UHGV virus genome: UHGV-1882081 | Source: a virus | Reading direction: 5' to 3' (one strand) | DNA length: 42,643 bases | Shown here: one piece after another, positions 1 through 42,643 of the stretch | Layout: each line of letters begins with the position of its first letter | Numbering within the stretch: position 1 is the first letter of the stretch | The notes under the pieces: model-generated | What the model saw: the letters and a program-made list of their open reading frames with translations, nothing else | Told to the model about the DNA's origin: nothing | Database searches by the model: none | Program-made: the position numbers and the translations under genes

Positions 1-974
1 ATGGTGAAACCGCAGCAACTACAGCATTTTGAGGACGGTAAATACTGGTCAATGGCGACCACTGACCGCCCGGCCCATTTGCCTTTGTACTGGAGCTGGC
101 GAACAAGTTCGCTCCAGCCTGCGTCAGCTATTGCTTTAGACAGCTTCGGGTTGCGGATCATGTTTTTCACCTTGAGGGATTCGACGCAAACAACTTGGTT
201 TTCGTTAATCAGTTTGCGGGACAACTTGTGCAGATTGTCCATCCGGCAATCGGCGATTTTCGCGTGGAGTCGGGCGACCTTTAAGCGGGCTTTAATACGG
301 TTTCTTGAGCCTTTTTGCTTCCTGCTTAAACGTCGCTGTAGCAGCGTTAATCGCTTCGCATATTTAGCGGTGTGGCGGGGATTGTCGGTTTTGAATCCGG
401 TATCGGTGACGAATAAATCTTTTAAGCCCACATCAATGCCGACCGTTTTAGCGGTAACAGGCATTGATACAGGTTCAAACTCACACAGGCAGGAAACAAA
501 GTACCTGCCAGCGCTATCTCTGGAAATGGTAACGGTTGACGGCGCAGATGGTAATTCTCGACTCCAGCGAACATCCAGCGGCGACTTGCTCTTTGCTATA
601 TACAACTCGCCGTCACGGTGTTTAAACGCGCTGGCAGTGAACTCAGCCACCTGTTTGTGCCGTTTGCTTTTGAAAGCCGGATATGCAGCTCGTCCGGCAA
701 AGAAGTTAGCAAAGGCGGCTTGTTGGTGGCGCAACGACTGCTGGAGGGGAACGCAGGAAACATCATTCAGCCATATGTATTCAGGCTCTTTTTTGAGCGC
801 CGTAAGGCGAGCGTTGGCCTGTAGATAACCGATCTTTTCTTTTCGCTCGTAGTACGCATCGGTACGCCAACGAAGGATGGAATTGTAGACGAAGCGCACA
901 CAGCCAAACGTCTGAGCTAAAAGCTCAGCCTGCTCAGTTGTCGGGTAAAACCGGTATTTATATGCGCGTTTCAT
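1..974 (-). CDS. tnpB: IS200/IS605-family TnpB (OrfB) RNA-guided nuclease, N-terminal part; gene runs off the window start
   Basis: Minus-strand translation from ATG at 974 reads MKRAYKYRFYPTTEQAELLAQTFGCVRFVYNSILRWRTDAYYERKEKIGYLQANARLTALKKEPEYIWLNDVSCVPLQQSLRHQQAAFANFFAGRAAYPAFKSKR..., with a GIDVGLK RuvC-I-like motif further in. Not in the supplied ORF track because it has no stop inside the window. The 1..828 + ORF is its antisense shadow. Confidence 0.75.
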   Translation of the reverse strand, partial: MKRAYKYRFYPTTEQAELLAQTFGCVRFVYNSILRWRTDAYYERKEKIGYLQANARLTALKKEPEYIWLNDVSCVPLQQSLRHQQAAFANFFAGRAAYPAFKSKRHKQVAEFTASAFKHRDGELYIAKSKSPLDVRWSRELPSAPSTVTISRDSAGRYFVSCLCEFEPVSMPVTAKTVGIDVGLKDLFVTDTGFKTDNPRHTAKYAKRLTLLQRRLSRKQKGSRNRIKARLKVARLHAKIADCRMDNLHKLSRKLINENQVVCVESLKVKNMIRNPKLSKAIADAGWSELVRQLQYKGKWAGRSVVAIDQYLPSSKCCSCCGFT

Positions 975-1082
975 GTGTTCACATACTAAAGAGGAAAATG
1001 TGATTATGCAAAGTACAGTTAGTCGGAAAACCGCCTCCTTTCCTCCCCGGTCTGAAGGCCGAGGTTTCCCGGAGGCATTCTA

Positions 1083-1559
1083 ATGAAACTCATCAGTAAC
1101 GATCTGCGCGATGGCGATAAGCTGCCGCATCGTCATGTCTTTAACGGCATGGGTTACGATGGCGATAATATTTCACCGCATCTGGCGTGGGATGATGTTC
1201 CTGTGGGAACGAAAAGTTTTGTTGTCACCTGCTATGACCCGGATGCGCCAACCGGCTCCGGCTGGTGGCACTGGGTAGTTGTTAATTTACCCGCTGATAC
1301 CCGCGTATTACCGCAAGGGTTTGGCTCTGGTCTGGTAGCTATGCCAGACGGCGTTTTGCAGACGCGTACCGACTTTGGTAAAACCGGGTACGATGGCGCA
1401 GCGCCGCCGAAAGGCGAAACCCATCGCTACATTTTTACCGTTCACGCGCTGGATGTAGAACGTATTGATGTCGATGAAGGTGCCAGCGGCGCGATGGTCG
1501 GGTTTAACGTTCATTTTCACTCTCTGGCGAGTGCCTCGATTACTGCGATGTTTAGTTAA
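1083..1559 (+). CDS. ybhB: YbhB, PEBP/RKIP-family protein (host gene flanking attB-lambda)
   Basis: 158-aa ORF MKLISNDLRDGDKLPHRH...; matches remembered E. coli YbhB in length and sequence; preceded by a GGAGG-like RBS. Confidence 0.9.
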   Translation: MKLISNDLRDGDKLPHRHVFNGMGYDGDNISPHLAWDDVPVGTKSFVVTCYDPDAPTGSGWWHWVVVNLPADTRVLPQGFGSGLVAMPDGVLQTRTDFGKTGYDGAAPPKGETHRYIFTVHALDVERIDVDEGASGAMVGFNVHFHSLASASITAMFS

Positions 1560-1649
1560 TCACTCTGCCAGATGGCGCAATGCCATCTGGTATCACTTAA
1601 AGGTATTAAAAACAACTTTTTGTCTTTTTACCTTCCCGTTTCGCTCAAG

Positions 1650-1664
1650 TTAGTATAAAAAAGC
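1650..1664. repeat. 15-bp lambda att core, prophage/host junction (attR, bio side)
   Basis: ttagtataaaaaagc = reverse complement of the lambda core GCTTTTTTATACTAA; identical copy at 41299-41313. Flank 1641-1649 tcgctcaag matches the attB arm CTTGAGCG. Confidence 0.9.
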
Positions 1665-1812
1665 TGAACGTGAAACATTAAAAACCATTAATATCAATGT
1701 GTTACAATATCTTTAGTCTAAAAAATAGACTGCATAATGCTACAAAACACAACATATCCAGTCACTATGAATCAACCACTTAGATGGTATTAGTGACCTG
1801 TAACAGAGCATT
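1665..1812 (+). promoter_or_regulatory. attP P-arm (Int arm-type, IHF, Xis, Fis binding region), lambda-like
   Basis: Reads ...cagtcactatgaatcaaccacttagatggtattagtgacctgtaacaga..., recognisably the lambda P-arm in reverse complement with a few differences. Confidence 0.8.
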
Positions 1813-1854
1813 AGCGCAAGGTGATTTTTTGTCTTCTTGCGCTAATTTTTTGTC
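1813..1854 (+). terminator. tI terminator / sib retroregulator hairpin (lambda-like)
   Basis: attagcgcaag ... cttgcgctaat inverted repeat followed by tttttt; same orientation as int, as expected for tI beyond attP. Confidence 0.7.
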
Positions 1855-1951
1855 ATAAAAACATGTCGCACTCCAGAGAAGCACAAAGCCTTGCAATCCA
1901 GTGCAAAGCTTTGTGTACCTTAGTTTTGTTTCATAGGTAACTCTGTGTTAA

Positions 1952-2254
1952 CTACGATGCAAGAATCCATACCAATAAGCATCCGATAATTGGGAAAGAA
2001 AAATCCAATAGACTTCCCACATCCCACACGCGCGGATCAAAACCGCCCCACCACGGCATATTCATACGCTTGCCGTGCCCGAACATTTCAATCCAGCGAT
2101 ATTCTGCCTGGGTGTGTTCACGCGCAATGAAGAACGTACAACCAGCTATCGCACCGTAAACCCAGTTTCCGGTAAAAAGACCAACCAGAACTTGTGCGAC
2201 AACAGCGCAAAGTGCGTGAAGAATTGGTGTTATATCAACTTCTATATTCATCAT
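1952..2254 (-). CDS. hypothetical small membrane protein (two hydrophobic segments) between tailspike gene and attR
   Basis: 100-aa ORF with hydrophobic stretches ILHALCAVVAQVLVGLFTGNWVYGAIAGCTFFIA and FSFPIIGCLLVWILAS; occupies the position of O-antigen conversion genes in P22-like phages; no homolog recognised. Confidence 0.4.
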   Translation of the reverse strand: MMNIEVDITPILHALCAVVAQVLVGLFTGNWVYGAIAGCTFFIAREHTQAEYRWIEMFGHGKRMNMPWWGGFDPRVWDVGSLLDFSFPIIGCLLVWILAS

Positions 2255-2330
2255 AAATAACTCATTCCATTTTCACAAATAAGCCGCCAACAAGAAGACG
2301 GCATTAACATTAAAATAATTATATATGATG

Positions 2331-4322
2331 CTATTCCTCAATACCTAACCTGCTTGAAACCTCCGGCATAACAGTAACCTGAAGGGTTTTTGATGAATCT
2401 GTGTTTTTAATTGCTATGCTTATATTGTCAGAAGTGCTGTTATTGTTTGACACTGTTATAGAGTTTGCATCCACCCCGAGTTTCGAATAAGCATCAGCAA
2501 AACTAAGACCAACACTTCCACCAACAACTCTATATGAACCATCAATTCTGAATGACGATATATTGTTATTGCTAACATCTCTAATTAGAACCCATATAGA
2601 AACACCCCTGAAAACAAGGCTTGCCCCTGATGGTATTTGAAGTGATACAGTTCCTGTGGAACCCGGGGGGATACTGCCAGTATATTTAGTTCCGTGCAGA
2701 TATTTCCCCGGTAGATCTAAATACGATGTATCTGGCTGCAATAAATTATGTATATGTCTGCTATCTATGCTTCCAGACAGAACCATAGAATCATTTCCAT
2801 ATTCAATTATCCTTCCACCATCGTTACTTATTGTAAGTAATCCTTTGTTTCCTTTATTGTTTCTAACAGTTATATCAGAAGAATCCAGGCGGACAATTGA
2901 TATATTTTTTTCTGTTCCATGACAATAATTTGATGAAATTTCACCTGTAACAAGTGACGTACATAAAATGTCTGAACTTCCATCACTGTCGCCAGTAATA
3001 GTGTTACAGGAAATTAATGCACCATATACCAGACCTGTCGGAGATTCTCCAAATTGCTCTATAGTAATCCGTTTTGTGGTATTTGCTGATATGGTTATAT
3101 TATGAACATCGTCAGTTTGCGATGTTACTTTGATCCTTGATGAAACGGTATTTCCAGAAATAGTAACATTACTTGTATCATCCACCCATAAATATGACGA
3201 AAACGTATTACATGATATGACTGAGTTACTCACCATTGAGTTCTCAAGCTCACATGAACCATAGCTATTGTTATGGTCATAATTTCCTATAATCCTTACA
3301 AATCCATTCTGGTTAATGAAGTTGTATGATGTTGCATTTTGTCCGCCATAAGTTGAGTTATGCGATGTTTCAGCATTTGTAACGCCTATATGTTGAAAAT
3401 GACCGGCATTTACAGAATCAGGAGCAACTGATGTACACCCTATTATTTTTGTATTTTTGACAGTTCTTGAATTAGGGTCATTCTCCAAATAATAGTTTTT
3501 TGCAACAAATGCCGTAGAGTAAAAGAAACCTTCAAATCTATTAAATAAAATCTGAATATCGTCATAATCTCTTTGGTCTTCATTTGCATAGCAATAAAAT
3601 GCTCTTGAAGACTCGGAGTAATCCTTGCATTTCTGAACACCAGATAAAAGTGATCGTATTCTGCTAGATTTTATTCTAAATCCGTTGTGAATTAACGTTG
3701 CATCACCAACCAATGTTATTGGCTTAAGCAATTCAACCTTATCAAAAACAAATTCACCACCATAAAATCCAAGTATAGCCCCTTCTGGTACTGCATTAAT
3801 AGCATTTTGAATTGCTACAGTATCATCTGTTATGCCGTCTCCTTTTGCACCAAAATCACTAACACTAATGTGCTCGGCATTTTTTTGATGCTGCGTCCTT
3901 CTTATTGACAAGGTGAATGGTTGTTTTACTGCTATTAATGCATCTCCAAGATCATCACCTGAACTTGCTAACTCCTGCCTTAACTGATCCGGGTCATACT
4001 TCAGCACATTTGGAAAATAGAACTGCTGCGCACCATACGCATCATAAACAGCCATAGAATGGCCTTGCACAGTTACGAACTTGGCAATCTGTCCGTTATA
4101 TACCGGATATCCAGCAGCGTTAATGATGATTGGCTGTTCAACAGGAACGTGAGAGGCGTCTTCGTTCTCCACATAAACCTGAATCTGGTTTTCAGGGTTT
4201 ACCGGGTCAGTGTCAATTTTACCGATATAAATTTTGCCATTGGCTACGGCTTTAAAAGAACGAGCCATAGTGAAGAGTTGCGAAGGCATCGATACGATCA
4301 CATTGGCTGTAATGTCTGTCAT
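2331..4322 (-). CDS. tailspike protein: P22/HK620-like N-terminal head-binding domain fused to a right-handed beta-helix polysaccharide depolymerase domain
   Basis: N-terminus [55 protein letters not shown]... matches P22 gp9/HK620 tailspike head-binding domain; downstream [19 protein letters not shown] is the pectate-lyase-3-type motif of depolymerases. The 3' two-thirds is markedly AT-rich. Confidence 0.9.
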
Positions 4323-4380
4323 TTAATTTGCTCCAGATACAAGGAATCGCCGAAGCATGGCTACGGTGAATTTTGGGCAT

Positions 4381-4404
4381 AAAAAAACCCAGCCGAAGCT
4401 GGGT
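4381..4404 (-). terminator. rho-independent terminator downstream of ant
   Basis: On the minus strand acccagc-ttcg-gctgggt hairpin followed by a 7-T run (plus strand aaaaaaacccagccgaagctgggt). Confidence 0.7.
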
Positions 4405-4422
4405 CGTTGCGTTGGTTATCTG

Positions 4423-5352
4423 TCAGTAGTTATGTACTGAAGGAGGTAATTCTTTATTCTTAAGTCTCATCCATGCGGAAAGATTCGTTGGTCCGTCTGG
4501 CTCATTGATATCAACATCTCGTGTGTGGTTTATTAAAACGTCTCTCGCCATTCCGATAACATACGAGAATTCATGACCGTAGTCGTAGCATCTGCCGGAA
4601 TAGTTCGATTGAATTTGTTTTAATGCCGGATACAGTTCGCGGAATAATGCCTGTGAGCGGTTGGCATAATCCCATAGCCATACAAGGCTGTTTGCTTCTT
4701 TTGCAGAAAGCTCGTTGGTTTTCTTCTCTTGTTTGCCAATGAACTCACCTTCAAGTGGAACTCGAGCTGCAAGTGACAGTGCTTCTGTAAACTGCTCCTC
4801 ACTGATTTCTTTGTACGAACATCCAAAATGGGATTTCAGTGACGACCACATGGTGATCATCGCCTTAGCCTGCTTTTCTTTTGGTAGAGACTGACCGCGA
4901 CTCATGACGAGTTGTTTAATGGCTTCCTGCTGTTCAGTGGTGATTTTACCCGGCAACGCCTTTTTAGCTTTGCGTTGGTTAACTACATCGCCTTTAGTCC
5001 AGTACTCGTAGAGCACATCGTCACACTCTTCCTGATACTGGATTACCTTGTCGCGGATTTCAGGGCGGACTTTGTTTGGACTGATGGTTTGCAGCCAGCC
5101 AGCAAGTTTGCGAAGTGCCAAACAAATAATCTCACGGCACTGTTCATCACCAGGAAGCTGCATTGTGATTTTCACAATGGAGGTTTTAAACCGTTGCTTT
5201 ATTTTCGTAAACTGTGAAGCCCAATCCATACCCATACCTTCAACGATAGGTTTCATTGGGGTGTACGGCTCACCGTTGTGATTGACGACATAAAGCTCTG
5301 CGCCGTGGAATGGCACGTTGATAGTAGATACTGCTGTTGCTATACTTTTCAT
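4423..5352 (-). CDS. ant: antirepressor Ant (P22 immI)
   Basis: 309-aa [47 protein letters not shown]...; N-terminal AntA/KilAC-type domain; position between arc and tailspike as in P22. Confidence 0.85.
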
Positions 5353-5418
5353 GTCAGTTTTTCCTCAAAATTTACTGGCGATTTAAGCCCGAGCTACTCG
5401 CAATAGCTTGGGCTTTAC

Positions 5419-5565
5419 TCATTCTGGACAAACAATTCCATCCTTAGCTACTGACTCCTTTAGTCTCCTCAATACCTCATTACTGAACGACCGATCATCC
5501 TTTTTCGCGGACTGCTCCAAAGCCTTTTCCAGCCATTCTGGCATCCTTAATGTCTTAACTTTCAT
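5419..5565 (-). CDS. arc: Arc-like ribbon-helix-helix repressor (48 aa); absent from the ORF track because under 60 aa
   Basis: Manual translation MKVKTLRMPEWLEKALEQSAKKDDRSFSNEVLRRLKESVAKDGIVCPE; AAGGAG RBS 5 nt upstream of ATG; Arc/MetJ-like pattern; immediately upstream of ant and divergent from mnt. Confidence 0.75.
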   Translation of the reverse strand: MKVKTLRMPEWLEKALEQSAKKDDRSFSNEVLRRLKESVAKDGIVCPE

Positions 5566-5669
5566 TTTTGCTCCTTTGTATGTGGTACGCATACATAGTA
5601 TTTAGGTACGCATTGATAGTCAATAGATACCTACATATCCTGTGGTAAATAATTATTCAGGATGCGCCG
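5566..5669. promoter_or_regulatory. immI divergent control region (Pant toward arc/ant, Pmnt toward mnt, Arc/Mnt operators)
   Basis: On the minus strand TTGACT-17 bp-TACTAT followed by inverted repeat tgtatg N7 cataca; motif ggtacgcat occurs twice. Confidence 0.55.
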
Positions 5670-5921
5670 ATGTCTGATCGTAAGTACAAAAACCCTCAAG
5701 TGAATCTGAGGCTTCCTGTAGAGATAAAGGAACGTCTTATTGAGCTGGCTGAGGCTAATTCTCGTTCATTAAATGCTGAGATGGTAGCAGCACTTGAGGC
5801 ATGGACTGAAAAAAATAAACATATTCAAGCACTAGATATTGCAACTATAGCATCGCGGTTGATAGAGCTTGAGCATGAGGTTGAGAAGTTAAAATGTATG
5901 CATGGCAACGGTGAAAAATGA
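5670..5921 (+). CDS. mnt: Mnt-like ribbon-helix-helix repressor (maintenance of lysogeny)
   Basis: 83-aa ORF, same length as P22 Mnt, N-terminal RHH pattern NLRLPVEIKERLIELAEANSRSLNAEMVAAL; divergent from arc-ant. Confidence 0.75.
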   Translation: MSDRKYKNPQVNLRLPVEIKERLIELAEANSRSLNAEMVAALEAWTEKNKHIQALDIATIASRLIELEHEVEKLKCMHGNGEK

Positions 5922-6232
5922 AACGCATCGCTATTTTGTTAATATTGTTCTTCTCTACAATAGTTTGCGCCAAACAAAAATCAGATAATGGCGATCTTAA
6001 AGGCCTGCAAGAACTCATGATAACTTCGAAATTTGCTGGCATGTGCGGCACAATCAAACAAATGGCAACATTTCAAGAATCAACAAAAATGCCTGGCGGA
6101 GATGAGTTCTTACAGCGTTTTCTGACCACAGAGCAAGCAAGACTTGGAATGAATCCACAGGAGTTTCTTGAAGCATGCCAGAAGTCAATTTCAGCTTATA
6201 CCAATTATTACAATCTAACTTCTGATAAATAA
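5918..6232 (+). CDS. hypothetical secreted protein (cleavable signal peptide), moron
   Basis: 104-aa ORF MKRIAILLILFFSTIVCAKQ...; start overlaps the mnt stop (ATGA); AT-rich. Confidence 0.6.
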   Translation: MKRIAILLILFFSTIVCAKQKSDNGDLKGLQELMITSKFAGMCGTIKQMATFQESTKMPGGDEFLQRFLTTEQARLGMNPQEFLEACQKSISAYTNYYNLTSDK

Positions 6233-6257
6233 TAGAAAGGATTTTATAAATAACTTT

Positions 6258-6743
6258 ATGAAAAAATCACTATTAATTATCCCGCTTCTGCTGGCTGGAT
6301 GCGCAAAAGTAAGTGACTACCAAGCAAGTTGCGAACAACGCTATCCAAAGCTTAGTGATATGGCTAATTGCCTTGATGCCAGCGTGAAGAACGACTCACG
6401 CATGGCATCAGCACCAACACCTAAGCTGTATGTCCTTGCTGCGAAGATGCTCGGGCAAGGTGTCGATGAAGGCAAGATAAGTGACGCACAGGCAAGACTT
6501 GAGCTTCAGAATCTTTATGTTCAATTACAAAGCCAAGAACAAGCCCAACAAATAGCGCAAAGCCAAGCATTCCAGCAGGCTTTATTGAATTATCAGGCTG
6601 TAAACACAATGCAAGCGATCGAGCAAAAAGCGCGCCAGCCTGTTATAACTCAACCTTACCCAACACGCGTTGACACATATACAAACTGCAATTCAGGATT
6701 TGGAAACACCGTCACATGCAACAGTAGCAGCAACATTAGATAA
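6258..6743 (+). CDS. hypothetical lipoprotein (lipobox LLAGC), Gln-rich, moron
   Basis: 161-aa ORF MKKSLLIIPLLLAGCAKVSDY...; signal peptidase II lipobox; Q-rich central segment; ends 3 bp before the convergent gp16 stop. Confidence 0.6.
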   Translation: MKKSLLIIPLLLAGCAKVSDYQASCEQRYPKLSDMANCLDASVKNDSRMASAPTPKLYVLAAKMLGQGVDEGKISDAQARLELQNLYVQLQSQEQAQQIAQSQAFQQALLNYQAVNTMQAIEQKARQPVITQPYPTRVDTYTNCNSGFGNTVTCNSSSNIR

Positions 6744-6745
6744 AG

Positions 6746-8860
6746 CTATTCATATTCATTCATACCGCTTAACGAGGCGACAATACCAGCTCTCGACAAG
6801 CGATTGAATTCATCGCTACCAATAGCATCGCGTATTGCTTTTACGGCGGCTTTATTTGCCATAAATCTGCGTTCCGCCGCCGCTAATGCTTCTTTACTTC
6901 CGCCAGCTCTTACTGCTTTCGTGGCTTCCTGAACTGCTTTCTCTATCGCATATCGACCGCTACGCGTGGTGGCAATTTTAGATACAGCACCTTTTAACCC
7001 GGCGCCAACTAAAGCACCTGCGGCAGCGCCTGCAATGCCCCCTCCTGCTCCACCAACAATGGCACCTGATGTTGAGTTGGCAATTGCATTTAACACTGTT
7101 GATGTGACGTTGGATAAACCGGCATCCAGATCGCGTAGTACATTGGCGGTTCTCCCTGTTCTTTCAATATACTGCTGAGGTTTCACTGCTGCTCTTGCAA
7201 GAGTGCCATATGCATCTGCAATTCTTCCAAGCTCTGAGGAATATCGGCTAATGGCTTTTACATTTTGTGGAGTGAGTATCTCTGCGATATGGTTAATTCC
7301 TGCTGCATCAGCTTTGCCACCACGTACACCATGCGAGATAGCATCTTGCAACATTGATGATATAGCAGGAACACGCTCTGATTCTGGCAGCGCGCGGATC
7401 ATAGAATGGAACCCAGCAGGACCATTAAGACCTTTAGCTGACGATGATTGAAGGGATTTTACTCCATTCGTAATCAGTGCATCTGTTGCCAAATCACGCC
7501 CGAAAACAGACTCTGCACTCTCTTGTGCTGATAACCTCGCTTTAGACAGATCATTAGCTTTCTGCCAGTCATCAAGAAATCCGCCGTTTTCCGCCATTGT
7601 GCGCATATCATCAGTAATTGCCCGGCGTATTTCCCCTGCTCTCCTTGCCGCATTTGCCTCTCCGCTACGCTTATATTTTTGCTCCGCATCAGCAAATTTC
7701 GCTCTCCATGCTTTCATGCCATCAAATGTTACTCCACCTTGATTGTTTGCCTGAACAAACTGTTTCATTTCAGGAGTAAGCGGTATGCCAGCAGATCGCT
7801 CTGCCTGAATAACGGCATTACCATTTAGCATTCTTGCTTTTTGATTTGGCATTGTTGACCGCACGTCATCCCATGCCGCGCGCTCGGCATCCTTCATCTG
7901 ATCAAGATTTTGAAGAATCCTTTGTTTTATAGCCGCACTTTTTTCTGATGCCGTTCCAGATGCGGCCCCAAATTCATCAAGGTTTCGACTTAACTTTGAT
8001 GATATTTCGTTAAATGCTGCCTGATGGGCATCCTGAACAATTCCTGGTGTTGATGCCAATGCGCCTTCGGCTTGTGCAATTCCACGACTTCCAGATCGCA
8101 TTCCTGGTGTTAATGCGTTTATATCAATTCCAGCAGACTCAGCCGCTTTTGCTACATCTTCGGACACATTAGCGGCCTGACTGGCAATTGACTGACGCCC
8201 TGCACCTGACTTTGCCATCCTGGAAACATCATTAGCAGAATTCAGTGCTGCACCACCAAGAGCCTGTGAAACCCTTGGCGCAATAACGCGCCCGGCACCT
8301 GAAAGAACGCCTTGAGCACCAATATTGATACCACCGTTAATGGCAGCATTTTGTGCAAAGTCGCCCTCCTGATTTGCAGCATCAGCAAGAGAACCTGCAA
8401 TCATGTTTCCTGCGGAACCGATATCTCCAGCGAGCTTTGCTGGCGCTCCAGCAGCTTTTGCCGCTGTGCCAATTGGCAGGAGATACCCACCAATTGTTTC
8501 ACCGGCTTGCGCGTAAGGGTCTGTCGGTCGATCGACAGGGCGATAAACATCATCCAAAACCTTTGGGCCACCAAGCCCCTGGCTGATAGCATTAATCAGA
8601 CTTGCGCCACCCTGCAATACGTCAAATGGTATGTTTACCAGACCACGACCAGCCTGTTCTGCAATTTGCCCGGCACTTTGACCACCAGTGAGCCAGTCAG
8701 TAGCTTTTCCTACCAGAGATTGTTCTTCTGGCTGCGATTGGTTTTGAGTGGATTGATCATCAGAAGACAGCATCTGAGCAATGCGACGTGCTCCCTCAGT
8801 ATCGCCGGCAGCATCAGCATTCCTTAACGCCGTCATCAACTGTTCACGACTATAGGCCAT
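6746..8860 (-). CDS. ejection (E) protein, P22 gp16-like
   Basis: 704-aa ORF, last gene of the virion operon, Gly/Ala-rich; order gp7-gp20-gp16 conserved. Confidence 0.75.
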
Positions 8861-10131
8861 TACTGCCCTCCGAGATATTTGTTAATCAGGTCATCATCAG
8901 AAAGCTGCTGTTGAGACGGTTGTATGTCCTTCCCGTATTTCTGTTGCATACGTTTCTGAGCCATCTCAGTGGTTTTTATGATTGTTTTGATAGCTGCTCT
9001 GGCTGATTTTTCAGACTGATTTGGGGACAAACTACCAATAGCATCCATTACCTTTTGCCCCTCGGCATTACTTAAAGCCCCCATCCCTTTCATCTGCTGA
9101 ATGCCAGATAAGAATCCCTGAGATTTCAGTGTGTCAACCAGAGTTTCTGTATCAGCAGCCTCTGTTCCTGGAATGAATCTACTCGATAGTGGGTTTAGGT
9201 TTGTTCCGAAATATCCCGTGAAACCCGGGCTATTAAGAACTTTTGTAGCCGTCTCTATCGTTCTGGAAAGATTATCCATTCCAGAGTTGTACGCATCAGC
9301 CTTATCTCGCTTTGCCTGCTCCATAGCTTGCTGATTCTGCAATCTCTTGTCCTGCAATTCAGCAAGTTTTAAGGCATTAGTTTCATTTGCGATGAGTCTG
9401 TCGTATTTCTTGTCCTCTAATTCCATCCGACGAAGATTGACATTTTGTTGCGCAATATTGTTGCTTGCCCACCCTCTGGCATTTGTCATGTCATTATTAC
9501 GGATTGTTTCGTTAATTTTTTGCTGATCCTGCTGGCGACCAACCATCTTGTCCTGAACATTGAAGTAATCAATCGGACCAAGAGCAGCCATTCCAAGGTG
9601 ATCAACAAACTCACCAAATCCTGAAGGATTCTGCCGATACATCTGAGCAACGCTGTTAGGGTCAACACCGACGCGCGCCAGTGCCTTGGCGTTGTTTTGC
9701 AGCCATGATTGCATTGCTTCTGGAGACGAGGCCGCAAGGCGTGCGCCAGCCGCTAAGGTGCCGATAGAATTGCGCTGGTCTTCGTCTGCCCACTTCATAC
9801 CAGACTGAATCTTCTCTAATTGACGAGGATATTTGGTCATCAGATCTCGCACCTGCTGTCGATCACCTGACTGGATGGCTGCCGCATATTCTTTTTGGAA
9901 TGCAGCATCCGCTTCCTGTTGCTTTGCGGCTTTATATGTTTGAGCAACACTACCAAGTCCCTGCAATGCCTGAAGGCCGATGTTATTGCGACCTGAACGC
10001 TCCATTTCGTTGTTCTGGCGAATATAGGCCAACGCCTCACTTACATCACTTGCCTTTGGCGCATTTGAGTTTTGCCCACCGATACCAGCAAGAAAGCCGC
10101 CTGAGTTGATTCCTTGTTGCCAAGTAGCCAT
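8860..10131 (-). CDS. ejection protein, P22 gp20-like
   Basis: 423-aa ORF between the gp7-like and gp16-like genes; coiled-coil/Q-rich. Confidence 0.75.
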
Positions 10132-10140
10132 ATTCCCACC

Positions 10141-10815
10141 TTAAAACAATGATCCAAGACCACCGATAATACCGCCACCAATAGCGCCAACAGCTGTACC
10201 TATTCCAGGCACCACAGAGCCAATCATCGCCCCTGATGCCGCACCGCTCATGGCACCGCCCAAAGCTGATTGCAATCCTGATGGTCGGTTAGCATTCGCC
10301 GCAGATGCTGCCGCCTGCTGTTGATACAATTGGCTGACGTTGTTAGCGTAGTTCTGTCCGGCGTTTGCCTGACCTGTAAGAGCACCAAGGCCGATATTTG
10401 CCAGATTGTTGTAGTTGTTCATCTGACCTGACAGCCAGTTTTGACCGAGTGTAGGTGCGATTGCTGCCAGCTGGTTTCCGGTTGCTGTAGAGCCTAATCC
10501 ACCCGTTGCCTCTGCTGCTGCCAGACTCTGATAGCGCGCCTGACCAGCAAGGTCTTTGTACTGCTGAGAGTTGTAATACTGGTTAAGAGCCTGACCTTGC
10601 CCCTGAAGAGAGGAAAGATTTTGCAACTGTGATACGTACTGCTGAGCGAGTGGCGTGAACGGTGCAAGGTTCTGCATGTTCGTTTGCCACATTTCACGCT
10701 GCAATTCGATGCCCTTTTCAGTTGCGCGTGCCTGGGCTTTTGAACCGCCATCACTGCCACCTTTGCAGTAAACAGTTTTGCTGAGGTGCTTATTGGCAAT
10801 CTGGAAAATTAACAT
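10141..10815 (-). CDS. ejection protein, P22 gp7-like (start codon uncertain)
   Basis: 224-aa ORF, Gly/Ala/Gln-rich with hydrophobic C-terminus (P22 gp7 is 229 aa). Confidence 0.7.
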   Translation of the reverse strand: MLIFQIANKHLSKTVYCKGGSDGGSKAQARATEKGIELQREMWQTNMQNLAPFTPLAQQYVSQLQNLSSLQGQGQALNQYYNSQQYKDLAGQARYQSLAAAEATGGLGSTATGNQLAAIAPTLGQNWLSGQMNNYNNLANIGLGALTGQANAGQNYANNVSQLYQQQAAASAANANRPSGLQSALGGAMSGAASGAMIGSVVPGIGTAVGAIGGGIIGGLGSLF

Positions 10816-11272
10816 TCTTTAGCTCCTCGTATTTTGAGCGCGGTAACTGATAAATAGTGATGCCTACAGGCTTTCCATTGCTGGTATAAGCATCATCAAG
10901 GTGACCAACACGGGTAGCGCCAAGCAAACGGATAATTGCCCGTCCGTATTTCGTGGTGTCAGGAACCATGGTGATGCTGTTAAGGAATGGTGAGTTTTCG
11001 AGAAGCCATTTGCAGAATAATCGATGCCCTTGCAGTGCATATTCACCACGGAATCCGGGGTCGTACACCGCATGGCATTCAACAACGCTATGCCAGAAGT
11101 TACGCACTTCATGAACGCCAGCCAGCACTAATCCTTCGTAGATGCCGAGATATACCGCATCAGGCTTGATGTAGTATTTGTCTCCACTGTCTACGATATT
11201 TCCCGTGTTTGCCGGGTTGTTGAGGAATTCTGCAAGCTTCACCGGATTATCGATGAGCTTTATTTCCATCAC
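10790..11272 (-). CDS. P22 gp14-like virion protein
   Basis: 160-aa ORF at the conserved position between needle and gp7. Confidence 0.65.
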
Positions 11273-12117
11273 TGCTCCGCAATGATTTTGATGGTTGTGG
11301 CAGTAAACGCCGCACCATTAGACTGAATGGTTAACGTGCTGCCATTTGTGGCAAGAAAGCCGTCTTTATCCACGCTGAAGAACGTAGCTAACAGGATGTT
11401 ATCGGTCGTTGTCGCCGCATTACGACTGCTTACCAGCGTGTCAGGGACAGAGCCGGAAAAGGTTAGCTGCATTGACCTGTTGGCGGTTCCGCTGGGCCAC
11501 GTCCCGACAATCGACAGCTTGAAGAACAAGGTTTTGTTCTCGTTGAACACAACCATCTTGTTGTTAACGGTGTCGAAGAATGGTGCCAACGTGCCGGATG
11601 ACGGCGTGAGCGTTTTCAGCAGGCTAACAAGGTTGGTCGGCGCTGTCGGGATGGTTACAGATACGCCAGAGTAAACAACCTCTGACTTCTTGCGAGTAGT
11701 GGCATACTCCAGAGCATCGATGCGCGTTTCATGGTCTGAAACCTGCGACTCCAGCGACTGAACTCTGGTATCAAGCGACGCAATATCGCTTTCATTCTGA
11801 GCTATTCGTGTTTCATGGTCCTGAAGAGTTGATTCTGCCTGACTGATTCGCTCCTCATGATTAACAAGCGTTGCTTCCGCTGCAGAAATTCGCTGCTCAT
11901 GGTCAGCGAGAATCACATCCTGCTCATCGTTCCTGACTTGTGCGTCATAAGCGCCCTGTCCGGCCTCGTTGGCCTTGTTCGCCACGTTACCAACATCAGT
12001 ACCCTGTGCGATAACGTAAAGCAGGTAAGACTGGCTGAATATATTGCGTGGAAGGATTGATGTATCGAGCCGCGTCGTCTGCATAATAACAGGGGTGTTG
12101 AGATTCGAATCAGCCAT
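11269..12117 (-). CDS. tail needle (P22 gp26-like) with Sf6-type C-terminal knob
   Basis: N-terminus [43 protein letters not shown]... matches P22 gp26; 282 aa (P22 is 233 aa), with a C-terminal non-coiled-coil domain. Confidence 0.85.
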
Positions 12118-13535
12118 TACTCAATCCTTATCTGGCAGCCTGACAGAGTGACAGGTGACTTCGTGATAACGCGCAATCTGAAGCCGACATTTTTCCTGAT
12201 GCGCCCGACACGCTTCCACAAAACGCGCTTGTCGTAAACGAACGGTTCATTCTGCTCAATCATCTGCTCACGTCCGTAATTGATGCCGTCAGTGGTTGCC
12301 GATAGGAACAGGCGGTCAGCGTACTGCGCAACGCCAGTTGAAGATTCAACTTCAAGGTCGAAAACTCTGGCGTTATCTGCTTTGAACAACGGAGTAAACA
12401 GCAGGTGTTCCTGCTGCTTGTCATACTGGCTGCTGATATCGAATTGCAGTTTCCCGGTCACGGATTCCAGCTTATCGCCGCACGTTATCTGATTGCCTTC
12501 GTAAATGAAGTCGATAGCGCGGTACACATCGTCATACAGGCCTGTTTTCAGTACACACCATTGCGGACCATTGGCGCTTGAAGATGCGTCGTAAACAAGA
12601 ACATGGCGCGGCAGGTGAATAATCAGCAACTCATGAGCATCAAACCGCAACGATTCCATCACGCCATCAGCCAGTTCATCAGCAGTGTAGGAGCGGAGGA
12701 TTTTCTCAATGCTCGCGCTGGCGATTGGTGATACCTGACCTGATCCGATGATGTATACAGACGGCGCACCCGTTGCCGGATTGCTGATAAACGCATACGA
12801 ATCAGCAAACGGCGTTTTGCAGTAAGTTCCGGCAATGCCTTTCTGCACCATCAGCGATGGCTGGGCGACATACAAAGCAGCACCAACGGTGGTTGCACCA
12901 GTCAGGGAAAAATACTCAATCGTCGATGAACCAAAGCAGACGATGAAGTCTCGCCATGTCCCGATACCGATGATGCCGTCCGGCTGCGATTCTGCGCGAT
13001 ATTGTGCGCTGTAACGGTCAGGATGCGATTCGTCTTCAAGGTCAGTGATAAACCATGAATCAGTACCGTCTTTTGACCACGCATAACGCCCACGTAAGCG
13101 TGTAATGTCGCGGACTGAACCTAACTCATACTGCGTAAATCCGCTGTCTGCAGGCCAGTTTGAGACGGTTTTAACCGTGCCATCATAGCGATACTCGACC
13201 AGTTGACCATTAACGCCTACCGCCTGAGATGTCCGACCATGCGCCATTGATACACGACCACTTCCGGCAACATCACCGACTTCACTTTCGCCCTTATACA
13301 ACTTGCCACCACACACGCGATAAACAGCACTCTGCGCCATGTTGTACTCGACGCCGCGAGATACACCGTTCACATCAGAACGTTTGGCAATGCCCGGGAA
13401 TGAGCGAAGATATCCGCTGCTGTTCAGGATTTCTTTGGGTGTAGCCAGCATATTCACTGGCAGATAGTCGATATAGTCGGCGTTTCGAAAGTCTTTGCCG
13501 ACACCTTTCATAAGCGGAAGTTGCTGAATCGGCAT
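12117..13535 (-). CDS. tail hub/adaptor protein, P22 gp10-like
   Basis: 472-aa ORF, same length and position as P22 gp10. Confidence 0.8.
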
Positions 13536-14013
13536 TTATTCGCTCCCGTTATCGCAAGGTTCCTTCCGGTGGAAGTAATTCCAACCGTTCCACTTCGCCA
13601 ACTGGTTACCACTACCAACAGGCATACGGTTTGGATAACCGGACTTACATTTAGCGGCTTTTGCTCTGTCCATTGCAGACAGTTTGACGAGTCGCTCTTT
13701 CCCGTATCTGGCAGTGGTTATAAGTTTTGCTGGCGCTTCCAGCGCATAATCTGGAGCAATGCGGCAGGCAAGGTTGAAAATGACGGCATTTATAGCGTTA
13801 TTTGATAAGCCGTGCTCATCGCCAGGATCCGGAGCAACATCTGCATCAGCAAAAATGTAGCCAACGTTGATACCAGGTGACGCATCACCGCCAAGCCATT
13901 CAGCCATCATCATTTCAAGGTCGTTGACGCCGTCTTCCATAGACTGCGGTTCGACATCGGTTAACGTGGCATTTGATGCAACACCGAGCTTACGTAATGC
14001 TGCAAGGACTAAA

Positions 14014-14036
<23 letters not shown>
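13536..14036 (-). CDS. head-tail adaptor, P22 gp4-like (start at internal Met of the 197-aa ORF)
   Basis: [33 protein letters not shown]... matches P22 gp4 from MQIKTKGDLV; the upstream 31 codons of the ORF-track ORF are read-through of the repeat region. Confidence 0.8.
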
Positions 14037-14268
<232 letters not shown>

Positions 14269-14281
14269 GCTTGTCTCCAGA

Positions 14282-14304
14282 TAAAAAAGGGAGCCGAAGC
14301 TCCC
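14282..14304 (-). terminator. rho-independent terminator/attenuator just downstream of the coat gene
   Basis: Minus-strand hairpin gggagc-ttcg-gctccc followed by ttttttat. Confidence 0.65.
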
Positions 14305-14312
14305 TATGGTTA

Positions 14313-15608
14313 TCACGCGGTCTGGTTAGGCAGACCAACACCAATTGCCTCTGGTCGTACAGCACATGCTGAATACCACACAGCAATACGGCACTTACCA
14401 GACAGAGTGTTGATATCACCCTGCGTTGCGAAGATGCCGTTAACACCAATGCCAGGAATGCTGAAGGAAGACGTTTTCATGCCAGCAAACAGTTCATGGG
14501 TTACCGGGATAGGCTGAGACAGCAGTCGGATTGAGTCATCAGCCCAGAACACGTTAGCGGTGGTTGTTGCCACGTTCAGAACGTTTACCGGAGTGGTATC
14601 AGCAAGAGAGGTGTTTACGTTAGCGTAAGCCTTCTCTTCTTTTGTCAGTGACGCGTCATCCAGCGCAATCGGCTTCGGCGTGATTTCGATGTGAGTACCA
14701 TCGATCACACGGGTGATTGAGAAAGTAGCATCATCAGTCAGCACGTTCTTCGCCATCTGAGACAGGAATTTCACACCAGTGAAGCTGATTTTGTCGCCGC
14801 GCTTAAACCCGGTGGTGGAGGATACGGTCACCGTTGCAACACGGTTGTCGACGTTCTCTTTGTTACCATCGGTATCAAGGGTGTATGCCTGCGGCTTAAA
14901 CTTCTGCGCACCAGAAACAGTTACACCAGTAGCGGTTGACTTGGTAACTGCCGGAAGTTTCGGTGAGCGAAGAATTTCATCAAAGCCAGCAATCTGACGC
15001 TGAATAGTACCGTTGCGATACGTGTCTTCAGGAACGCGACCAAAGATGTCACCATCTACCAGGTTGCGGCCTGCTTTGCGGTAATCGTCAGGGTTCAGGA
15101 AGTAACTGATGCCCATGTCGCGGTTGAGTTCGCGGGAGAACATCAGGCGCTCTGCATCAGACACAAAATCCCAGCCAGACAGGCCAGTAGATGGACCAAT
15201 TGCGCGGGTATCGTGAACAACAAGTGAGCCCATTTCAGTTGCCTGTTTGGCAATCGCTGACTCAATGTTATTCGCCAGTTTTTTGGCAGATGCCTGGATG
15301 CGGCGACGGTAAGAACGCTCATCACGCAGGTCATCTGCACGAAGCTCGAAGAAATCGTTATCCGGATCGCCCATGTTGCATTTCACGGAGAGTTCCAGAA
15401 TCCCGGTTGCGTTGCCAGTTAAATCCCAGCCAGTCTGGGTTGGCGCTTCCTGCTCAACAGGCATCCACACGGTGTTGCTTGAACGCTGCATGGATTCTGC
15501 CGGAGGGGTGTATTTTGTCACTTTGGACGCCATTGGCGTCAGGTTCTGGACGGTTTCGATGATTTCATCCAGAGCATACGTGACCAGTTGACCTTCATTT
15601 AATGCCAT
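14313..15608 (-). CDS. major capsid (coat) protein, P22 gp5-like
   Basis: 431-aa [57 protein letters not shown]... collinear with P22 coat (430 aa). Confidence 0.9.
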
Positions 15609-16519
15609 TATCGAATTCCTTTATTCAGTTGCGCCTTGAGCTTGCGGTATGTCTCTACATCCCCTTTGTTTGCTGCCGCTTCCATCTGCTTTTCAATCGC
15701 AGATATATTTGCAGCAACAGCGTGTCCCTGAATGGGTTCATCAGGTAGCGGGGCTTCTGAAACAGGTTTGGCTCGAGGCTTGAGAGTTAAACGTTCTGAC
15801 AGTCGAGTGAGTTCAATCAACGCGGATTGCCCGTCCATCGCCAGCAACTGGCGTGTTTTTTCAGGATTAGCACCAAGGTGATACATGAGAGCAGCGGATT
15901 TCTCCGGGAAGAGGCGCATGATGTCGGCACCGACTGCTGGCGGCACCAGTTGCATGAATACATCCTCTTTCTCCTGATAGTCAGGGATATTGAGCTTTTC
16001 CGCTGCGTCGTAGTGCTTACGGGCTGCCTCGACGTATTGCGCTGATTGCTGGGTGAACTCCTGAGTTTTTCGCCCCTGCTCGGCGACAGCCTGGCTTCGT
16101 GCGTCCATAGCCTTGATCTGCCATTCACTGTTTGCCTGCTGGAAGGCAGCCAGTGCGCGGCTCTGGTCATAGTCGTACTTAGCCAGTGCGTCTTCGGAAA
16201 GATAATCGTTAGGGTCTGGTTGTTTTGGTAACTCAGGGTTCACCCGCAGGTGCTCCGGCAACTCTCCACGCTTAACCGCTTCCATCTGCTGCTCAAGCTC
16301 ACGCTGGCGTTTGCGTTCGATGCGGCGACGGGCAAATTCAGCATTAGTTGCCGGGTCTTGTTTTGGTTTCTCATCGTCTTTCAGGACAATCTCAAAGCCT
16401 TCTTCCTGACCTGCGTTGTCGTTGGCATTATCGACAACTAAGCCATCAGCAGATGCCGCTGCATGATTGCCGGGCAGGGTTAATTCTTCAGAAGCCTGAA
16501 TGTCGGTGGTTTGTTCCAT
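15608..16519 (-). CDS. scaffolding protein, P22 gp8-like
   Basis: 303-aa [59 protein letters not shown]... matches P22 gp8 (303 aa). Confidence 0.9.
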
Positions 16520-16532
16520 GATTAACTCTCTC

Positions 16533-18698
16533 TTATTGAGGTGTCTCGGCTACTCCGCCGGAGGGGATTTGAACTTGACGCATAAGATTCGCGAAATCCA
16601 TGCGTTGTGAATGAGTCTGGTCTGCATCTTTAAGAAGCAGCTCAGCGTTAGCACGAGCATCTTTGCTGCGCTGTTGCTGGAATTGACCTACGAGCTTGAG
16701 GTACTCACGCAGTTCTGCCTGCTTGTCGAGGTCCATATTGTTGAAGATTTCTGCAATCTTCGCGGCGTTGAGTTGGTTTTGGGCTTCAACCTTGGCGGCT
16801 TCAACCTGAATCTGCGCCTGTTGGTTCTCTGCCTTGAGCAATTCAGCCTGACCTTGCAGAAGGATACCCTGCGCCTGAATTTGCTCTGCTGATGGCTGCT
16901 GCGGCTGCTGTTGAGCCTGCTGTACCATCTCCATCTCTTCAGGTGTTTCTGGTTTCTTCAGCCCCATCATCACCAGTTGCTTGTTCGCGTACTCTCGCAT
17001 CATCTCGACGCCTTTACCGTCAAGCAGCGTGAAGTATTGCAGCATCAGCATCTGGAACTCTGGAGTACCTTGTGGAACCTTGGTGAGTAACTCCTGAATC
17101 TCTGCGCGGTTCTGTTCCTTCATACTCTGGAAGGATGGTCCAACGTCTGTATAGCACTCATAGCGACCGCGAATGTCGTTGAGTGTGACCACATTACCGG
17201 ACTGGTAATCGACAACTTGCGCGTAGAGTTGAACGTCTTTCTCGCTACCATCTTCAAGTGTCAGCGTTACATGACGAGGAACGTCATAAATATCGTTGAC
17301 CATTGAGGCATAAATCTCGCCATCACGTCGCATTGCGGTAGCCAGGTTATCCTGAAACACGTATGTCTCAAGGTCTGCCCGCATGTTCAGTTGATTGACG
17401 GTATCAAAAGCGACCTGAGAGTTTGCTGCCTGCGCATCCACGCCAAGACTAGCCACCTCTTTTACTGCGTTGGTGGCAGCCTCAAGCATGTAAGCGTTGG
17501 CTTGCGGCACTTCAGGGTTTTCCATGTAGGATATTGGACCAATCGGCAGGTCGTTGCCGTTTTCATCGGTCTTGTTCTGCAAATAGTACGGATAGTCATC
17601 ATTTCCACCGTACATGTATTCGTAGCCTTCGATTTGCTCAGGGAAGAAGGTCGGTTTCTTCTTCGGTGAGCGAGCAACAATATCGGCGTTGAATGACATG
17701 ATCATGTTACGAAGGCGTTGACCGTCTTTCGTCAGCCTTACCACTCCTTCGTAGCACTCCTTGTCACCAGCGAATGACCATTCGCCATACACTGGAACGA
17801 TTGGAATATGCTCTCCGGCTATCTTCTCGCGGTCTTTCAGTATCTGCGTGCAGGTGATGATCGACTTATACACACGCCGACGCTTCACCTTGCGCTCTGC
17901 TACCTTAATGAATCCACGATTAGCCAGGTCGTCGATGACGTCTTTGATATCCTGCTGGTAATAGCTGACCGGCTCACCTGTCAGCGGGTCGCGGTAGATG
18001 AAGACTTTCTCCTTCTTCTCTTCTACCTCGTAATACTCAGCGACGTAGACGACATCATTCGATACCCACGGAAACAGCCATGTGTCGTTCGGATTCTGGA
18101 AAGATGGCAGGGTGTCAGGATCAATACCGTAATCCTCTGCGAACTCTTTCCAGCCATTGCGTGACAAAGCGTTAATCACCGTGCAGTGCTTAGCGTCGCT
18201 CTTATCCATCTGCTTGCTGTTGGCGTCCCATATGACGTGTGAGCAGGCTTCATGGATTGGAAGGCGTCGGATTACCTGATTGTTGCTTGTTGGGTCGTTG
18301 TCTTCGTACTGCGTGACCAGACGCCATGCACCAACGCCGGACTCTATCTGCTCACGAACGCCAACGTTAACGGCAATCTTTGCCGTGTTATGGCGCATAT
18401 CAGTACGATACATCCCCATCAACACATCGGCTGCATCAGGATTAGCGCCGTCTTTGGGTCGGAAGAGAACGTCGATAGGGTTCCGGCGCATCTCTGCGAC
18501 CAGTTTCCTGACCACCGGGCGAACAACATCGAATTGTCCGCGATATTGCAGGGTAGTGTAGTTTGATAGCCAGTCATCCCATTGCGACACTCGGCTAAAA
18601 TACAGGTCATTTGTCGCCTCGGTTCTGGCTTCATCGCTCGCCATCCAGTCCGCGTCAAACTTACACAGAATGGAATTGAGTCTGTTTTCGTCGGCCAT
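16533..18698 (-). CDS. portal protein, P22 gp1-like
   Basis: 721-aa [48 protein letters not shown]... collinear with P22 portal. Confidence 0.9.
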
Positions 18699-20198
18699 TT
18701 AAGTTCTCCGTGCGATGGGCCTGATTGGGGCTGGTATCTTTTTCTCTTTTGGTTTTTTGATGTCGCGCATCATTTTGGCGAAGCGGCGCATCATGTATGC
18801 ATAGCGAACGGCTGAGAGAACGTCGTCGTTAAGCTTGACGATTTTCCCATTTTCATCACGGTGATAGAGGCGGAACTCCTCAAAGAATGGCTCACAGGTG
18901 TTGAATACTTTGAAGCGACCATCGAGCATCATGTCGCGCAATTCAGTGATGCCAGGCTCCACAGCGTTACCGCCATCAGGCCATGTCGCATGCTCCTGCA
19001 ACATCATAAAACCAGCGTCGGCATACTGCCCTTTGAGCTGCTCACCGCCGCCCTTCTCATGCTGGTTTCCGTCATGAGGCCATGCGGTTGGCACTTTATG
19101 CGCCCATGATTTAACGGCTCCCCATGCCTGAACGGCTGTTTTTTCTTTCGCCTTCCACACGCGTGAAACGTAGATTGTGTCTGCGTCCTTATCCCACCAA
19201 AGCTGAACCTGCGCCTGTGGGTGATCCCATCCGAAATCCATCCCGCCAATTACGTAGAAGTGATCAGGACACTCGAACGGCTGACACTTAATCGTCTCTT
19301 CCGGTATCTGGAAGATTCGCCCGCTACCCATCGTAGGAATACCGCGAGCACGCGCCTCTCTCTCATGCTCGGGATAGGATGCGATGATTTGCTCTTTCTG
19401 TTCGTCTGTGTAGTGCTCAGCGTCATAGATGGTCATGTTGACCACTTTCTGCGACTTGCTGGGATTCTTCAGGAACTTGGTAACAACGTCAGACATCCCC
19501 ATCAGCGGGGTAAACGTCAGAATTGAGAATTGCCCGTATTTGTTGGTACGGGTAAGGCCTTCACCATAAATGCTGTATGGTGGTTCTTCGTCAAACCACA
19601 CGCCGTGGATTGTGTCACCCTGCCAGCGAGCACGGCCTTGCGAGTATGGTTTGAAGTAGCAGATTGAAATTCCATCTTCAACGCCATCAGCCGTGTGATG
19701 CTTAACCAGAAGATGATCAACAAGGTTCGGAAAGAAAGGAGACTTCTTCCAGCTAATGATGTCTTCTTTCGGTATGGAACCGTAGCCAGGCTCATCATTC
19801 TCTTCGATACGACCGCACAGGATGCGTTGAGTCGTTTTGGTTACCGTCTCGTTTGTCTCGCCGCCAATCCAGAAGACAACAGGCTCATAGAAACGCTTAC
19901 CTTTCCACTCACCGCCATATTTACCATCAGCAGGATAGCCTTTTGTGCCCGGGTAACGCCCGGTAAGGTGAAACGCGACTTCAGCAGCACCAGTAAATGA
20001 CTTACCAAGCTGGTTACCAGCCATAAAACATCGCTCTGGATAGTCATGCCCGGCGTCGATGAACTCACGCTGTTTGCTGTATGGCGTAAATTCATATAGC
20101 AGGTGTGTGTTCCGGTAGTTCTCTTCTTCTTCGAGTAGCTCGAGCAATTCGATTTGCTCTTCGTCGCTCAGGTTATCAAGAATCGCGTCCAGTTCCAC
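18699..20198 (-). CDS. terL: terminase large subunit, P22 gp2-like
   Basis: 499-aa [40 protein letters not shown]...; same length as P22 gp2. Confidence 0.9.
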
Positions 20199-20664
20199 GG
20201 TTGAATAGCTCCTTGATACGAGAGCGTCGCTTATCGCGATCTCCCTTATCAGGTGTCACGTCTTCAACTTGCGACTGCTCTTTGAGGCCCAAATCACGGG
20301 CGATGATGTTAGCGTTGAGAAGGTCAGCGGCTGCGCCAGAGAATTTCTGGTCGTAGATGATGTCTTCCGCTCGTGATGTGACGTCAGAAAAACCTTCCAT
20401 TGACCGGAAGGTTCCCCATGTTTGCCTGGTGATATCAAGGAAGGTACACAATCCTGAAATAGTCATGGCTCGCATCTTAGGGACATTAGCCTTAATTATT
20501 TCTCCCTGATATGAAAATACCTTACCCTCCCATAGCGGGTTATCATCAGCCCACTCGAAGTATTCACAACAAGCAGCCCACAGCGCCTCAGGCGATTCGA
20601 ATTTAGGGTTTCGCCCATGACTACTGCGGGCCTCCCAGAATCGGTTGCCCTTTGGTGCTGCCAT
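20176..20664 (-). CDS. terS: terminase small subunit, P22 gp3-like (start at second Met)
   Basis: [40 protein letters not shown]... and C-terminus ...[24 protein letters not shown] match P22 gp3; central segment diverges. Confidence 0.9.
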
Positions 20665-20687
20665 ATTCATCTCACTTAATTGTCATT

Positions 20688-20867
20688 TCAGGCTGAGGAC
20701 TCTTTCGCGCCTTCAATCAGTGACTGCTTCAGTAATTCGAGTGTACCAATCGCCTCGCATAAACTGATTTCACCATCGTAATCATGGATGACGCTTTCAA
20801 GCCGCTCGTATAGCTCTTGAGTAATTGGGAATTTCTTCTCCTTACCCAAATTGATTACGCGGCTCAC
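20688..20867 (-). CDS. possible small ORF (about 59 aa, GTG or TTG start) between orf80-like gene and terS
   Basis: Open frame ...LGKEKKFPITQELYERLESVIHDYDGEISLCEAIGTLELLKQSLIEGAKESSA; no ATG start; not in ORF track. Confidence 0.3.
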   Translation of the reverse strand: MSRVINLGKEKKFPITQELYERLESVIHDYDGEISLCEAIGTLELLKQSLIEGAKESSA

Positions 20868-20868
20868 A

Positions 20869-21111
20869 TCATGCTCCGGTAGTGAACAGGTCTAACGCTT
20901 CCTTCGATTTACGCACCGCTTCGATAGTTCTGGTCGTGATATCTGAATTAGCGCCGCCTGACTGGAAGTGAATTTTGAATAGCTCAAGCTTCAGCTCGTC
21001 AGTACCAATGAATTGAAATGCTTCTTCTGCGGCTGCGTTCTGGTTCATGACCAGTTTGTAAATCTCTAACTGGAATTTCTGTTCTTCAGTCATGGGAATA
21101 ATCTCTGCCAT
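20869..21111 (-). CDS. hypothetical small protein upstream of terS
   Basis: 80-aa ORF MAEIIPMTEEQKFQLEIYKLVMNQNAAAEEAFQFIGTDELKLELFKIHFQ...; P22 has a small ORF at the equivalent position. Confidence 0.55.
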   Translation of the reverse strand: MAEIIPMTEEQKFQLEIYKLVMNQNAAAEEAFQFIGTDELKLELFKIHFQSGGANSDITTRTIEAVRKSKEALDLFTTGA

Positions 21112-21464
21112 TGTTGGCTCCGTTTATCCGTTAAAAGGGATATCATTTAAGTTATCCCGTGTAGGGTATAAGCCATTGTCGAGACCACTCATTGAATGGT
21201 CTCTGCAATAACCGATGTCTTTCCATCAGTCCGCCACCACAAAGAATCTTTTTTGCCATAAGGCAGGAGGTTCATCTTTCAGTGGCTGCCAGTGTTATTT
21301 CCCCACTTACTGGCTTGGGTTGTTTCGCTGTACTGCCGTTAACTGGTGGCGCACAGATTTAGTTAAATCCGTTCTCGCCTGAACTATCTTTTACATACCC
21401 GGATTGTGGGGATGTAAATCACGGTTTCATTATCAAGCCCACCCGTAGATGGGCTTTGTAATGA

Positions 21465-21740
21465 CTACAGTAACGGACTGCACAATGCGCCTGTATTTCG
21501 AGGATGACGTCCAAATACGTTAATCTTCTCGCGAACGCTCTCACTACACATTCGCTCTACAATTCGCCAAACAGCCTTTTCAGGTAAAAATTTCGGCGCT
21601 AGTGCTAAAATAGCACGCCACAGACCCCGACTAAGCGAGCACGCTGTGCTACCGAAACTAAAGATGGCGAACGAAATAGACGTGATAAACGCCCAGCAAC
21701 CAGAGAGAAAAGTTGAGATGCGGTGATAAAGCTTAGTCAT
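21465..21740 (-). CDS. hypothetical protein downstream of the lysis cassette
   Basis: 91-aa ORF with hydrophobic N-terminus; no recognisable homolog; coding status uncertain. Confidence 0.3.
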   Translation of the reverse strand: MTKLYHRISTFLSGCWAFITSISFAIFSFGSTACSLSRGLWRAILALAPKFLPEKAVWRIVERMCSESVREKINVFGRHPRNTGALCSPLL

Positions 21741-21775
21741 GTATTGCTCCTGTTTTTTTGGTTTTCATCGCCCGA

Positions 21776-22213
21776 TCATTTCAGGCATTGCGTCCTTATG
21801 TATTCCTGCAGGTAGTTAACCTGCGCGGTTATCCTGTCGATTCCACTTCTGAGACGGTAATAATTGAGTTCAGCATCTGCTGTAAGTCTTGGGGTTTCTC
21901 CATTGCCCATGCTGCTGGCTCCGGTCGTTGACTTTGCACAGGTGGCGGCGACTTGCAGGCGCTTACGACCAGCAGAAACATCAGCGCGGAGACTTTCGAT
22001 AGTCGCGTTAGCATCAGCAAGCTCCTTTGTGTATCTGGCGTCAAGTTCTGCTACATCACGTTGACGCTTCTGCATGTCAGCGATGATGGATGTGGCTTTG
22101 TCGCGCTGGGCTTTGTAGGCGATGGCGTTATCCCGGTAATGATTAACAGCCCATGACAGACAGACGATGATGCAGATAACCAGAGCGGAGATAATCGCGG
22201 TTACTCTGCTCAT
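21776..22213 (-). CDS. Rz: spanin inner-membrane subunit Rz (lambda-like)
   Basis: 145-aa [45 protein letters not shown]...; follows R; contains the embedded Rz1 frame. Confidence 0.9.
21829..21981 (-). CDS. Rz1: spanin outer-membrane lipoprotein Rz1, embedded in the +1 frame of Rz
   Basis: [50 protein letters not shown]; lipobox VSAC; Pro-rich. Confidence 0.75.
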
Positions 22214-22686
22214 ACCTCAATCTCTCTGACCGTTCCGCCAGCTTCTTTGAATTTTGCAATCAGGTTGTCAGCCTTATGCTCGAACTGGCCATAACCAGCG
22301 CCCGGCAGTGAAGCCCAGATATTGCTGCAACGGTCGATTGCCTGACGAATATCACCGCGGTCAATCATCGGCAAAGCGCCGCGCTCTTTAATCTGCTGCA
22401 GTGCAACAGCGTCCTGACTTTTGGGGGAGAAGTCTTTCAGGCCAAGCTGCTTGCGGTAGGCGTCCCACCAACGGGAAAGAAGCTGGTAACGTCCGGCGGC
22501 TGTTGATTTGAGTTTTGGGTTTAGCGTGACAAGTTTGCGAGGGTGATCGGAGTAATCAGTGAATAGCTCTCCCCCTACAATGACGTCATAACCATGATTT
22601 CTGGTTTTCTGCCGTCCGTTATCAGTTCCCTCTGACCACGCCAGCATATCGAGGAACGCCTTACGTTGATTATTGATTTCCACCAT
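22210..22686 (-). CDS. R: endolysin R (lambda-type lytic transglycosylase)
   Basis: 158-aa [55 protein letters not shown]... matches lambda R. Confidence 0.95.
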
Positions 22687-22993
22687 CTTCTACTCCGGCT
22701 TTTTTAGCAGCGAAGCGTTTGATAAGCGAACCAATCGAGTCAGTACCGATGTAGCCGATGAACACGCTCGTTATATAAGCGAGATTGCTACTTAGTCCGG
22801 CGAAGTCGAGAAGGTCACGAATGAACCAGGCGATAATGGCGCACATCGTTGCGTCGATTACTGTTTTTGTAAACGCACCGCCATTATATCTGCCGCGAAG
22901 GTACGCCATTGCAAACGCAAGGATTGCCCCGATGCCTTGTTCCTTTGCCGCGAGAATGGCGGCCAACAGGTCATGTTTTTCTGGCATCTTCAT
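22670..22993 (-). CDS. S: holin S (lambda S107/S105 dual start)
   Basis: 107-aa [107 protein letters not shown].. matches lambda S. Confidence 0.95.
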
Positions 22994-23398
22994 GTCTTAC
23001 CCCCAATAAGGGGATTTGCTCTATTTAATTAGGAATAAGGTCGATTACTGATAGAACAAATCCAGGCTACTGTGTTTAGTAATCAGATTTGTTCGTGACC
23101 GATATGCACGGGCAAAACGGCAGGAGGTTGTTAGCGCGACCTCCTGCCACCCGCTTTCACGAAGGTCATGTGTAAAAGGCCGCAGCGTAACTATTACTAA
23201 TGAATTCAGGACAGACAGTGGCTACGGCTCAGTTTGGGTTGTGCTGTTGCTGGGCGGCGATGACGCCTGTACGCATTTGGTGATCCGGTTCTGCTTCCGG
23301 TATTCGCTTAATTCAGCACAACGGAAAGAGCACTGGCTAACCAGGCTCGCCGACTCTTCACGATTATCGACTCAATGCTCTTACCTGTTGTGCAGATA

Positions 23399-23457
23399 TA
23401 AAAAATCCCGAAACCGTTATGCAGGCTCTAACTATTACCTGCGAACTGTTTCGGGAT
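23399..23457 (-). terminator. tR' rho-independent terminator
   Basis: Minus-strand long-range stem aatcccgaaac ... gtttcgggatt followed by ttttttat. Confidence 0.8.
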
Positions 23458-23592
23458 TGCATTTTGCAGACCTCTCTGCCTGCGATGGTTGGAGTTCCAG
23501 ACGATACGTCGAAGTGACCAACTAGGCGGAATCGGTAGTAAGCGCCGCCTCTTTTCATCTCACTACCACAACGAGCGAATTAACCCATCGTT
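23399..23592 (-). ncRNA. lambda-type late leader 6S RNA (pR' start to tR')
   Basis: Region reads as the lambda pR'-qut-tR' segment; Q stop to S start is 677 bp, the spacing I remember for lambda; ends computed from promoter and terminator. Confidence 0.7.
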
Positions 23593-23638
23593 GAGTCAAA
23601 TTTACCCAATTTTATTCAATAAGTCAATATCATGCCGT
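23593..23638 (-). promoter_or_regulatory. late promoter pR' with qut (Q-utilisation) site
   Basis: Minus strand TTGACT(-35) ... TAAATT(-10) immediately downstream of Q, as remembered for lambda pR'. Confidence 0.8.
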
Positions 23639-23669
23639 TAATATGTTGCCATCCGTGGCAATCATGCTG

Positions 23670-24293
23670 CTAACGTGTGACCGCATTCAAAATGTTGTCT
23701 GCGATTGACTCTTCTTTGTGGCATTGCACCACCAGAGCGTCATACAGCGGCTTAACAGTGCGTGACCAGGTGGGTTGGGTAAGGTTTGGGATTAGCATCG
23801 TCACAGCGCGATATGCTGCGCTTGCTGGCATCCTTGAATAGCCGACGCCTTTGCATCTTCCGCACTCTTTCTCGACAACTCTCCCCCACAGCTCTGTTTT
23901 GGCAATATCAACCGCACGGCCTGTACCATGGCAATCTCTGCATCTTGCCCCCGGCGTCGCGGCACTACGGCAATAATCCGCATAAGCGAATGTTGCGAGC
24001 ACTTGCAGTACCTTTGCCTTAGTATTTCCTTCAAGCTTTGCCACACCACGGTATTTCCCCGATACCTTGTGTGCAAATTGCATCAGATAGTTGATAGCCT
24101 TTTGTTTGTCGTTCTGGCTGAGTTCGTGCTTACCGCAGAATGCAGCCATACCGAATCCGGCTTGTGATTGCGCCATCCCCATAGCAGCCATCACATCAGT
24201 ACCGGAAAGAGAGTCAGAAGCCGTGGCCCGTGGTGAGTCGCTCATCATCGGCCTTTTTGGCGAATGAAATTTAGCTACGCTTTCGAGTCTCAT
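23670..24293 (-). CDS. Q: late antiterminator Q (lambda-type)
   Basis: 207-aa [92 protein letters not shown]... matches lambda Q. Confidence 0.95.
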
Positions 24294-24955
24294 GCGCCTT
24301 CTCCCTGTACCTGAATCAATGTTAGGTTTCCGCAGAACACTGCGCCGGTATCGATATACATTTGGTTGGCAAACTTGAGTGGTTTCACTGCTGGCGTATG
24401 ACCAAAGATGAACGTGTCCGCGCCTTTGATTTCTTTCACGATCCCGTTTTGTGAGTTGCTGATTCGTTCGCGGTTCCAGATTACCTGCTGATGATCAACT
24501 GGCTTTCCAAACTCGTATTCGTCAAAGGGATAATCGGCGTGGCAGATAACATATTTTTTATCTTTGCTCACCAGTTCGATGATTAACGGAAGTTCATCTG
24601 CTTTATGGGCAAGAGCTTTAGCCAGAATTTCTTTGTCGTAATCGAGATTAAAGAACCAGCCACCGCCATTAAGCAGCCAGTGATTAACGTTTCCACGCTC
24701 TGATAAGCCATCAATCATCATTTGCTCATGGTTTCCACGTACAGCTCTGAACCAGGGGAATGTGATTAATTCCAGGCATTCAACGTTCTCTGCACCACGA
24801 TCAACCAAATCGCCCACCGAGATAAGCAGGTCTTTTTTGTTGTCGAATCCAATCGTATCCAGTTTGTTCATCAGGTTCGTGTAGCATCCGTGCAGATCGC
24901 CAACTACCCAAATATTTCGGTATTTGCTGCCATCAATTTTTTCGTAATAGCGCAT
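24290..24955 (-). CDS. Ser/Thr protein phosphatase (lambda PPase, nin region orf221)
   Basis: From internal Met: [37 protein letters not shown]...; GDLHG and GNHE metallophosphatase motifs; 221 aa. Confidence 0.95.
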
Positions 24956-25139
24956 CTCTTTCACTCCATCCGCGATGAACCATAAGAACGTCGTTGACGA
25001 TGGCGTGCATTTTCCCGTCTTTATCATCAACGTATTTTCTGACCGTACCGCGACTACATTTCAGTCTGCGTGCTACTTCTGTCTGGTTTCCGTATGCTTC
25101 AACAAGCAGGTCTGGAATGGTTTTTACTGAGAACGTCAT
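24933..25139 (-). CDS. ninH: NinH
   Basis: 68-aa [71 protein letters not shown] matches lambda NinH. Confidence 0.9.
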
Positions 25140-25747
25140 GCGGCCTCACTTCTGCTATTTCGCAGGTCTTTGAGTTTCTGTTGGTACTCTGCCTTGATCG
25201 CCTTGCACTCTTCGATAGTCCAGCGATGGCGGTTATGGTTTGATTCGATTTCGTCTACTGCTTCCTGCCCGATTCGGTTAATCAGTTCGACGCGATACGG
25301 AACGAGATTTCCGCTTTTATGCTGGTTGCACACCACGCATTGCTTGTGAATATTGCGTTCATCAAATCGGAGTTGAGGTGCCGAAGCAGTTGTCCGGTAA
25401 TGTCCGGCATCCCACTGAGCAGACGTGAGCGTTCCGCACGAGATACATGGTAAGTCGCGGTCTCTTTCTCTGATGAAGGCGTTTACGGCTTGTTGGGCTT
25501 GTTTAATCCAGTAACTGCGGGGTTTTAAGGCGAGTTTTCGAATCTTAAGTTTATCTTTCTGTTTCTGCTCCTCTCGTCGTCGTTTCTTCTCTGCTGCTTT
25601 TTCCGCTTTTTCGCGTTCTTTGCTTCGTCGCTCGAGTGCTATCTTTGTTCCACACTCTGGAGAGCACCACCACTGATTAGCGAATGCAGGGTGAAACCAT
25701 TCCCGACATTCATTGTTTTTACATCGTCTTCGCGCTGGTTTAGCCAT
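25136..25747 (-). CDS. ninG: NinG (Rap recombination-associated endonuclease)
   Basis: 203-aa [44 protein letters not shown]... matches lambda NinG. Confidence 0.9.
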
Positions 25748-25916
25748 CGTCTTCTTCCTCGTACATTGAGCTATTCGGATCGCTCATCAGTTCTGCACAG
25801 CAGTGCTCACACACGTGAACTTCCAGCACATGCAGCTTCTGACCGCAGTTAGCGCACGTTAAAGCTCGCTCGACGCTTTCTTTCTGGTATTGAAGGGTTT
25901 GGGATGGGCTAAGCAT
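25740..25916 (-). CDS. ninF: NinF (58 aa); under the ORF-track length cutoff
   Basis: Manual translation [58 protein letters not shown]; start overlaps upstream stop (TAATG), stop overlaps ninG start. Confidence 0.8.
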
Positions 25917-26299
25917 TATTGGATTCTCTGCATCATGAGAAAGACAATCATGGCGGCGCGGAGGGGATTTTCATATGCGACACCAACATTCGGTCCGGCA
26001 TCATCAAACAAGTCCCTTGCGTTGTCTGTAGCGCACGGCATTGAGGGATTGTCTAAAATTATGCTGATGTTGTTTTCAGTGATAATCGGCCATGCGTCTG
26101 CTGGGTTTGCGCATGGGTTAAAGGAACCGCGCTCAACTTCTACTTCAACTGCGTCTCCGTTTACAATGTCTCCCTCAAATGAGACAAACACCATATCGCC
26201 ATTCTCACCTTCTTTGTAATCCGGTGATCCGTTATGAATGGCTTCGAATACCGCCACGTTAATTTCAAAATCACTTAACTGTGAATAATCCATTGTCAT
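25916..26299 (-). CDS. nin-region protein inserted between ninE and ninF (NinX-like by position)
   Basis: 127-aa ORF from [43 protein letters not shown]...; GAGGAA RBS; start overlaps ninE stop (ATGA). Assignment is by position only. Confidence 0.6.
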
Positions 26300-26472
26300 T
26301 TCCTCGCACGATGTCTTAGCCACCGGATATCCCACAGGTGAGCCGTGTAGTTGAAGGTTTTTACGTCAGATTCTTTTGGGATTGGCTTGCGTTTATTTCT
26401 GGAGCGTTTCGTTGGAAGGTATTTGCAGTTTTCGCAGATGATGTCGGTGATACTTCGTCGCTGTCGCCTCAT
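26296..26472 (-). CDS. ninE: NinE
   Basis: [58 protein letters not shown] matches lambda NinE; start taken at internal Met of the 78-aa ORF. Confidence 0.85.
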
Positions 26473-26909
26473 GCCGCCCTGTCTCCCCATCTCGCTTTCC
26501 ACTCCAGAGCCAGTCGCGCTTCGTCTGACCACTTAACGCCACGCTCTGTACCGAATGCCTGTATAAGCTCTAATAACTCCGCAAATTCGCTTACACGCAT
26601 CCTGCTGGTTGACTGGCCTATTACCACAAAGCCATTCCCGGTAAGGTTAGGAACAACGTCCTGCTGCTTTAATGCTGCTGTAAAAACGCACTTCCAGCTT
26701 TCTGCATCCAGCCAGCGACCATGCCATTCAACCTGACGAGAGACGTCACCAAGGCAAGCCCAAAGCTTTCGATTCTGGTCTAAGCTGCGGTTGCGTTCCT
26801 GAATGGTTACTACGATTGGTTTGGTTGGGTCTGGAAGGATTTGCTGTACTGCGTGAATAGCGTTTTGCTGATGTGCTGGAGATCGAATTTCAAAGGTTAG
26901 TTTTTTCAT
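26469..26909 (-). CDS. ninB: NinB (recombination protein, orf146)
   Basis: 146-aa [58 protein letters not shown]... matches lambda NinB. Confidence 0.9.
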
Positions 26910-27102
26910 GACTTCCCTCTCTAACAGATTTCAGGTTATTCCACTCCGTTACCGCACTGCGATAATTCGCGGCCGCCACAGCAGCGTGGTTAGCGCAGTA
27001 GATTTGGCACCCGTTCTCCATGTCGAATATTGTCGGTGATTTTCCGCATTTACATTTTTTGGCACGCGGTGCGTCTGAACACATTCCGTTAACGGTGTCC
27101 AT
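26890..27102 (-). CDS. hypothetical small Cys-rich protein between helicase and ninB
   Basis: 70-aa ORF with C-x-C ... C-x4-C-x2-H spacing (CKCGKSPTIFDMENGCQIYCANH). Confidence 0.5.
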   Translation of the reverse strand: MDTVNGMCSDAPRAKKCKCGKSPTIFDMENGCQIYCANHAAVAAANYRSAVTEWNNLKSVREGSHEKTNL

Positions 27103-27183
27103 CAGGATCCCCCTCGTTCTTAATCCAATAAAAAAGGGCTACTGTGTAAATAGCCCCTGTTATTAGCTCAGTGATGTAGATGG

Positions 27184-28552
27184 TCATACGTCCGCCCCTT
27201 GTGCATATCGTCTGCCACGCGCAGCAGGTGCATTTGATGCTGTGCAAATCTGTCTGGCTTCATCCTGGTCACATGCAACAAAGTGTCCGTTACAGAACCG
27301 CTGGTAAACCGTACCAAGTGAGCCAAAACGGTTTTTCGTCACGATGATTTCAGCAAATGGCGCGGCGCTACTGTTCTCGTCATATACAGCTTCCCGATAG
27401 AGCATGATGATTGAGTCTGCGTCCTGTTCAATGCTTCCTGAATCACGCAAATCTGCGTTTGTCGGGCGTTTGTTTGGTCGCTTCTCAACATCGCGCGAAA
27501 GCTGACTCAGGGAGATAACAGGCGTTTTCAGGTCTTTCGCCATCGCCTTCAGGCTTCCGGAGATGTGAGCAATTGCGAGGTCGTTGCGATCTGCTTTCGG
27601 CTTCTCAATCAGGCCAAGATAATCCGCCATGATAAGTGACAGGTTTGGATTTTCCTGTTTATGCCGTTCTGCGATTGAGCGTATTTCTTCGACCGATAAC
27701 CGCGAGGCATCGACTACCCATACATCCAAATCTGCAAGCTGACTCATGCCGTTAGCAACACGCGCCCAGCCTTCGTCATCCATCGATGCAGGATTTCGTA
27801 GCACGCTAACCGACATCCTCCCGGCGTTGGCAATGCTTCGCTCTGCAATCTGCAATGCGCTCATTTCCATTGAGAAAATCAATACTCCGCGCCGGACGTC
27901 AGAACCAGGAATAACGCGGCTTGCAACACCTTCGGCAATCTTCAGCGCCAGCTCGGTTTTCCCCATACCAGGACGAGCAGCGATTATCACCAGGTCTTCT
28001 GCGTTCATCCCTCCGGTGATGGCATCAAGTTCTTCGATTCCGGTCTTCAGGGTATCTGACTCTTCTCCGTTCCTCAGACGCCTGTCAAGCGTGTCAGTGT
28101 AGTCAGTGATGATTTCCCCTAACCGTACAGGTTTAACCTCGTCACGGGGCTTTCTGATGGCTGAAAGACGCTTTACAAGCTCATCCATCGCCTGACTCGA
28201 TGCGTCGATGGTTCCGCTCTGAATTGGTTCACGCATTTCATCCATGATTTCCAGCACCAGACGGCGGTGATAGTTATCCGAGACCATTCCGGCATATCCC
28301 TTCAGGTTTGCGGCGCTCGGGCAGTTTTTGCTGGTCATCAGGATTGACGTGAAATGCTCCTCTCCGCACGCCTCAGCAACCATCAGCGCGTCGATTAGGT
28401 TTCTGTTTCTCGCCTGCTTGCGGATAACCTCGAAGGCTTTCCGGTAGAGCGGAATTGAAAACGCTTCCGGCTCAAGCGTTGCCAGAACGTCACTGGCAGT
28501 TGGTGTTAATCCACCAATCAGCAGGCCACCGATAACGCTCGCTTCGATATCC
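27184..28552 (-). CDS. replicative DnaB-type helicase (P22 gp12-like); 5' end lost in N-run
   Basis: Walker A GMGKTE, Walker [10 protein letters not shown], and DnaB-like motifs [17 protein letters not shown] and IEQDADSII. Confidence 0.85.
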
Positions 28553-28625
28553 NNNNNNNNNNNNNNNNNNNNNNNNNNNNNNNNNNNNNNNNNNNNNNNN
28601 NNNNNNNNNNNNNNNNNNNNNNNNN
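28553..28625. other. run of 73 N (assembly gap or masked sequence)
   Basis: Literal n characters; junction of O-like and helicase genes is unresolved. Confidence 0.95.
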
Positions 28626-29455
28626 CATGCAATCCCCCTGTCTGCAAACTTCCCTTCCCGTACTCCCGTTAACGAGTCTTCCCTCAGCAGGTAATCAAAA
28701 TCAGCCGTCCAGCCCGTGTCGTTGTCTCCGAAGTAAAACGGCTTGGCCTGATGCACAAACGCCCTGACATACGCTCTGAAACCGTCCACATTTGGCGTTT
28801 TCAGTTGCGGGATGATTTTCTTCAGGCGGCGTTTGCGTTTCTCGTTGACCGCAACAGCGTGTGGCAGTCTGTCACCGACTTCGGCGTTGTAGGCGTTCAG
28901 GAAGGATTCGTAGTCGATTCGTTCTGCCTTGCGACGTTCAGGTTTAACCTGCCCATCGCCGCCCCCGTTAGGGGGTAAGGGGGTATTTGTATTTATTGTC
29001 TTTTGTATATTGTCTTTTGTGTTTGACTGATTCGGTAAATTGCTTTTTACCGATTTAGTGAAGGTTTGTTTTACCGAATTGGTAAATGTTTTACCAAATC
29101 CGTTAACTTTCGTTTTCCACTCTGAAATGTTTGTATTCATACCAACTTGACGCCCCACCTGAATGAGAACTCCCATTCTGATAAGCTCGTTTTTGGCGGT
29201 AGAACATTTGGTTGGTGCCATGCCAGTGAGTTCAGCGAACTGTTCGTTTCCGATCCAATCTATTTTTTTGTTGTAACCGTATGTCTTGCGCCACACAGCC
29301 ATAACAATCAGTAACTGATGTAGAGTAAGTCCAGAAAGCATGGCGGCTTCTAACAGTGTGTTTGCAGTCCGAGTGTAGCCATCTTCGAGTTCTGCCACGC
29401 GATGCTCCACGACCTCCAGTTGAGGCCTGTAATCAGCTAACTTAACGACGCCCAT
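28626..29455 (-). CDS. replication initiator (lambda O / P22 gp18-like); 3' end lost in N-run
   Basis: Starts MGVVKLADYRPQLEVVEHRVAELEDGYTRTANTLLEAAMLSGLTLHQLLIVMAVWRKTYGYNK... (phage O N-terminal DNA-binding domain); iteron cluster inside the gene. Confidence 0.8.
28995..29101. repeat. putative replication origin: iteron-like repeats plus AT-rich tract inside the O-like gene
   Basis: 12-bp direct repeat attgtcttttgt x2 (28995-29006, 29009-29020) and four copies or variants of TTTACCGAAT/ATTCGGTAAA (29029-29101). Confidence 0.6.
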
Positions 29456-29603
29456 GTTTCACTCCTGCTTTGGCTAGTCTGTAAACACCAACAAGGCGCT
29501 CTGCGAACGCCCTGTTATTTGCTGCGGCTACCACTAATCCCTCAGGTGAATCAGGGTGTCGAATCTCTTCTTTTTCCTGGTATTTCTTACGACGTTTTGT
29601 CAT
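29442..29603 (-). CDS. possible small basic protein (53 aa) between cII-like gene and O-like gene
   Basis: Manual translation MTKRRKKYQEKEEIRHPDSPEGLVVAAANNRAFAERLVGVYRLAKAGVKHGRR; stop overlaps O-like start. Confidence 0.4.
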   Translation of the reverse strand: MTKRRKKYQEKEEIRHPDSPEGLVVAAANNRAFAERLVGVYRLAKAGVKHGRR

Positions 29604-29635
29604 AATTACTCCTGTGGATTGATCCAGTAATTCCC

Positions 29636-29932
29636 TCAGAATTGCATATCAATTTGCTTAAAATCCTCGGTGGCGGCCGGGGATTTTTTCTTTGTGATTT
29701 CATCAAGCGCATACTTAAAAGCCCTGCTAATCGGACTGATGTCTGATGCCATTCCGAAAGCACACAAGACCGAAGCAATAAATCTCCAGTCCGTTCTGCT
29801 TATCTTCGATTCATGACAGCCAATCATCTTTGCCAGACCGCGCTGGGTAAGCGTTGACAGGTTGATGAGTAAATCAGTTTCAGCGCGATCAATTTCTCGC
29901 TGTGTTGGCTTGCTGTAGCTTGCTTGTGCCAT
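29636..29932 (-). CDS. CII-like transcriptional activator (P22 c1 / lambda cII family)
   Basis: 98-aa ORF; C-terminus KKKSPAATEDFKQIDMQF resembles lambda CII KKRPAATERSEQIQMEF; HTH segment; downstream of cro. Confidence 0.8.
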   Translation of the reverse strand: MAQASYSKPTQREIDRAETDLLINLSTLTQRGLAKMIGCHESKISRTDWRFIASVLCAFGMASDISPISRAFKYALDEITKKKSPAATEDFKQIDMQF

Positions 29933-30047
29933 TTGTTAATTTTCCTATATTGATATTGAGTTATAGCGGCACACCCAATGGATTTGCCGCTGATGTTTGC
30001 TCACCCGGTTAGAGGTGAAAGGCCAGAACTGTTAAAGAGCAATTTGC
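29933..30047 (-). promoter_or_regulatory. nutR region (boxA, boxB) and tR1-like hairpin between cro and cII-like gene
   Basis: Minus-strand boxA TGCTCTTTAACA (30030-30041); boxB hairpin with CTAACC loop (30001-30018); agcggca ... tgccgct hairpin downstream. Confidence 0.55.
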
Positions 30048-30233
30048 TTATGCCGCTTGGCGGTAAGCACTTTCTTGATACTTCAGGGCGCCAGCTGTAA
30101 CGATTTCCAATCGATAGGCGTCTTTCTCTGGGATAACTTCTTTCCACTGAGAGACTGCTGCATCGCTAATGCCTAGTGCTTTAGCAACAGCACGCTGGGT
30201 TCCGAAGTGGTCAATAACATCTTTTTTGTACAT
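30048..30233 (-). CDS. cro: Cro (P22-type)
   Basis: 61-aa ORF MYKKDVIDHFGTQRAVAKALGISDAAVSQWKEVIPEKDAYRLEIVTAGALKYQESAYRQAA matches P22 Cro. Confidence 0.95.
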   Translation of the reverse strand: MYKKDVIDHFGTQRAVAKALGISDAAVSQWKEVIPEKDAYRLEIVTAGALKYQESAYRQAA

Positions 30234-30313
30234 AGACCCGCTCCGAAATTAAAGAACACTTAAATTATCCACCAAAGGAATCTTAAGTCAAGTTTATTTA
30301 AGATGTCTTAACT
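30234..30313. promoter_or_regulatory. OR operators with PR (toward cro) and PRM (toward c2)
   Basis: P22-type operator half-sites (attaaagaacacttaaat, atttaagatgtcttaa); PR on minus strand TTGACT-17-ATAATT. Confidence 0.75.
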
Positions 30314-30964
30314 ATGAATACACAACTGATGGGTGAGCGTATTCGCGCTCGCAGAAAAGAACTCAAGATTAGGCAGGCTGCCCTTGGCAAGATGGTTGGC
30401 GTGTCTAATGTTGCTATTTCCCAATGGGAGCGATCTGAAACTGAGCCCAATGGCGAAAACCTATTGGCCTTAGCCAAGGCTTTGCAGTGCTCCCCTGATT
30501 ACCTGTTGAAAGGAGAGGATAGTCTTTCAAACATTGCCTATCACAGCAGGCATGATCCAAGAGGTTCGTATCCTCTAATTAGTTGGGTAAGCGCAGGATG
30601 TTGGATGGAAGCTGTAGAGCCATATCATAGGCGTGCAATAGATAACTGGTACGACACAACGGTAGATTGTTCTGAAGACTCTTTTTGGCTCGACGTTAAA
30701 GGCGATTCAATGACTGCCCCGGCAGGACTGAGTATTCCTGAGGGGATGATTATTCTCGTCGACCCAGAAGTCGAACCACGTAATGGAAAGCTGGTAGTCG
30801 CCAAACTTGAAGGAGAAAACGAGGCGACATTCAAAAAGTTAGTTATTGATGCCGGTAGAAAATTCCTGAAACCACTCAATCCACAATACCCAATGATTGA
30901 AATCAATGGGAACTGTAAAATCATTGGCGTTGTCGTTGATGCCAAGCTAGCAAACCTTCCTTAA
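30314..30964 (+). CDS. c2: C2 repressor (P22-type immunity repressor)
   Basis: 216-aa ORF MNTQLMGERIRARRKELKIRQAALGKMVGVSNVAISQWERSETEPNGENLLALAKALQCSPDYLLKG... matches P22 C2. Confidence 0.95.
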   Translation: MNTQLMGERIRARRKELKIRQAALGKMVGVSNVAISQWERSETEPNGENLLALAKALQCSPDYLLKGEDSLSNIAYHSRHDPRGSYPLISWVSAGCWMEAVEPYHRRAIDNWYDTTVDCSEDSFWLDVKGDSMTAPAGLSIPEGMIILVDPEVEPRNGKLVVAKLEGENEATFKKLVIDAGRKFLKPLNPQYPMIEINGNCKIIGVVVDAKLANLP

Positions 30965-30988
30965 GGGGCTTTCGCCCCTTTTTTTTAT
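30963..30988 (+). terminator. rho-independent terminator after c2
   Basis: aaggggc-tttc-gcccctt hairpin followed by an 8-T run; overlaps the c2 stop codon. Confidence 0.85.
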
Positions 30989-31019
30989 TTCCCGTTAAAA
31001 ATCAAAGACAAACTAAATT

Positions 31020-31170
31020 CACGCCCATAAGATTAAGTTTTCTTCAAAAATGCACTTGACCAATAAATTAAGAAGTCTTAAATTTAAGCCATCAGCAGGA
31101 CGCTGGAAGCCAAACGGAACAGATTGGCAGGCTCTTTAACATCGACGGACTCTCAACCTAACCGTTGAGA
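31020..31170 (+). promoter_or_regulatory. OL operators, pL promoter and nutL (boxA, boxB)
   Basis: TTGACC (31056-31061) -17 bp- TAAATT (31079-31084) with operator attaagaagtcttaaat overlapping; boxA GCTCTTTAACA (31130-31141); boxB tctcaac-ctaacc-gttgaga (31151-31170). Confidence 0.65.
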
Positions 31171-31280
31171 CCAGAACTTGAGTGGTTTTGGGGATGGCGC
31201 GAATTGCAGCTGCAAGACAGCGCTCGAGAAGATAAGCACCTCGACGCGTCATGCGCCAAAGCCACTTAAAGGAGACCATC

Positions 31281-31586
31281 ATGGTAACCATTGTCTGGAA
31301 AGAATCCAAAGGTACGGCAAAAAGCCGCTACAAAGCTCGCAGAGCAGAACTTATTGCCGAGCGACGCAGTAATGAAGCACTGGCGCGAAAAATTGCGCTA
31401 AAGCTCTCTGGTTGCGTCAGAGCAGACAAAGCAGCATCACTAGGAAGCCTTTTCTGCAAGAAGAAAGAAGAAGTCGTTCGAAAAAATAGAAGTATTTATT
31501 ACAAAGATTCAAACCCGTTAGGAAACAAAATACATGCAGTCCAAAAAATAAAATTGTACAGTAAACTACCGTACGGTGCTTATTGA
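31281..31586 (+). CDS. N-like antiterminator with arginine-rich motif
   Basis: GGAGA RBS; MVTIVWKESKGTAKSRYKARRAELIAERRSNEALARKIALK...; first gene after pL/nutL. Confidence 0.65.
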   Translation: MVTIVWKESKGTAKSRYKARRAELIAERRSNEALARKIALKLSGCVRADKAASLGSLFCKKKEEVVRKNRSIYYKDSNPLGNKIHAVQKIKLYSKLPYGAY

Positions 31587-31723
31587 GTATGCTTATGGTG
31601 AAAAAGACTATTTATGTTAATCCTGACCGCGGACAAAACAGAAAAGTATCTGATAGAGGTCTTACATCTCGAGACAGGAGGAGAATAGCGAGATGGGAAA
31701 AAAGGATAGCATATGCATTAAAA
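31583..31723 (+). CDS. hypothetical protein, N-terminal part (truncated by N-run)
   Basis: ORF MSMLMVKKTIYVNPDRGQNRKVSDRGLTSRDRRRIARWEKRIAYALK... runs into the gap. Confidence 0.35.
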
Positions 31724-31805
31724 NNNNNNNNNNNNNNNNNNNNNNNNNNNNNNNNNNNNNNNNNNNNNNNNNNNNNNNNNNNNNNNNNNNNNNNNNNNNN
31801 NNNNN
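31724..31805. other. run of 82 N (assembly gap or masked sequence)
   Basis: Literal n characters. Confidence 0.95.
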
Positions 31806-32001
31806 AACACCCGGATTTAATGCTATAGATGACGGTCCTGAATATAAGATTAATGAAGAACCAATGGACAAAGTTGACAAAGCATTAGCAACACCATTTC
31901 CTCGCGATGTCGAAAAAATTGAAGATGAAAAATATGAGGATGTAATGCACAGAGTTGTTAATCACGCTCACCAACGAAATCCAAATAAAAAATGGTCATA
32001 G
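31806..32001 (+). CDS. hypothetical protein, C-terminal part (5' end in N-run)
   Basis: Open frame ...TPGFNAIDDGPEYKINEEPMDKVDKALATPFPRDVEKIEDEKYEDVMHRVVNHAHQRNPNKKWS ending just before a terminator hairpin; may be the same gene as 31583-31723. Confidence 0.35.
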
Positions 32002-32022
32002 CCCACTTCGGTGGGTTTTTTA
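32001..32022 (+). terminator. rho-independent terminator-like hairpin
   Basis: gcccac-ttcg-gtggg followed by ttttttatt. Confidence 0.6.
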
Positions 32023-32134
32023 TTGTCTGAACAAACCTAATTTACTACCGCAAGCCACGCAGTGAAATGGGTGTGACTTGTGTTGGTCGACAGAAAATGA
32101 AATTAGGTAGCAAACCACTTATTTGAGGTGAGAT

Positions 32135-32221
32135 ATGGAAGAAGAATTTGAAGAGTTCGAAGAGCATCCGCAGGATGTGATGGAACAATACCAGGACTAT
32201 CCGTATGACTACGACTATTGA
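32135..32221 (+). CDS. possible very acidic 28-aa ORF overlapping the ral start
   Basis: GAGGTGA RBS; MEEEFEEFEEHPQDVMEQYQDYPYDYDY; coding status speculative. Confidence 0.25.
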   Translation: MEEEFEEFEEHPQDVMEQYQDYPYDYDY

Positions 32222-32405
32222 TACAAATCAATGGTGTGGACAATTCAACCGATGCAATGGATGCAAGCTGCAATCGGAATGCATGGTTAAGCCTGAAGAA
32301 ATGTTTCCTGTAATGGAGGATGGGAAATATGTCGATAAATGGGCAATACGAACTACGGCAATGATTGCCAGAGAACTTGGTAAACAGAATAACAAGGCTG
32401 CCTGA
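32205..32405 (+). CDS. ral: Ral, restriction alleviation protein (lambda-type)
   Basis: 66-aa ORF MTTTIDTNQWCGQFNRCNGCKLQSECMVKPEEMFPVMEDGKYVDKWAIRTTAMIARELGKQNNKAA matches lambda Ral. Confidence 0.9.
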   Translation: MTTTIDTNQWCGQFNRCNGCKLQSECMVKPEEMFPVMEDGKYVDKWAIRTTAMIARELGKQNNKAA

Positions 32406-32432
32406 TGGTGGCCTTTATTTTTAAGGTGCTAT

Positions 32433-32675
32433 ATGAAAATTAAAACCATGGGCGCAAGCCCATTAAGCGGTCGTATTTTTCAAGGAACATTAAACACTGA
32501 AAAAGGAATGTGGGTAGGAAAGAAAGAAGATGTCACCGAACAGGCAGTTAAGGCAGTAGCTGAACACCTGATGATAAAAGACCAGAAATACGCATACGAA
32601 ACGAAGGATGGCAAATGGCTGATAATAAGCCATCAACTGGTTGATAAATTACCAGAAGATTTTATTGCTGATTAA
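32433..32675 (+). CDS. hypothetical protein
   Basis: 80-aa ORF MKIKTMGASPLSGRIFQGTLNTEKGMWVGKKEDVTEQ...; no recognised homolog. Confidence 0.45.
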   Translation: MKIKTMGASPLSGRIFQGTLNTEKGMWVGKKEDVTEQAVKAVAEHLMIKDQKYAYETKDGKWLIISHQLVDKLPEDFIAD

Positions 32676-32801
32676 AATTTTTTTGGCATAAACAACAGAA
32701 TAAACACTGCACTGTGTATTCATTCCAACGAGTGAATACACGGAGCAATGTCGCTCGTAACTAAACAGGAGCTGACTTGTTCTGATTATTGGAAATCTTC
32801 T

Positions 32802-32830
32802 TTGCCCTCCAGTGTGAGGGCAATTTTTTT
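32802..32830 (+). terminator. rho-independent terminator-like hairpin in the early-left operon
   Basis: ttgccctc-cagtgt-gagggcaa followed by ttttttt; preceded by a strong 12-bp hairpin at 32716-32743. Confidence 0.6.
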
Positions 32831-32839
32831 GACGGAGGA

Positions 32840-32986
32840 ATGATGGAAATTACAGATATTCTGGTTAATCCAGATAATTACGACCAATTCAATATCTCTA
32901 CTCAATCAGTTGATTTGGGATGTGCAACTGTCAGCGCATGGCTACTTAATGGTAAACAGTTGGATAAATGCCTTATGCACATATGA
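32840..32986 (+). CDS. possible small ORF (48 aa)
   Basis: GGAGG RBS then ATGATG; MMEITDILVNPDNYDQFNISTQSVDLGCATVSAWLLNGKQLDKCLMHI; the longer ORF-track version starts inside the terminator. Confidence 0.3.
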   Translation: MMEITDILVNPDNYDQFNISTQSVDLGCATVSAWLLNGKQLDKCLMHI

Positions 32987-33258
32987 CGGTTAACAGCTTC
33001 CTTGCAGAAAAAACACACTGGCAAGATGCTGGAGGGAAATATTCTGGATGGCTTGAAAGCATGGGGTTTGAATATCAACCTGATGAAGGTTGGTGGAGCC
33101 TTATAGCTGTAACGCCTGAGACAATAGAATGCTTCGTTAAATACTCAAACGACGATGACTATAAAAACCAGGTAGATTCTGCGATAGAAAGATATAAAAG
33201 AAAATCATTCAGCCACGAAATATCATCAGTTCTTGATTTCATAGAAGTCTTCAAATAA
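32968..33258 (+). CDS. hypothetical protein
   Basis: 96-aa ORF (possibly starting at MTVNSF...); acidic, AT-rich; no recognised homolog. Confidence 0.4.
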   Translation: MPYAHMTVNSFLAEKTHWQDAGGKYSGWLESMGFEYQPDEGWWSLIAVTPETIECFVKYSNDDDYKNQVDSAIERYKRKSFSHEISSVLDFIEVFK

Positions 33259-33341
33259 GCCGCTAAGCGCGGCTTTACCGCATACCAATAATGCTTCACC
33301 AGAGGCATTTTCGTTATGCAATCAAACAGAAGGAGCATCCT

Positions 33342-33512
33342 ATGCAACAGTTCGCTATTGCAGGGGCGGCATCGGTTCGCCCTTTCAACCCGATTTTATC
33401 GGTGCAGCATTCACGAAAAAATATTTTAACCGGAGCAGACTTTAAACAACCAAGAATGAAAAGTTTGCTAGAAAAGCTTTGGGATATTTTGAAACAACAA
33501 GGCCGTCCATGA
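33342..33512 (+). CDS. CIII-like protein (FtsH/HflB inhibitor family)
   Basis: GGAG RBS; MQQFAIAGAASVRPFNPILSVQHSRKNILTGADFKQPRMKSLLEKLWDILKQQGRP resembles lambda CIII (MQYAIAG..., amphipathic helix ...LLERL...). Confidence 0.6.
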   Translation: MQQFAIAGAASVRPFNPILSVQHSRKNILTGADFKQPRMKSLLEKLWDILKQQGRP

Positions 33513-33679
33513 GTTTTACAGATAACTGGTCAGACGAAGAATTCATTCGTCAGATGAAAGAATTAATCGGTAACGAAGGAGATATTCATGTCACTTGCAA
33601 CCACAGTGAAGGAGAGCAAGTTACAGAGACGCATGTACACGCAGCAGGCGTTAATGTATCGCCAGAAGGGAGATCGTGA
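33509..33679 (+). CDS. hypothetical small protein (kil position)
   Basis: MSFTDNWSDEEFIRQMKELIGNEGDIHVTCNHSEGEQ...; start overlaps cIII-like stop (ATGA). Confidence 0.4.
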   Translation: MSFTDNWSDEEFIRQMKELIGNEGDIHVTCNHSEGEQVTETHVHAAGVNVSPEGRS

Positions 33680-33766
33680 AGGTGTTCGCGTATTTTTAAA
33701 TGCGGCAAAGACTGAAGTATTAAATCAGCGTTATTTCCTTGGGCCATGTCCATTCTGAGGTGAATT

Positions 33767-34474
33767 ATGGATTTGAATAAATTCGATGAGCCATTCAGCC
33801 CCGAAGATATCGAATGGCGAATACAGCAAAGCGGTAAAACACGCGATGGCAAGGTGTGGGCTATGGTGCTGGCTTATGTCACGAACCGGGCAATCATGAA
33901 ACGCCTGGACGATGTTTGCGGCAAAGCAGGATGGCGCAATGAATACCGCGATATTCCCAACAACGGCGGAGTTGAATGCGGCATATCAATCAAGATTGAT
34001 TCCGAATGGGTAACCAAATGGGATGCTGCTGAAAACACGCAGGTAGAAGCCGTCAAAGGTGGTCGTTCCGGTGCAATGAAGCGCGCTGCCGTTCAGTGGG
34101 GAATCGGTCGGTATCTGTATAACCTTGAGGAAGGTTTCGCACAAACATCTCTCGATAAAAAGCAGGGGTGGCACAGGGCAAAACTGAAGGATGGAACAGG
34201 ATTTTACTGGCTCCCTCCATCGCTTCCGGGATGGGCAATCCCAGCATCAGATAACAAACCATCACCAGAAAATACCAACCAGAAATCTCCATCGGTTGAC
34301 TGCGAACAAATCCTGAAAGACTTCAGCGATTATGCGTCAACAGAAACTGACAAGAAAAAACTCATCGAGCGTTATCAGCGTGACTGGCAATTAATGGCTG
34401 GCAATGAGGATGCGCAGGCTAAATGCGTTCAGGTAATGAACATCAGAGTTAACGAACTAAAACAGGCGGCATAA
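33767..34474 (+). CDS. single-strand annealing recombinase, Rad52/Sak-like core
   Basis: 235-aa ORF with Rad52-family signature VWAMVLAYVTNRAIMKRLDDVCGKAGWRNEY; immediately followed by an ssb gene. Confidence 0.65.
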   Translation: MDLNKFDEPFSPEDIEWRIQQSGKTRDGKVWAMVLAYVTNRAIMKRLDDVCGKAGWRNEYRDIPNNGGVECGISIKIDSEWVTKWDAAENTQVEAVKGGRSGAMKRAAVQWGIGRYLYNLEEGFAQTSLDKKQGWHRAKLKDGTGFYWLPPSLPGWAIPASDNKPSPENTNQKSPSVDCEQILKDFSDYASTETDKKKLIERYQRDWQLMAGNEDAQAKCVQVMNIRVNELKQAA

Positions 34475-34981
34475 ATGGCAAGCAGAGGCGTAAATAAGGT
34501 GATTATCCTTGGTCGGGTAGGACAAGACCCGGAAGTTCGATACTCACCATCAGGAACAGCGTTCGCTAACCTGACAATAGCCACGTCAGAACAATGGCGA
34601 GATAAAAATACTGGCGAGCAAAAGGAATTGACTGAATGGCATCGTGTTGCTGTATCCGGGAAACTGGCTGAGGTCGTGGGGCAGTATGTGAAAAAAGGTG
34701 ATCAGATTTATTTCGAGGGAATGCTGAGAACCAGAAAGTGGAAAGACCAGTCAGGGCAAGACCGTTACACAACCGAGGTTCATGTCGGAATTAATGGCGT
34801 GATGCAAATGCTTGGCGGCATTGGCGACAGCAAACAACAAGCAGCCAGCAGGCAATCACAGAAGCCACAGCAGCAATCATCACCAGCACAACACAACGAA
34901 CCTCCGATGGATTTTGACGACGATATACCCTTTGCACCAGTAACTCTCCCCTTCCCTCGTCACGCTATTCACGCAATTTAA
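34475..34981 (+). CDS. ssb: single-stranded DNA-binding protein (SSB) with 15-aa extension beyond the DDDIPF tail
   Basis: [60 protein letters not shown]... OB-fold core, Gln/Ser-rich linker, then MDFDDDIPF followed by [15 protein letters not shown] before the stop. Confidence 0.85.
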
Positions 34982-34994
34982 TCAGGAGAAAATC

Positions 34995-35230
34995 ATGCCA
35001 GTGCCTCGGTATGGTGCGGATGACCCGCGCCGCTGTTCCGGCAATTCCGTATCGGAGGTGCTGGATAAATTCAGAAAAAACTACGATCGGATAATGTCGC
35101 TACCGCAGGAAACGAAAGAGGAAAAGGAATTTCGCCATTGCATATGGCTTGCAGAGAAAGAAGAACGCGAGCGAATTTACCAGACATCAATCCGACCATT
35201 CCGCAAAGCCACATATACCCACTTCCCTGA
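34995..35230 (+). CDS. hypothetical protein, N-terminal part (truncated by N-run)
   Basis: MPVPRYGADDPRRCSGNSVSEVLDKFRKNYDRIMSLPQETKEEKEFRHCIWLAEKEERERIYQ... runs into the gap. Confidence 0.4.
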
Positions 35231-35311
35231 NNNNNNNNNNNNNNNNNNNNNNNNNNNNNNNNNNNNNNNNNNNNNNNNNNNNNNNNNNNNNNNNNNNNNN
35301 NNNNNNNNNNN
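35231..35311. other. run of 81 N (assembly gap or masked sequence)
   Basis: Literal n characters. Confidence 0.95.
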
Positions 35312-35372
35312 CCGCGCCTGCGTAATTACCGCTCACGCTATGGCGCTATCAGTAATGACTGAGGAATTAACA

Positions 35373-35663
35373 ATGAAAACAATGAAGCTAAATATCGACC
35401 TCGGCAAATACGTTATTACCGGAACCAAACACGACCTGATTCTTAGTGAAAGAGGAATTATCAAAGAAGGTGAGAATGCAGGGAAAGAAACACTAAGTCG
35501 TATCGGTTATTACAGCAAGTTTGAGCATCTGGTTAAAGAGTTATGCAACCGTGAAATTCTGTTATCTCAAGCGCGGACGCTACAGGATATTCAGCAGCAT
35601 ATCGAGACTTTAGGTGTGTCACTTAGCATGGCCGTTGACCAGTTCGTGGAGAGTAAATCATGA
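35373..35663 (+). CDS. hypothetical protein
   Basis: GAGG RBS; [57 protein letters not shown]... (96 aa). Confidence 0.5.
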
Positions 35664-35824
35664 GAGGACTTGCATACAATCCCGGCATTCTTCCGGCAGA
35701 AATGATTATTCGCCAACGCGTAAAGCCAATGCCATCGAGAGAGGAATTACTTAAGAGAAATTCTTTTCCATCAGTGAATCAAAACAAATATCTGAATGCG
35801 ATGTTGCGGAGTGGGAAGAAATGA
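35660..35824 (+). CDS. possible small ORF (54 aa)
   Basis: [54 protein letters not shown]; start and stop both overlap neighbours (ATGA). Confidence 0.35.
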
Positions 35825-36213
35825 AACAAATGTCACTAATTGAGATGGATGGTTTTCTGAAAGGTAAATGCATCCCACGAGATTTAAAGGTTAACGAAAC
35901 AAACGCTGAATATCTGGTGCGTAAATTTGCTGAAGCGGAGGCCAAGTGCGCGGCGCTGGCTGCGGAGAATGCGGCACTGAAGAAGTTCTGCAAAGACGCT
36001 GCATTCGATGCCGATTACGAAGCAGAGCTAGGTATGGAGCGTGGTGGATTCAGTGATGCACTTAACGATATCGAAACCACAGCCACCGACGCTTTCTTGG
36101 CTGAAGTACGGGCGCAGGGCGTGGAGATGTTTGCTGACCATCTGTTGTGCCCAAACCTTGATGACACTATCCGTGACTTTGCTGCCCAGCTTCGCAAAGG
36201 AGTGCAGTCATGA
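35821..36213 (+). CDS. hypothetical protein
   Basis: 130-aa [58 protein letters not shown]...; translationally coupled to neighbours. Confidence 0.55.
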
Positions 36214-36572
36214 AAAGAGAGCCGAAAAAAACTGTGAAGATTAAGCGTTTCCGCTACTCACTTGATTGGTTCACCGTTGATGACGTTGAGTGCGAAGTCG
36301 GCAATGGATTCAGCTACGAAATGCAGTTTCGTCTCGGGGCATGGTATCTGATGGGGAAATATTACGATTACAAGGCTGAGCAGTGGTACGAGGATTATAG
36401 AAAATCATTCCAGCTGGAATGCCCAGCGGAAGCCGTTATTGCTCTTGGTAATAGCCTGACGAAGTTCAGCAGACTTCACGACTGTGACCACCTGACTGAA
36501 CACCTCGCTAAACTGCTGAAAGGCGTTGCTTCGCGCATTGCTATTAGTGAAGCAGAAGGAGGCAACCAGTGA
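36210..36572 (+). CDS. hypothetical protein
   Basis: 120-aa [58 protein letters not shown]... Confidence 0.55.
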   Translation: MKREPKKTVKIKRFRYSLDWFTVDDVECEVGNGFSYEMQFRLGAWYLMGKYYDYKAEQWYEDYRKSFQLECPAEAVIALGNSLTKFSRLHDCDHLTEHLAKLLKGVASRIAISEAEGGNQ

Positions 36573-37147
36573 GCAAGATTGATTATCAAAAGCTTCGTGA
36601 AATCGCTGAAAAAACAAAAATTGCTGGTGAAGCACCTGTAATGCCTTTCGATCAGCGAATTAATGCGCTTAACGATTTTATGAAGCACTTTTCGCCAGAT
36701 ATCGCGCTGGCATTGTTGGATGAACTGGAAAGAAACCAGCAATACATCAAACGCCGCGACCAGGAGAACGAGGATATTGCGCTAACGGTAGGGAAGCTGC
36801 GTGTTGAGCTGGAAGCCGCAGAGAAGCGCAACGCAAATTACAAAGCGAGAATGCATACATCCGACCGGTTCAAAGAACTGGACCTATTAATCGGGAAAAA
36901 CATTCTGGTCATGCAGGCTGCCATTATCGAATGGCAATCGACTGGCGACGCTAAAAGCGGACTGGCATGGATTTATAACACACTGTTTGGTCCAGGCGAA
37001 TTGCCGGACGAATCTGAGAAAGATGCTCAGGCCTACTTTAATCGCAAATATGCACCGATTGACGAAAAGCTCATGGAGCTTCACAAGTGGTTTTGGGAAC
37101 AAAGTGAAGCCGAGCGCGCCGCTGGCATTCGCATCAAAGGAGAGTGA
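36569..37147 (+). CDS. hypothetical early protein (coiled-coil)
   Basis: 192-aa ORF MSKIDYQKLREIAEKTKIAGEAPVMPFDQRINALNDFMKHFSPDIALALLDELERNQQ...; carries the 19-nt motif shared with 39509-39853. Confidence 0.55.
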   Translation: MSKIDYQKLREIAEKTKIAGEAPVMPFDQRINALNDFMKHFSPDIALALLDELERNQQYIKRRDQENEDIALTVGKLRVELEAAEKRNANYKARMHTSDRFKELDLLIGKNILVMQAAIIEWQSTGDAKSGLAWIYNTLFGPGELPDESEKDAQAYFNRKYAPIDEKLMELHKWFWEQSEAERAAGIRIKGE

Positions 37148-37148
37148 G

Positions 37149-37904
37149 ATGATTCACTACCACGGTGGGCCTATTACTCCTGATACGTGCGCAATGAGAG
37201 CATGGAAAGGGCGACATGCGTTTATCAGTTTTGCGCATTCAGGCCAGATCAATCTCGCGGCTGAATACTGTCAGTCGTTCGCGCTGGACAACGGTGCATT
37301 CACCGCCTGGAAAGCAGCTGGCAAAAACAAAATCGACTGGAGCGATTACTACGAGTTTGTTGCTCGCTGGAAGAATCACCCAGGATTCGATTTTGCCATT
37401 ATCCCGGATATTATTGATGGCGGAGAGGAGGAAAATGATGCGCTTCTGAATGAGTGGCCTCACGGAAAACTAGCTGGCGTTCCAGTGTGGCACATGAATG
37501 AAAGTGACGCGCGATTTATTCATTTGTGCAATGAGTTTCCGCGAGTGGCTATCGGTAGTTGTGGCGACTATGACGTAAAGCGCCCAACTCTTGCGGTAGC
37601 CAGAATGAAAGACCTGATTCGTCACATTGTTGATGGGCATGGTCAGCCGGTTACGAAACTACATGGATTGCGCATGTTAAATCCGCTGATATTCACAAAA
37701 TTACCCTTAGCCAGCGCAGATAGTACGAACGTCGCTCGAAACATCGGTATTGATAAAGCCTGGTCTGGGGCTTATGCACCTGCAAGTAAAGAGACACGCG
37801 CAGCATTAATGGTAGAACGGATTGAGGCACACAATAGCCCTGGTTCTCTTGCGTATTGTGAACAACGCGACCGCTTTGAAATGCAATTGCAACTAGCAGT
37901 TTAA
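37149..37904 (+). CDS. hypothetical protein (251 aa), largest uncharacterised early-left gene
   Basis: MIHYHGGPITPDTCAMRAWKGRHAFISFAHSGQINLAAEYCQSFALDNGAFTAWKAAGKNKIDWSDYYEFVARWKNHPGFDFAIIPDIIDGGEEEND...; start taken at internal Met of the 305-aa ORF; no function assignable by eye. Confidence 0.55.
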   Translation: MIHYHGGPITPDTCAMRAWKGRHAFISFAHSGQINLAAEYCQSFALDNGAFTAWKAAGKNKIDWSDYYEFVARWKNHPGFDFAIIPDIIDGGEEENDALLNEWPHGKLAGVPVWHMNESDARFIHLCNEFPRVAIGSCGDYDVKRPTLAVARMKDLIRHIVDGHGQPVTKLHGLRMLNPLIFTKLPLASADSTNVARNIGIDKAWSGAYAPASKETRAALMVERIEAHNSPGSLAYCEQRDRFEMQLQLAV

Positions 37905-37914
37905 GGACTAACAA

Positions 37915-38544
37915 ATGACCACTATTACCAAAGAACGTATTGAATTGTTCATTAAAAATCCGCTTGAAAACGGGCTTACTCGTGGCGAACAAATGGAACT
38001 GGCACGAATTGCACTGGCATCACTGGAACGCGAACTGATTCGCCACGAGCATGCCAAATGGTCTGACTCCACATTTGGCTGCGTTGGCCCCATTGGTCCA
38101 CTGAAACACCTCTCAAAAGAGGCTCTGGAAGCCGCAGCCGAACCAGACGATCTCAGCGAGTGGGCTGATATGCAGTTCCTGTTGTGGGATGCACAGCGCC
38201 GTGCTGGCATCAGCGATGCTGAAATTACCGCTGCTATGGAAGATAAATTGAAGATCAACATGGAGCGCCAGTGGCCTGAACCAAAAGATGGTGAGCCTCG
38301 CTTGCACATTAAAGAACGCGGCAACTCTCCGGTAATTCCGGATGGTTGGATAAGCTGTAGTGAGCGAATGCCGGAAGAAACGGGTGACATTATTGTTGTT
38401 TCTGATGGCATTGTAATGTCAGGGATTTCTTATTCTCGTCGTGACGGGTTCTATATAACCGCATTGGAGTACGACGACGATGAGCCAATTGGCGGTGTAA
38501 CTCACTGGATGCCGCTACCGGAACCGCCGCAGGAGGTGAAGTGA
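37915..38544 (+). CDS. phage protein with C-terminal DUF551-type segment (W..PLPEPP)
   Basis: 209-aa ORF; C-terminus ...DGWISCSERMPEETGDIIVV...GVTHWMPLPEPPQEV resembles the DUF551 signature common in lambdoid prophages. Confidence 0.6.
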   Translation: MTTITKERIELFIKNPLENGLTRGEQMELARIALASLERELIRHEHAKWSDSTFGCVGPIGPLKHLSKEALEAAAEPDDLSEWADMQFLLWDAQRRAGISDAEITAAMEDKLKINMERQWPEPKDGEPRLHIKERGNSPVIPDGWISCSERMPEETGDIIVVSDGIVMSGISYSRRDGFYITALEYDDDEPIGGVTHWMPLPEPPQEVK

Positions 38545-38822
38545 TGGACTCCTTCGCGAAATATACGATTATTGACTGGATAGCCTTCCTTCAGGTTTTG
38601 CTCATCTGGTTTTATATGGCTTACAGGAGTGGGCAGTGGATTGTCAACATGGCCTGTAGCAGGGGATGGCGTTGGTGGAACCGAAAGAATAAAAAAGCAC
38701 TGGCATTGGATTCGTTTTACGAAGCATTCAATCTTAACAGCCTTCAGCCTGGTTCTGTCATTGTAGTCACCACTCAAAGCGGCATGACCATTCAGATTCA
38801 TAAACCAAAAGAGGAAAAATGA
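38541..38822 (+). CDS. hypothetical protein with one hydrophobic segment
   Basis: 93-aa ORF MMDSFAKYTIIDWIAFLQVLLIWFYMAYRSGQWIVNMA... Confidence 0.45.
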   Translation: MMDSFAKYTIIDWIAFLQVLLIWFYMAYRSGQWIVNMACSRGWRWWNRKNKKALALDSFYEAFNLNSLQPGSVIVVTTQSGMTIQIHKPKEEK

Positions 38823-38967
38823 TGTGGCCTATATGTGTTAATTGCGGACGGATGTGCCTATCTGGATGGTGCCGAAAGTGCGACAAATGCACGAAGCAAA
38901 GACAATAACAATCCTCGCACTCGCGGGGATTTCTTTTATCTGAACTCGCTACGGCGAGTTTTGTTTT

Positions 38968-39279
38968 ATGGAGATGATTATGGCCTGTTCAACATTCAAC
39001 CCTTTAACGTTACAGAAATACCAGCCAGACCATGAAGATTTATGCTCACTGTGTGGCGGAAATCATGGTAAAGCCGCCATGATCGAATGTAAGGACAAAA
39101 TCCACATATGCCTTAATTGCGTTGATGTCCTCGTTGATATCAAAAATGAAAGAGAAGATAAAAAGCGTAGCGAGGCTATTCGCGCCTTAGATTCATGGAT
39201 GCGAGATGGGTATAGTGCTGCGCAAATTTATGACTTCGCCATTTCAAAAGGCGAAATACCAGGTGTGCGAATCGAATAA
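38968..39279 (+). CDS. hypothetical Cys-rich protein (two CxxC pairs)
   Basis: 103-aa ORF with CSLCGG ... CLNC spacing. Confidence 0.45.
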   Translation: MEMIMACSTFNPLTLQKYQPDHEDLCSLCGGNHGKAAMIECKDKIHICLNCVDVLVDIKNEREDKKRSEAIRALDSWMRDGYSAAQIYDFAISKGEIPGVRIE

Positions 39280-39299
39280 GAAGCGCACTCAAGCATCTT

Positions 39300-39482
39300 T
39301 TGGAGAAATCACAGATGCACTTCCGAGTCACAGGTGAATGGAATGGAGAACCATTCAACAGAGTTATCGAAGCAGAGAACATCAACGACTGCTATGACCA
39401 CTGGATGCTGTGGGCGCAGATAGCACATGCAGACGTAACCAATATTCGAATTGAAGAACTGAAAGAACACCAAGCCGCCTGA
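39300..39482 (+). CDS. hypothetical small protein
   Basis: 60-aa ORF (possibly starting at MHFRVTGEW...) ending inside a terminator hairpin. Confidence 0.4.
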   Translation: MEKSQMHFRVTGEWNGEPFNRVIEAENINDCYDHWMLWAQIAHADVTNIRIEELKEHQAA

Positions 39483-39495
39483 TGGCGGTTTTTTA
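39474..39495 (+). terminator. rho-independent terminator-like hairpin
   Basis: ccgcc-tgat-ggcgg followed by ttttttatt. Confidence 0.65.
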
Positions 39496-39508
39496 TTGGA
39501 GACAAGAA

Positions 39509-39853
39509 ATGTCAGATTTGGCTATGAAGGTTTTGAAATGGCAATCGACTGGCGATGTCGGCATCAGTAGCGCAACTCTTGCCTCAATCGCATGTGGACT
39601 GAAAAAGAATATCTATGGTCATCACTTCGGCGCTCCACATGACGCAGCCGATTTCAGACGATGCGTTGCACTTGTTGAGCAGATTCCAGAAATCAGGGAT
39701 TCATTCGACAAGGTTGCAAAGCGCGTTCCGGCATTCAAAGACATCCTCAACGAATGGGATTCCCTCGTTGCTCTGTTGAAGTCTGAAATGAAGACACACG
39801 GAAACAAAGCACCAGAGACTTACAGAAGAATTAGCGAGTTACGCAAGGACTAA
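39509..39853 (+). CDS. hypothetical protein upstream of xis
   Basis: GGAGA RBS; MSDLAMKVLKWQSTGDVGISSATLASIACGLKKNIYGHHFGAPHDAADFRRCVALVEQIPE... (114 aa). Confidence 0.55.
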   Translation: MSDLAMKVLKWQSTGDVGISSATLASIACGLKKNIYGHHFGAPHDAADFRRCVALVEQIPEIRDSFDKVAKRVPAFKDILNEWDSLVALLKSEMKTHGNKAPETYRRISELRKD

Positions 39854-39958
39854 CCACAGCCTCACACTCGATGAGGCCTGTTCATTTCTCAAGATATCCA
39901 GACCTACCATTGCTGCATCAATGCAGCTTTTCTTGCGTGTAATTGCGGAGACTTTGCG

Positions 39959-40177
39959 ATGTACTTGACTCTTCAGGAGTGGAACGCTCGCCAGCGACGC
40001 CCAAGAAGCCTTGAAACAGTTCGTCGATGGGTGCGCGAATGCAGGATATTCCCTCCTCCGGTTAAGGATGGAAGAGAGTATCTGTTCCACGAATCAGCGG
40101 TAAAGGTTGACTTAAATCGACCAATAACAGGTAGCCTTTTGAAGAGGATCAGAAATGGGAAGAAGGCGAAGTCATGA
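39959..40177 (+). CDS. xis: excisionase Xis (lambda-type)
   Basis: 72-aa ORF MYLTLQEWNARQRRPRSLETVRRWVRECRIFPPPVKDGREYLFHESAVKVDLNRPITGSLLKRIRNGKKAKS matches lambda Xis; overlaps int start. Confidence 0.95.
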   Translation: MYLTLQEWNARQRRPRSLETVRRWVRECRIFPPPVKDGREYLFHESAVKVDLNRPITGSLLKRIRNGKKAKS

Positions 40178-41225
40178 GCGCCGGGATTTACCCCCTAACC
40201 TTTATATAAGAAACAATGGATATTACTGCTACAGGGACCCAAGGACGGGTAAAGAGTTTGGATTAGGCCGAGACAGGAGGATAGCAATCACTGAAGCAAT
40301 ACAGGCCAACATTGAGTTATTTTCAGGACACAAACACAAGCCTCTGACAGCGAGAATCAACAGTGATAATTCTGTTACGTTACATTCATGGCTTGATCGC
40401 TACGAAAAAATCCTCGCCAGCAGAGGAATCAAGCAGAAGACACTTATAAATTACATGAGCAAAATTAAAGCAATAAGGAGGGGTCTGCCTGATGCTCCAC
40501 TTGAAGACATCACCACAAAAGAAATTGCGGCAATGCTCAATGGATACATAGACGAGGGCAAGGCGGCGTCAGCCAAGTTAATCAGATCAACACTGAGCGA
40601 TGCATTCCGAGAGGCAATAGCTGAAGGACATATAACAATAAACCCGGTCGCTGCCACTCGCGCAGCAAAATCAGAGGTAAGGAGATCAAGACTTACGGCT
40701 GACGAATACCTGAAAATTTATCAAGCAGCAGAATCATCACCATGTTGGCTTAGACTTGCAATGGAACTGGCTGTTGTTACCGGGCAGCGTGTTGGTGATT
40801 TATGCGAAATGAAGTGGTCTGATATCGTAGATGGCTATCTTTATGTCGAGCAAAGCAAAACCGGCGTAAAAATTGCCATCCCAACAACATTGCATGTTGA
40901 TGCTCTTGGGATATCAATGAAGGAAACACTTGATAAATGCAAAGAGATTCTTGGCGGAGAAACCATAATTGCATCTACTCGTCGTGAACCGCTTTCATCC
41001 GGCACAGTATCAAGGTATTTTATGCGCGCACGAAAAGCATCAGGTCTTTCCTTCGAAGGGGATCCGCCTACCTTTCACGAGTTGCGCAGCTTGTCTGCAA
41101 GACTCTATGAGAAGCAGATAAGCGATAAGTTTGCTCAACATCTTCTCGGGCATAAGTCGGACACCATGGCATCACAGTATCGTGATGACAGAGGCAGGGA
41201 GTGGGACAAAATTGAAATCAAATAA
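40155..41225 (+). CDS. int: integrase Int (lambda tyrosine recombinase)
   Basis: 356-aa ORF MGRRRSHERRDLPPNLYIRNNGYYCYRDPRTGKEFGLGRDRRIAITEAIQANIELFSGHKH... matches lambda Int in sequence and length. Confidence 0.97.
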   Translation: MGRRRSHERRDLPPNLYIRNNGYYCYRDPRTGKEFGLGRDRRIAITEAIQANIELFSGHKHKPLTARINSDNSVTLHSWLDRYEKILASRGIKQKTLINYMSKIKAIRRGLPDAPLEDITTKEIAAMLNGYIDEGKAASAKLIRSTLSDAFREAIAEGHITINPVAATRAAKSEVRRSRLTADEYLKIYQAAESSPCWLRLAMELAVVTGQRVGDLCEMKWSDIVDGYLYVEQSKTGVKIAIPTTLHVDALGISMKETLDKCKEILGGETIIASTRREPLSSGTVSRYFMRARKASGLSFEGDPPTFHELRSLSARLYEKQISDKFAQHLLGHKSDTMASQYRDDRGREWDKIEIK

Positions 41226-41298
41226 TGATTTTATTTTGACTGATAGTGACCTGTTCGTTGCAACAAATTGATAAGCAATGCTTTTTTATAATGCCAAC
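41226..41298 (+). promoter_or_regulatory. attP P'-arm (Int arm-type sites P'1-P'3, IHF H' site)
   Basis: atgattttattttgactgatagtgacctgttcgttgcaacaaattgataagcaatgcttttttataatgccaactt is the lambda P' arm in reverse complement. Confidence 0.9.
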
Positions 41299-41313
41299 TT
41301 AGTATAAAAAAGC
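41299..41313. repeat. 15-bp lambda att core, prophage/host junction (attL, gal side)
   Basis: ttagtataaaaaagc identical to 1650-1664; followed by aggc (attB arm GCCTGCTTTTTTATACTAA in reverse complement). Confidence 0.9.
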
Positions 41314-41359
41314 AGGCTTCAACGGATTCATTTTTCTATTTCATAGCCCGGAGCAACCT

Positions 41360-42643
41360 GTGAACACATTTTCAGTTTCCCGTCTGGCGCTGGCATTGGC
41401 TTTTGGCGTGACGCTGACCGCCTGTAGCTCAACACCGCCCGATCAACGTCCTTCTGATCAAACCGCGCCTGGTACCTCTTCGCGCCCGATTCTGTCGGCA
41501 AAAGAAGCGCAGAATTTCGATGCTCAACACTATTTTGCATCCCTGACACCAGGTGCGGCAGCGTGGAATCCTTCCCCGATTACCCTGCCTGCGCAACCTG
41601 ACTTTGTTGTCGGCCCGGCGGGTACTCAAGGTGTAACTCATACCACGATTCAGGCGGCGGTAGATGCGGCAATTATCAAGCGTACCAACAAGCGCCAGTA
41701 TATTGCCGTGATGCCTGGTGAGTATCAGGGAACGGTGTATGTCCCTGCCGCTCCGGGTGGAATTACTCTGTACGGTACAGGTGAAAAACCGATTGATGTG
41801 AAGATTGGGCTTTCCCTTGATGGTGGCATGAGCCCTGCCGACTGGCGTCACGACGTCAACCCGCGCGGCAAATATATGCCAGGTAAACCGGCGTGGTATA
41901 TGTACGATAGCTGCCAGAGTAAACGCAGCGACAGTATCGGTGTTCTCTGCTCTGCGGTCTTCTGGTCACAAAACAATGGCCTGCAACTGCAAAACCTGAC
42001 CATCGAAAACACGCTGGGCGATAGCGTAGATGCGGGTAACCATCCGGCGGTGGCACTGCGTACTGATGGCGACAAAGTGCAGATCAATAACGTCAATATT
42101 CTCGGTCGTCAGAACACCTTCTTTGTCACCAACAGCGGTGTGCAGAACCGTCTGGAAACGAATCGTCAGCCGCGTACGCTGGTGACCAACAGCTATATTG
42201 AAGGGGATGTGGATATCGTTTCTGGTCGCGGCGCAGTGGTGTTCGATAACACCGAATTCCGCGTGGTGAACTCCCGTACCCAGCAAGAAGCGTATGTGTT
42301 TGCACCGGCTACGCTGTCCAACATTTACTACGGTTTCCTCGCCGTAAACAGCCGTTTCAATGCTTCCGGTGATGGCGTGGCGCAACTGGGCCGCTCGCTG
42401 GATGTTGATGCCAATACCAACGGTCAGGTAGTGATCCGTGATAGCGCCATCAACGAAGGTTTTAACACGGCGAAACCGTGGGCCGATGCGGTGATTTCCA
42501 ATCGTCCATTCGCGGGTAACACCGGCAGCGTTGATGATAACGACGAAGTACAGCGTAATCTGAATGACACTAACTACAACCGCATGTGGGAATACAATAA
42601 CCGCGGCGTGGGTAGCAAAGTGGTTGCAGAGGCGAAGAAGTAG
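41360..42643 (+). CDS. ybhC: YbhC, outer-membrane lipoprotein of the pectinesterase-like family (host gene flanking attB-lambda)
   Basis: 427-aa ORF with GTG start, MNTFSVSRLALALAFGVTLTACSSTPPDQ... (lipobox LTAC); matches remembered E. coli YbhC. Confidence 0.92.
   Translation: MNTFSVSRLALALAFGVTLTACSSTPPDQRPSDQTAPGTSSRPILSAKEAQNFDAQHYFASLTPGAAAWNPSPITLPAQPDFVVGPAGTQGVTHTTIQAAVDAAIIKRTNKRQYIAVMPGEYQGTVYVPAAPGGITLYGTGEKPIDVKIGLSLDGGMSPADWRHDVNPRGKYMPGKPAWYMYDSCQSKRSDSIGVLCSAVFWSQNNGLQLQNLTIENTLGDSVDAGNHPAVALRTDGDKVQINNVNILGRQNTFFVTNSGVQNRLETNRQPRTLVTNSYIEGDVDIVSGRGAVVFDNTEFRVVNSRTQQEAYVFAPATLSNIYYGFLAVNSRFNASGDGVAQLGRSLDVDANTNGQVVIRDSAINEGFNTAKPWADAVISNRPFAGNTGSVDDNDEVQRNLNDTNYNRMWEYNNRGVGSKVVAEAKK

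Follow-up and report, generated by a model that had tools for sequence, protein, structure and literature searches.

P22-like temperate phages equipped with the integration functions of lambda have been described before. Earlier instances of the design are phage JEP4, a prophage of Escherichia coli A3 and phage phiHS3, the last of them experimental: phiHS3 integrates upstream of ybhC, excises and is inducible by mitomycin C (bioRxiv 10.64898/2026.05.19.726188). JEP4 (MT740315, Lederbergvirus) combines a P22-like virion and replication genes with a lambda-type int. The P22-like prophage of E. coli A3/A26 (NZ_CP028771, 1590250-1629352) lies between ybhC and ybhB and carries lambda-type int and xis.

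The element described here lies in a window of 42,643 nt (virus genome UHGV-1882081; coordinates below refer to this window) and is an ordinary example of this well-known mosaic type, a P22-like prophage with a lambda-type int-xis-attP cassette. It is highly probable from its sequence that a temperate podovirus of P22-like (Lederbergvirus) type, to all appearance complete, is integrated here at the lambda attachment site in the E. coli chromosome. The sequence identities, gene order, precise junctions and restored empty site reported below are direct observations.

With JEP4 the element shares int (98.6% of nucleotides, 355/356 residues of Int), the P-arm allele (95%) and, at 90-98% identity, the helicase, the nin genes and a small att-adjoining gene; it differs in the tailspike receptor domain, immI, Q and parts of the ea region, and finds no nucleotide match over the coat/portal module (13500-18700). 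The A3/A26 prophage has the same TnpB flank and 96% identical procapsid genes, but its cI, cro and cII are lambda-type, its early-left genes and tailspike are different, a tRNA-Asn follows Q, and the coat gene is frameshifted. The likeness of phiHS3, as a P22-like phage at ybhC, is drawn from its published description. Lambda (NC_001416) resembles the element in the int-xis-attP cassette, the attB site and prophage orientation, and in Q, the pR'-tR' interval, S, R, ninI, ninH, ninG, ninE, ninB and ral, whereas the lambda virion, immunity, N, exo-bet-gam and b-region genes are absent here and the replication genes differ (35% amino acid identity in O, no P). P22 (AF217253) has in common with it the gene order, the virion set, gp18/gp12 replication, erf/abc2, the immI concept and c2/cro/operators; unlike P22, the element has no gtrABC, a different tailspike receptor domain and a different int/att system (28% identity in Int; the P22 site is thrW), and the two are about 79% identical in virion gene nucleotides and only 25% in the lysozyme (R). 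Immunity matches that of phage 21 (lambda imm21, OM418625) and of Kapi1 (MT813197). Kapi1 is also alike in N, nun, the helicase and a 1.5-kb ea block (99.5%), but its integrase and integration site are different and its head module is of CUS-3/HK620 type.

Attachment sites and integrase cassette

The 15-bp core GCTTTTTTATACTAA (minus strand) occurs in exactly two copies in the window, at 1650-1664 and 41299-41313, against a chance expectation of 0. The host flanks are ybhB on the bio side (1083-1559, plus strand; NCBIfam NF007609 equivalog, E 1.4e-103) and ybhC on the gal side (41360-42643, plus strand; NF007822 equivalog, E 9e-221). The insert between them measures 39,649 bp with one core copy counted and 236 N included, and the true length of the element is estimated at about 39.4 kb. 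Excision in silico, joining 1365-1664 to 41314-41613, gives a 600-nt sequence that is present, uninterrupted and 600/600 identical, in E. coli Nissle 1917, ATCC 11775 and others; in all, 3,492 of 5,426 complete genomes carry this empty site in one piece. The exact cores and the restored site bear out the sequence-only reading of a prophage at attB-lambda between ybhB and ybhC with attL and attR intact.

The lambda arms recognised in that reading are likewise present. The attR core (O; 1650-1664, minus strand) has the B' arm on its left side (about 1640-1649) and is followed by the P arm of attP (1665-1919, minus strand), which contains the tI/sib hairpin (1809-1851) with its U-run and is 88.7% identical to lambda 27742-27471 over 274 nt. 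On the int side, the P' arm with the attL core (41226-41313, minus strand; B arm on the right) is 100% identical to lambda, as is the entire run of core, P' arm and 3' end of int. In the alignment to lambda the P arm retains P1, H1 (WATCAANNNNTTR), P2, X1, the H2 core and C, while X2 has two changes; the differences cluster between X2 and H2 (about 1665-1740). These sites were placed by the annotation of the lambda record and by the established map of lambda attP. Arm-type Int, IHF and Xis sites of both arms are present among those compared.

The cassette comprises xis (39959-40177) and int (40155-41225), both on the plus strand, with Xis overlapping the start of int. Both proteins are near-identical to those of lambda, as had been claimed: Int in 352/356 residues (98.9%), with arm-binding (PF09003) and catalytic (PF00589) domains and all six catalytic residues (R212, K235, H308, R311, H333, Y342), and Xis in 70/72 (97.2%; PF07825, E 1e-40). 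Identity of the cassette to lambda, 97.8%, falls short of that to 2B8, JEP4, 434 and HK97 (98.6-98.8%), and cassettes of this type are found in 42 phage records with several virion types. Int together with IHF would recombine the 15-bp attP core with attB between ybhB and ybhC, giving attL (B-O-P'), which adjoins int and ybhC, and attR (P-O-B'), which adjoins the tailspike end and ybhB; the resulting orientation would be that of the lambda prophage.

Virion genes and the late region

The virion genes form a syntenic cluster in P22 order (by PHROG, terS-terL-portal-scaffold-coat-gp4-gp10-gp26-gp14-gp7-gp20-gp16) with 37-93% amino acid identity to P22, and their assignment to the P22 type is upheld. 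The P22-order gene set is complete, and protein lengths equal those of the homologues. The procapsid module of coat, scaffold, portal and large and small terminase (14313-20670, minus strand; PHROG matches) is 96-98% identical in nucleotides to IME10 and Louie and 79% to P22, with no nucleotide match in Sf6, CUS-3 or HK620. Amino acid identity to P22 is 73% for coat, 78% for portal, 92% for terL and 93% for gp10. The 22-mer of P22 pac is absent from the window; a candidate pac-equivalent at 20376-20397 has seven mismatches to it and is identical to IME10 and Louie. The tail needle with knob (gp26), gp10 and gp4 follow at 11269-14129 (minus strand; phrog_1030, 578, 637), and the ejection proteins gp16, gp20 and gp7, plus gp14, at 6746-11272 (minus strand; phrog_770, 2534, 598, 651), the latter block being 95-97% identical in nucleotides to Louie.

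The tailspike (2331-4322, minus strand; phrog_20231 over its full length, E 2e-255) joins a P22-type head-binding domain (PF09008, residues 1-113, E 3e-65) to a pectate-lyase-like beta-helix receptor domain (PF12708), and the receptor part has no match among 11 reference genomes. A 100-residue membrane protein with two hydrophobic segments (1952-2254, minus strand; phrog_1443, E 7e-55) occupies a lysogenic-conversion position and adjoins the same tailspike in 10 complete genomes. Two secreted/lipoprotein morons of 104 and 161 residues (5918-6743, plus strand; phrog_19844, phrog_6067) stand in the sieA position, with a signal peptide and an LLAGC lipobox; ten accessory ORFs, these morons included, gave no hit to a defence-system protein in PADLOC.

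The lysis cassette (21776-22993, minus strand) consists of a hybrid Rz with an embedded Rz1, R and S; the pR'-qut-6S-tR' interval with orf-64 (22994-23669, minus strand) is identical to lambda 44510-45185 at 676/676 positions; Q (23670-24293, minus strand) and the nin region of ninI, ninH, ninG, ninF, ninX, ninE and ninB (24290-26909, minus strand) lie beyond it. The near-identity to lambda that had been proposed for this whole region holds for the interval, Q (206/207, 99.5%), S (106/107, 99.1%), R (155/158, 98.1%), NinI (100%) and NinH, NinG and NinB (98-98.6%). It does not hold for Rz, whose identity is 62.5% with lambda Rz and 89% with P22 gp15, lambda-like in its 5' part and P22-like in its 3' part (its Rz1 is intact and has a lipobox), nor for ninF, which is closer to P22, or ninX, which lambda lacks; ninC and ninD are missing here. 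Q, with the pR'-qut-tR' interval, would switch on both the S-R-Rz/Rz1 lysis genes and the virion genes, the latter providing P22-type headful packaging and the tailspike with its beta-helix receptor domain.

The lambda-like block runs unbroken over 21965-25882, from ninF into Rz, so no boundary exists between Q and nin, and the late breakpoint lies inside Rz instead of between Rz and terS. Lambda similarity in the nin region stops at 25882 and returns at 26299-26921. The other two boundaries proposed earlier are real, xis/ea at 39928 and ninB/helicase at 26921. A stretch of 2.2 kb (lambda 43196-45418) differs from lambda by a single base. Contamination with lambda control DNA was rejected as its source because the match to lambda fades by degrees in either direction, with no break in contiguity. 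Lambda-like lysis, Q and nin modules are found at 90-97% identity in Sf6, CUS-3, IME10, Kapi1 and HK620.

Immunity, replication and accessory genes

Early genes follow the lambdoid order with immC, as in P22-like phages. The immC region (29636-31250, both strands) comprises cII (29636-29932, minus strand), the nutR boxB (about 30005-30024), cro (30048-30233, minus strand), OR (30234-30313), cI (30314-30964, plus strand), OL/pL and the nutL boxB (31151-31170), both boxB elements being of phi21 type, and is followed by an N-like antiterminator of phi21/Kapi1 type (31281-31586, plus strand; phrog_271, E 8e-31). All residues of cI (216/216) and Cro (61/61) are identical to phage 21 and Kapi1, OR agrees with phage 21 at 79/80 positions and the OL region at 281/286 where aligned. 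Against P22 the corresponding values are 93.5% of residues for c2, 98.4% for cro and 75/80 for OR, while cII is only 24% identical to c1; N is 79% identical to phage 21 N and only 35% to gp24. cII and N are of 21/Kapi1 type, and immC, which had been read as P22-type, is that of phage 21. From their sequences phage 21 and P22 may be cross-immune; a literature search for immunity shared by the two returned nothing.

The second immunity region lies, as in P22, between gene 16 and the tailspike gene (4423-5921; phrog_245 and Arc-like families), and contains ant (4423-5352, minus strand), an arc-like gene (5419-5592, minus strand) and an mnt-like gene (5670-5921, plus strand). Its P22 character stands as regards the mnt-arc-ant order but does not extend to the sequences: Ant (phrog_245, E 1e-97) is 61% identical to P22, the two Arc/Mnt-family ribbon-helix-helix proteins 31% (Arc) and 30% (Mnt), and the nearest relative is CUS-3 (92% of nucleotides). 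Rfam at its gathering threshold reported no family in the whole window, hence neither the sar antisense RNA of P22 immI nor any other curated RNA, and ARAGORN found no tRNA there. Lysogeny would be held by the phage-21-type cI on P22/21-type operators, backed up by the P22-style antirepressor circuit of immI; after SOS-induced self-cleavage of cI, the phi21-type N would turn on the early operons through nut sites that are likewise of phi21 type. These would supply O/DnaB-type replication from the iterons within O, recombination by erf-ssb-abc2 and excision by xis-int.

Replication is P22-type, as first read. The initiator of O/gp18 type (28626-29455, minus strand; phrog_345, E 6e-106) is 76% identical to P22 gp18, and its gene contains four iterons of roughly 20 bp each at 29020-29106. 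The DnaB-type replicative helicase of gp12 type (27184-28628, minus strand; phrog_19, E 2e-134) is 99.6% identical in amino acids to Kapi1 and 90% to P22 gp12.

An HK022-type nun, a transcription arrest/exclusion factor (31589-32001, plus strand; phrog_5632), lies directly behind the phi21-type N. The early-left genes continue with ral, DUF7446, orf96, cIII, a small recombination ORF, erf, ssb and abc2 (32205-35230, plus strand), and the ea region (35313-39853, plus strand) encodes DUF5405, DUF2737-like, Ead/Ea22-like, TGT/DpdA-fold, pyrophosphohydrolase-DUF551, DUF4752, lambda orf55-like and orf123 products. The putative TGT/DpdA-fold protein of 251 residues (37149-37904, plus strand) is conserved, with more than 7,700 homologues annotated as hypothetical, and is adjoined by the dATP/dGTP pyrophosphohydrolase-DUF551 gene (37915-38544, plus strand); no deazaguanine synthesis genes are found near it. 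Tentatively, and with considerable doubt, the TGT/DpdA-fold protein could insert host-made preQ0 into phage DNA, and Nun could arrest lambda-type superinfecting phages while sparing the element's own phi21-type nut sites. The unusual part of the element, if any, may be this accessory load and not the mosaic.

Intactness and origin of the element

Three N-runs of 73-82 positions interrupt the early region, at 28553-28625 (covering the first codons of the helicase), 31724-31805 (within nun) and 35231-35311 (within abc2). In relatives these runs shrink to 5 nt (the first, in Kapi1 and JEP4), 8 nt (the second) and 7 nt (the third, in F11 of E. coli); when the missing bases are put in from these relatives the reading frames are restored, and with the 8 nt from Kapi1 nun becomes a 112-residue ORF identical to the HK022 nun region at 110/112 positions. 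The N-runs are scaffold gaps; true sequence of equal length was rejected because in relatives only 5-8 nt separate the two flanks.

Function, inducibility and host range are read from sequence identities, and an element that is correctly integrated but defective, no longer excising or making particles, is the alternative that fares best, although it is unlikely. The gaps conceal the helicase start, nun and abc2, whose intactness is hence not directly readable, the X2-H2 part of the P arm has diverged from lambda, and about 660 bp at 21112-21775 contain no convincing gene; the frameshifted coat gene of the related A3 prophage, moreover, shows that prophages here commonly decay. Set against this, all readable essential genes have the full length of their homologues in the plaque-forming IME10, Louie, Kapi1, JEP4 and lambda, the att sites are intact at both ends, the P-arm allele also occurs in the isolated phage JEP4, and the pac-equivalent is shared unchanged with IME10 and Louie.

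It is considerably less probable that the scaffold was stitched at the N-runs from two or more co-resident lambdoid prophages and that the mosaic is absent from the cell. One strain may hold several lambdoid prophages, which a scaffolder could in principle join, the three N-runs fall within 7 kb of the early region, and their lengths, set beside the 5-8 nt of the relatives, look like the gap sizes that a scaffolder typically estimates. Independent confirmation of the exact mosaic is also lacking, since coverage of either half stays at or below 80% in every record of the phage and complete E. coli collections searched. A 60-mer spanning the ea/xis joint has no match in GTDB representative genomes and occurs in only one other contig in IMG/VR; exact look-up of the 111-residue N ORF gave no match, and that of the DUF7446 protein matched many lambdoid prophages, this mosaic not among them. 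Each gap, however, falls within a gene, and independent complete genomes show both parts of that gene running on in the same order and reading frame (Kapi1 and JEP4 for the first two, F11 for the third, HK022 nun for the second), identity to the bridging relatives is alike on both sides (96-99%), and the joints between lambda and non-lambda sequence (1919, 21965, 25882, 26921 and 39928) are all clear of N-runs. A misassembly join hidden by an N-run, the concern raised with the sequence-only reading, is improbable.

A recent direct cross of lambda itself with Salmonella phage P22 is scarcely credible: the 2.2-kb stretch and a total of about 7 kb at least 88% identical to lambda (18% of the element) would suit it, but the virion genes are nearer to the E. 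coli phages IME10 and Louie than to P22, the int cassette is nearer to other phages than to lambda, the lysis, Q and nin modules recur in Sf6, CUS-3, IME10 and Kapi1, and the immunity is that of phage 21. Of the lambda/P22 mosaic proposed from the sequence, the lambda-type cassette and the P22-like virion remain, and the modules come from the common lambdoid pool.

As a discovery the element is of small importance, and the N-runs in its scaffold should not be taken as real sequence length. It adds a further documented case of the lambda int-xis-attP cassette moving among lambdoid phages with quite different virions, with the breakpoints of the mosaic mapped to a few bases. It also flags, next to the bio and gal regions, a P22-like prophage that is probably inducible and may be capable of generalised or lateral transduction.

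Integration at the lambda attachment site

The P22-like prophage lies between ybhB (1083-1559) and ybhC (41360-42643), both identified by NCBIfam equivalogs, and is bounded by exactly two copies of the lambda core GCTTTTTTATACTAA, both on the minus strand, at 1650-1664 (attR) and 41299-41313 (attL), where chance predicts none. On the integrase side, the sequence is completely identical to lambda across the core and the P' arm and into the 3' end of int. The P arm on the other side is 88.7% identical to lambda over 274 nt and retains both arm-type sites (P1, P2), the IHF consensus in H1 and in H2, X1 and the C core site, with differences concentrated between X2 and H2; site positions were assigned from the annotation of the lambda record and from the established attP map. 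The tI/sib hairpin and its U-run are kept (1809-1851). The cleanest test of integration at attB-lambda is excision in silico. Joining positions 1365-1664 to 41314-41613 produces 600 nt that occur unbroken and 100% identical in E. coli Nissle 1917, ATCC 11775 and others. The exact cores, the two arms and the restored empty site bear out the core repeats and the insertion between ybhB and ybhC proposed in the sequence-only reading. The insert spans 39,649 bp, 236 N counted in.

Of the 5,426 complete genomes of E. coli, 3,492 contain the 600-nt empty-site sequence in one piece. Since the ybhB-ybhC attB is whole in only this number, by a rough count that takes all prophage types together, the site may be occupied or rearranged in roughly one third of complete E. 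coli genomes.

Origins of the modules

Local blastn searches against lambda, P22, IME10, Kapi1, HK620, lambda imm21, JEP4, Louie, Sf6, CUS-3 and the E. coli A3 prophage delimit about 7 kb of lambda-like DNA in all: the P arm, a block from the 5' part of Rz to ninF (21965-25882; 97.4% identity to lambda), ninE, ninB, ral, a short non-coding stretch, orf55, and xis-int-P' (97.8%). The block is continuous across the Q/nin boundary suggested earlier, and the late breakpoint, formerly placed between Rz and terS, falls within Rz. Among the nin genes, ninE, ninB and ninG-I resemble those of lambda, ninF and ninX do not, and ninC and ninD are missing. Over 2.2 kb (22780-25000; lambda 43196-45418), covering ninI, Q, pR'-tR', orf-64 and the start of S, a single base differs from lambda, and the 676-bp Q-S interval has no difference. 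Outside this stretch identity falls stepwise, to about 2% difference toward ninG and up to about 20% toward Rz; the identity profile looks like that of a recent homologous exchange.

Similar sequences are widespread: S-R is also found at 96-97% in Sf6, CUS-3 and IME10, Q at 96-97% in HK620 and Kapi1, and ninG-I at 97% in Sf6. Forty-two phage records contain the int-xis-attP cassette at 97.4% identity or higher, among them lambda, 434, HK97, HK106, JEP4, Huey and vB_EcoP-720R6, and the allele in this prophage is nearer to 2B8, JEP4, 434 and HK97 than to lambda. Judged by these comparisons, the "lambda" modules of the element are common-pool modules.

Coliphages IME10 and Louie match the procapsid genes at 96-98% identity and P22 matches them at 79%, while local blastn gives no nucleotide match between these genes and the head types of Sf6, CUS-3 or HK620. 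The helicase matches those of Kapi1, JEP4 and CUS-3 at 98%, and the O gene is a hybrid with a breakpoint at 29002. The primary immunity region, immC, had been read as P22-type and is instead of the phage 21 type, with cI and Cro 100% identical and OR at 79/80; close P22 kinship stands for the repressor, Cro and operators only (93.5% and 98.4% to P22 c2 and cro). Both cII and N are of the 21/Kapi1 type and unrelated to P22 c1 and gp24. The second immunity region, immI, is nearest to CUS-3.

Nun is a transcription-arrest factor that excludes lambda. With gap 2 (31724-31805) filled by 8 nt of Kapi1, an ORF at 31589-32001, directly downstream of the phi21-type N gene, encodes 112 aa, 110 of which match the HK022 nun region. 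Homology to HK022 begins within the 3' third of the N-like gene; upstream of nun, HK022 carries an N-like stretch 57% identical. Lambda boxB is absent from the prophage, whose own nut boxB sites are phi21-type. In Kapi1, an HK022-type nun likewise follows a phi21-type N, and is annotated there as hypothetical.

The N-runs might have hidden misassembly joins between lambda-like and P22-like segments, of which there is no sign. All three, gap 1 at the O/helicase overlap (28553-28625, 73 nt), gap 2 in nun (82 nt) and gap 3 in abc2 (35231-35311, 81 nt), lie within early genes, and none coincides with a lambda/non-lambda joint. Because their flanks are colinear in relatives (gaps 1 and 2 in Kapi1 and JEP4, gap 3 in E. 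coli F11) and the bases missing there number only 5, 8 and 7, the runs are scaffold gaps whose lengths are arbitrary, and the segments beside them are probably contiguous. Each run is about 70 nt overlong, by an excess not divisible by three; taken at face value, the runs would put frameshifts into three genes. The helicase start is restored once the Kapi1 bases are inserted.

Gene content and predicted life cycle

Scans of about 65 ORFs with PHROG, Pfam and NCBIfam recover a full genome in P22 gene order. In window orientation, a membrane moron and the tailspike (P22 head-binding domain and pectate-lyase-like beta-helix) are followed by ant, arc-like and mnt-like genes and two secreted/lipoprotein morons; gp16, gp20, gp7, gp14, gp26 (knob), gp10, gp4, coat, scaffold, portal, terL and terS; Rz/Rz1, R, S, Q and ninI-H-G-F-X-E-B; a helicase of the DnaB type and an initiator of the O type that contains four iterons; and cII, cro, cI, N, nun, ral, cIII, erf, ssb, abc2, the ea region, xis and int. 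All six catalytic residues of Int are present.

Near-identity to characterised proteins and sites suggests that Int and IHF would integrate the phage at attB-lambda, with imm21-type repression, immI antirepression, phi21-type N antitermination, O/DnaB replication, late control by a lambda-type Q, lysis by holin, endolysin and spanin, and P22-type headful packaging. The identity of the element and its integration mechanism are very probably as described. That the prophage is still inducible seems likely, with confidence held lower because three genes are unreadable through the gaps.

Three small envelope proteins occupy P22-like lysogenic-conversion/superinfection-exclusion positions: a 100-aa membrane protein beside attR (1952-2254), and a 104-aa secreted protein and a 161-aa lipoprotein (LLAGC lipobox; 5918-6743), the latter in the sieA position. 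None has a PADLOC match. The receptor-binding part of the tailspike (2331-3980) has no nucleotide match in 11 reference genomes. Ten complete E. coli genomes carry it, joined to the neighbouring moron, at 97-98% identity, and 7 of the ten are without the lambda P arm; the tailspike-moron unit therefore moves independently of the integration cassette. No convincing ORF lies in the roughly 660 bp that separate Rz from the DUF2560 gene (21112-21775); a 91-aa candidate was judged spurious-looking despite a PHROG match. HK620, JEP4 and Louie share part of this stretch, to 21469, at 97% identity, and P22 has it at 92% in unannotated sequence.

Relatives of the prophage

The Lederbergvirus JEP4 shares the same int (Int 355/356) and P-arm allele. 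In E. coli A3 and A26, the ybhC-ybhB interval houses a P22-like prophage that has lambda-type int/xis and is adjoined by the same TnpB gene, which in A3 flanks ybhB. At the left end of the window (1-1082), this tnpB (IS200/IS605 family, RNA-guided endonuclease; NF040570, E 7e-96) starts at 974 on the minus strand and runs off the left end; about 108 bp of the IS element's end adjoin the start of ybhB, and no tnpA is visible in the window. An identical ybhB-attR-moron-tailspike junction is present in three complete genomes. A 2026 preprint (bioRxiv 10.64898/2026.05.19.726188) shows insertion upstream of ybhC, excision and induction by mitomycin for the P22-like phage phiHS3. In neither the phage nor the complete-genome collection does any one record cover 80% of either half of the element, and the exact module combination is absent from both. 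The present element is a further member of a kind already known from JEP4, A3/A26 and phiHS3.

What the first reader, a model, noticed from the sequence alone, without database searches (positions are those of the whole stretch)
1861..2330. Small membrane-protein gene at the conversion-gene hotspot between tailspike and attR
P22-like phages carry serotype-conversion genes (gtrABC, oac) between the tailspike gene and attP. Here that slot holds a single 100-aa ORF (1952-2254, minus) with two predicted hydrophobic segments and no similarity I recognise. It lies just beyond the lambda-type tI/sib hairpin. It may be a remnant or a new lysogenic-conversion/exclusion factor.
Basis: inference. Interest (0 to 1): 0.45.

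Follow-up and report, generated by a model that had tools for sequence, protein, structure and literature searches.

The report
Conserved small membrane gene behind tailspike
The 100-codon ORF is a real, strongly conserved gene for a small inner-membrane protein of unknown function that sits directly behind the tail-fibre or tailspike gene in hundreds of phages and about a third of E. coli genomes; it is not a serotype-conversion remnant.

Summary
It lies between a P22-type tailspike gene (2331-4322) and the lambda-type sib/tI hairpin and att core (1650-1664). This is the bio-proximal end of a complete 39.6-kb prophage in att-lambda.

It is not random and not a remnant:
- It matches PHROG 1443 (unknown function) end to end, E 7e-55.
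- It has 579 clusters of relatives, and dN/dS is 0.13.
- 1924 of 5426 complete E. coli genomes carry a match.
- AlphaFold2 gives a confident three-helix membrane model (pLDDT 90).

No similarity to any named family was found in Pfam, NCBIfam, PADLOC, PDB or by Foldseek. GtrA, Oac, holins and exclusion proteins are therefore not matched.

The main finding is positional. In podo-, sipho- and myovirus prophages and in phage-plasmids, the gene is the cistron immediately after the receptor-binding-protein module. It is usually 0-80 nt downstream, sometimes overlapping, with no promoter-like site of its own. It therefore looks co-transcribed late with the tailspike rather than expressed as a prophage conversion gene. 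Orphan chromosomal copies also exist in Aeromonas, Leclercia and sphingomonads.

Function is not established. My best guess is an envelope-acting exclusion or entry-blocking accessory protein that does not depend on tailspike specificity (low confidence).

The parts
1952..2254 (-). Gene for a 100-aa (99 aa from the second ATG) small membrane protein, a member of PHROG 1443. Predicted helices are 9-28, 31-58 and 79-99. The signature motif is A-R-E-H-T-Q-A-E-Y-R-W-I (44-55) followed by N-M-P-W-W-G-G-F-D (64-73).
2283..2302 (-). Terminator-like GC hairpin plus T-rich tail (GCCGTC-loop-GGCGGC TTATTTG) in the 76-nt AT-rich spacer between the tailspike stop codon and the ORF start.
   Evidence: spacer GC 29%; an analogous hairpin sits in the 27-nt gap of another architecture (L096)
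2331..4322 (-). Tailspike gene (663 aa). It has a P22-type head-binding domain (residues 1-113) and a low-GC pectate-lyase-like receptor-binding part. It is the upstream cistron of the module.
1866..1918 (-). Structured region just downstream of the ORF. It contains a 14-bp hairpin (1885-1918) and a weak terminator-like hairpin (1886-1866). It lies inside the lambda-homologous attP-arm/sib DNA.
1808..1852 (+). Lambda-type tI/sib hairpin followed by a T-run on the + strand. It terminates int-direction transcripts and is not a terminator for the ORF's strand.
1650..1664 (.). Lambda att core at the prophage end next to ybhB/bio (attR). The partner core is at 41299-41313 beside int.

Best explanation
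Shown:
- The ORF is a genuine protein-coding gene for a roughly 95-100-aa integral membrane protein with three predicted helices.
- It belongs to a large, unnamed family (PHROG 1443). The nearly invariant polar residues are H13 (helix 1) and R45, E46, Q49 and E51 (exit of helix 2), together with the non-polar A50, W77 and P88. D84 is invariant among close relatives only.
- In phages it is the cistron right after the receptor-binding-protein module (tailspike, or tail fibre with or without its assembly protein).

Inferred:
- It has no promoter of its own. It is transcribed with the tailspike as the last gene of the antiterminated late operon, reading through the small hairpin at 2302-2283. The protein is therefore made during lytic growth rather than from the repressed prophage.
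- It inserts in the inner membrane N-out/C-in. The conserved 35-residue loop (45-80) and an H13/E46/D84 polar cluster would then sit at the periplasmic face.

Speculative commitment:
- It acts on a generic envelope component, not on the specific receptor of the linked tailspike. It blocks or alters an entry or adsorption step of later-arriving phages or sibling progeny, that is, an exclusion-type accessory function.
- It moves with receptor-binding-protein cassettes when these are exchanged by recombination.
For: Real gene:
- PHROG 1443 at E 6.8e-55, covering 94 of 97 profile positions.
- 579 clusters at 90% identity and 456 clusters at 50% identity, all stand-alone proteins of about 90-130 aa.
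- Invariant and near-invariant columns hold at 30-57% overall identity.
- dN/dS is 0.13 over 48 distinct alleles.
- AlphaFold2 pLDDT 89.7, three helices.

Linkage to the receptor-binding-protein module:
- JEP4: the tailspike stop codon overlaps the ORF start.
- Phage 21: stf, then a 92-aa ORF, then this gene 12 nt later.
- HannyBb.
- Leclercia P2-like prophage: tail fibre ends at 7000 and the gene starts at 7001.
- Salmonella contig: the gene lies between two tailspike genes.
- Citrobacter siphovirus-type prophage.
- Phage-plasmid pAVS0747-B.
- 74 of 79 E. coli-type viral contigs have the preceding same-strand ORF ending 76 nt or less upstream.
- In a diverse viral set (GC 44-66%), 46 of 59 loci have a same-strand ORF of 300 aa or more just upstream. 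Of those 46, 25 hit tail-fibre PHROG 17635 and 24 hit tailspike PHROG 1171. Pfam gives Peptidase_S74 in 16, Pect-lyase in 8, Tail_spike_N in 5 and Head_binding in 4.
- The same tailspike+ORF pair occurs at another att site.

No own promoter.

Independence from tailspike specificity: E. coli copies are 80-98% identical behind unrelated receptor-binding proteins. The ORF has the phage-average GC (46.5%), while the tailspike receptor-binding part has 36%.

Topology: loop 1 and the C-terminal tail are net positive (+0.9/-0.1 and +2.4/-0.5). The long loop is charge-balanced (+4.6/-4.1).

Analogy (established knowledge): cor of phi80/N15/T1 and llp of T5 are small envelope proteins encoded beside receptor-binding-protein genes that exclude phages. 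P22 SieA is a three-TM inner-membrane exclusion protein (PMC10883804).
Against: - No direct evidence of any exclusion activity.
- No hit in PADLOC and no hit to any annotated exclusion PHROG.
- Syntenic, non-prophage chromosomal copies exist in Aeromonas spp. (pirin | gene | RIO1) and Leclercia. Some sphingomonad copies lie next to ligA. These look more like a housekeeping role than a defence gene.
- Strict conservation of polar residues across Proteobacteria suggests catalysis or ion binding rather than a fast-evolving anti-phage interface.
- Some virulent Aeromonas phages carry the gene away from tail genes.
- Many genomes hold 2-7 copies, each apparently intact. That is odd for a function that acts in trans.
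- Promoter absence rests on a simple consensus scan.
- Counting K+R alone, the topology is ambiguous.
Confidence: 0.33

Rival explanations
1. Phage-cycle accessory: a late membrane protein needed for the phage's own lytic programme. Examples would be a holin/antiholin-type lysis-timing modulator or a membrane step tied to release. It would not act against other phages.
For: - Tight coupling to late structural genes and no own promoter.
- In Comamonas-type prophages it lies directly between the tail-tip gene and a holin-like/endolysin/spanin-like cassette.
- Each prophage keeps its own intact copy under purifying selection, even with 2-7 copies per genome.
- In T7 and T4 the holin gene follows the tail-fibre genes (established knowledge).
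Against: - There is no charged C-terminal tail in the E. coli proteins.
- Only one weak hit to a Pfam holin family, in 1 of 53 members.
- The degree of sequence conservation and the chromosomal orphan copies are atypical for holins.
- Lambda and P22 themselves do without it (my knowledge, consistent, where no match to a lambda or P22 record appears among the listed rows).
Confidence: 0.2
2. Borrowed housekeeping protein: a small inner-membrane enzyme, ion-binding subunit or lipid-interacting subunit of proteobacteria. The H/E/D polar cluster would sit at one membrane face. Phages have picked it up, and it sits behind receptor-binding-protein genes mainly because that junction is a recombination and insertion hot spot.
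For: - Syntenic chromosomal copies in Aeromonas and Leclercia, and sphingomonad copies in housekeeping neighbourhoods (ligA, RNase PH, DAHP synthase).
- Near-invariant H13, R45, E46, Q49 and E51 at 30% overall identity.
- No co-variation with receptor-binding-protein type.
- The ends of the ORF are themselves mosaic junctions.
Against: - No conserved neighbour or operon partner anywhere.
- No Pfam, NCBIfam or PDB relative to suggest a chemistry.
- The adjacency to receptor-binding-protein genes across very different phage types and GC contents is stronger than expected for passive hitch-hiking.
Confidence: 0.2
3. One reading: a lysogenic-conversion factor expressed from the prophage that alters O-antigen/LPS (serotype conversion) or otherwise changes the lysogen surface.
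For: - The position next to attR is where P22-like phages carry gtrABC or oac (PMC8787464; established knowledge).
- The linked receptor-binding proteins are mostly polysaccharide-degrading spikes (Pect-lyase, S74-type, GDSL esterase).
- It is a membrane protein.
Against: - No similarity to GtrA/B/C or acyltransferase_3.
- No promoter-like site.
- The protein is the same behind tailspikes of different specificity.
- It is present on a 160-kb contig carrying several tailspike genes, an arrangement I take from memory to be that of virulent Ackermannviridae phages (not verified), and in large Aeromonas phages.
- It is present in sphingomonads, which lack LPS O-antigen (established knowledge).
Confidence: 0.1
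4. Non-functional: a chance ORF or decaying remnant in att-adjacent DNA.
For: None beyond the lack of annotation ('hypothetical protein' everywhere).
Against: Full-length family match, hundreds of homologues from Alpha-, Beta- and Gammaproteobacteria plus Desulfovibrio, dN/dS 0.13, and a confident fold.
Confidence: 0.02

Closest known systems
PHROG 1443 (uncharacterised phage protein family; e.g. phage 21 CPT_21_24 'putative membrane protein', JEP4_21, RefSeq WP_048230122.1 / WP_039052559.1 'hypothetical protein')
   Same: Full-length HMM match (E 6.8e-55). Same size, same motif, same position behind the tail-fibre or tailspike gene.
   Different: Nothing of substance. The N-terminal 5 residues and the upstream 76-nt spacer differ from most relatives, because the mosaic junction lies at the start of the gene.
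Cor (phi80, N15, HK022, T1) and Llp (T5): small envelope proteins encoded beside receptor-binding-protein genes that block the receptor FhuA
   Same: Small envelope protein encoded at the distal end of, or next to, the tail-fibre/receptor-binding-protein genes.
   Different: Cor and Llp are outer-membrane lipoproteins matched to the receptor of the linked receptor-binding protein. This protein has no lipobox: residues -3 to -1 before C16 are H-A-L, and C16 is not conserved. It is a polytopic inner-membrane protein and does not co-vary with the receptor-binding protein. There is no sequence similarity.
P22 SieA (inner-membrane superinfection-exclusion protein)
   Same: Predicted three-TM inner-membrane protein of a P22-like phage (PMC10883804).
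   Different: SieA is 162-164 aa, lies between gene 16 and gene 9, is prophage-expressed, and carries a cytoplasmic FxRYPxEAxxFNK motif that is absent here. No PHROG or Pfam link was found.
GtrA / Oac serotype-conversion proteins of P22-like and Shigella phages
   Same: Membrane proteins encoded between the tailspike gene and the att site.
   Different: GtrA is a 4-TM protein of about 120 aa (PF04138) that works with GtrB and GtrC. Oac is a roughly 330-aa acyltransferase_3. Neither Pfam family is matched even at E<=1, and there are no partner genes here.
Holins placed after tail-fibre genes (T7 gp17.5, T4 t)
   Same: Small membrane protein directly downstream of the receptor-binding-protein gene, expressed late.
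   Different: No charged C-terminal tail, no adjacent endolysin in this window's locus, much higher sequence conservation, and chromosomal orphan copies.

Membership tests
PHROG 1443 (unknown function) | Full-length match to the family profile | tested here: met
   E 6.8e-55; residues 6-99 align to profile positions 1-94 of 97.
PHROG 1443 (unknown function) | Family signature seen in alignments: H in helix 1, [AG]-R-E-x-[TA]-Q-A-E-Y-R-W, M-P-W-W-G-G-F-D, W77, D84-x3-P88 | tested here: met
   All are present in the window protein. H13, R45, E46, Q49, A50, E51, W77 and P88 are at least 90% conserved in 53 distant members.
GtrA-like flippase (PF04138) | Pfam GtrA match, about 120 aa, four TM helices, adjacent gtrB/gtrC | tested here: not met
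   No Pfam hit at E<=1, and none in 53 relatives. Three helices. No further ORFs between the tailspike gene and att.
O-antigen acetyltransferase Oac (Acyl_transf_3, PF01757) | Polytopic acyltransferase of about 330 aa | tested here: not met
   100 aa; no Pfam hit.
P22 SieA exclusion protein | 162-164 aa, three TM helices, conserved FxRYPxEAxxFNK motif, located between gene 16 and gene 9 (PMC10883804) | tested here: not met
   The motif is absent from the sequence. Size and position differ. The only PHROGs matched are unannotated ones. No direct pairwise comparison with a SieA sequence was run.
Cor/Llp receptor-blocking lipoproteins | Lipoprotein signal peptide with a lipobox cysteine | tested here: not met
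   The residues before C16 are H-A-L, not [ASTVI]-[GAS]. C16 is replaced by A/I/V in homologues.
Holin | Small TM protein with a charged C-terminal tail, next to an endolysin, matching a holin family | tested here: not met
   The C-terminus is ...VWILAS. The neighbours are the tailspike gene and att. Only 1 of 53 relatives gives a weak Phage_holin_8 hit, E 0.0036. Lysis activity itself is not testable here.
Moron (autonomous promoter-gene-terminator insert with deviant composition) | Own promoter upstream, terminator downstream, GC unlike the neighbours | tested here: not met
   No usable sigma-70-like site: the only match overlaps the start codon, and there is none in four other architectures. 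GC is 46.5% against a window mean of 47.1%. Expression itself was not tested.
Known anti-phage defence proteins (PADLOC-DB 2.0) | Match to a defence-system HMM | tested here: not met
   No hit for the window protein. Only three scattered single-member hits (best E 0.0019, HamA1) among 53 relatives.

The most novel reading that the evidence does not exclude
PHROG 1443 may be an unrecognised class of envelope effector linked to the receptor-binding-protein module. It would be a three-helix inner-membrane protein with a conserved H/E/D polar site facing the periplasm, made late together with tail fibres or tailspikes. It would act on a generic, conserved envelope target, for example a lipid-linked polysaccharide/undecaprenyl pathway step or the inner-membrane DNA-entry step. 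The effect would be to shut the door behind the infecting phage or protect released progeny. It would have been recruited from a housekeeping proteobacterial protein and is now carried by prophages in about a third of E. coli genomes.
Probability: 0.22. Interest if true: 0.65.

Novelty: new member of a known kind. Interest (0 to 1): 0.38.

Why it matters
The individual gene is ordinary. Near-identical copies are in RefSeq as 'hypothetical protein'.

The family, however, is one of the commonest uncharacterised prophage genes in E. coli, with matches in 1924 of 5426 complete genomes. It has a very regular position, immediately behind receptor-binding-protein genes of podo-, sipho- and myoviruses and of phage-plasmids.

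If its role were found, it would annotate thousands of genes. It might also reveal a generic late-acting envelope function tied to host-recognition modules, which is relevant to host-range engineering when tailspike cassettes are swapped. Finally, it corrects the assumption that everything between the tailspike gene and att in P22-like phages is a conversion gene.

Tried and rejected
- Family libraries: Pfam, NCBIfam and PADLOC scans of the protein and of 53 distant relatives gave only noise.
- Solved structures: a PDB sequence profile search found nothing. Foldseek of the pLDDT-90 model against PDB and BFVD gave no match at E<=0.001. The best hits were PSI subunit L, Sec61 and SemiSWEET at probabilities of 0.4 or less, plus fragments of the same family.
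- Distant-member search: a second homology search from a divergent member (P0257) to reach annotated relatives returned only hypothetical proteins without Pfam domains.
- Literature: searches for the PHROG id, protein accessions, and tailspike/attP/moron/exclusion terms found nothing on this family.
- Kapi1 'hyp24': this ORF, also between a tailspike and int, was tested for seroconversion with negative results in PMC8787464. It turned out to be an unrelated 34-aa ORF on the other strand.
- Conserved partner gene: all-versus-all clustering of ORFs in the loci then in hand (68 genome-contig loci plus earlier ones) found no universal neighbour. Chromosomal neighbourhoods (a GGDEF cyclase, a MetE-like gene with an ABC transporter, a porin, pirin, RIO1, LigA) gave no functional clue.
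- Promoter: a search upstream of the gene in five architectures found none.
- The alignment A2 was too diverse for the search for related loci.

Full report
**1. What is in the sequence**

The left end of the window reads as follows.
- A truncated IS605-type tnpB ORF lies at 3-974 on the minus strand (Pfam OrfB_IS605).
- ybhB lies at 1083-1559 (PBP family; annotated ybhB in the closest genome).
- The lambda att core GCTTTTTTATACTAA lies at 1650-1664.
- About 270 bp follow that are 89-94% identical to the attP arm and tI region of lambda, HK106 and 434. This stretch includes the + strand hairpin and T-run at 1808-1852.
- The 100-codon ORF lies at 1952-2254 on the minus strand.
- A 76-nt spacer with 29% GC follows, containing a terminator-like hairpin at 2302-2283.
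- The 663-aa tailspike gene lies at 2331-4322 on the minus strand. It has a P22 head-binding domain and a pectate-lyase-like part.
- Upstream of the tailspike gene are a P22-type antirepressor gene and Arc/Mnt-like genes.

The second att core is at 41299-41313, just after a lambda-type int gene (40155-41225) and before ybhC. The window therefore holds a complete P22-like prophage of about 39.6 kb in att-lambda. The ORF is its last gene at the int-distal (attR, bio-proximal) end.

**2. It is a real gene**

- The protein matches PHROG 1443 ('unknown function') over its whole length, E 6.8e-55.
- A search of 5.8 billion clustered proteins found 579 clusters with E<=1e-3, all named 'hypothetical protein' or unnamed, and none with a Pfam domain.
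- A profile search of 1.84 billion representatives found 456 clusters at 50% identity. All of the 150 listed are stand-alone proteins of roughly 60-150 aa, most of them 90-130 aa.
- Among 35 closer relatives, 26 columns are invariant.
- Among 53 relatives only 30-57% identical, E46 and W77 are invariant. H13, R45, Q49, A50, E51 and P88 are at least 90% conserved.
- Across 48 distinct alleles from E. coli-type viral contigs, the median dN/dS is 0.13 at a median dS of 0.36.
- There is one copy in the window.
- blastn finds the gene in 1924 of 5426 complete E. coli genomes. The median is 2 places per genome and the maximum is 7. Sixty-four places are on plasmids.

'Remnant' and 'random ORF' are excluded.

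**3. The protein**

Hydropathy shows two hydrophobic blocks, at residues 9-44 and 81-100. AlphaFold2 with a 35-sequence alignment gives a confident model (mean pLDDT 89.7, pTM 0.72) with helices at 9-28, 31-58 and 79-99.

Helix 2 leaves the hydrophobic region at R45-E46 and continues as the amphipathic, almost invariant stretch REHTQAEYRWI. The loop G59-D78 carries the motif NMPWWGGFD.

In a helical hairpin with its turn at residues 29-30, H13 faces E46. D84 and P88 lie one to two turns into helix 3 from the same face. So H13, R45/E46 and D84 would form a polar cluster near one membrane surface. This is an inference from the helix register, because I could not inspect model coordinates.

Across 58 distinct genome-encoded members, the charge counts are as follows.

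| Segment | K+R | D+E |
|---|---|---|
| Short loop 1 | 0.9 | 0.1 |
| C-terminal tail | 2.4 | 0.5 |
| Long loop (45-80) | 4.6 | 4.1 |

This favours N-out/C-in with the conserved loop in the periplasm, but not decisively. The phage 21 annotators recorded a TMHMM prediction of two TM domains, N-in/C-in. That prediction also puts the loop outside.

**4. No link to any characterised family**

- Pfam, NCBIfam and PADLOC give nothing for the protein or for 53 relatives.
- A PDB profile search found nothing.
- Foldseek against PDB and BFVD gave no match at E<=0.001.
- A further homology search from a divergent member gave only hypothetical proteins.
- Literature searches found no paper on the family.
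- Kapi1 'hyp24' is a superficially similar ORF between a tailspike and int. It was tested experimentally for seroconversion with negative results (PMC8787464). It is an unrelated 34-aa ORF on the other strand.

**5. The informative feature is where the gene sits**

In E. coli phages and prophages the gene follows the last gene of the receptor-binding module on the same strand. There are four architectures.
- Tailspike, then the gene. The gap ranges from -35 to +76 nt. In JEP4 the stop and start codons overlap.
- Side tail fibre, then a 92-aa ORF, then the gene 12 nt later (phage 21 type).
- Tail fibre, then a 227-234-aa assembly protein, then the gene 10 nt later.
- A 346-aa tail fibre, then the gene 27 nt later.

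In 74 of 79 E. coli-type IMG/VR loci, the preceding same-strand ORF ends 76 nt or less upstream. Many of these loci are near-duplicates.

The same arrangement holds in other settings.
- A P2-like Leclercia prophage: the tail fibre with a Peptidase_S74 domain ends at 7000, and the gene starts at 7001.
- A Citrobacter siphovirus-type prophage: GpJ-like protein, pectate-lyase tailspike, then the gene.
- An SSU5-size phage-plasmid.
- Halomonas, where the gene follows a DUF4376 tail-fibre-assembly-type protein.
- A 160-kb Salmonella contig, where the gene lies between two TSP1/Gp66-type tailspike genes. From my own knowledge this arrangement is typical of virulent Ackermannviridae. I did not verify that here.

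In a second, more diverse IMG/VR sample (GC 44-66%), 46 of 59 loci have a same-strand ORF of 300 aa or more ending just upstream. Of those 46:
- 25 match tail-fibre PHROG 17635 and 24 match tailspike PHROG 1171;
- every functionally annotated family in the top 25 is a tail protein;
- Pfam finds Peptidase_S74 in 16, Pect-lyase in 8, Tail_spike_N in 5 and Head_binding in 4.

The gene belongs to the tailspike module, not the att module. Strain Ecol_881 has the same 663-aa tailspike and a 97%-identical ORF in a prophage inserted next to dacD.

The protein does not track tailspike specificity. E. coli copies are 80-98% identical behind unrelated receptor-binding proteins. Here the ORF has the phage-average GC (46.5%), whereas the receptor-binding part of the tailspike has 36%. 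Homology with other phages breaks inside the first and last few codons of the ORF. The gene is therefore also the conserved right-hand flank of a swappable tailspike cassette.

**6. Exceptions to the phage context**

- Aeromonas media, A. aquatica, A. taiwanensis and A. rivipollensis carry a syntenic chromosomal copy between a pirin gene and a RIO1 kinase gene. No phage genes are nearby.
- Leclercia species carry a syntenic copy between a GGDEF cyclase gene and a MetE-like gene with an ABC-transporter cluster.
- Some sphingomonad copies lie in housekeeping neighbourhoods. Four upstream neighbours in the genome-contig sample, which I attribute to sphingomonad loci, are NAD-dependent DNA ligase.
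- Some Aeromonas phages carry the gene among small early-type ORFs or next to a helicase/terminase gene.
- No neighbour is conserved across the family.

**7. Expression (inferred)**

A sigma-70 consensus scan finds no usable promoter on the gene's strand here. The single match overlaps the start codon. There is also none in four other architectures. Gaps of 0-27 nt and overlapping stop/start codons leave no room for a promoter.

A terminator-like hairpin separates the tailspike gene from the ORF here and in the 346-aa-fibre architecture. In lambdoid and P22-like phages, the late operon, including the tailspike gene, is transcribed by antiterminated polymerase that reads through such terminators (established knowledge).

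The simplest reading is that the ORF is the terminal late cistron, perhaps at reduced level. This is not the promoter-gene-terminator layout of a classical moron or conversion gene.

**8. What it most likely does**

Shown:
- It is a conserved small membrane protein.
- It is the terminal cistron of the receptor-binding module.
- It is independent of receptor specificity.
- It is unrelated to gtr and oac.

Beyond that, function must be guessed. The four readings below carry my estimated probabilities.
- **Envelope-acting exclusion or entry-blocking protein made late (about 0.33).** This rests on analogy with cor and llp, which are small envelope proteins encoded beside receptor-binding genes, and with three-TM inner-membrane exclusion proteins such as P22 SieA (PMC10883804).
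- **Role in the phage's own late programme, such as lysis timing or release (about 0.2).** Support comes from the tight late coupling, the position next to the lysis cassette in Comamonas prophages, and the retention of several intact copies per genome.
- **Borrowed housekeeping membrane enzyme or ion site (about 0.2).** Support comes from the chromosomal orthologues and the invariant polar residues.
Against it are the lack of a promoter, the lack of co-variation with tailspike type, the copy on the multi-tailspike 160-kb contig and in large Aeromonas phages, and the presence in sphingomonads, which lack O-antigen.

**9. Verdict**

It is partly wrong: it is not a remnant, not a conversion-slot gene, and probably not prophage-expressed.

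The gene is a new member of a catalogued but uncharacterised family. Interest in this single instance is modest. Interest in the family is moderate, because it is extremely common and has a strikingly regular linkage to host-recognition genes.

Noticed in passing
window 3-974 (minus strand): A truncated IS605-family tnpB ORF (OrfB_IS605, HTH_OrfB_IS605 and Cas12f1-like TNB domains) runs off the left edge, directly upstream of ybhB. The closest reference genome has bioA at that position.
   Followed up: partly
window 1650-1664 and 41299-41313; int 40155-41225; ybhC from 41360: Both lambda att cores are present. The window therefore holds a complete P22-like prophage of about 39.6 kb with a lambda-type integrase, inserted in att-lambda between ybhB and ybhC.
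   Followed up: yes
window 2331-4322: The tailspike is a mosaic. Its head-binding N-terminus has 43% GC and the pectate-lyase-like receptor part has 36% GC. The same tailspike plus ORF occurs in strain Ecol_881 in a prophage at a different att site next to dacD (L163).
   Followed up: partly
L080 7001-7297 (Salmonella enterica assembly, 160-kb contig): A family member lies between two TSP1/Gp66-type tailspike genes on a 160-kb contig that looks like an Ackermannviridae-type phage genome inside a bacterial assembly. Salmonella phage KFSST3 (156 kb) has an unannotated partial match.
   Followed up: partly
L005, L015, L016, L020, L027 (Aeromonas); L017, L024, L025, L028, L030 (Leclercia): Syntenic chromosomal copies of the family occur outside any prophage. 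In Aeromonas the copy lies between pirin and RIO1 kinase genes, two genes away from two lipid A acyltransferase genes. In Leclercia it lies beside a GGDEF cyclase gene and a MetE-like gene with an ABC-transporter cluster.
   Followed up: partly
L001 3710-3988; also L012, L089, L117 and others: A conserved 92-93-aa ORF of unknown function sits between the side tail fibre gene and the family gene in phage-21-type prophages (cluster 7). A 72-aa ORF occupies the same place in the Comamonas prophage L004. Whether the two are related was not tested.
   Followed up: no
alignment A5 (upstream neighbours in L164-L241): Sixteen of 46 receptor-binding proteins immediately upstream of the family gene end in a Peptidase_S74 intramolecular-chaperone domain. 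This enrichment is unexplained.
   Followed up: no
window 1885-1918: A perfect 14-bp hairpin lies 33 nt downstream of the ORF stop, inside the lambda-homologous attP-arm/sib DNA. The whole 1800-1955 minus-strand RNA folds with a z-score of -5.0.
   Followed up: no
L162 (plasmid pAVS0747-B, 105 kb); phage PhiR41_1 (108 kb): The family also occurs on plasmids of about 105 kb that carry phage tail genes (phage-plasmids), again right after a tail-fibre gene. There are 64 plasmid matches among complete E. coli genomes.
   Followed up: partly

Follow-up and report, generated by a model that had tools for sequence, protein, structure and literature searches.

The window, that is, the whole stretch of 42,643 nucleotides of the virus genome UHGV-1882081 that was analysed, contains a complete P22-like prophage of ~39.7 kb. 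The prophage is delimited by two exact copies of the lambda att core, GCTTTTTTATACTAA, at positions 1650–1664 and 41299–41313, where none would be expected by chance, and has no tRNA gene between them. A lambda-type integrase with a PF09003 arm-binding domain is encoded at 40155–41225 on the plus strand, and on the host side the prophage is flanked by ybhB and by a ybhC-like gene. Together with this integrase and the lambda att core, the prophage has a virion module of the P22-like type. The virion genes include those for the portal, the coat, a gp10-like protein and the ejection (injectosome) proteins, and the tailspike gene is directly preceded by genes for a P22-type Ant (PF10547/PF10548) and an Arc-like protein. 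With these neighbours, the tailspike gene occupies the canonical position of a P22-like genome, at the end of the P22-type virion module and beside the ant/arc (immI) region. The genes of the P22 gp9 and HK620 tailspikes likewise adjoin the ant/arc/mnt region, and Sf6 gp14 has the same position in its P22-like genome.

The interval from the Arc-like gene to the genes for the ejection proteins contains two small plus-strand ORFs with signal-peptide-like N-termini, at the position of sieA in P22. The first (5918–6232) matches phrog_19844, and the second (6258–6743) matches phrog_6067 and displays a lipobox-like LLAGC sequence. At its left end (1–~975, minus strand) the window starts inside a gene for an InsQ/TnpB-family RNA-guided endonuclease. 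In related E. coli genomes this gene is flanked by bioA and ybhB, and the plus-strand ORF of 275 aa at 1–828 is probably its antisense shadow.

The tailspike is encoded by one intact ORF of 663 codons plus stop on the minus strand (2331–4322), and is matched over its full length by phrog_20231, a phage 'tail protein' family (E=2.1e-255, residues 1–663 against positions 1–691 of the 691-position profile). The range given for it in an earlier note on this DNA, 2331–3950, lies within this one real gene and covers just its 3′ part, codons ~125–663. Residues 1–113 (3984–4322, minus strand) form the head-binding domain, by which the spike is attached to the virion. This domain is recognized by PF09008 (E=2.9e-65, 218 bits against a Pfam cutoff of 24) and by the N-termini of the Sf6 and P22 tailspikes in the PDB, which bears out the P22-type domain that the note had seen in the first ~115 residues. 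The domain is followed by a linker or neck of 33 residues (~118–150; 3873–3971, minus strand), one of two putative recombination joints, which resembles the neck of Sf6 in the PDB sequence match. Residues 151–520 (2763–3872, minus strand) are modelled by AlphaFold2 (AF2) as a right-handed parallel β-helix, the putative catalytic and receptor-binding core. The C-terminal part (residues 521–663; 2334–2762, minus strand) consists of a low-confidence connector, which surrounds a conserved LDLPGKY motif, and a β-sandwich spanning residues 547–655. The same architecture, with a PF09008 anchor, a trimeric β-helix as the receptor domain and a C-terminal domain, is known from P22 gp9 and the HK620 tailspike.

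The best solved relative of the protein is the endorhamnosidase Sf6 gp14 (PDB code 7sg7; residues 1–218, E=2e-82), followed by the P22 tailspike entries. The head-binding domain is ~90% identical to that of Sf6 gp14 (7sg7, 2vbk), and the homology continues through the linker and the cap up to residue ~218. Beyond this point there is no sequence similarity, the general β-helix fold alone is common to both proteins, and the catalytic residues of Sf6 cannot be mapped. The switch after residue ~115 described in the earlier note is therefore not a clean break, since the Sf6 homology runs across it. At the start of the helix, PF12708 (Pect-lyase_RHGA_epim) matches residues 152–209 with 43.3 bits against a Pfam cutoff of 27, in agreement with the pectate-lyase-3 motif recognized there before. 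The match spans only positions 2–63 of the 213-position profile, which correspond to the N-terminal cap and the first rungs, and encloses the cap motif that begins at residue 157. Asn, Ser and Thr together make up 30% of residues 151–663 versus 16% of the head-binding domain, as the description of an Asn/Ser/Thr-rich receptor domain had implied, and Ile amounts to 9% of the receptor domain.

On its 3′ side, the tailspike cassette is bordered by a conserved hydrophobic ORF of 100 residues (1952–2254, minus strand; phrog_1443). In P22-like and epsilon15-like phages the homologues of this ORF come after a tailspike gene, and in lambda-like phages after a tail-fibre gene. The ORF has no match in Pfam or NCBIfam and could encode an exclusion or receptor-modifying factor. 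A promoter-like site of its own at 2278–2250 and terminator-like hairpins at 2302–2283 and 1886–1866 give it a moron-like layout.

An AF2 model of the monomer was computed from an alignment of 26 sequences. The β-helix (residues 151–520) was modelled with pLDDT values mostly above 90, and the β-sandwich (residues 547–655) with values of ~90; the N-terminus is poor because few of the aligned sequences cover it. The model thus predicts the C-terminal right-handed parallel β-helix that is characteristic of a P22-like tailspike. The β-sandwich part is missing from the homologues in Arthrobacter phages, which consist of the β-helix only. A Foldseek search of the PDB returned generic β-helix matches only, and the unmodelled N-terminus depressed their TM-scores. 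In BFVD, the closest structures were St11Ph5 gp66, the best match, and a minor tail protein of an Arthrobacter phage, both of which are members of the module family.

Two tail protein genes match nucleotides 2000–3870 at 98% identity, one from the epsilon15-like phage phiv142-3 (Orf6) and the other from an epsilon15-like prophage of E. coli CE0007a; the N-terminal ~195 residues of their products are unrelated to the head-binding domain. In phiv142-3 Orf6 (QGF19612.1, the 'putative tail fiber protein' of a Uetakevirus) identity across the module, counted from residue ~151 to the end of the protein, is 96% for the amino acids and 98% for the DNA, and the likeness includes the downstream small ORF. 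The same module likeness is shared by proteins of epsilon15-like E. coli prophages that RefSeq names 'glycosyl hydrolase family 28-related protein'. These epsilon15-type proteins are 709–710 residues long and carry an epsilon15-type anchor and a different linker at residues 118–150, whereas the module studied here stands behind a P22 head-binding domain. In a third arrangement, the metagenomic protein P0102 combines a TSP1/Gp66-type anchor (PF18668) with the same module at 98% identity. The receptor module is thus found at 96–99% identity behind three different N-terminal anchors, of the P22, epsilon15 and TSP1/Gp66 types. Homologues with 40–60% identity sit on four more anchors, namely those of T7 fibres (PF03906), tail-collar fibres (PF12571), Gamaleyavirus gp66 and Vectrevirus. 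One of them is St11Ph5 gp66 (ATS92541.1, Gamaleyavirus), a branched-fibre protein of 945 residues from a lytic N4-like phage, whose C-terminal ~565 residues correspond to the entire module, β-sandwich included, at 46% identity.

Two other P22-like prophages at the same lambda site, in strains A3 and 04-00955, have nucleotides 3968–4369 (head-binding domain) in common with the window at 83–93% identity, together with downstream sequence, and carry different, larger receptor domains behind this conserved anchor. The presence of one module on three anchors at near identity, and of other C-termini in same-site prophages, strongly supports the horizontal gain of the receptor module by domain swap that the earlier note had proposed. 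P22-like prophages with the same tailspike were also located between dacD and the sbcB side in Ecol_881, LD67-1 and SFAD3; this tailspike is therefore associated with more than one type of integration module, as its copy in the window lies in the lambda site. Copies within the P22-type group differ by 12 synonymous and 2 non-synonymous codons, and 11–13 synonymous and 9–10 non-synonymous differences separate them from the epsilon15-type copies. The differences within the P22-type group are thus mostly synonymous, and the counts show the module to be under purifying selection.

The joints of the module can be located on both sides. At the 5′ side they differ between anchors: the sequence in common with P0102 begins at residue ~118, and that in common with epsilon15-type proteins at residue ~151, the linker (residues ~118–150) being present in P0102 and absent from the epsilon15-type protein P0113. 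At the 3′ side the common sequence extends into the 100-residue hydrophobic ORF. The module has moved between unrelated phage chassis, by recombination that would use these conserved flanks, with the head-binding/linker sequence as the 5′ joint and the conserved small ORF as the 3′ joint. Because flanks are conserved on both sides, they would offer a simple route for cassette exchange by homologous recombination, a mechanism that we infer from flanks and joints that are themselves observed. The 'boundary sequences' annotated in CUS-3 were considered as a possible known joint and discarded; their position is upstream of the tailspike gene, and they leave the 3′ joint unaccounted for.

For five lysogens, the O-antigen cluster was read from the serogroup names that PGAP gives to wzx and wzy. 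Three of these strains carry the module behind the P22-type anchor, with 99% identity in DNA: Ecol_881 has an O1 cluster, LD67-1 an O83 cluster and SFAD3 an O2/O50 cluster. The epsilon15-type anchor is found in CE0007a, with a cluster of the O17/O44/O73/O77/O106 family, and in RS571, with an O102 cluster. The host of phiv142-3, DE142, is O2 (PMC7724020), and a published survey lists phiv142-3-type receptor proteins of at least 95% identity in O5, O1, O102 and O51 lysogens, for which its authors proposed a receptor other than the O-antigen (PMC10408124). Near-identical copies in at least five unrelated O-antigen clusters argue against a simple specificity for one O serogroup, and the host distribution suggests that the substrate is not a single O-antigen type. 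Of the reading put forward in the earlier note, the swap itself holds, and the O-antigen or capsule depolymerase with a new receptor specificity stays a hypothesis. Near-identity to a characterised tailspike of known specificity, which the note had regarded as speaking against its reading, was not found; the nearest named protein is phiv142-3 Orf6, which has no known specificity. The published data on orf6 concern growth in serum and under iron limitation and not the receptor: its deletion in the APEC strain DE142 was reported to result in less growth in serum and in iron-limited medium and in less colonisation of chickens (PMC7724020), an unexpected phenotype for a virion protein.

The module may recognise a glycan common to many E. 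coli O serogroups, the candidates being ECA, colanic acid, a common capsule or the core, although the probability that we attach to this reading is well short of even. A classical endoglycosidase specific for one O-antigen or for a related group, analogous to those of P22, Sf6 and HK620, is only slightly less probable. O1, O2 and O50 are structurally related O-antigens, and their rhamnans would be an example of such a group; the other serogroups would then have arisen by O-antigen switching of the host after lysogeny. As a rule, the tailspike subtype of a P22-like or epsilon15-like phage follows the O serogroup of its host (PMC10408124). Three hosts of the present module are O1, O2/O50 and O2 (the last from PMC7724020), and the host of fBC-Eco01, whose spike module is 52% identical, is O2:H1 (PMC9825357). 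Furthermore, only ~35 kb separate the prophages of Ecol_881, LD67-1 and SFAD3 from the his-rfb (O-antigen) region; O-switching by recombination is common in that region and could uncouple prophage and serogroup. An O-antigen enzyme is more difficult to reconcile with the near-identical modules in O83, O102 and O17/O44/O73/O77/O106-family strains, and with the O5, O1, O102 and O51 lysogens of the survey (PMC10408124). Phage EC.W1-9, which has a 93%-identical module and was grown on ATCC 25922, also forms spots on ST131, ST648 and ST410 isolates (bioRxiv 10.1101/2024.06.28.601134), although spot tests at the very high titre used are weak evidence. Likewise, mutants resistant to St11Ph5, the phage whose gp66 carries the 46%-identical module, display an unchanged LPS ladder (PMC6393563). 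Beside a conserved receptor other than the O-antigen and an O-antigen enzyme, the remaining weight falls on a capsule or another strain-variable glycan. A link to colanic acid through phrog_8280 ('colanic acid degradation') was considered and rejected, as this match stems mostly from the shared head-binding domain and the literature offered no usable link.

With regard to the chemistry of the module, the PDB was searched by sequence, using the entire protein, a profile of six family members and a core-only profile, and nothing matched outside the head-binding domain and the cap motif. Because the profile of the catalytic core had no PDB match at E≤10, catalytic residues cannot be transferred from a solved enzyme. 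The residues that are invariant in the 26 family members include Q310/H311, N334/F335/I336, E358/E360 and W379/D381/D382. In the AF2 model, the invariant residues are located on the equivalent strand of four successive rungs (309–312, 333–336, 357–360 and 378–381), and this stripe has the modelled geometry of a substrate groove, its surface exposure being judged purely from strand register. Hydrolytic tailspikes (P22, Sf6, HK620) use paired carboxylates one rung apart. The presence of paired carboxylates in the module as in these enzymes favours a glycoside hydrolase, with a lyase as its rival. The module would bind a polysaccharide on the E. coli surface and probably cleave it. The site of cleavage would be the groove lined by Q310/H311, N334–I336, E358/E360 and W379/D381/D382 on the four rungs, and the Glu/Asp pairs would most likely act as the glycoside-hydrolase carboxylates.

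It is unlikely that the module is instead a polysaccharide lyase or epimerase-like enzyme that acts by β-elimination on a uronic-acid glycan such as capsule, colanic acid or ECA. Such enzymes have the N-terminal cap motif in common with the module, and the EC.W1-9 copy is annotated as an 'eliminase' in GenBank. Their catalytic motif YG(F/I)DPH(D/E) is nevertheless absent, with no DPH anywhere in the protein, at E≤10 the core profile retrieves neither a lyase nor an epimerase from the PDB, and the family-invariant residues are the paired carboxylates of hydrolytic tailspikes. The A-module of the mannuronan C5-epimerase AlgE4 (PDB code 2pyg), which is not a phage protein, has a similar fold with 18% identity and differs in the DPH(D/E) motif, which the tailspike lacks.

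Several named families were tested and set aside. Glycoside hydrolase family 28, from which the epsilon15-type copies take their RefSeq name, gave no PF00295 hit at E≤1; the order of its motifs (NTD, DD, GHG, RIK) is not reproduced, as GHG is absent, the sole NTD is found at residue 640 and the order does not fit. For a mannuronan C5-epimerase or alginate lyase of the AlgE/AlgG type, the fold alone is similar, with no DPH in the protein and no PDB match to the core profile. An endosialidase of the CUS-3 or K1F type was rejected because PF12218 reaches 19.1 bits against a cutoff of 26.3, through a GDG motif only, and the fold is a β-helix rather than a propeller. The NCBIfam rhamnogalacturonidase match is below threshold and confined to the cap motif.

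The exchanged module also stands out in base composition. Comparison by blastn with two P22-like prophages at the same attachment site, L004 and L005, places the breakpoints of an exchanged AT-rich block at 2237–3967 (minus strand), which comprises the receptor module, the linker, the terminator-like hairpin at 2302–2283 and the first codons of the small ORF. The GC content is 0.356 in this block versus 0.473 in the remaining prophage. For the segment 2331–3950, GC is 0.360, which is lower than in any other 1620-bp window of the prophage (minimum 0.370, mean 0.476, sd 0.032; z=−3.6), so that the contrast described in the earlier note between AT-rich receptor-domain DNA and the rest of the prophage is confirmed by computation. 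Within the gene, GC3 is 0.25 for residues 116–663 versus 0.46 for residues 1–115. The homologues of the module lie near the GC of their own genomes in St11Ph5 (0.42 vs 0.43), unlike the tailspike gene described here, as well as in fBC-Eco01 (0.49 vs 0.505) and in an Arthrobacter phage (0.61 vs 0.64). The copies in temperate E. coli phages have a GC of 0.36 against surroundings of 0.45–0.476, and one Aeromonas phage copy also stands apart from its surroundings (0.44 vs 0.59 for the genome). As the homologues in lytic phages match their own genomes, the AT-richness is not forced by the protein, and it fits an import from another gene pool. That it should be a mere by-product of an Asn/Ser/Thr/Ile-rich β-helix, with no bearing on horizontal origin, is highly improbable: these residues do favour A/T-rich codons, yet GC3 falls within one and the same gene, homologous modules encode similar proteins at a GC of 0.42, 0.49 and 0.61, and the AT-rich block has its edges exactly at the breakpoints of homology. 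A second stretch of low GC is located in the early region at 31500–33500 on the plus strand, with 0.30 at 31501–32000 and 0.39–0.42 up to 33500.

The exact 663-residue protein is already deposited in NCBI as a hypothetical protein (e.g., EJA8918025.1; 17 contigs), and 'phage tailspike protein' is the name of more than 100 near-identical entries in the databases. The module is carried by 37 of 5426 complete E. coli genomes and, among public assemblies, by hundreds of contigs, and a search of 1.84 billion proteins yields 34 cluster representatives of its family at E≤1e-30. In the complete genomes of E. coli SCZE5, ECJXMCRH7 and XH993 the same tailspike gene is interrupted by an IS1A element, which presumably deprives these prophages of a functional spike. 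The exchange of receptor modules behind conserved anchors is well described in Lederberg- and Uetakeviruses, and the subtype is mentioned in a 2023 survey (PMC10408124). The protein is thus an ordinary modular tailspike of a P22-like E. coli prophage, and the principle of cassette exchange is already established. Taken as a whole, the protein is very probably a P22-like prophage tailspike in which a P22-type anchor is joined to an exchangeable receptor module that putatively cleaves an E. coli polysaccharide.

Tailspike modules set the host range of phages, and serve the retargeting of phages and tailocins and the prediction of serotypes from prophages. The present case provides a worked example of cassette exchange, in which near-identical copies of one module occur on three anchors and each of the two joints is mappable. 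Its narrower value lies in a rare module family with hosts across at least five unrelated O-antigen clusters. If its target is a conserved glycan, the module would become a candidate for a broad-range E. coli adhesin or depolymerase, and would call for caution in the prediction of serotypes from prophage tailspikes. Should the reading of a shared glycan be true, a broad-range module has been passed among temperate and lytic phages, on at least three chassis at 96–99% identity, and would constitute an exception to the rule that the tailspike subtypes of P22-like and epsilon15-like phages predict the O serogroup of the host.

Follow-up and report, generated by a model that had tools for sequence, protein, structure and literature searches.

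A probable P22-type immunity-I module with a predicted sar-type antisense RNA and its own allele of control sites in an E. coli P22-like prophage

The short segment that separates the antirepressor gene ant from a divergently oriented mnt-like gene raises the question of whether this locus holds a complete immunity-I (immI) switch of the kind known from phage P22, and of which repressor would act on which of its control sites. The window analysed here is a stretch of 42,643 nucleotides from a viral genome (UHGV-1882081), in which a preliminary description had pointed to a small Arc-type gene, a hairpin and a candidate operator next to ant. Our analysis indicates that positions 4386-5921 (Table 1) very probably constitute a P22-type immI module of an E. 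coli P22-like prophage, operating much as in P22. By computation, this reading is based on gene homology and selection, on promoter consensus matches and their conservation, and on a covarying, strand-specific RNA structure of two hairpins; from homology with P22 we infer that this RNA is made, where precisely it starts and stops, that Arc and Mnt act as repressors, and in what sequence the steps occur.

Table 1. Features of the immI region and its flanking genes, in window coordinates.
Feature	Position	Strand	Basis or detail
Tailspike gene	2331-4322	-	
Intrinsic terminator 3' of ant	4386-4405	-	Terminator scan; GACCCAGC-TTCG-GCTGGGTT, then T run
ant, antirepressor gene, 309 aa	4423-5352	-	Pfam, PHROG, identity to P22 Ant
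Predicted sar promoter, inside ant codons 3-12	5318-5346	+	Promoter scan, P22 geometry, conservation; -35 TTGATA (5318-5323), 17-bp spacer, TG, -10 TATACT (5341-5346)
Predicted sar-type antisense RNA, ~67-69 nt	5353-5421	+	Rfam, fold, covariance models, covariation
sar stem-loop 1	5353-5358 with 5374-5379	+	Anti-Shine-Dalgarno UUUUUCCUC in loop
sar stem-loop 2 (terminator)	5385-5396 with 5404-5415	+	Tail UUUACUCA
Arc-like ribbon-helix-helix repressor gene, 48 aa	5419-5565	-	Pfam, PHROG, homologues, codon bias
Shine-Dalgarno of arc	5571-5576	-	AAGGAG (complement of 5571-5576), 5 nt 5' of ATG
Inverted repeat, candidate operator	5577-5595	.	TGTATG-N7-CATACA; over predicted Pant start
Three 9-bp direct repeats, exactly 21 bp apart, candidate repressor sites	5584-5634	- (arc strand)	
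Repeat R3	5584-5592	arc strand	ATGCGTACC; at Pant start
Repeat R2	5605-5613	arc strand	ATGCGTACC; in Pant spacer
Repeat R1, degenerate	5626-5634	arc strand	GTAGGTATC; in Pmnt spacer
Pant	5595-5623	-	Promoter scan; -35 TTGACT (5623-5618), 17-bp spacer, -10 TACTAT (5600-5595)
Predicted Pmnt	5613-5641	+	Promoter scan; -35 TTGATA (5613-5618), 17-bp spacer, -10 TATCCT (5636-5641)
mnt-like ribbon-helix-helix repressor gene, 83 aa	5670-5921	+	Pfam, PHROG, identity to P22 Mnt
704-aa ORF	6746-8860	-	TW10573 homologue annotated 'P22-gp16 family phage DNA ejection protein'

Genes of the module

Gene order and orientation, with mnt divergent from arc-ant, agree with the annotated P22 record, and the gene content is that of an immI region: a divergent mnt, an ant gene followed by a terminator, and a site flanked by the DNA-ejection genes on one side and by the tailspike gene on the other. 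The ant product matches the Pfam domains P22_AR_N (1.8e-44) and P22_AR_C (5.3e-30) and PHROG 245 ('anti-repressor Ant'), and is 58% identical to P22 Ant; the terminator behind its gene occupies a position equivalent to that of the annotated P22 ant terminator. The Mnt-like protein, matched by Pfam Arc with 40.2 bits and by PHROG 795, a label also given to P22 mnt in RefSeq, shares 47% identity with P22 Mnt across the DNA-binding domain, and its gene is paired with an Arc-like gene in all arc-anchored loci in which the divergent gene was identified. Searches of NCBIfam with five proteins of the region returned nothing above the cut-offs.

The ORF between these two genes (translation MKVKTLRMPEWLEKALEQSAKKDDRSFSNEVLRRLKESVAKDGIVCPE) is a real 48-aa Arc-family gene. 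Its product scores 25.1 bits against Pfam Arc (PF03869; cut-off 20.4) over residues 6-45, matches PHROG 228 ('Arc-like repressor', 6.4e-7), and has 26 homologues, mostly of 48 aa, in which the N-terminus MKVKTLRMPEWLEK is invariant. Substitutions at codon positions 1, 2 and 3 number 159, 120 and 385, a third-position bias that points to strong purifying selection on the reading frame. Members of the family always have a Pant-like promoter ahead of them, an ant-type gene behind them and a Mnt-like gene in divergent orientation, and the GGAG of the ribosome-binding site is retained in most relatives. Both the strong ribosome-binding site and the Arc-type gene completing an mnt/arc/ant circuit, as put forward in the preliminary description, are thus borne out by the AAGGAG ahead of the 48-aa ATG, by the Pfam score, by the conserved place in the locus and by the codon bias. 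The same description took the ORF to be unannotated, which does not hold: for many E. coli genomes RefSeq records an ORF of identical length as 'Arc family DNA-binding protein' (WP_021528598.1), and the 48-aa ORF is likewise annotated in the record of Salmonella phage SEN22 (Arc-like repressor/Arc family). In TW10573, the closest genome (99.7% identical), a 41-aa truncated 'hypothetical protein' is annotated at the arc position.

Alignment with P22 Arc reveals L6, R7, P9, R25 and S26 to be shared. A single-chain AlphaFold2 model of the Arc-like protein, of low confidence (pLDDT 63), comprises an extended N-terminus followed by helices at 10-21 and 25-42, and a Foldseek search of this model against the PDB gave no match; since the protein would be an obligate intertwined dimer, a low single-chain pLDDT and an empty Foldseek result are to be expected and speak neither for nor against the assignment. 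A profile search against solved structures yielded weak Arc-type matches with E-values from 0.003 to 0.4 (pArc 0.003, Arc 0.38; also AmrZ). The mechanical ORF list contained a longer, 57-aa reading beginning at an ATG at 5590-5592, which we rejected: that ATG is contained in repeat R3 and no ribosome-binding site precedes it; it coincides with the predicted Pant start or lies upstream of it, and relatives either have it in another frame or carry a stop after it, as in ATGCATACCTAA of locus L008.

It is extremely improbable that the 48-aa ORF is a decaying relic or encodes a ribbon-helix-helix protein with a different function, for instance as an antitoxin or in the control of partition or conjugation. 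Weaker Pfam matches to TraY and FitA-like families, an NCBIfam match to TprA far under its cut-off and an identity to P22 Arc of only 28% could be read in that direction, but Arc is the best match in both Pfam and PHROG, no toxin or partition partner lies nearby, the ORF always follows Pant as the first gene and precedes one of ant type, and the selection on its codons is strongly purifying.

A predicted sar RNA in the arc-ant spacer

In P22, the arc-ant spacer encodes the small antisense RNA sar. The hairpin with a stem of about 12 bp that had been noticed in this spacer at 5384-5414 is present, one base away, at 5385-5415 (aagcccgagcta / ctcgcaa / tagcttgggctt), and our results extend it to what is predicted to be a complete sar-type antisense RNA gene, of which it forms the second stem-loop. 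The predicted RNA, with 5' and 3' ends placed by homology with P22, starts at G5353, abutting the ant ATG as in P22, and ends with its 3' hairpin at the arc stop codon; its location thus corresponds to that of P22 sar (5353-5421 on the plus strand here, 15021-15090 on the minus strand in P22), likewise in the arc-ant spacer with the 5' end beside the ant ATG and the 3' end at the arc stop. It would be fully complementary to the arc-ant spacer, ant ribosome-binding site included. The tail behind the second stem, UUUACUCA, is U-poor, and so is that of P22 sar.

Upstream of G5353, a predicted sigma-70 promoter within the ant coding sequence combines, as a sequence match, 10 of 12 promoter-scan matches with a TG. 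Its geometry is that of P22 Psar, annotated at 15097-15125 for a sar whose 5' end is at 15090: the -10 element is identical in the two phages (TGcTATACT), and six bases separate the hexamer from the start in both. The -10 TAnnnT is kept in 32 of 33 distinct relatives and shifted by 3 nt in the remaining one, and this conservation persists despite differing Ant N-termini. Neither this promoter nor the first sar stem-loop, nor the phased ATGCGTACC repeats described below, featured in the preliminary description.

The Rfam sar model (RF00262) aligns over its positions 1-68 with 5353-5419 of the plus strand, scoring 29.3 bits (E 0.0028 in a 2-kb search), 13.7 bits short of the curated cut-off of 43. 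At Rfam curated thresholds the whole window gives no match to any family, and standard annotation consequently misses this sar. The same model scores P22 at 97.8 bits, CUS-3 at 84.6 and SEN22 at 32.4, and the sub-cut-off score is a property of the current Rfam model, not a biological criterion. A covariance model built here (model R1) gives 79.9 bits for the window sar. A second one (model R2), made from 23 sequences that include P22 and CUS-3 and none from the clade of the window, finds 5353-5421 on the plus strand as its sole significant match in the window (47.2 bits, E 5e-8), which argues for homology with P22 sar through intermediates.

The 70-nt RNA 5353-5422 folds at -25.9 kcal/mol (z = -5.5), and none of 200 shuffles was equally stable. 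All 33 distinct arc-ant spacers examined (67-71 nt) share the two-hairpin fold, with 98% of cells paired and compensatory changes at 14 of 19 pairs; among 500 shuffles none did as well, and pairing with sliding partners amounted to 31-47%. These values come from an alignment fitted to the structure of the model, and hence biased towards that structure. A MAFFT alignment of the 33 spacers was discarded in favour of covariance-model alignments, as it misaligned stem-loop 1 and led RNAalifold to recover the terminator only.

Could the hairpin at 5385-5415 be a structure of the mRNA or DNA only, such as an attenuator, a stabiliser or a recombination hotspot, with no antisense RNA involved? A palindromic hairpin is present on both strands, and covariation alone is blind to the strand used. 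Each sar variant, however, contains 2-8 G.U pairs that weaken the mRNA-strand fold, the antisense fold being the stabler in 33 of 33 variants (mean -29.3 versus -18.2 kcal/mol), and in the mRNA the stem leads into AAATCGCC, which contains no U run. Moreover, a second covarying hairpin starts exactly at the predicted RNA start, its spacing from a conserved extended -10 promoter is as expected, and the element is homologous to the experimentally characterised sar of P22. We therefore regard a structure-only origin as highly improbable and favour the sar-type antisense RNA, which had been raised as a possibility and which the full-length Rfam match at the P22-equivalent position, the promoter geometry, the covariation, the strand-specific fold and the model R2 E-value all point to.

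Promoters and candidate operators

Pant, proposed from the outset as TTGACT-17-TACTAT, was recovered by the promoter scan with 9 of 12 matches and a predicted start near 5588, and is nearly invariant among 44 distinct related intergenic regions. At the Pmnt position relatives carry TTGATA-17-TACTAT, TAnnnT being conserved, and 28 nt separate the Pmnt -10 from the mnt ATG, compared with 27 nt in P22. Pant and Pmnt have their -35 hexamers back to back inside a palindrome, ATTGA-N3-TCAAT, whereas in P22 the Pant -35 overlaps the Pmnt -10. The intergenic region measures 104 bp in the window versus 90 bp in P22, and the arc leader of the window is about 10 nt shorter.

Two kinds of candidate repressor site accompany these promoters. 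The inverted repeat at the Pant start is real, and its arms TGTAT and ATACA are kept in most of the 44 related intergenic regions; its earlier attribution to Arc was a guess. The position just downstream of the Pant -10 is that of the Mnt operator in P22, where the Arc operator lies between -35 and -10. A plus-strand terminator-like prediction at the same coordinates reflects this operator-like palindrome and was not retained as a terminator. The direct repeats are the other kind: the exact 9-mer occurs twice in the 42.6-kb window, both times in the control region, repeats R2 and R3 are conserved across relatives, and R1 reads ATGCGTACC in several of them. The P22 cis-layout, with the Arc operator ATGATAGAAGCACTCTACTAT in the Pant spacer and the Mnt operator GGTCCACGGTGGACC at the Pant start, is not found, and the P22-like Arc operator TAGA-N5-TCTA is absent from the control region and at chance level across the window. 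The control sites are thus a different allele, while the parts are the same as in immI; as the control region contains none of the P22 operator sequences, it is by analogy that Arc and Mnt are proposed here to repress.

How the two repressors divide these sites can be read in more than one way. If the positions of P22 were followed, which we consider possible at less than even confidence, the Arc-like protein would bind in the Pant spacer (R2, possibly also R1) and repress both promoters, and a Mnt-like tetramer would bind the inverted repeat together with R3 (5577-5595) and repress Pant only. This arrangement would match P22, which has its Arc operator between the two Pant hexamers and its Mnt operator immediately 3' of the -10, and conservation among the 44 relatives is unusually high in both the 17-bp Pant spacer and the start region. 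It sits less well with R2 and R3 being identical 9-mers, which would fit one protein on both, and with a locus that has mnt and lacks arc and Pant (L133): there, TTTAGGTACG (R2) is kept two bases upstream of the Pmnt -35, in contrast to a decayed R1 and a decayed Pant -35, tying R2 to Mnt, albeit in a single lineage. An equally tentative alternative reverses the roles, with the Arc-like protein on the TGTATG-N7-CATACA arms at the Pant start and the Mnt-like protein on the phased ATGCGTACC repeats, where a tetramer might, for instance, span R2 and R3, which lie two helical turns apart. The identical repeats 21 bp apart and the retention of R2 beside Pmnt in the Mnt-only locus agree with this, as does the near-invariance of the Mnt-like DNA-binding domain and the repeats alongside an Arc N-terminus that varies among loci of the same core (MKVKTLRMP, PSSVRFP, PSTVRFP); the predicted Pmnt start lies about 39 bp downstream of the R2 centre, and a protein bound at R2 could conceivably help Pmnt. 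Against it, the centres of the two palindrome arms are separated by 14 bp, an unusual spacing for a pair of cooperating ribbon-helix-helix dimers, the L134-L139 group lacks the right arm although its Arc strand residues are kept, and the positions of P22 would be reversed. The Mnt-only locus is suggestive, not decisive, for the assignment. Natural chimeras joining this Mnt to another kind of Arc were sought, and the other Arc N-termini found all had a T/S-x-R strand.

An operator logic departing further from P22 is also conceivable, although we consider it unlikely. A single repressor, most plausibly the Mnt-like one, would occupy the 9-bp ATGCGTACC sites two helical turns apart across the back-to-back promoters, shutting Pant from its spacer and start and possibly activating Pmnt, its own promoter, directly from about 39 bp upstream, and the short-armed 48-aa Arc, with its T-x-R contact strand, would have acquired a new specificity, for the TGTAT/ATACA arms. 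In this last reading the Mnt-like protein has the Q-N-R of P22 Arc in its DNA-contact strand, and its C-terminal oligomerisation domains would be interchangeable.

Proposed operation and relationship to known modules

Under the P22-like operation that we consider very probable, the Mnt-like repressor made from Pmnt would shut off the strong promoter Pant in the lysogen; with Pant off, no antirepressor would be produced and the main prophage repressor would stay active. Upon infection or loss of Mnt, Pant would transcribe arc and then ant, and the accumulating dimer of the 48-aa Arc-like protein would in turn repress Pant. In parallel, an antisense RNA of about 68 nt would be made from the promoter inside the first ant codons, starting beside the ant ATG and ending at the hairpin that overlaps the arc stop codon; with an anti-Shine-Dalgarno in loop 1, it would pair with the ant ribosome-binding site and block translation of Ant.

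The module shares its gene order, orientation and post-ant terminator with the immI region of Salmonella phage P22 (mnt, Pmnt/Pant, arc, sar, ant), and the Arc fold family is common to both. Beyond the control sites, the differences lie in the Arc-like protein, whose N-terminal arm is shorter (2 residues before the strand versus 8), in the strand residues of the Mnt-like protein, which are Q-N-R as in P22 Arc and not H-N-R, and in sar, which has diverged: it retains the full-model match, the two-hairpin architecture and the genomic place of RF00262, whereas both stems differ in sequence and are maintained via compensatory changes. The same control-region variant is found in SEN22 (NC_028696.2; 84.6% identity over 96% of the query) and in E. 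coli prophages such as UMNF18 and TW10573 (95-99.7% identity), and in none of the SEN22 and E. coli prophage records examined is the antisense RNA annotated. Enterobacteria phage CUS-3 has the same mnt and Pant/Pmnt core (91% identity from window position 5537 onwards; 92% for ant DNA) together with a sar of the P22 type. A comparison of these regions published in 2008 described arc as apparently missing in CUS-3 (PMC2629481). We find in that phage an Arc-like ORF of the same family (58% identity), unannotated in the GenBank record and followed by an extra 67-aa CxxC ORF, which corrects the published impression of arc-less CUS-3-type regions.

The module is therefore ordinary in kind and modestly new in detail, and leaves the general picture of such switches unchanged. 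It indicates that the P22 antirepressor switch, together with its antisense RNA, is intact in a widespread group of prophages of E. coli and other enterobacteria, in which no RNA gene and no more than two small 'Arc family' genes are annotated. The Rfam sar model misses the clade of the window, and the 30-odd covarying sequences gathered here could widen RF00262. In their conserved, non-P22 layout, the promoters and repeats provide a second natural case in which to study how ribbon-helix-helix repressors partition two overlapping promoters.

The module and its Arc-like gene

The window is an Escherichia coli prophage of P22-like (Lederbergvirus) type; the table collects the features considered here. 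Over the 591 bp around the Arc-like ORF, Salmonella phage SEN22 is 84.6% identical and complete E. coli genomes, dozens of them, are 95-99.7% identical; phage CUS-3 matches part of the stretch.

Features of the immunity module and its surroundings, in window positions
Feature	Position	Strand	Remark
Tailspike gene	2331-4322	minus	
Weak STnc370 match	4345-4415		
ant-type gene, 309 aa	4423-5352	minus	both Pfam antirepressor domains
Rfam sar model match	5353-5419	plus	
Leave-clade-out sar model match	5353-5421	plus	
Arc-like ORF, 48 aa	5419-5565	minus	
TGTATG-N7-CATACA	5577-5595		
Repeat R3	5584-5592	arc strand	at Pant start
Repeat R2	5605-5613	arc strand	in Pant spacer
Pmnt candidate, TTGATA	5613-5618		
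Repeat R1	5626-5634	arc strand	in Pmnt spacer; degenerate in window, intact in several relatives
Pmnt candidate, TATCCT	5636-5641		
ATCCTG-N15-CAGGAT	5637-5663		between predicted Pmnt -10 and mnt Shine-Dalgarno
Mnt-like Arc-family gene, 83 aa	5670-5921	plus	divergent from Arc-like ORF
Small ORF after mnt, 104 aa	5918-6232	plus	PHROG 19844
Small ORF after mnt, 161 aa	6258-6743	plus	PHROG 6067
Large gene	from 6746	minus	P22-gp16 family DNA ejection protein in closest genome's annotation

The Arc-like ORF translates to MKVKTLRMPEWLEKALEQSAKKDDRSFSNEVLRRLKESVAKDGIVCPE, passes the Pfam Arc cut-off (25.1 bits vs 20.4), matches the PHROG 'Arc-like repressor' family and has AAGGAG 5 nt before its ATG. 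A database search returned 26 relatives of the protein, down to 60% identity and mostly of 48 aa, and residues 1-14 are invariant among 19 aligned relatives. Identity to P22 Arc is 28%, with the strand L-R-x-P and the inter-helix R-S turn aligned; a Foldseek search with a single-chain model (pLDDT 63) gave no match. Differences from 15 related loci fall on codon positions 1/2/3 as 159/120/385, a bias that indicates a translated gene under purifying selection. Judged by its sequence, the protein belongs to the Arc family, and Pfam score, ribosome-binding site, relatives and third-position bias together bear out the ribbon-helix-helix ORF proposed in the preliminary description. A mechanical ORF list gives a 57-aa reading. 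Its ATG forms part of a conserved DNA repeat and lies either on the predicted mRNA start or upstream of it; in relatives that ATG is out of frame or is followed by a stop, and the 48-aa start is therefore taken as the real one.

That description had also called the ORF unannotated, which holds for its CUS-3 homologue but not more generally, since many genomes in RefSeq carry it as 'Arc family DNA-binding protein', and SEN22 as 'Arc-like repressor'. In the closest genome, E. coli TW10573 (L004 1580-1705), RefSeq starts arc at an internal Met to give a 41-aa 'hypothetical protein', and near-identical DNA elsewhere is annotated as the 48-aa 'Arc family DNA-binding protein', so that automatic annotation of arc is inconsistent.

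A predicted sar-type RNA between arc and ant

At Rfam curated thresholds, nothing was reported in the whole window. Under its cut-off of 43 bits, the model of sar, the small antisense RNA against ant in P22, matches the arc-ant spacer over the full model length with 29.3 bits (P22, 97.8; CUS-3, 84.6; SEN22, 32.4). The match runs from the base adjoining the start codon of ant, an arrangement shared with P22 (15090 beside 15091), to the stop codon of arc. A promoter scan identified TTGATA-17-TATACT with a TG extension (10/12 matches) inside ant codons; its -10 hexamer lies six bases from G5353, and both hexamer and geometry are those of P22 Psar. Folding of the 70-nt RNA (-25.9 kcal/mol, z = -5.5) gives two hairpins: the first begins at nucleotide 1 and holds in its loop UUUUUCCUC, complementary to the Shine-Dalgarno sequence of ant, and the second is the hairpin already seen in the preliminary description. 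The ant terminator hairpin coincides with a weak match to the enterobacterial sRNA STnc370 (23.4 bits vs a cut-off of 54), most likely a terminator resemblance only.

For comparison, 69 loci with relatives of the Arc-like protein were fetched and 33 distinct arc-ant spacers, P22 included, were taken; every one measures 67-71 nt and adopts the same two-hairpin fold. In a covariance-model alignment (37 matches, 35 distinct) 98% of cells pair and compensatory changes occur in 14 of 19 pairs; none of 500 shuffles equalled it on any covariation measure, and sliding the helix partners brought pairing down to 31-47%. Since the alignment is itself fitted to the model, weight falls on the slid controls and on the folds computed independently for single sequences. 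The antisense strand is more stable than the mRNA strand in every spacer (mean -29.3 vs -18.2 kcal/mol), and each sequence contains 2-8 G.U pairs that become C.A mismatches on the opposite strand, which argues that structure is selected on the sar strand. The promoter -10 reads TAnnnT in 32/33 sequences, the exception being a 3-nt shift, and is preceded by TG in 26, despite several different N-terminal sequences of the downstream genes. A model built from 23 sequences, all outside the window's clade, gave a single significant match in the whole window (47.2 bits, E 5e-8).

Full-length Rfam match, P22-equivalent position, promoter, covariation and leave-clade-out match thus favor the sar-type RNA that had been suggested as possible, and we conclude that this predicted RNA is a diverged homologue of sar, whose transcription and function we infer. 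It shows every architectural and positional feature of sar and falls below the present Rfam score threshold.

Promoters, candidate operators and the Mnt-like protein

The promoters and candidate operators lie within 5566-5669. The predicted arc-ant promoter Pant (TTGACT-17-TACTAT, minus strand), as originally described, was confirmed by scanning and varies hardly at all among 44 related intergenic regions. The best candidate for Pmnt, the promoter of mnt, is TTGATA-17-TATCCT, the place of which reads TTGATA-17-TACTAT in relatives, at a distance to the mnt ATG that agrees with P22. Whereas the P22 Pant -35 overlaps the Pmnt -10, the two -35 hexamers lie here back to back, and thereby form the palindrome ATTGA-N3-TCAAT. 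Conserved positions outside the promoter hexamers correspond to three copies of ATGCGTACC (R1-R3), exactly 21 bp apart; the exact 9-mer occurs in the 42.6-kb window only at R2 and R3. R3 is enclosed by TGTATG-N7-CATACA, directly downstream of the Pant -10. This inverted repeat is present as first described, but its position is that of the Mnt operator in P22, not of the Arc operator it had been proposed to be.

Wherever a divergent gene was identified at an arc-anchored locus, it encodes an Mnt-like protein. Its 47-residue DNA-binding domain is almost invariant, and the contact residues Q, N and R of its strand PQVNLRLP (residues 9-16 in the window) are those of P22 Arc (PQFNLRWP), whereas P22 Mnt has H, N and R. 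Despite this strand, no P22 Arc-operator-like sequence was found near the window's Mnt-like gene. Several unrelated types of C-terminal part occur (total lengths 74-132 aa in L006-L074), and oligomerisation/effector domains appear to be freely swapped. The same DNA core is also found beside the Arc N-termini PSSVRFP, PSTVRFP and MKKVKTIRMP, with T/S-x-R kept in all. Contig L133 (1100-1200) has an Mnt-like gene without arc, ant or Pant, divergent from an unrelated 119-aa ORF; this one locus retains TTTAGGTACG (R2), which lies upstream of the Pmnt -35 by two bases, while R1 and the Pant -35 have decayed. Because the Mnt domain is almost invariant, Arc N-termini vary and R2 is kept in L133, we lean slightly towards the repeats as candidate Mnt sites.

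Many related loci carry, at the mnt-leader place of ATCCTG-N15-CAGGAT, an inverted repeat of unrelated sequence, pointing to conservation of a hairpin or a binding site. In viral contig L076 the match to the window is exact over mnt and into its leader as far as ...TTTACCA, with unrelated DNA beyond; neither the Pant/Pmnt core nor arc, sar or ant is present, leaving mnt without a recognisable promoter of the window type.

Relation to P22 and CUS-3

The annotated P22 record, used as template, has mnt on the minus strand, overlapping Pant and Pmnt carrying the Arc and Mnt operators, arc, sar in antisense (15021-15090), ant from 15091 with the sar promoter inside it (15097-15125), and the ant terminator. 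The window module equals P22 immI in its components and its presumed logic, but its cis-acting layout does not match. The two ORFs after mnt occupy the place of P22 orf59a and sieA. The 104-aa ORF overlaps the mnt stop codon (ATGA) and encodes a hydrophobic N-terminal segment, signal-peptide-like by eye; the 161-aa protein starts with MKKSLLIIPLLLAGC, a lipoprotein-type signal. Co-expression of both with mnt in the lysogen is probable, which makes them candidates for a role in superinfection exclusion or in lysogenic conversion.

CUS-3 and HS-1 were described in 2008 as apparently lacking arc (PMC2629481). CUS-3 (L001) contains an unannotated 46-aa Arc-like ORF (MKVKTLRMPEKLEK..., 3811-3951, minus), 58% identical to the window's; contrary to that description, its sequence indicates that CUS-3 does in fact have an ORF from this Arc-like family. 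Next comes a 67-aa ORF, likewise unannotated, that encodes two CxxC pairs (3611-3814, minus), and beyond it lie a P22-type sar and then ant. The literature treats 'ant morons' as highly variable. To a specialist the module as a whole is unsurprising and its variant operator layout mildly interesting; it can serve annotation and help to extend the sar family.

Follow-up and report, generated by a model that had tools for sequence, protein, structure and literature searches.

The superinfection-exclusion gene sieA of phage P22 lies in a stretch whose annotated order is mnt, orf59a, a terminator, the promoter PsieA and then sieA itself, convergent with the ejection-protein gene 16. Genes for SieA (types A, B and C) lie between gene 16 and either the immI region or gene 9, convergent with gene 16. 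The product, which prevents P22-like phages from injecting DNA and releasing K+, is an inner-membrane protein with 3-4 transmembrane (TM) segments and a cytoplasmic FxRYPxEAxxFNK motif; among P22-like phages just about one in three has the gene, and 85 bp of upstream sequence suffices for its functional expression (Leavitt et al. 2024, PMC10883804). What the sieA site holds in those P22-like phages that lack sieA was previously uncharacterised. Cor (phi80/N15/HK022) and Llp (T5) are small phage lipoproteins of the outer membrane that block receptors and so guard the cell against superinfection; their target is FhuA, for siphoviruses, and their genes lie close to the tail genes. The morons of lambdoid phages, a Hendrix/Juhala concept exemplified by Bor, Lom and HK97 gp15, are single-gene inserts with presence/absence polymorphism, deviant GC content, prophage expression and envelope products. 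Immunity proteins of the T6SS type usually take the form of small disulfide-bonded periplasmic proteins or lipoproteins.

The whole stretch of DNA analysed here, 42,643 nucleotides and henceforth called the window, represents an E. coli prophage of the P22-like type (Lederbergvirus). Its immI region is laid out in P22 style, with ant, a sar-like RNA, arc and divergent promoters. The ant (antirepressor) homologue, a 309-aa ORF at positions 4423-5352 on the minus strand, is 91% identical to ant of CUS-3, and an identical gene in RefSeq is labelled phage antirepressor. At the arc/ant junction, a candidate for a sar-like antisense RNA (5353-5419, plus strand; Rfam RF00262, E 0.006) scores 29.3 bits, below the gathering score of 43, and its position matches that of sar in P22. 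It is followed by an arc-like repressor gene (5419-5592, minus strand; PF03869 Arc, E 2.3e-5) and by a divergent control region (5593-5669), the layout of which matches the annotated Pant, Pmnt and operators of P22. A consensus scan placed candidate Pmnt sites in this region at 5613-5641 or 5624-5653 (plus strand) and a candidate Pant site at 5623-5595 (minus strand); promoter counts in such scans were no higher than in shuffled sequence, and position is the sole argument for these candidates. An 18-nt inverted repeat (5599-5616/5620-5637) is a likely operator. The next gene (5670-5921, plus strand; PF03869, E 3.1e-10), presumably the first of an operon, encodes an Arc-family repressor with 93% identity to Mnt of CUS-3 and 26% to Mnt of P22. 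The name mnt, given to this gene in the first-pass annotation, holds as regards the Arc family and the P22-style layout of immI, but is strained by so low an identity to P22 Mnt itself.

Two ORFs lie 3' of this mnt-like gene. ORF1 (5918-6232, plus strand) starts with an ATG that overlaps the mnt TGA as ATGA. ORF2 (6258-6743, plus strand) follows after a 25-nt spacer (6233-6257) derived from the ORF1 3' flank, and only 2 nt separate its stop codon from that of the convergent gene-16 homologue (6746-8860, minus strand), which codes for an ejection or DNA-transfer protein and appears in RefSeq as 'P22-gp16 family phage DNA ejection protein'. The positions, export signals and mnt-stop overlap first reported for the two ORFs were all confirmed.

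ORF1 and ORF2 thus occupy a variable slot between immI and gene 16. That they sit at the sieA position had been proposed before; the claim was not only borne out but strengthened, as the slot is shared and the replacement of sieA is exact in sister phages. There, ORF2 or a homologue of ORF1 takes the place of the sieA ORF behind the P22 sieA promoter and leader. In these phages, some 400 bp 5' of sieA are about 95% identical to the region 5' of ORF2 (L070) and to the region 5' of a 52% identical ORF1 homologue (L038), and this shared stretch includes the annotated promoter and ribosome-binding site; the ORF1-like gene begins at the same GTG as sieA. Sharing of the leader, to which artefactual ORF clusters (f0, f3) had first pointed, was verified by alignment. 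Two families without a curated model are therefore exact ORF-for-ORF substitutes for sieA, which gives a 'hypothetical protein' a testable exclusion or immunity hypothesis. Members of the ORF2 family directly adjoin gene 16, as the final gene ahead of it, in P22-like prophages of E. coli, Morganella, Providencia, Tatumella and Atlantibacter and in metagenomic ones, and they hold this position down to about 27% identity and across at least five gp16 types. The distribution of SieA is of the same kind (PMC10883804). In tblastn searches of the window and of all ORF1 and ORF2 loci, neither SieA type A (P22) nor type B (HS1, motif FNRYPGEARKFNK) was found. Elsewhere, the mnt-to-gene-16 slot carries a Rap1a-family T6SS immunity gene (PF18602, E 8e-18), directly 3' of an ORF1 homologue in one locus (L048) and 5' of an ORF2 homologue in another (L005); further cargos are a PEGA-like lipoprotein and small membrane proteins.

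The initial reading of ORF1 and ORF2 as one functional two-gene module is not supported, because the genes shuffle independently and show no relationship in an hhalign comparison (probability 5.8%), by which ORF1 was rejected as a distant relative of ORF2. ORF1 is present in 9 of the 80 ORF2 contigs; conversely, ORF2 accompanies ORF1 in 11 of 43 ORF1-family contigs and is absent from 32. The window-type ORF1-ORF2 junction is missing from 70 of the 79 ORF2 contigs that could be scored, 69 of which are without any ORF1. In Morganella and Atlantibacter prophages ORF2 is the sole slot gene, and ORF1 homologues occur as single-gene inserts in Mu-like and other phages, standing alone in the Mu-like ones. 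Among 5426 complete E. coli genomes, ORF2 was found in 186 (3.4%), including O104:H4 outbreak isolates and AIEC LF82, and ORF1 in 18. The mnt-ORF1-ORF2 block recurs with 97-100% identity next to different ant/arc and gp16 alleles (9/80 ORF2 viral contigs and 18 complete genomes). ORF1 and ORF2, each coding for an exported protein, are cargo genes that are unrelated and move separately; in this lineage both have been joined head-to-tail to the mnt-like repressor gene. The ORF1-ORF2 junction is a secondary fusion at the ORF2 ATG. A strong TAAGGAG ribosome-binding site with its leader is present in every other ORF2 context and absent before ORF2 of the window, where the spacer holds a sole AAAGGA, 16 nt 5' of the ATG.

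ORF1 encodes a 104-aa precursor, with an 18-aa signal peptide (5918-5971, plus strand; MKRIAILLILFFSTIVCA, followed by KQ) and a mature part of 86 aa. The signal conforms to the Sec/SPase I pattern (MKR, then IAILLILFFSTI, then VCA before the K), with a charged n-region, a hydrophobic h-region and small residues at -3/-1, and homologues retain an equivalent signal of varying sequence. ORF1 does not qualify as a lipoprotein, as TIVC does not fit the lipobox and Cys17 is not conserved. Across 15 homologues, C43, C87 and a FQESTKMPGGDEF motif are kept; an AlphaFold model (pLDDT 78) predicts a three-helix bundle with a FQESTKMPGGDEF loop for the mature protein. On cleavage by signal peptidase I, an 86-aa disulfide-bonded helical protein would be released into the periplasm.

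ORF2, by contrast, is predicted to be a 161-aa lipoprotein precursor. Its lipobox segment (LLAG/C15; 6258-6302, plus strand) matches the pattern [LVI][ASTVI][GAS]C; C15 is invariant and G14 nearly so among 34 homologues, and the lipobox Cys and four further Cys residues are invariant or nearly so in 34-40 homologues. The remainder comprises a helical N-domain (residues about 17-100) with invariant C25 and C38, a long Gln-rich helix (residues about 76-125) and a C-terminal beta-hairpin (C144-x9-C154); pLDDT of the AlphaFold model is 64 overall and 75-82 for residues 21-90. The Gln-rich core remarked on at first pass is real, with 13 Q in residues 85-125. Under the Lol sorting rule of E. coli, lipoproteins with no Asp at position +2 go to the outer membrane. 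Because ORF2 has Ala rather than Asp there (C-A-K-V), the protein, once lipidated at Cys15, is predicted to be sorted to the inner leaflet of the outer membrane, from which it would present a disulfide-bonded helical domain, the Gln-rich helix and the Cys-hairpin to the periplasm. Strong purifying selection acts on both genes, with dN/dS of 0.17 for ORF1 and 0.02-0.06 (at dS 0.13-0.27) for ORF2; these low values, together with the conserved Cys residues, indicate genuine genes and not chance ORFs.

Neither protein resembles anything in Pfam, NCBIfam, PADLOC, PDB or fold-library entries, where the Pfam, NCBIfam and PADLOC scans took in both proteins and 15-40 family members. The only matches in these scans were weak and limited to the signal peptide or low complexity (GspK, RVT_N, Cor and Rz-like), and a profile search against PDB sequences returned no match for ORF1 or ORF2. 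Both do match PHROG families over their full length, ORF1 phrog_19844 (E 6.4e-63) and ORF2 phrog_6067 (E 2.6e-110), each annotated 'unknown function'. A distant relationship of ORF1 to Rap1a was rejected, and neither a match to PF18602 (Rap1a/Tai4) nor the corresponding fold was found; searches for ORF2 as an o-spanin, Bor or TraT gave no matches. Profile, PDB and fold searches yielded no sequence or fold link of ORF1 or ORF2 to any exclusion protein.

The likeness to P22 SieA accordingly lies in context: the same slot adjoining immI and convergent with gene 16, occurrence in a subset of P22-like prophages only, a predicted envelope location of the product, prophage expression (shown for the ORF2 homologue of Gally) and, in sister phages, a common promoter, leader and start position. 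In sequence, by contrast, SieA has no similarity to ORF1 or ORF2, and in place of an inner-membrane protein one finds a predicted outer-membrane lipoprotein (ORF2) and a predicted soluble periplasmic protein (ORF1), neither with SieA-like TM helices, the sole hydrophobic segment in each being the N-terminal signal peptide. ORF2 shares the signal and lipobox design of Cor and Llp, but it is twice their size, has a long helical stalk and comes from podoviruses with O-antigen-binding tailspikes, not from an FhuA phage; its match to Cor (phrog_1119) has an E of 0.078 and covers residues 1-29 only, there is no Pfam match, and no homology to Llp was seen.

Scanning the plus strand from 5670 to 6746 revealed no promoter-like or terminator-like sites, and an internal promoter or terminator splitting mnt, ORF1 and ORF2 was rejected. 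Given this result, the ATGA overlap and the short spacer, co-transcription of the three genes appears plausible from the sequence; in a lysogen, the transcript would probably start from Pmnt. Expression from the prophage, anticipated in the first-pass annotation, is supported for the ORF2 family by RNA-seq data published for prophage Gally of AIEC LF82 (PMC9928086, S1 Table). In LB, the ORF2 homologue GALLYPH_13 reached 70 normalised counts, the prophage median being 15.6, and was the second most transcribed Gally gene, with the repressor gene c2 alone higher; it rose about 4-fold in cell-culture medium and about 18-fold in macrophages. The Gally mnt-like gene was at background in LB, so Pmnt-driven expression could be low.

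The best explanation is that the prophage expresses envelope protection for its lysogen, with ORF2 as a periplasmic analogue of SieA; we advance it tentatively, its chances falling slightly short of even. As such, ORF1 and ORF2 are good candidates for new prophage-encoded cell-envelope protection functions. ORF2 would block superinfecting P22-like phages after adsorption, at entry, with the gp7/gp20/gp16 trans-envelope conduit or an outer-membrane step as its target. For ORF1, whose occurrence spans several unrelated types of phage, a more general target in the periplasm is probable, either a component of the host or a toxin or lysin that comes from outside; its homologues in Mu-like and other phages argue that it is not specific for P22 entry. 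If ORF2 does block the conduit formed by ejection proteins from the periplasm, it would open a new way to study the passage of podovirus DNA through the envelope, and assays for exclusion already exist in the form of P22 hybrid phages and a K+ efflux test (Leavitt et al., PMC10883804). Against protection speaks that the slot tolerates such unrelated cargo as Rap1a, the PEGA-like lipoprotein and membrane proteins, and so may accept any gene; moreover, ORF2 is almost invariant within E. coli, unlike the expected outcome of an arms race. Distant relatives of ORF2 are chromosomal lipoproteins in non-phage contexts, which points to an ancestral function that was cellular; this, too, counts against the SieA-like reading, as do the absence of a strong ribosome-binding site ahead of ORF2 in the window and the lack of any link in sequence or fold between either protein and exclusion proteins. 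A further proposal, which we consider doubtful though well worth keeping in view, takes the sieA site as a plug-in slot for interchangeable envelope-defence cargos and the ORF2 family as an unrecognised superinfection-exclusion lipoprotein. One conserved promoter and leader would then drive SieA types A-C, members of the ORF1 and ORF2 families and a secreted beta-rich protein, the Rap1a immunity gene being a neighbour within the slot. Tethered to the outer membrane and drawn from a family of bacterial lipoproteins that is widespread and lacks a Pfam model, ORF2 would block the gp7/gp20/gp16 DNA-delivery conduit from the periplasmic side, as the mechanistic counterpart of inner-membrane SieA.

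Protection might also be directed at competitors rather than at phage DNA entry, one or both proteins being orphan immunity proteins that neutralise antibacterial toxins active in the periplasm, for instance peptidoglycan amidases or lipases of a T6SS, lysins of the colicin or pesticin kind, or the tail lysins of phages. We rate this as unlikely, albeit a serious contender. The bona fide Rap1a gene in the same slot of related prophages suggests protection from interbacterial toxins, which P22-like prophages would spread if ORF1 and ORF2 are indeed immunity proteins. Both are small exported proteins in the form usual for immunity proteins, ORF1 sharing with Rap1a/Tai4 a predicted disulfide-containing periplasmic state, and the occurrence of ORF1 in P22-like and Mu-like phages, among others, is in keeping with a target not specific to phages. 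Equally unlikely in our estimate is a role without anti-phage or anti-toxin action, as lysogenic-conversion or host-fitness factors conceptually like lambda Bor or Lom, which would alter envelope traits such as stress tolerance, serum or macrophage survival, or adhesion. The induction of the Gally homologue in culture medium and macrophages, the presence of ORF2 in E. coli including O104:H4 and AIEC LF82, its distant relatives among ordinary chromosomal lipoproteins and the very strong purifying selection, as expected for a conserved host target, would all suit such a role. Yet deletion of the whole Gally prophage left macrophage survival of LF82 unchanged (PMC9928086), no homology to Bor/Iss, Lom or TraT was found, and the near-exclusive gene-16-adjacent position of the enterobacterial branch in P22-like phages is left unexplained.

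A function in the lytic cycle, for example spanin-like or in release, instead of in the lysogen is very improbable. ORF2 has the architecture of an outer-membrane lipoprotein and matches an Rz-like spanin weakly in PHROG (E 0.058), and in P22 induction up-regulates sieA as well (PMC10883804); however, that match spans only residues 5-36, mostly signal peptide, and Rz1-type o-spanins are short, Pro-rich and encoded in the lysis cassette, inside an i-spanin gene or beside it, whereas ORF2 is a helical protein of 161 aa from the immI/sieA region. Transcription of ORF1 and ORF2 runs opposite to the late operon in a region expressed in lysogens, both are absent from most P22-like phages, and the ORF2 homologue is expressed in uninduced Gally lysogens (PMC9928086). 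Least credible of all is an obligate two-component system in which a secreted partner and a lipoprotein anchor are active only together. The mnt-ORF1-ORF2 block does recur unchanged, but the distribution described above, with each gene missing from most contigs of the other and each found alone, largely refutes this notion, as does the secondary nature of the junction.

As mobile single-gene inserts, the two cargos share with lambdoid morons the presence/absence polymorphism between homologous phages and predicted envelope products; prophage expression is shown for the ORF2 homologue of Gally. They differ in having no homology to named morons and, in the window, in being fused to the mnt operon with no flanking promoter and terminator of their own; in other phages, ORF2 does have its own promoter, within a PsieA-type upstream region (18 of 80 ORF2 contigs). 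Deviant base composition, another moron trait, is seen in ORF1: the AT-richness first ascribed to both ORFs is clear for this gene (GC 0.378 against 0.471 for the window) but not for ORF2 (GC 0.449).

The region belongs to a P22-like (Lederbergvirus) E. coli prophage, in which the tailspike (2331-4322, - strand), ant (4423-5352, -) and arc (5419-5592, -) genes are followed by a mnt-like gene (5670-5921, +), ORF1 (5918-6232, +), ORF2 (6258-6743, +) and the ejection-protein genes 16 (6746-8860, -) and 20 (8860-10131, -). The mnt-like gene encodes a member of the Arc family (PF03869, E 3e-10) that shares 93% identity with CUS-3 Mnt but just 26% with P22 Mnt; despite this distance from P22, the P22-style immI design is complete in the window. 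Candidate divergent promoters (Pant and Pmnt) lie at 5595-5653 and are both overlapped by an 18-nt inverted repeat (TATTTAGGTACGCATTGA / TCAATAGATACCTACATA, 5599-5637), likely the operator for a Mnt-like or Arc-like repressor. At the very arc/ant junction where sar lies in P22, the window has a sub-threshold match to this antisense RNA (5353-5419, +; Rfam RF00262, 29.3 bits, gathering score 43, E 0.006), although Arc and Mnt are only 26% identical to their P22 counterparts. E. coli EC17GD31 matches positions 5600-6800 at 100% identity, and O104:H4 outbreak genomes match them at 98-99%. Because the tailspike differs from that of EC17GD31 (663 versus 825 aa) while the neighbouring immI, ORF1 and ORF2 DNA is 100% identical, a recent tailspike swap is indicated; the receptor-binding part of this gene has very low GC (0.33-0.35).

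As the first-pass annotation had described, the ORF1 start overlaps the mnt stop (ATG and TGA share ATGA) and both products carry export signals. The ORF1 product starts with MKRIAILLILFFSTIVCA followed by KQ, a standard SPase I signal, and that of ORF2, 25 nt downstream, starts with MKKSLLIIPLLLAG followed by Cys, a canonical lipobox with Ala at +2. In E. coli, the residue at +2 determines the membrane to which a lipoprotein is sorted, Ala leading to the outer membrane, and ORF2 is thus predicted to be an outer-membrane lipoprotein. Its Gln-rich core is also present (13 Gln within residues 85-125), but the AT-richness ascribed to both frames holds for ORF1 (GC 0.378 versus 0.471 for the window) and not markedly for ORF2 (0.449). 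Low dN/dS values (0.02-0.06 for ORF2 at dS 0.13-0.27; 0.17 for ORF1), together with conserved features, namely invariant C15, C25, C38 and C154 and nearly invariant C144 in the ORF2 family, and C43, C87 and the loop FQESTKMPGGDEF in the ORF1 family, establish both as real genes under purifying selection. Oxidative folding in the periplasm would fit the paired cysteines. AlphaFold models ORF1 as a three-helix bundle (pLDDT 78) and ORF2 (pLDDT 64) with a confident helical N-domain, a helix of ~50 residues and a C-terminal hairpin. No promoter-like or terminator-like sites were found on the + strand between 5670 and 6746; on the simplest reading, mnt, ORF1 and ORF2 would therefore be co-transcribed from Pmnt.

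Searches of Pfam, NCBIfam and PADLOC with ORF1, ORF2 and 15-40 family members returned only noise, and profile searches of PDB sequences with both proteins were empty. PHROGs places ORF1 in phrog_19844 and ORF2 in phrog_6067, both annotated as of unknown function. The two proteins are mutually unrelated (hhalign probability 5.8%). Among 1.8 billion representative proteins, a profile search picked out 251 relatives of ORF2, mostly lipoproteins of 125-140 aa with a common N-domain and C-terminal Cys hairpin; they fall outside all Pfam and NCBIfam models.

The two genes had been proposed to form one module, a view that their distribution does not support. We searched 131 loci with the window proteins by tblastn and compared architectures and upstream sequences. 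At 98-100% amino-acid identity, ORF2 is always the final gene ahead of gene 16, whose product adjoins it in at least five types (99%, 76%, 49% and 35% identity, and undetectable). Among 80 distinct viral contigs, ORF2 directly follows a different mnt-like gene (34% identical) in 31, a PsieA-type upstream region in 18, a divergent PEGA-like lipoprotein gene, as in phage Gally, in 16, and other upstream sequence in 5; the window arrangement, behind ORF1, accounts for 9, and one contig ends too close for scoring. Conversely, ORF2 is present on only 11 of the 43 ORF1-family contigs. A 72% allele of ORF1 lies between mnt and other cargo, and homologues at 47-52% identity themselves hold the position adjoining gene 16. 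On this distribution, ORF1 and ORF2 are independent cassettes and can hardly form an obligate two-gene system. Of 5426 complete E. coli genomes, 186 carry ORF2, 18 the window allele of ORF1 and 18 the whole mnt-ORF1-ORF2 stretch; this block now moves as one, accompanied by different ant/arc and gp16 alleles. At the window junction, ~25 nt from the 3' flank of ORF1 itself run straight into the ORF2 ATG, and the TAAGGAG leader that precedes ORF2 in all other contexts is lost; the junction is secondary.

The assignment of the pair to the sieA position is borne out by upstream sequence. The P22 annotation runs mnt, orf59a, terminator, PsieA and sieA, the last convergent with gene 16. Some 400 bp of it, comprising the orf59a end, the terminator, annotated PsieA and the ribosome-binding site CAAAACTAAGGAG, are ~95% identical to the sequence ahead of ORF2 in the related locus L070 and ahead of a 52% ORF1 homologue in locus L038, which starts at the identical GTG as sieA. 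In locus L022, the sieA leader and GTG start serve a third cargo, a beta-rich secreted protein of ~125 aa (~4080-4467, +). SieA of type A (P22) and of type B (reference E. coli HS, recognised by position and the FNRYPGEARKFNK motif) is absent from the window and from every ORF1 or ORF2 locus. ORF2-family and ORF1-family genes are thus allelic substitutes for sieA. The latter is found in just 22 of 66 P22-like phages, always at this slot position, and sieA with 85 bp of upstream sequence suffices for exclusion (Leavitt et al., PMC10883804). In the literature searched, we found no description of cassette exchange behind one promoter.

Beyond E. coli, a Morganella locus has an ORF2 homologue between tailspike and gp16 as the sole gene of the slot; Atlantibacter has a 128-aa secreted relative (~27% identical) at the matching position, and Tatumella and Providencia relatives likewise lie in the slot. 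Locus L145, a P22-like prophage, holds mnt, a 123-aa lipoprotein of the ORF2 superfamily (hhalign probability 97%), a 129-aa secreted form and then gp16; the two tandem, highly diverged members (4624-5402, +) suggest that the ORF2 domain was duplicated and diversified inside the slot. In the contexts sampled, more distant, high-GC relatives have ordinary chromosomal surroundings (uvrC/pgsA/EarP; thiolase and others), so the enterobacterial branch seems to stem from a bacterial lipoprotein that P22-like phages took up. Relatives of ORF1 are found elsewhere too: one phage that lacks P22-type genes has a copy behind an Arc/Mnt-like gene (L031), a high-GC prophage has another (L034), and a Mu-like head-gene cluster carries one as a single-gene insert on the opposite strand, a spread that makes ORF1 a generalist moron.

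Expression from the prophage, also proposed at first, is seen for the ORF2 family. In the Gally prophage of E. coli LF82, the ORF2 homologue GALLYPH_13 (LF82_138; 94.9% nucleotide identity) has a normalised count of 70 in overnight LB, where the prophage median is 15.6 and c2 (727) alone is higher; this is 4.5-fold over background, just below the authors' 5-fold 'moron' cut-off (PMC9928086, S1 Table). Its log2 expression is 6.1 in LB and 8.0 in culture medium; in macrophages, it is 10.3 after 1 h and 8.6 after 6 h (PMC9928086). The Gally homologue has its own upstream region; by analogy, the result may carry over to the presumably Pmnt-driven arrangement of the window. Gally's own mnt-like gene is at background in LB (PMC9928086, S1 Table). 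GALLYPH_14, the PEGA-like lipoprotein copy, is 3.3-fold over background in LB and rises strongly in culture medium as well as in macrophages (PMC9928086, S1 Table). The authors concluded that Gally has no morons (PMC9928086); both genes just miss the cut-off in LB, yet show strong macrophage induction in the same table.

By function, the closest known systems are SieA and the Cor/Llp-type exclusion lipoproteins, to whose families neither protein belongs by sequence, topology or fold. Prophage envelope cargo at an exclusion locus is a known kind; the ORF1 and ORF2 proteins themselves are not known. We tentatively favour prophage-expressed envelope protection. From a mnt-ORF1-ORF2 operon, ORF2 would be anchored in the outer membrane facing the periplasm, and ORF1 would be periplasmic. 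Since ORF2 remains strictly linked to gene 16 in different genera and takes the place of sieA exactly, it could act as a periplasmic SieA analogue and stop P22-like phages from entering once they have adsorbed, with ORF1 acting on a more general periplasmic target. The genes might instead confer orphan immunity against periplasm-acting toxins, as a true Rap1a T6SS immunity gene occupies the same slot, adjoining an ORF1 or ORF2 homologue; a host-fitness factor is a further alternative. The proposal can be put directly to the test with the P22 genetics already at hand.

Genes for small envelope proteins have a hot spot in this slot. In related P22-like prophages, the Rap1a-family T6SS amidase-effector immunity gene (PF18602, E 8e-18) lies between mnt and gene 16 in locus L048 (3024-3383, +), directly behind an ORF1 homologue, and in locus L005 (7604-7942, +), upstream of an ORF2 homologue. 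Other loci contain an opposite-strand lipoprotein of 139-143 aa (L001/L133, 3448-3867, -; L028, 2967-3398, -) that matches the PEGA domain weakly (E 0.004) and has a hydrophobic C-terminal segment, or a 60-aa secreted Cys-rich peptide and two small 2-TM protein families (L024, 6221-6403, +; L027, 5379-5603, +; L071, 5889-6134, +). A podovirus prophage with an orphan T6SS immunity gene may merit a study of its own.

What the first reader, a model, noticed from the sequence alone, without database searches (positions are those of the whole stretch)
34475..34981. SSB whose conserved DDDIPF interaction tip is internal rather than C-terminal
The SSB ORF has a standard OB-fold N-terminus and a Gln/Ser-rich linker, but after MDFDDDIPF it continues for 15 more residues ([15 protein letters not shown]) before the stop. 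In canonical SSBs the terminal Phe carboxylate is important for partner binding, so this variant may have altered or lost host-partner interactions. It may instead pair specifically with the adjacent Rad52-like recombinase. A sequencing error or stop-codon mutation is also possible.
Basis: seen in the sequence. Interest (0 to 1): 0.45.

Follow-up and report, generated by a model that had tools for sequence, protein, structure and literature searches.

The report
Capped phage SSB at endonuclease site
This prophage's single-stranded-DNA-binding protein really does carry 15 extra residues after its normally terminal partner-binding tip; it is a widespread, conserved allele, the same 15 codons end a mobile endonuclease gene that sits at exactly this spot in sister phages, and the cap probably changes which proteins the SSB can recruit.

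Summary
Window 34475-34981 encodes a 168-aa bacterial-type SSB ending ...[24 protein letters not shown]. It is not an error: the same allele is in phages HK75, mEp235 and mEpX2 and in about 175 complete E. coli genome records at >=99% identity. A 15-aa extension of the same pattern is found in 108 of the 120 best SSB protein clusters, across many Enterobacteriaceae.

The new point is what the 15 codons are. In sister phages (Huey, Sf6) ssb stops right after ...IPF. A putative HNH-type endonuclease gene follows, and its last 14-15 codons are this same DNA. Window and Huey ssb are identical for 431 nt and then differ at 8 of the last 28 nt before the insertion point. So the window carries the endonuclease-free allele of a mobile-gene insertion site.

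The segment evolves under purifying selection in this frame (pN/pS 0.17-0.40). It is more diverse in SSBs than in endonucleases and lies outside the endonuclease fold. It is therefore probably a genuine SSB feature that caps the tip.

One extra glycine already blocks chi and DnaG binding in E. coli SSB, so altered partner binding is likely but untested. Specific pairing with the Rad52-like recombinase is not supported.

The parts
33767..34474 (+). Rad52/Rad22-family single-strand annealing protein gene (235 aa); its stop codon directly abuts the ssb ATG
   Evidence: ORF. Pfam PF04098 E=5.1e-26. Annotated as 'Rad52/Rad22 family DNA repair protein' in E. coli 14EC033.
34475..34981 (+). ssb gene, 168 codons plus TAA; endonuclease-free ('empty-site') allele with the capped tip
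   Evidence: 99.4-99.8% identical to the ssb of HK75, mEp235 and mEpX2.
34490..34813 (+). OB-fold ssDNA-binding/tetramerisation core (residues ~6-113)
   Evidence: Pfam SSB match to residues 6-104. The AlphaFold2 model has strands E8-15 to E108-113 with pLDDT about 70-87. pN/pS 0.16 among extension-bearing alleles.
34814..34906 (+). Gln/Ser/Pro-rich disordered linker (residues 114-144)
   Evidence: pLDDT <50. Indel-rich and poorly conserved in alignment A2.
34907..34933 (+). Acidic SSB tip MDFDDDIPF (residues 145-153), here internal. These are canonical tip codons, proposed to be part of the endonuclease's recognition site (inferred).
   Evidence: Sequence. pN/pS 0.10 among extension alleles. 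All 8 window/Huey differences inside ssb fall at 34906-34930. Endonuclease-bearing alleles never have the canonical DDDIPF.
34933..34934 (+). Insertion point: in Huey, Sf6 and relatives a cassette lies between the Phe153 and Ala154 codons. The cassette is a stop codon, a 9-15 nt spacer with ribosome-binding site, and about 140-144 codons of endonuclease.
   Evidence: Alignment, translations, mismatch map.
34934..34978 (+). 15-codon extension [15 protein letters not shown]. [quoted passage not shown]
   Evidence: 100% DNA identity from CCAGTAACT... to the abc2 start among window, HK75, Huey and Sf6. Tail catalogue. Purifying selection in this frame. Disordered in both the SSB and endonuclease models.
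34979..34994 (+). TAA stop of ssb followed by a 13-nt spacer with AGGAG (34984-34988), serving the next gene
   Evidence: Sequence. No promoter, terminator, stable RNA structure or Rfam match in this region.
34995..35230 (+). 5' part of abc2 (anti-RecBCD). The ORF runs into a masked N-run (35231-35311), so its true end is not visible in the window.
   Evidence: Pfam PF11043 E=8.1e-49 over residues 1-77. N-runs listed. The intact 97-98-aa homologue follows ssb in HK75 and E. coli 14EC033.

Best explanation
The window carries the endonuclease-free allele of a polymorphic ssb 3' end found in temperate (lambdoid/P22-like) phages of Enterobacteriaceae. In this allele translation of ssb continues past the acidic tip through a conserved 15-codon segment. 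The product is a bacterial-type SSB whose DDDIPF tip is capped by [AS]-P-[VIA]-[TG]-L-[PQ]-[FY]-x-[RK]-H-x-[IV]-[HY]-x-[IL].

In the alternative allele a free-standing putative His-Me/HNH endonuclease gene (phrog_2340; Sf6 gp26 type) sits exactly between the Phe and Ala codons. That cassette brings a stop codon, so the SSB then ends at a recoded ...IPF. The endonuclease ORF runs out through the same 15 codons.

Shown: the architecture, the insertion/absence polymorphism, the recoding next to the insert, the wide distribution, and purifying selection on the segment in this frame.

Inferred: (i) the segment is primarily an SSB feature that the endonuclease ORF reads into, rather than a neutral scar. 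(ii) The endonuclease homes into alleles with the canonical tip codons. (iii) Because the Phe alpha-carboxylate is no longer free, the capped SSB coats ssDNA but cannot dock in the canonical SSB-tip pockets of host proteins (chi, DnaG, ExoI, RecQ, PriA and others). Within this Rad52-like/SSB/anti-RecBCD module that would shield phage recombination intermediates rather than recruit host nucleases and helicases. (iv) The tip plus cap together may form a different interaction peptide.
For: Architecture and spread:
- 108 of 120 SSB clusters carry an extension, always of 15 aa.
- About 230-300 of 5,426 complete E. coli genomes carry the uninterrupted junction. About 109 carry the endonuclease: 99 Sf6-type and 10 Huey-type.

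Same DNA as the endonuclease tail.

Mobile-element behaviour:
- Window vs Huey: 0 mismatches over ssb 34475-34905, 8 mismatches in 34906-34930, then a 469-nt versus 31-nt block, then an identical right flank.
- The endonuclease lies 8-16 nt after an ssb stop in 63 of 65 viral loci. These include unrelated SSB and annealase types.
- In a second locus type the empty site is a normal ...DFDDDIPF* (L245-247) and the filled site is ...NFDDEIPF* plus endonuclease (L156-158), with the same downstream spacer.

The segment is an SSB/locus feature:
- Deeply diverged extensions occur fused to SSBs (SPVGLQYGKHRVYAL, APIGLQFSRHSIHAI, APVGLPYPRHCIYLI) but in none of 77 endonuclease clusters.
- The tail occurs in two endonuclease clades only about 42% identical to each other, and the nearest relatives of each end differently.
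- The phrog_2340 profile match ends at residue 139-143. The folded model (pLDDT 97-98) ends at about residue 143 and the tail has low confidence.
- The tail is truncated or frameshifted in 3 of 10 tail-bearing endonuclease clusters versus 1 of 109 SSB clusters (Fisher p=0.0017).

Selection:
- pN/pS of the extension is 0.37-0.40 over all endonuclease-free alleles and 0.17 for PVT-type alleles. The OB fold gives 0.16.
- There is no length variation, although the adjacent linker is indel-rich.
- No nucleotide-level element explains the conservation.

Functional inference: EcoSSB with one extra Gly is severely impaired for chi binding, shows no DnaG complex and grows slowly (PMC3632105). Phage SSB tips mediate annealase recruitment in HK620 (PMC5928155).
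Against: - No experiment on this protein exists. The Sf6 and ES18 SSBs are stated to be unstudied (PMC12315714).
- The capped tip MDFDDDIPF is itself still under strong purifying selection (pN/pS 0.10). That is unexpected if capping simply inactivates it.
- Phages with the uncapped allele (Huey, Sf6) are viable with the same neighbours, so the cap is not essential.
- The direction of evolution is unresolved. Many tail-less endonucleases end ...A-A*, and the junction residue in the SSB is Ala. In-frame SSB-endonuclease deletion fusions exist (P0131, P0134). Four alleles combine the filled-site tip NFDDEIPF with the extension (P0003, P0005, P0120, CP-1639).
- The selection estimates rest on 15 codons, a dozen distinct alleles and non-independent pairs. 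Recombination with endonuclease-bearing alleles could import constraint.
- The endonuclease assignment rests on a PHROG label and an HH..D..P...C..CH...H motif. Pfam, PDB-sequence and Foldseek searches gave nothing significant.
Confidence: 0.55

Rival explanations
1. Neutral scar. The extension is left over from an endonuclease gene that once followed ssb. A deletion or an abortive homing repair joined the Phe codon in frame to the last 15 codons of the endonuclease ORF. The peptide has no function of its own in SSB. It persists because the ssb-recombination module is dispensable, or because the allele is continually re-homogenised by recombination with endonuclease-bearing alleles in which the tail is selected.
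For: The 15 codons are identical to the endonuclease tail. Endonuclease decay by deletion is seen: an internal deletion in phiKp_30 (L006), SSB-endonuclease fusions P0131 and P0134, and endonuclease-exonuclease fusions. Tail-less family members commonly end ...AA*, matching the junction Ala. NFDDEIPF-plus-extension alleles look like Huey-type alleles that lost the gene. Tail variants such as AIYAI, AIHAL and TIHAI are shared between the SSB and endonuclease pools. pN/pS of endonuclease tails is 0.16.
Against: The deletion would have to start exactly at the ssb stop codon, whereas the observed decay products keep the stop (L006) or destroy the SSB tail (P0134). Common extension alleles carry the canonical tip codons, not the recoded tip found next to every endonuclease. 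The most divergent extensions have no endonuclease counterpart among 77 clusters. The tail is outside the family profile and the fold and is disrupted more often in endonucleases than in SSBs. There is no length change in 108 of 109 SSB clusters.
Confidence: 0.3
2. First reader's adaptor idea. The extension re-targets the SSB specifically to the adjacent Rad52-like recombinase in place of host partners.
For: Cognate phage SSB tails can recruit the neighbouring annealase (HK620 Sak4; PMC5928155). The window's ssb directly abuts a Rad52-family gene.
Against: The same extension type occurs next to Sak4/AAA_24 (L086, L241, L242), Erf-type (ECP1, CP-1639) and Rad52-like genes. Huey has a near-identical Rad52-like gene (10 nucleotide differences in 708 nt) with an uncapped SSB.
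Confidence: 0.05
3. Artefact or private lesion: a sequencing or assembly error, or a recent stop-codon mutation confined to this genome.
For: Relatives with a stop directly after ...IPF exist.
Against: The identical allele is found in independently sequenced phages and in about 175 E. coli genome records. Relatives with a stop differ by a 438-nt insertion or belong to another locus type, not by a point change.
Confidence: 0.01
4. The conserved thing is a nucleic-acid element (terminator, RNA structure, regulatory site or only the endonuclease's recognition sequence), and translation of it is incidental.
For: pS in the extension (0.46-0.50) is lower than in the OB fold (0.73). The segment ends 13 nt before the next start codon, so read-through could serve translational coupling.
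Against: No promoter- or terminator-like site was found. The RNA fold z-score is +1.0, less stable than shuffles. There is no Rfam hit. Diverged alleles keep residue classes (F/Y, R/K, I/V/L, invariant P2, L5, H10) while changing most nucleotides.
Confidence: 0.04

Closest known systems
Canonical bacterial homotetrameric SSB (E. coli SSB; Pfam PF00436) with the C-terminal SSB-Ct tip DDDIPF
   Same: OB-fold core, disordered Gln/Pro/Ser-rich linker, and the acidic-hydrophobic motif [11 protein letters not shown] identical to the E. coli tip.
   Different: The Phe is followed by 15 conserved residues, so there is no free alpha-carboxylate at the tip. The gene is encoded in a phage recombination module, not next to uvrA.
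Engineered EcoSSB+Gly (one extra C-terminal residue; Naue et al. 2013, PMC3632105, and reference 29 therein)
   Same: The tip Phe is no longer terminal.
   Different: SSB+Gly is a laboratory mutant with impaired chi and DnaG binding and slow growth. Here the cap is natural, 15 residues long, conserved and widespread. Its effect is untested.
Sf6 gene 27 (ssb) / gene 26 (endonuclease) and Huey CDS0029/0028: the filled allele of the same site
   Same: Same module order (annealase, ssb, [endonuclease], abc2) and identical last 45 nt before the abc2 ribosome-binding site. The Sf6 GenBank note already records that gp26 shares 14 contiguous residues with an 'E. coli SSB'.
   Different: ssb stops at a recoded tip (NFDDSDIPF* or NFDDEIPF*), and the 15 codons are translated as the endonuclease's tail instead of the SSB's.
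Free-standing homing endonuclease genes of phages (for example T4 seg/mob genes, 'intronless homing'; from general knowledge)
   Same: Presence/absence polymorphism at a fixed intergenic or gene-end position. The insertion is next to the most conserved codons of a conserved gene. A short block of clustered substitutions in the flanking gene lies next to the insert.
   Different: Nuclease activity and homing are unproven here. The endonuclease ORF has no stop of its own in this locus and terminates in codons that otherwise belong to the neighbouring gene's product.
HK620 SSB (HkaK) and its cognate annealase Sak4 (Hutinet et al. 2018, PMC5928155)
   Same: A phage-encoded SSB in the same early-left recombination module. 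Its C-terminal residues were shown to be needed to recruit and stimulate the neighbouring annealase.
   Different: The HK620 protein ends in a free NDYPPF. A later paper (PMC12315714) classes it as not homologous to bacterial SSB. It has no cap.

Membership tests
Bacterial-type SSB (PF00436) | N-terminal OB-fold ssDNA-binding domain | tested here: met
   Pfam E=1.6e-36 over residues 6-104. phrog_44 E=1.6e-66. OB-fold strands in the AlphaFold2 model.
Bacterial-type SSB (PF00436) | Intrinsically disordered linker followed by an acidic tip D-D-D-[IV]-P-F | tested here: met
   Residues 114-144 have low complexity and pLDDT <50. MDFDDDIPF lies at residues 145-153.
Bacterial-type SSB (PF00436) | Tip Phe is the last residue, giving the free alpha-carboxylate used by the partner pockets of chi, ExoI, RecQ, DnaG and others | tested here: not met
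   15 residues follow Phe153. The same holds in 108 of 120 related clusters. The requirement is documented by SSB+Gly (PMC3632105).
Bacterial-type SSB (PF00436) | ssDNA binding, tetramer formation and partner recruitment | not testable with these tools
   This needs biochemistry. The Sf6 and ES18 homologues are stated to be unstudied (PMC12315714).
Empty (uninterrupted) allele of a free-standing homing-endonuclease insertion site | Presence/absence of the gene at one exact position between otherwise near-identical flanks | tested here: met
   Window vs Huey: the left flank within ssb is identical for 431 nt. The right flank is identical through the 45-nt tail and 97-98% identical beyond it (7 mismatches in 294 nt). 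The variable block is 31 nt versus 469 nt. The pattern repeats in a second locus type.
Empty (uninterrupted) allele of a free-standing homing-endonuclease insertion site | Filled alleles carry substitutions at the presumed target, giving self-immunity or a co-conversion tract | tested here: met
   8 substitutions fall in the 28 nt before the insert versus 0 in the preceding 431 nt. No endonuclease-bearing locus has the canonical DDDIPF; they have DDSDIPF, DDEIPF, DDQDIPF and similar.
Empty (uninterrupted) allele of a free-standing homing-endonuclease insertion site | The inserted ORF is a nuclease of a recognised homing family (HNH/His-Me finger) | tested here: inconclusive
   phrog_2340 'endonuclease' scores E=4e-39 and 3e-47. 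Invariant C100, C103, H112, H113, D115, H130 and H134 give a motif typical of zinc-HNH proteins. There is no Pfam hit, no PDB sequence hit and no significant Foldseek hit; the HNH proteins Cap5 and PacI appear only at E>1.
Empty (uninterrupted) allele of a free-standing homing-endonuclease insertion site | The endonuclease cleaves the empty allele and is copied into it | not testable with these tools
   This requires an in vitro cleavage assay and mixed-infection crosses.
Beta-clamp-binding peptide (QLxLx[LF]-type), considered only as a lead for the cap's function | Hexapeptide with hydrophobic residues at positions 2, 4 and 6 in a disordered terminus, binding the clamp's hydrophobic cleft | not tested
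   P-[VIA]-[TG]-L-[PQ]-[FY] has the hydrophobic spacing but lacks the leading Gln. The resemblance is recalled from memory only, and no complex-prediction tool was available.

The most novel reading that the evidence does not exclude
A large clade of temperate-phage SSBs has evolved a selected 15-residue cap that turns the universally terminal SSB tip into an internal motif. This would create a 'stealth' SSB that protects phage ssDNA without recruiting host tip-binding nucleases and helicases, or that presents a new composite docking peptide (possibly clamp-like, PVTLPF). A homing endonuclease that inserts exactly between tip and cap would then toggle the phage between capped and uncapped SSB while borrowing the cap as its own tail.
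Probability: 0.25. Interest if true: 0.75.

Novelty: new variant of a known kind. Interest (0 to 1): 0.55.

Why it matters
The SSB tip is treated as an invariant C-terminal hub for at least a dozen genome-maintenance proteins, and its terminal Phe is regarded as essential. A natural, conserved and abundant family of SSBs with that tip capped is therefore a ready-made probe. It is present in roughly 4-6% of complete E. coli genomes and in classic phages such as HK75 and eps34. It could show which SSB functions need the free terminus and how phages insulate their recombination intermediates from host enzymes.

The finding also matters for annotation. The genes are labelled plain 'ssb'. The Sf6-type endonuclease ORF is left unannotated in about 99 E. 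coli genomes. Recent surveys of lambdoid recombination modules count the nuclease as a possible module member rather than a mobile insert.

For recombineering, SSB tails determine annealase portability, so capped and uncapped natural pairs offer a direct test system.

Tried and rejected
1. Extension as a read-through of the intergenic spacer. By eye, the extension DNA looked homologous to the spacer that follows the normal stop in 'clean' alleles (L245-247). A global alignment with 2,000 shuffles gave z of about 0.4, so this is rejected as evidence. Stop-loss remains only a hypothesis for the origin.

2. Genome-contig scan with an SSB alignment.

3. Exact-pattern scans of viral contigs for the divergent extension DNAs. 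No hits, so they could not show whether these types ever end an endonuclease. I relied instead on the 77-cluster protein search.

4. Confirming HNH membership. Pfam on single sequences and on 52 family members, phmmer and hmmsearch against PDB sequences, and Foldseek of a pLDDT-94 model against PDB were all non-significant.

5. Structure of the extension. AlphaFold2 predicts disorder and gives no hint of docking onto the OB fold.

6. Nucleic-acid explanations. No promoter or terminator, RNA z-score +1.0, and only a chance-level Rfam hit.

7. SSB-body phylogeny to polarise the character. I abandoned this because every OB-fold type occurs with every 3'-end type, which indicates recombination in the linker.

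8. Literature. I found no description of the capped SSB or of the SSB/endonuclease shared tail beyond the Sf6 GenBank note. One Sf6 paper states that Sf6 has no homing endonucleases (PMC5630979).

Full report
OBSERVATION

The ORF at 34475-34981 (+) is 168 codons. Residues 6-104 match Pfam SSB (E=1.6e-36). An AlphaFold2 model built on 29 homologues shows the OB fold and a disordered tail from residue 114. The tail ends [13 protein letters not shown] (Phe153 at 34931-34933), followed by [15 protein letters not shown] and TAA. Upstream, a Rad52/Rad22-family gene abuts the ssb start. Downstream, 13 nt after the stop, is abc2 (anti-RecBCD).

NOT AN ARTEFACT

The same 507-nt gene is in phages HK75, mEp235 and mEpX2 (99.4-99.8%). 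It is in eps34, g341c and NM-3 at 89%, and in HZ41, ECP1 and CP-1639 at about 72-75%, extension included. It is also in 412 of 5,426 complete E. coli genomes, with 175 records at >=99%, where RefSeq calls it ssb. Of the 80 best viral-contig loci, 72 have this architecture.

In a search of 5.8 billion proteins, 108 of the best 120 clusters (66-93% identical) carry an extension of exactly 15 residues. These come from Klebsiella, Citrobacter, Salmonella, Enterobacter, Kluyvera, Pluralibacter and Phytobacter. The pattern is [AS]P[VIA][TG]L[PQ][FY]x[RK]Hx[IV][HY]x[IL]. One cluster is truncated to 12 residues.

WHAT THE 15 CODONS ARE

Some BLAST hits were split in two pieces about 440 nt apart. In phage Huey, ssb is 153 codons and ends ...NFDDEIPF*. 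Fifteen nucleotides later a 155-codon 'endonuclease' gene starts, and it ends ...[19 protein letters not shown]. Sf6 genes 27 and 26 are arranged the same way. The Sf6 record even notes that gp26 shares 14 contiguous residues with an 'E. coli SSB'. From CCAGTAACT to the abc2 start, the DNA of window, HK75, Huey and Sf6 is identical.

Window and Huey ssb have no mismatch from 34475 to 34905. They then have 8 mismatches in 34906-34930. Next, 31 nt in the window correspond to 469 nt in Huey, and the sequences coincide again after that. Variants of the endonuclease have GCA (Ala) before CCA GTA, so all 15 extension codons are shared.

THE ENDONUCLEASE BEHAVES AS A MOBILE INSERT

- In 63 of 65 viral loci found with the endonuclease, it lies 8-16 nt after the stop of an ssb gene. 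Some of those SSBs are only 23% identical to the window's, and the loci include different annealases.
- More distant family members are at the same place.
- Every endonuclease-bearing locus has a non-canonical tip: DDSDIPF, DDEIPF, DDQDIPF, DDLDIPF or DDPDIPF. Endonuclease-free loci almost always have DDDIPF.
- A second locus type shows the same rule without any extension. The empty site is ...[11 protein letters not shown] plus an 80-nt spacer (L245-247). The filled site is ...NFDDEIPF* plus endonuclease plus the same spacer (L156-158).
- Two unrelated HNH_3 endonuclease genes (ES18 gp47 type) also occupy the ssb/abc2 junction.
- Decay products exist: an internal deletion in phiKp_30, and in-frame SSB-endonuclease and endonuclease-exonuclease fusions.
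- In complete E. coli genomes about 99 carry the Sf6-type gene (mostly unannotated) and 10 the Huey type. About 230-300 have the uninterrupted junction.

The nuclease assignment itself is only moderately supported. The evidence for it is phrog_2340 (E about 1e-39 to 1e-47) and invariant Cys/His/Asp positions typical of zinc-containing HNH motifs. Pfam, PDB-sequence and Foldseek searches were not significant.

WHOSE PEPTIDE IS IT?

Arguments that the segment belongs to the ssb locus and the endonuclease ORF merely reads into it:

(a) The endonuclease family splits into two clades about 42% identical to each other. Each clade contains members with the PVTLPF... tail and close relatives with other ends (KHFKPSYPEDLKAA*...GEAA*, and others). 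The tail therefore tracks the locus, not the enzyme.
(b) The PHROG profile match stops at residue 139-143. The confident fold (pLDDT 97-98) stops at about residue 143 and the tail has low confidence.
(c) Extensions fused to SSBs are far more diverse (SPVGLQYGKHRVYAL, APIGLQFSRHSIHAI, APVGLPYPRHCIYLI) than any tail seen among 77 endonuclease clusters.
(d) The tail is truncated or frameshifted in 3 of 10 tail-bearing endonuclease clusters (P0122, P0144, P0170) but in only 1 of 109 SSB clusters (p=0.0017).
(e) Simple deletion of the endonuclease would have to begin exactly at the ssb stop codon, and it would leave the recoded tip. Most extension alleles have the canonical tip.

Arguments for the opposite direction, a scar of endonuclease loss:

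- The junction residue is Ala, and many tail-less endonucleases end in Ala-Ala.
- Deletion fusions do occur (P0134).
- Four alleles combine NFDDEIPF with the extension (P0003, P0005, P0120, CP-1639).

I could not polarise this with an SSB tree, because every OB-fold type occurs with every 3'-end type. My visual impression that the extension is homologous to the spacer of clean alleles failed a shuffle test (z about 0.4).

SELECTION

Among ten diverse endonuclease-free alleles, uncorrected pN/pS values are:

- OB fold: 0.16
- Tip: 0.10
- Extension: 0.40

Over the unique tails, the values are 0.37 for all endonuclease-free alleles, 0.17 for PVT-type only, and 0.16 for endonuclease tails. Diverged alleles change most nucleotides yet keep P2, L5, H10 and conservative classes elsewhere. 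They never change length, although the neighbouring linker is full of indels. No promoter, terminator, stable RNA structure or Rfam family accounts for the conservation. The sample is small and the pairs are not independent, so this is suggestive rather than conclusive.

FUNCTION (INFERRED)

Published work shows that adding a single glycine after Phe177 of E. coli SSB severely impairs binding to chi, abolishes the DnaG complex and slows growth. The terminal Phe and carboxylate dock in a pocket shared by chi, ExoI, RecQ, RecO and DnaG (PMC3632105; also PMC5872125). A 15-residue cap should do at least as much.

The module around the gene (annealase, SSB, anti-RecBCD) protects and anneals phage DNA ends. 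An SSB that coats ssDNA without recruiting host exonucleases and helicases would fit that role. Two facts caution against a simple 'dead tip'. First, the capped tip remains strongly conserved (pN/pS 0.10). Second, phages with the uncapped allele are viable. Tip plus cap may therefore act as a composite peptide for an unknown partner.

Specific pairing with the Rad52-like protein is not supported. The extension is found beside Rad52-like, Sak4/AAA_24 and Erf-type annealases. Huey pairs a near-identical Rad52-like gene (10 nucleotide differences in 708 nt) with an uncapped SSB.

COMPARISON WITH KNOWN THINGS AND NOVELTY

The protein is a bacterial-type SSB in fold, linker and tip sequence, but it fails the defining 'terminal Phe' feature. 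The site behaves like the empty allele of a free-standing homing-endonuclease locus, though cleavage is unproven. The alleles are in public databases under the plain label ssb.

The only prior notice I found is the Sf6 GenBank remark. A 2025 survey of lambdoid recombination modules says these SSBs are unstudied and treats the HNH genes as probable module members (PMC12315714). One Sf6 paper states that Sf6 has no homing endonuclease (PMC5630979).

I therefore rate this a new variant of a known kind, of moderate-to-good interest (0.55). The best explanation has confidence 0.55 and the neutral-scar rival 0.30.

Noticed in passing
L151 2310-2831 (ES18 gp47), L152 2334-2831 (S135), L085 2734-3231; also L157 1577-2044: A second, unrelated, AT-rich HNH_3 endonuclease gene occupies the same ssb/abc2 junction in ES18-type phages, next to the same recoded tip NFDDEIPF*. 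One locus has an HNH_3 gene between the Rad52-like gene and ssb. The ssb ends appear to be a hotspot for mobile endonuclease genes.
   Followed up: partly
E. coli genomes, hits H74-H79: The Sf6-type endonuclease ORF (about 159 codons) is present in about 99 complete E. coli genomes but has no annotated feature under the match in the RefSeq records listed.
   Followed up: no
Proteins P0131, P0134, P0144, P0173, P0180, P0183; L006 2351-2554: Natural decay products of the endonuclease. These are in-frame SSB-endonuclease fusions (P0134 joined at a shared 'IVG'), endonuclease-3'-5' exonuclease fusions, and an internal deletion in Klebsiella phage phiKp_30 that leaves the 5' and 3' ends of the gene.
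   Followed up: partly
window 28553-28625, 31724-31805, 35231-35311: Three runs of N (73, 82 and 81 nt). The last one masks the end of abc2 and makes a false 222-aa ORF (34995-35663) that fuses Abc2 (Pfam PF11043) to a DUF5405 protein.
   Followed up: partly
L249 (E. coli 14EC033) 11204-13988: In this strain the prophage carrying the identical ssb allele is integrated beside sbcB (exonuclease I), a classical binder of the SSB tip. This is probably just the attachment site, but it is a curious neighbour.
   Followed up: no
L150 2107-2475 and 2483-3142: A GC-rich phage contig has an SSB ending ...DFDSDDIPFN* (one residue after the Phe), followed by a related endonuclease gene that appears frameshifted.
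   Followed up: no
L248 1501-2007 (Kluyvera), L154 1461-1973 (CP-1639), proteins P0005 and P0120: Alleles that combine the tip variant typical of endonuclease-bearing loci (NFDDEIPF) with the 15-residue extension and no endonuclease. They are possible products of endonuclease loss or of partial co-conversion.
   Followed up: partly
L004 2501-2559 (E. coli EC931): A rearranged prophage in which sequence identical to window 34923-34981 directly abuts a truncated lambda-family holin gene. ssb itself is gone, and IS5 is nearby.
   Followed up: no
window 34658-34683: A weak Rfam match to a Gag/pro ribosomal frameshift site (21.6 bits against a gathering score of 43, E=0.84) inside the OB-fold coding region, almost certainly chance.
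   Followed up: no
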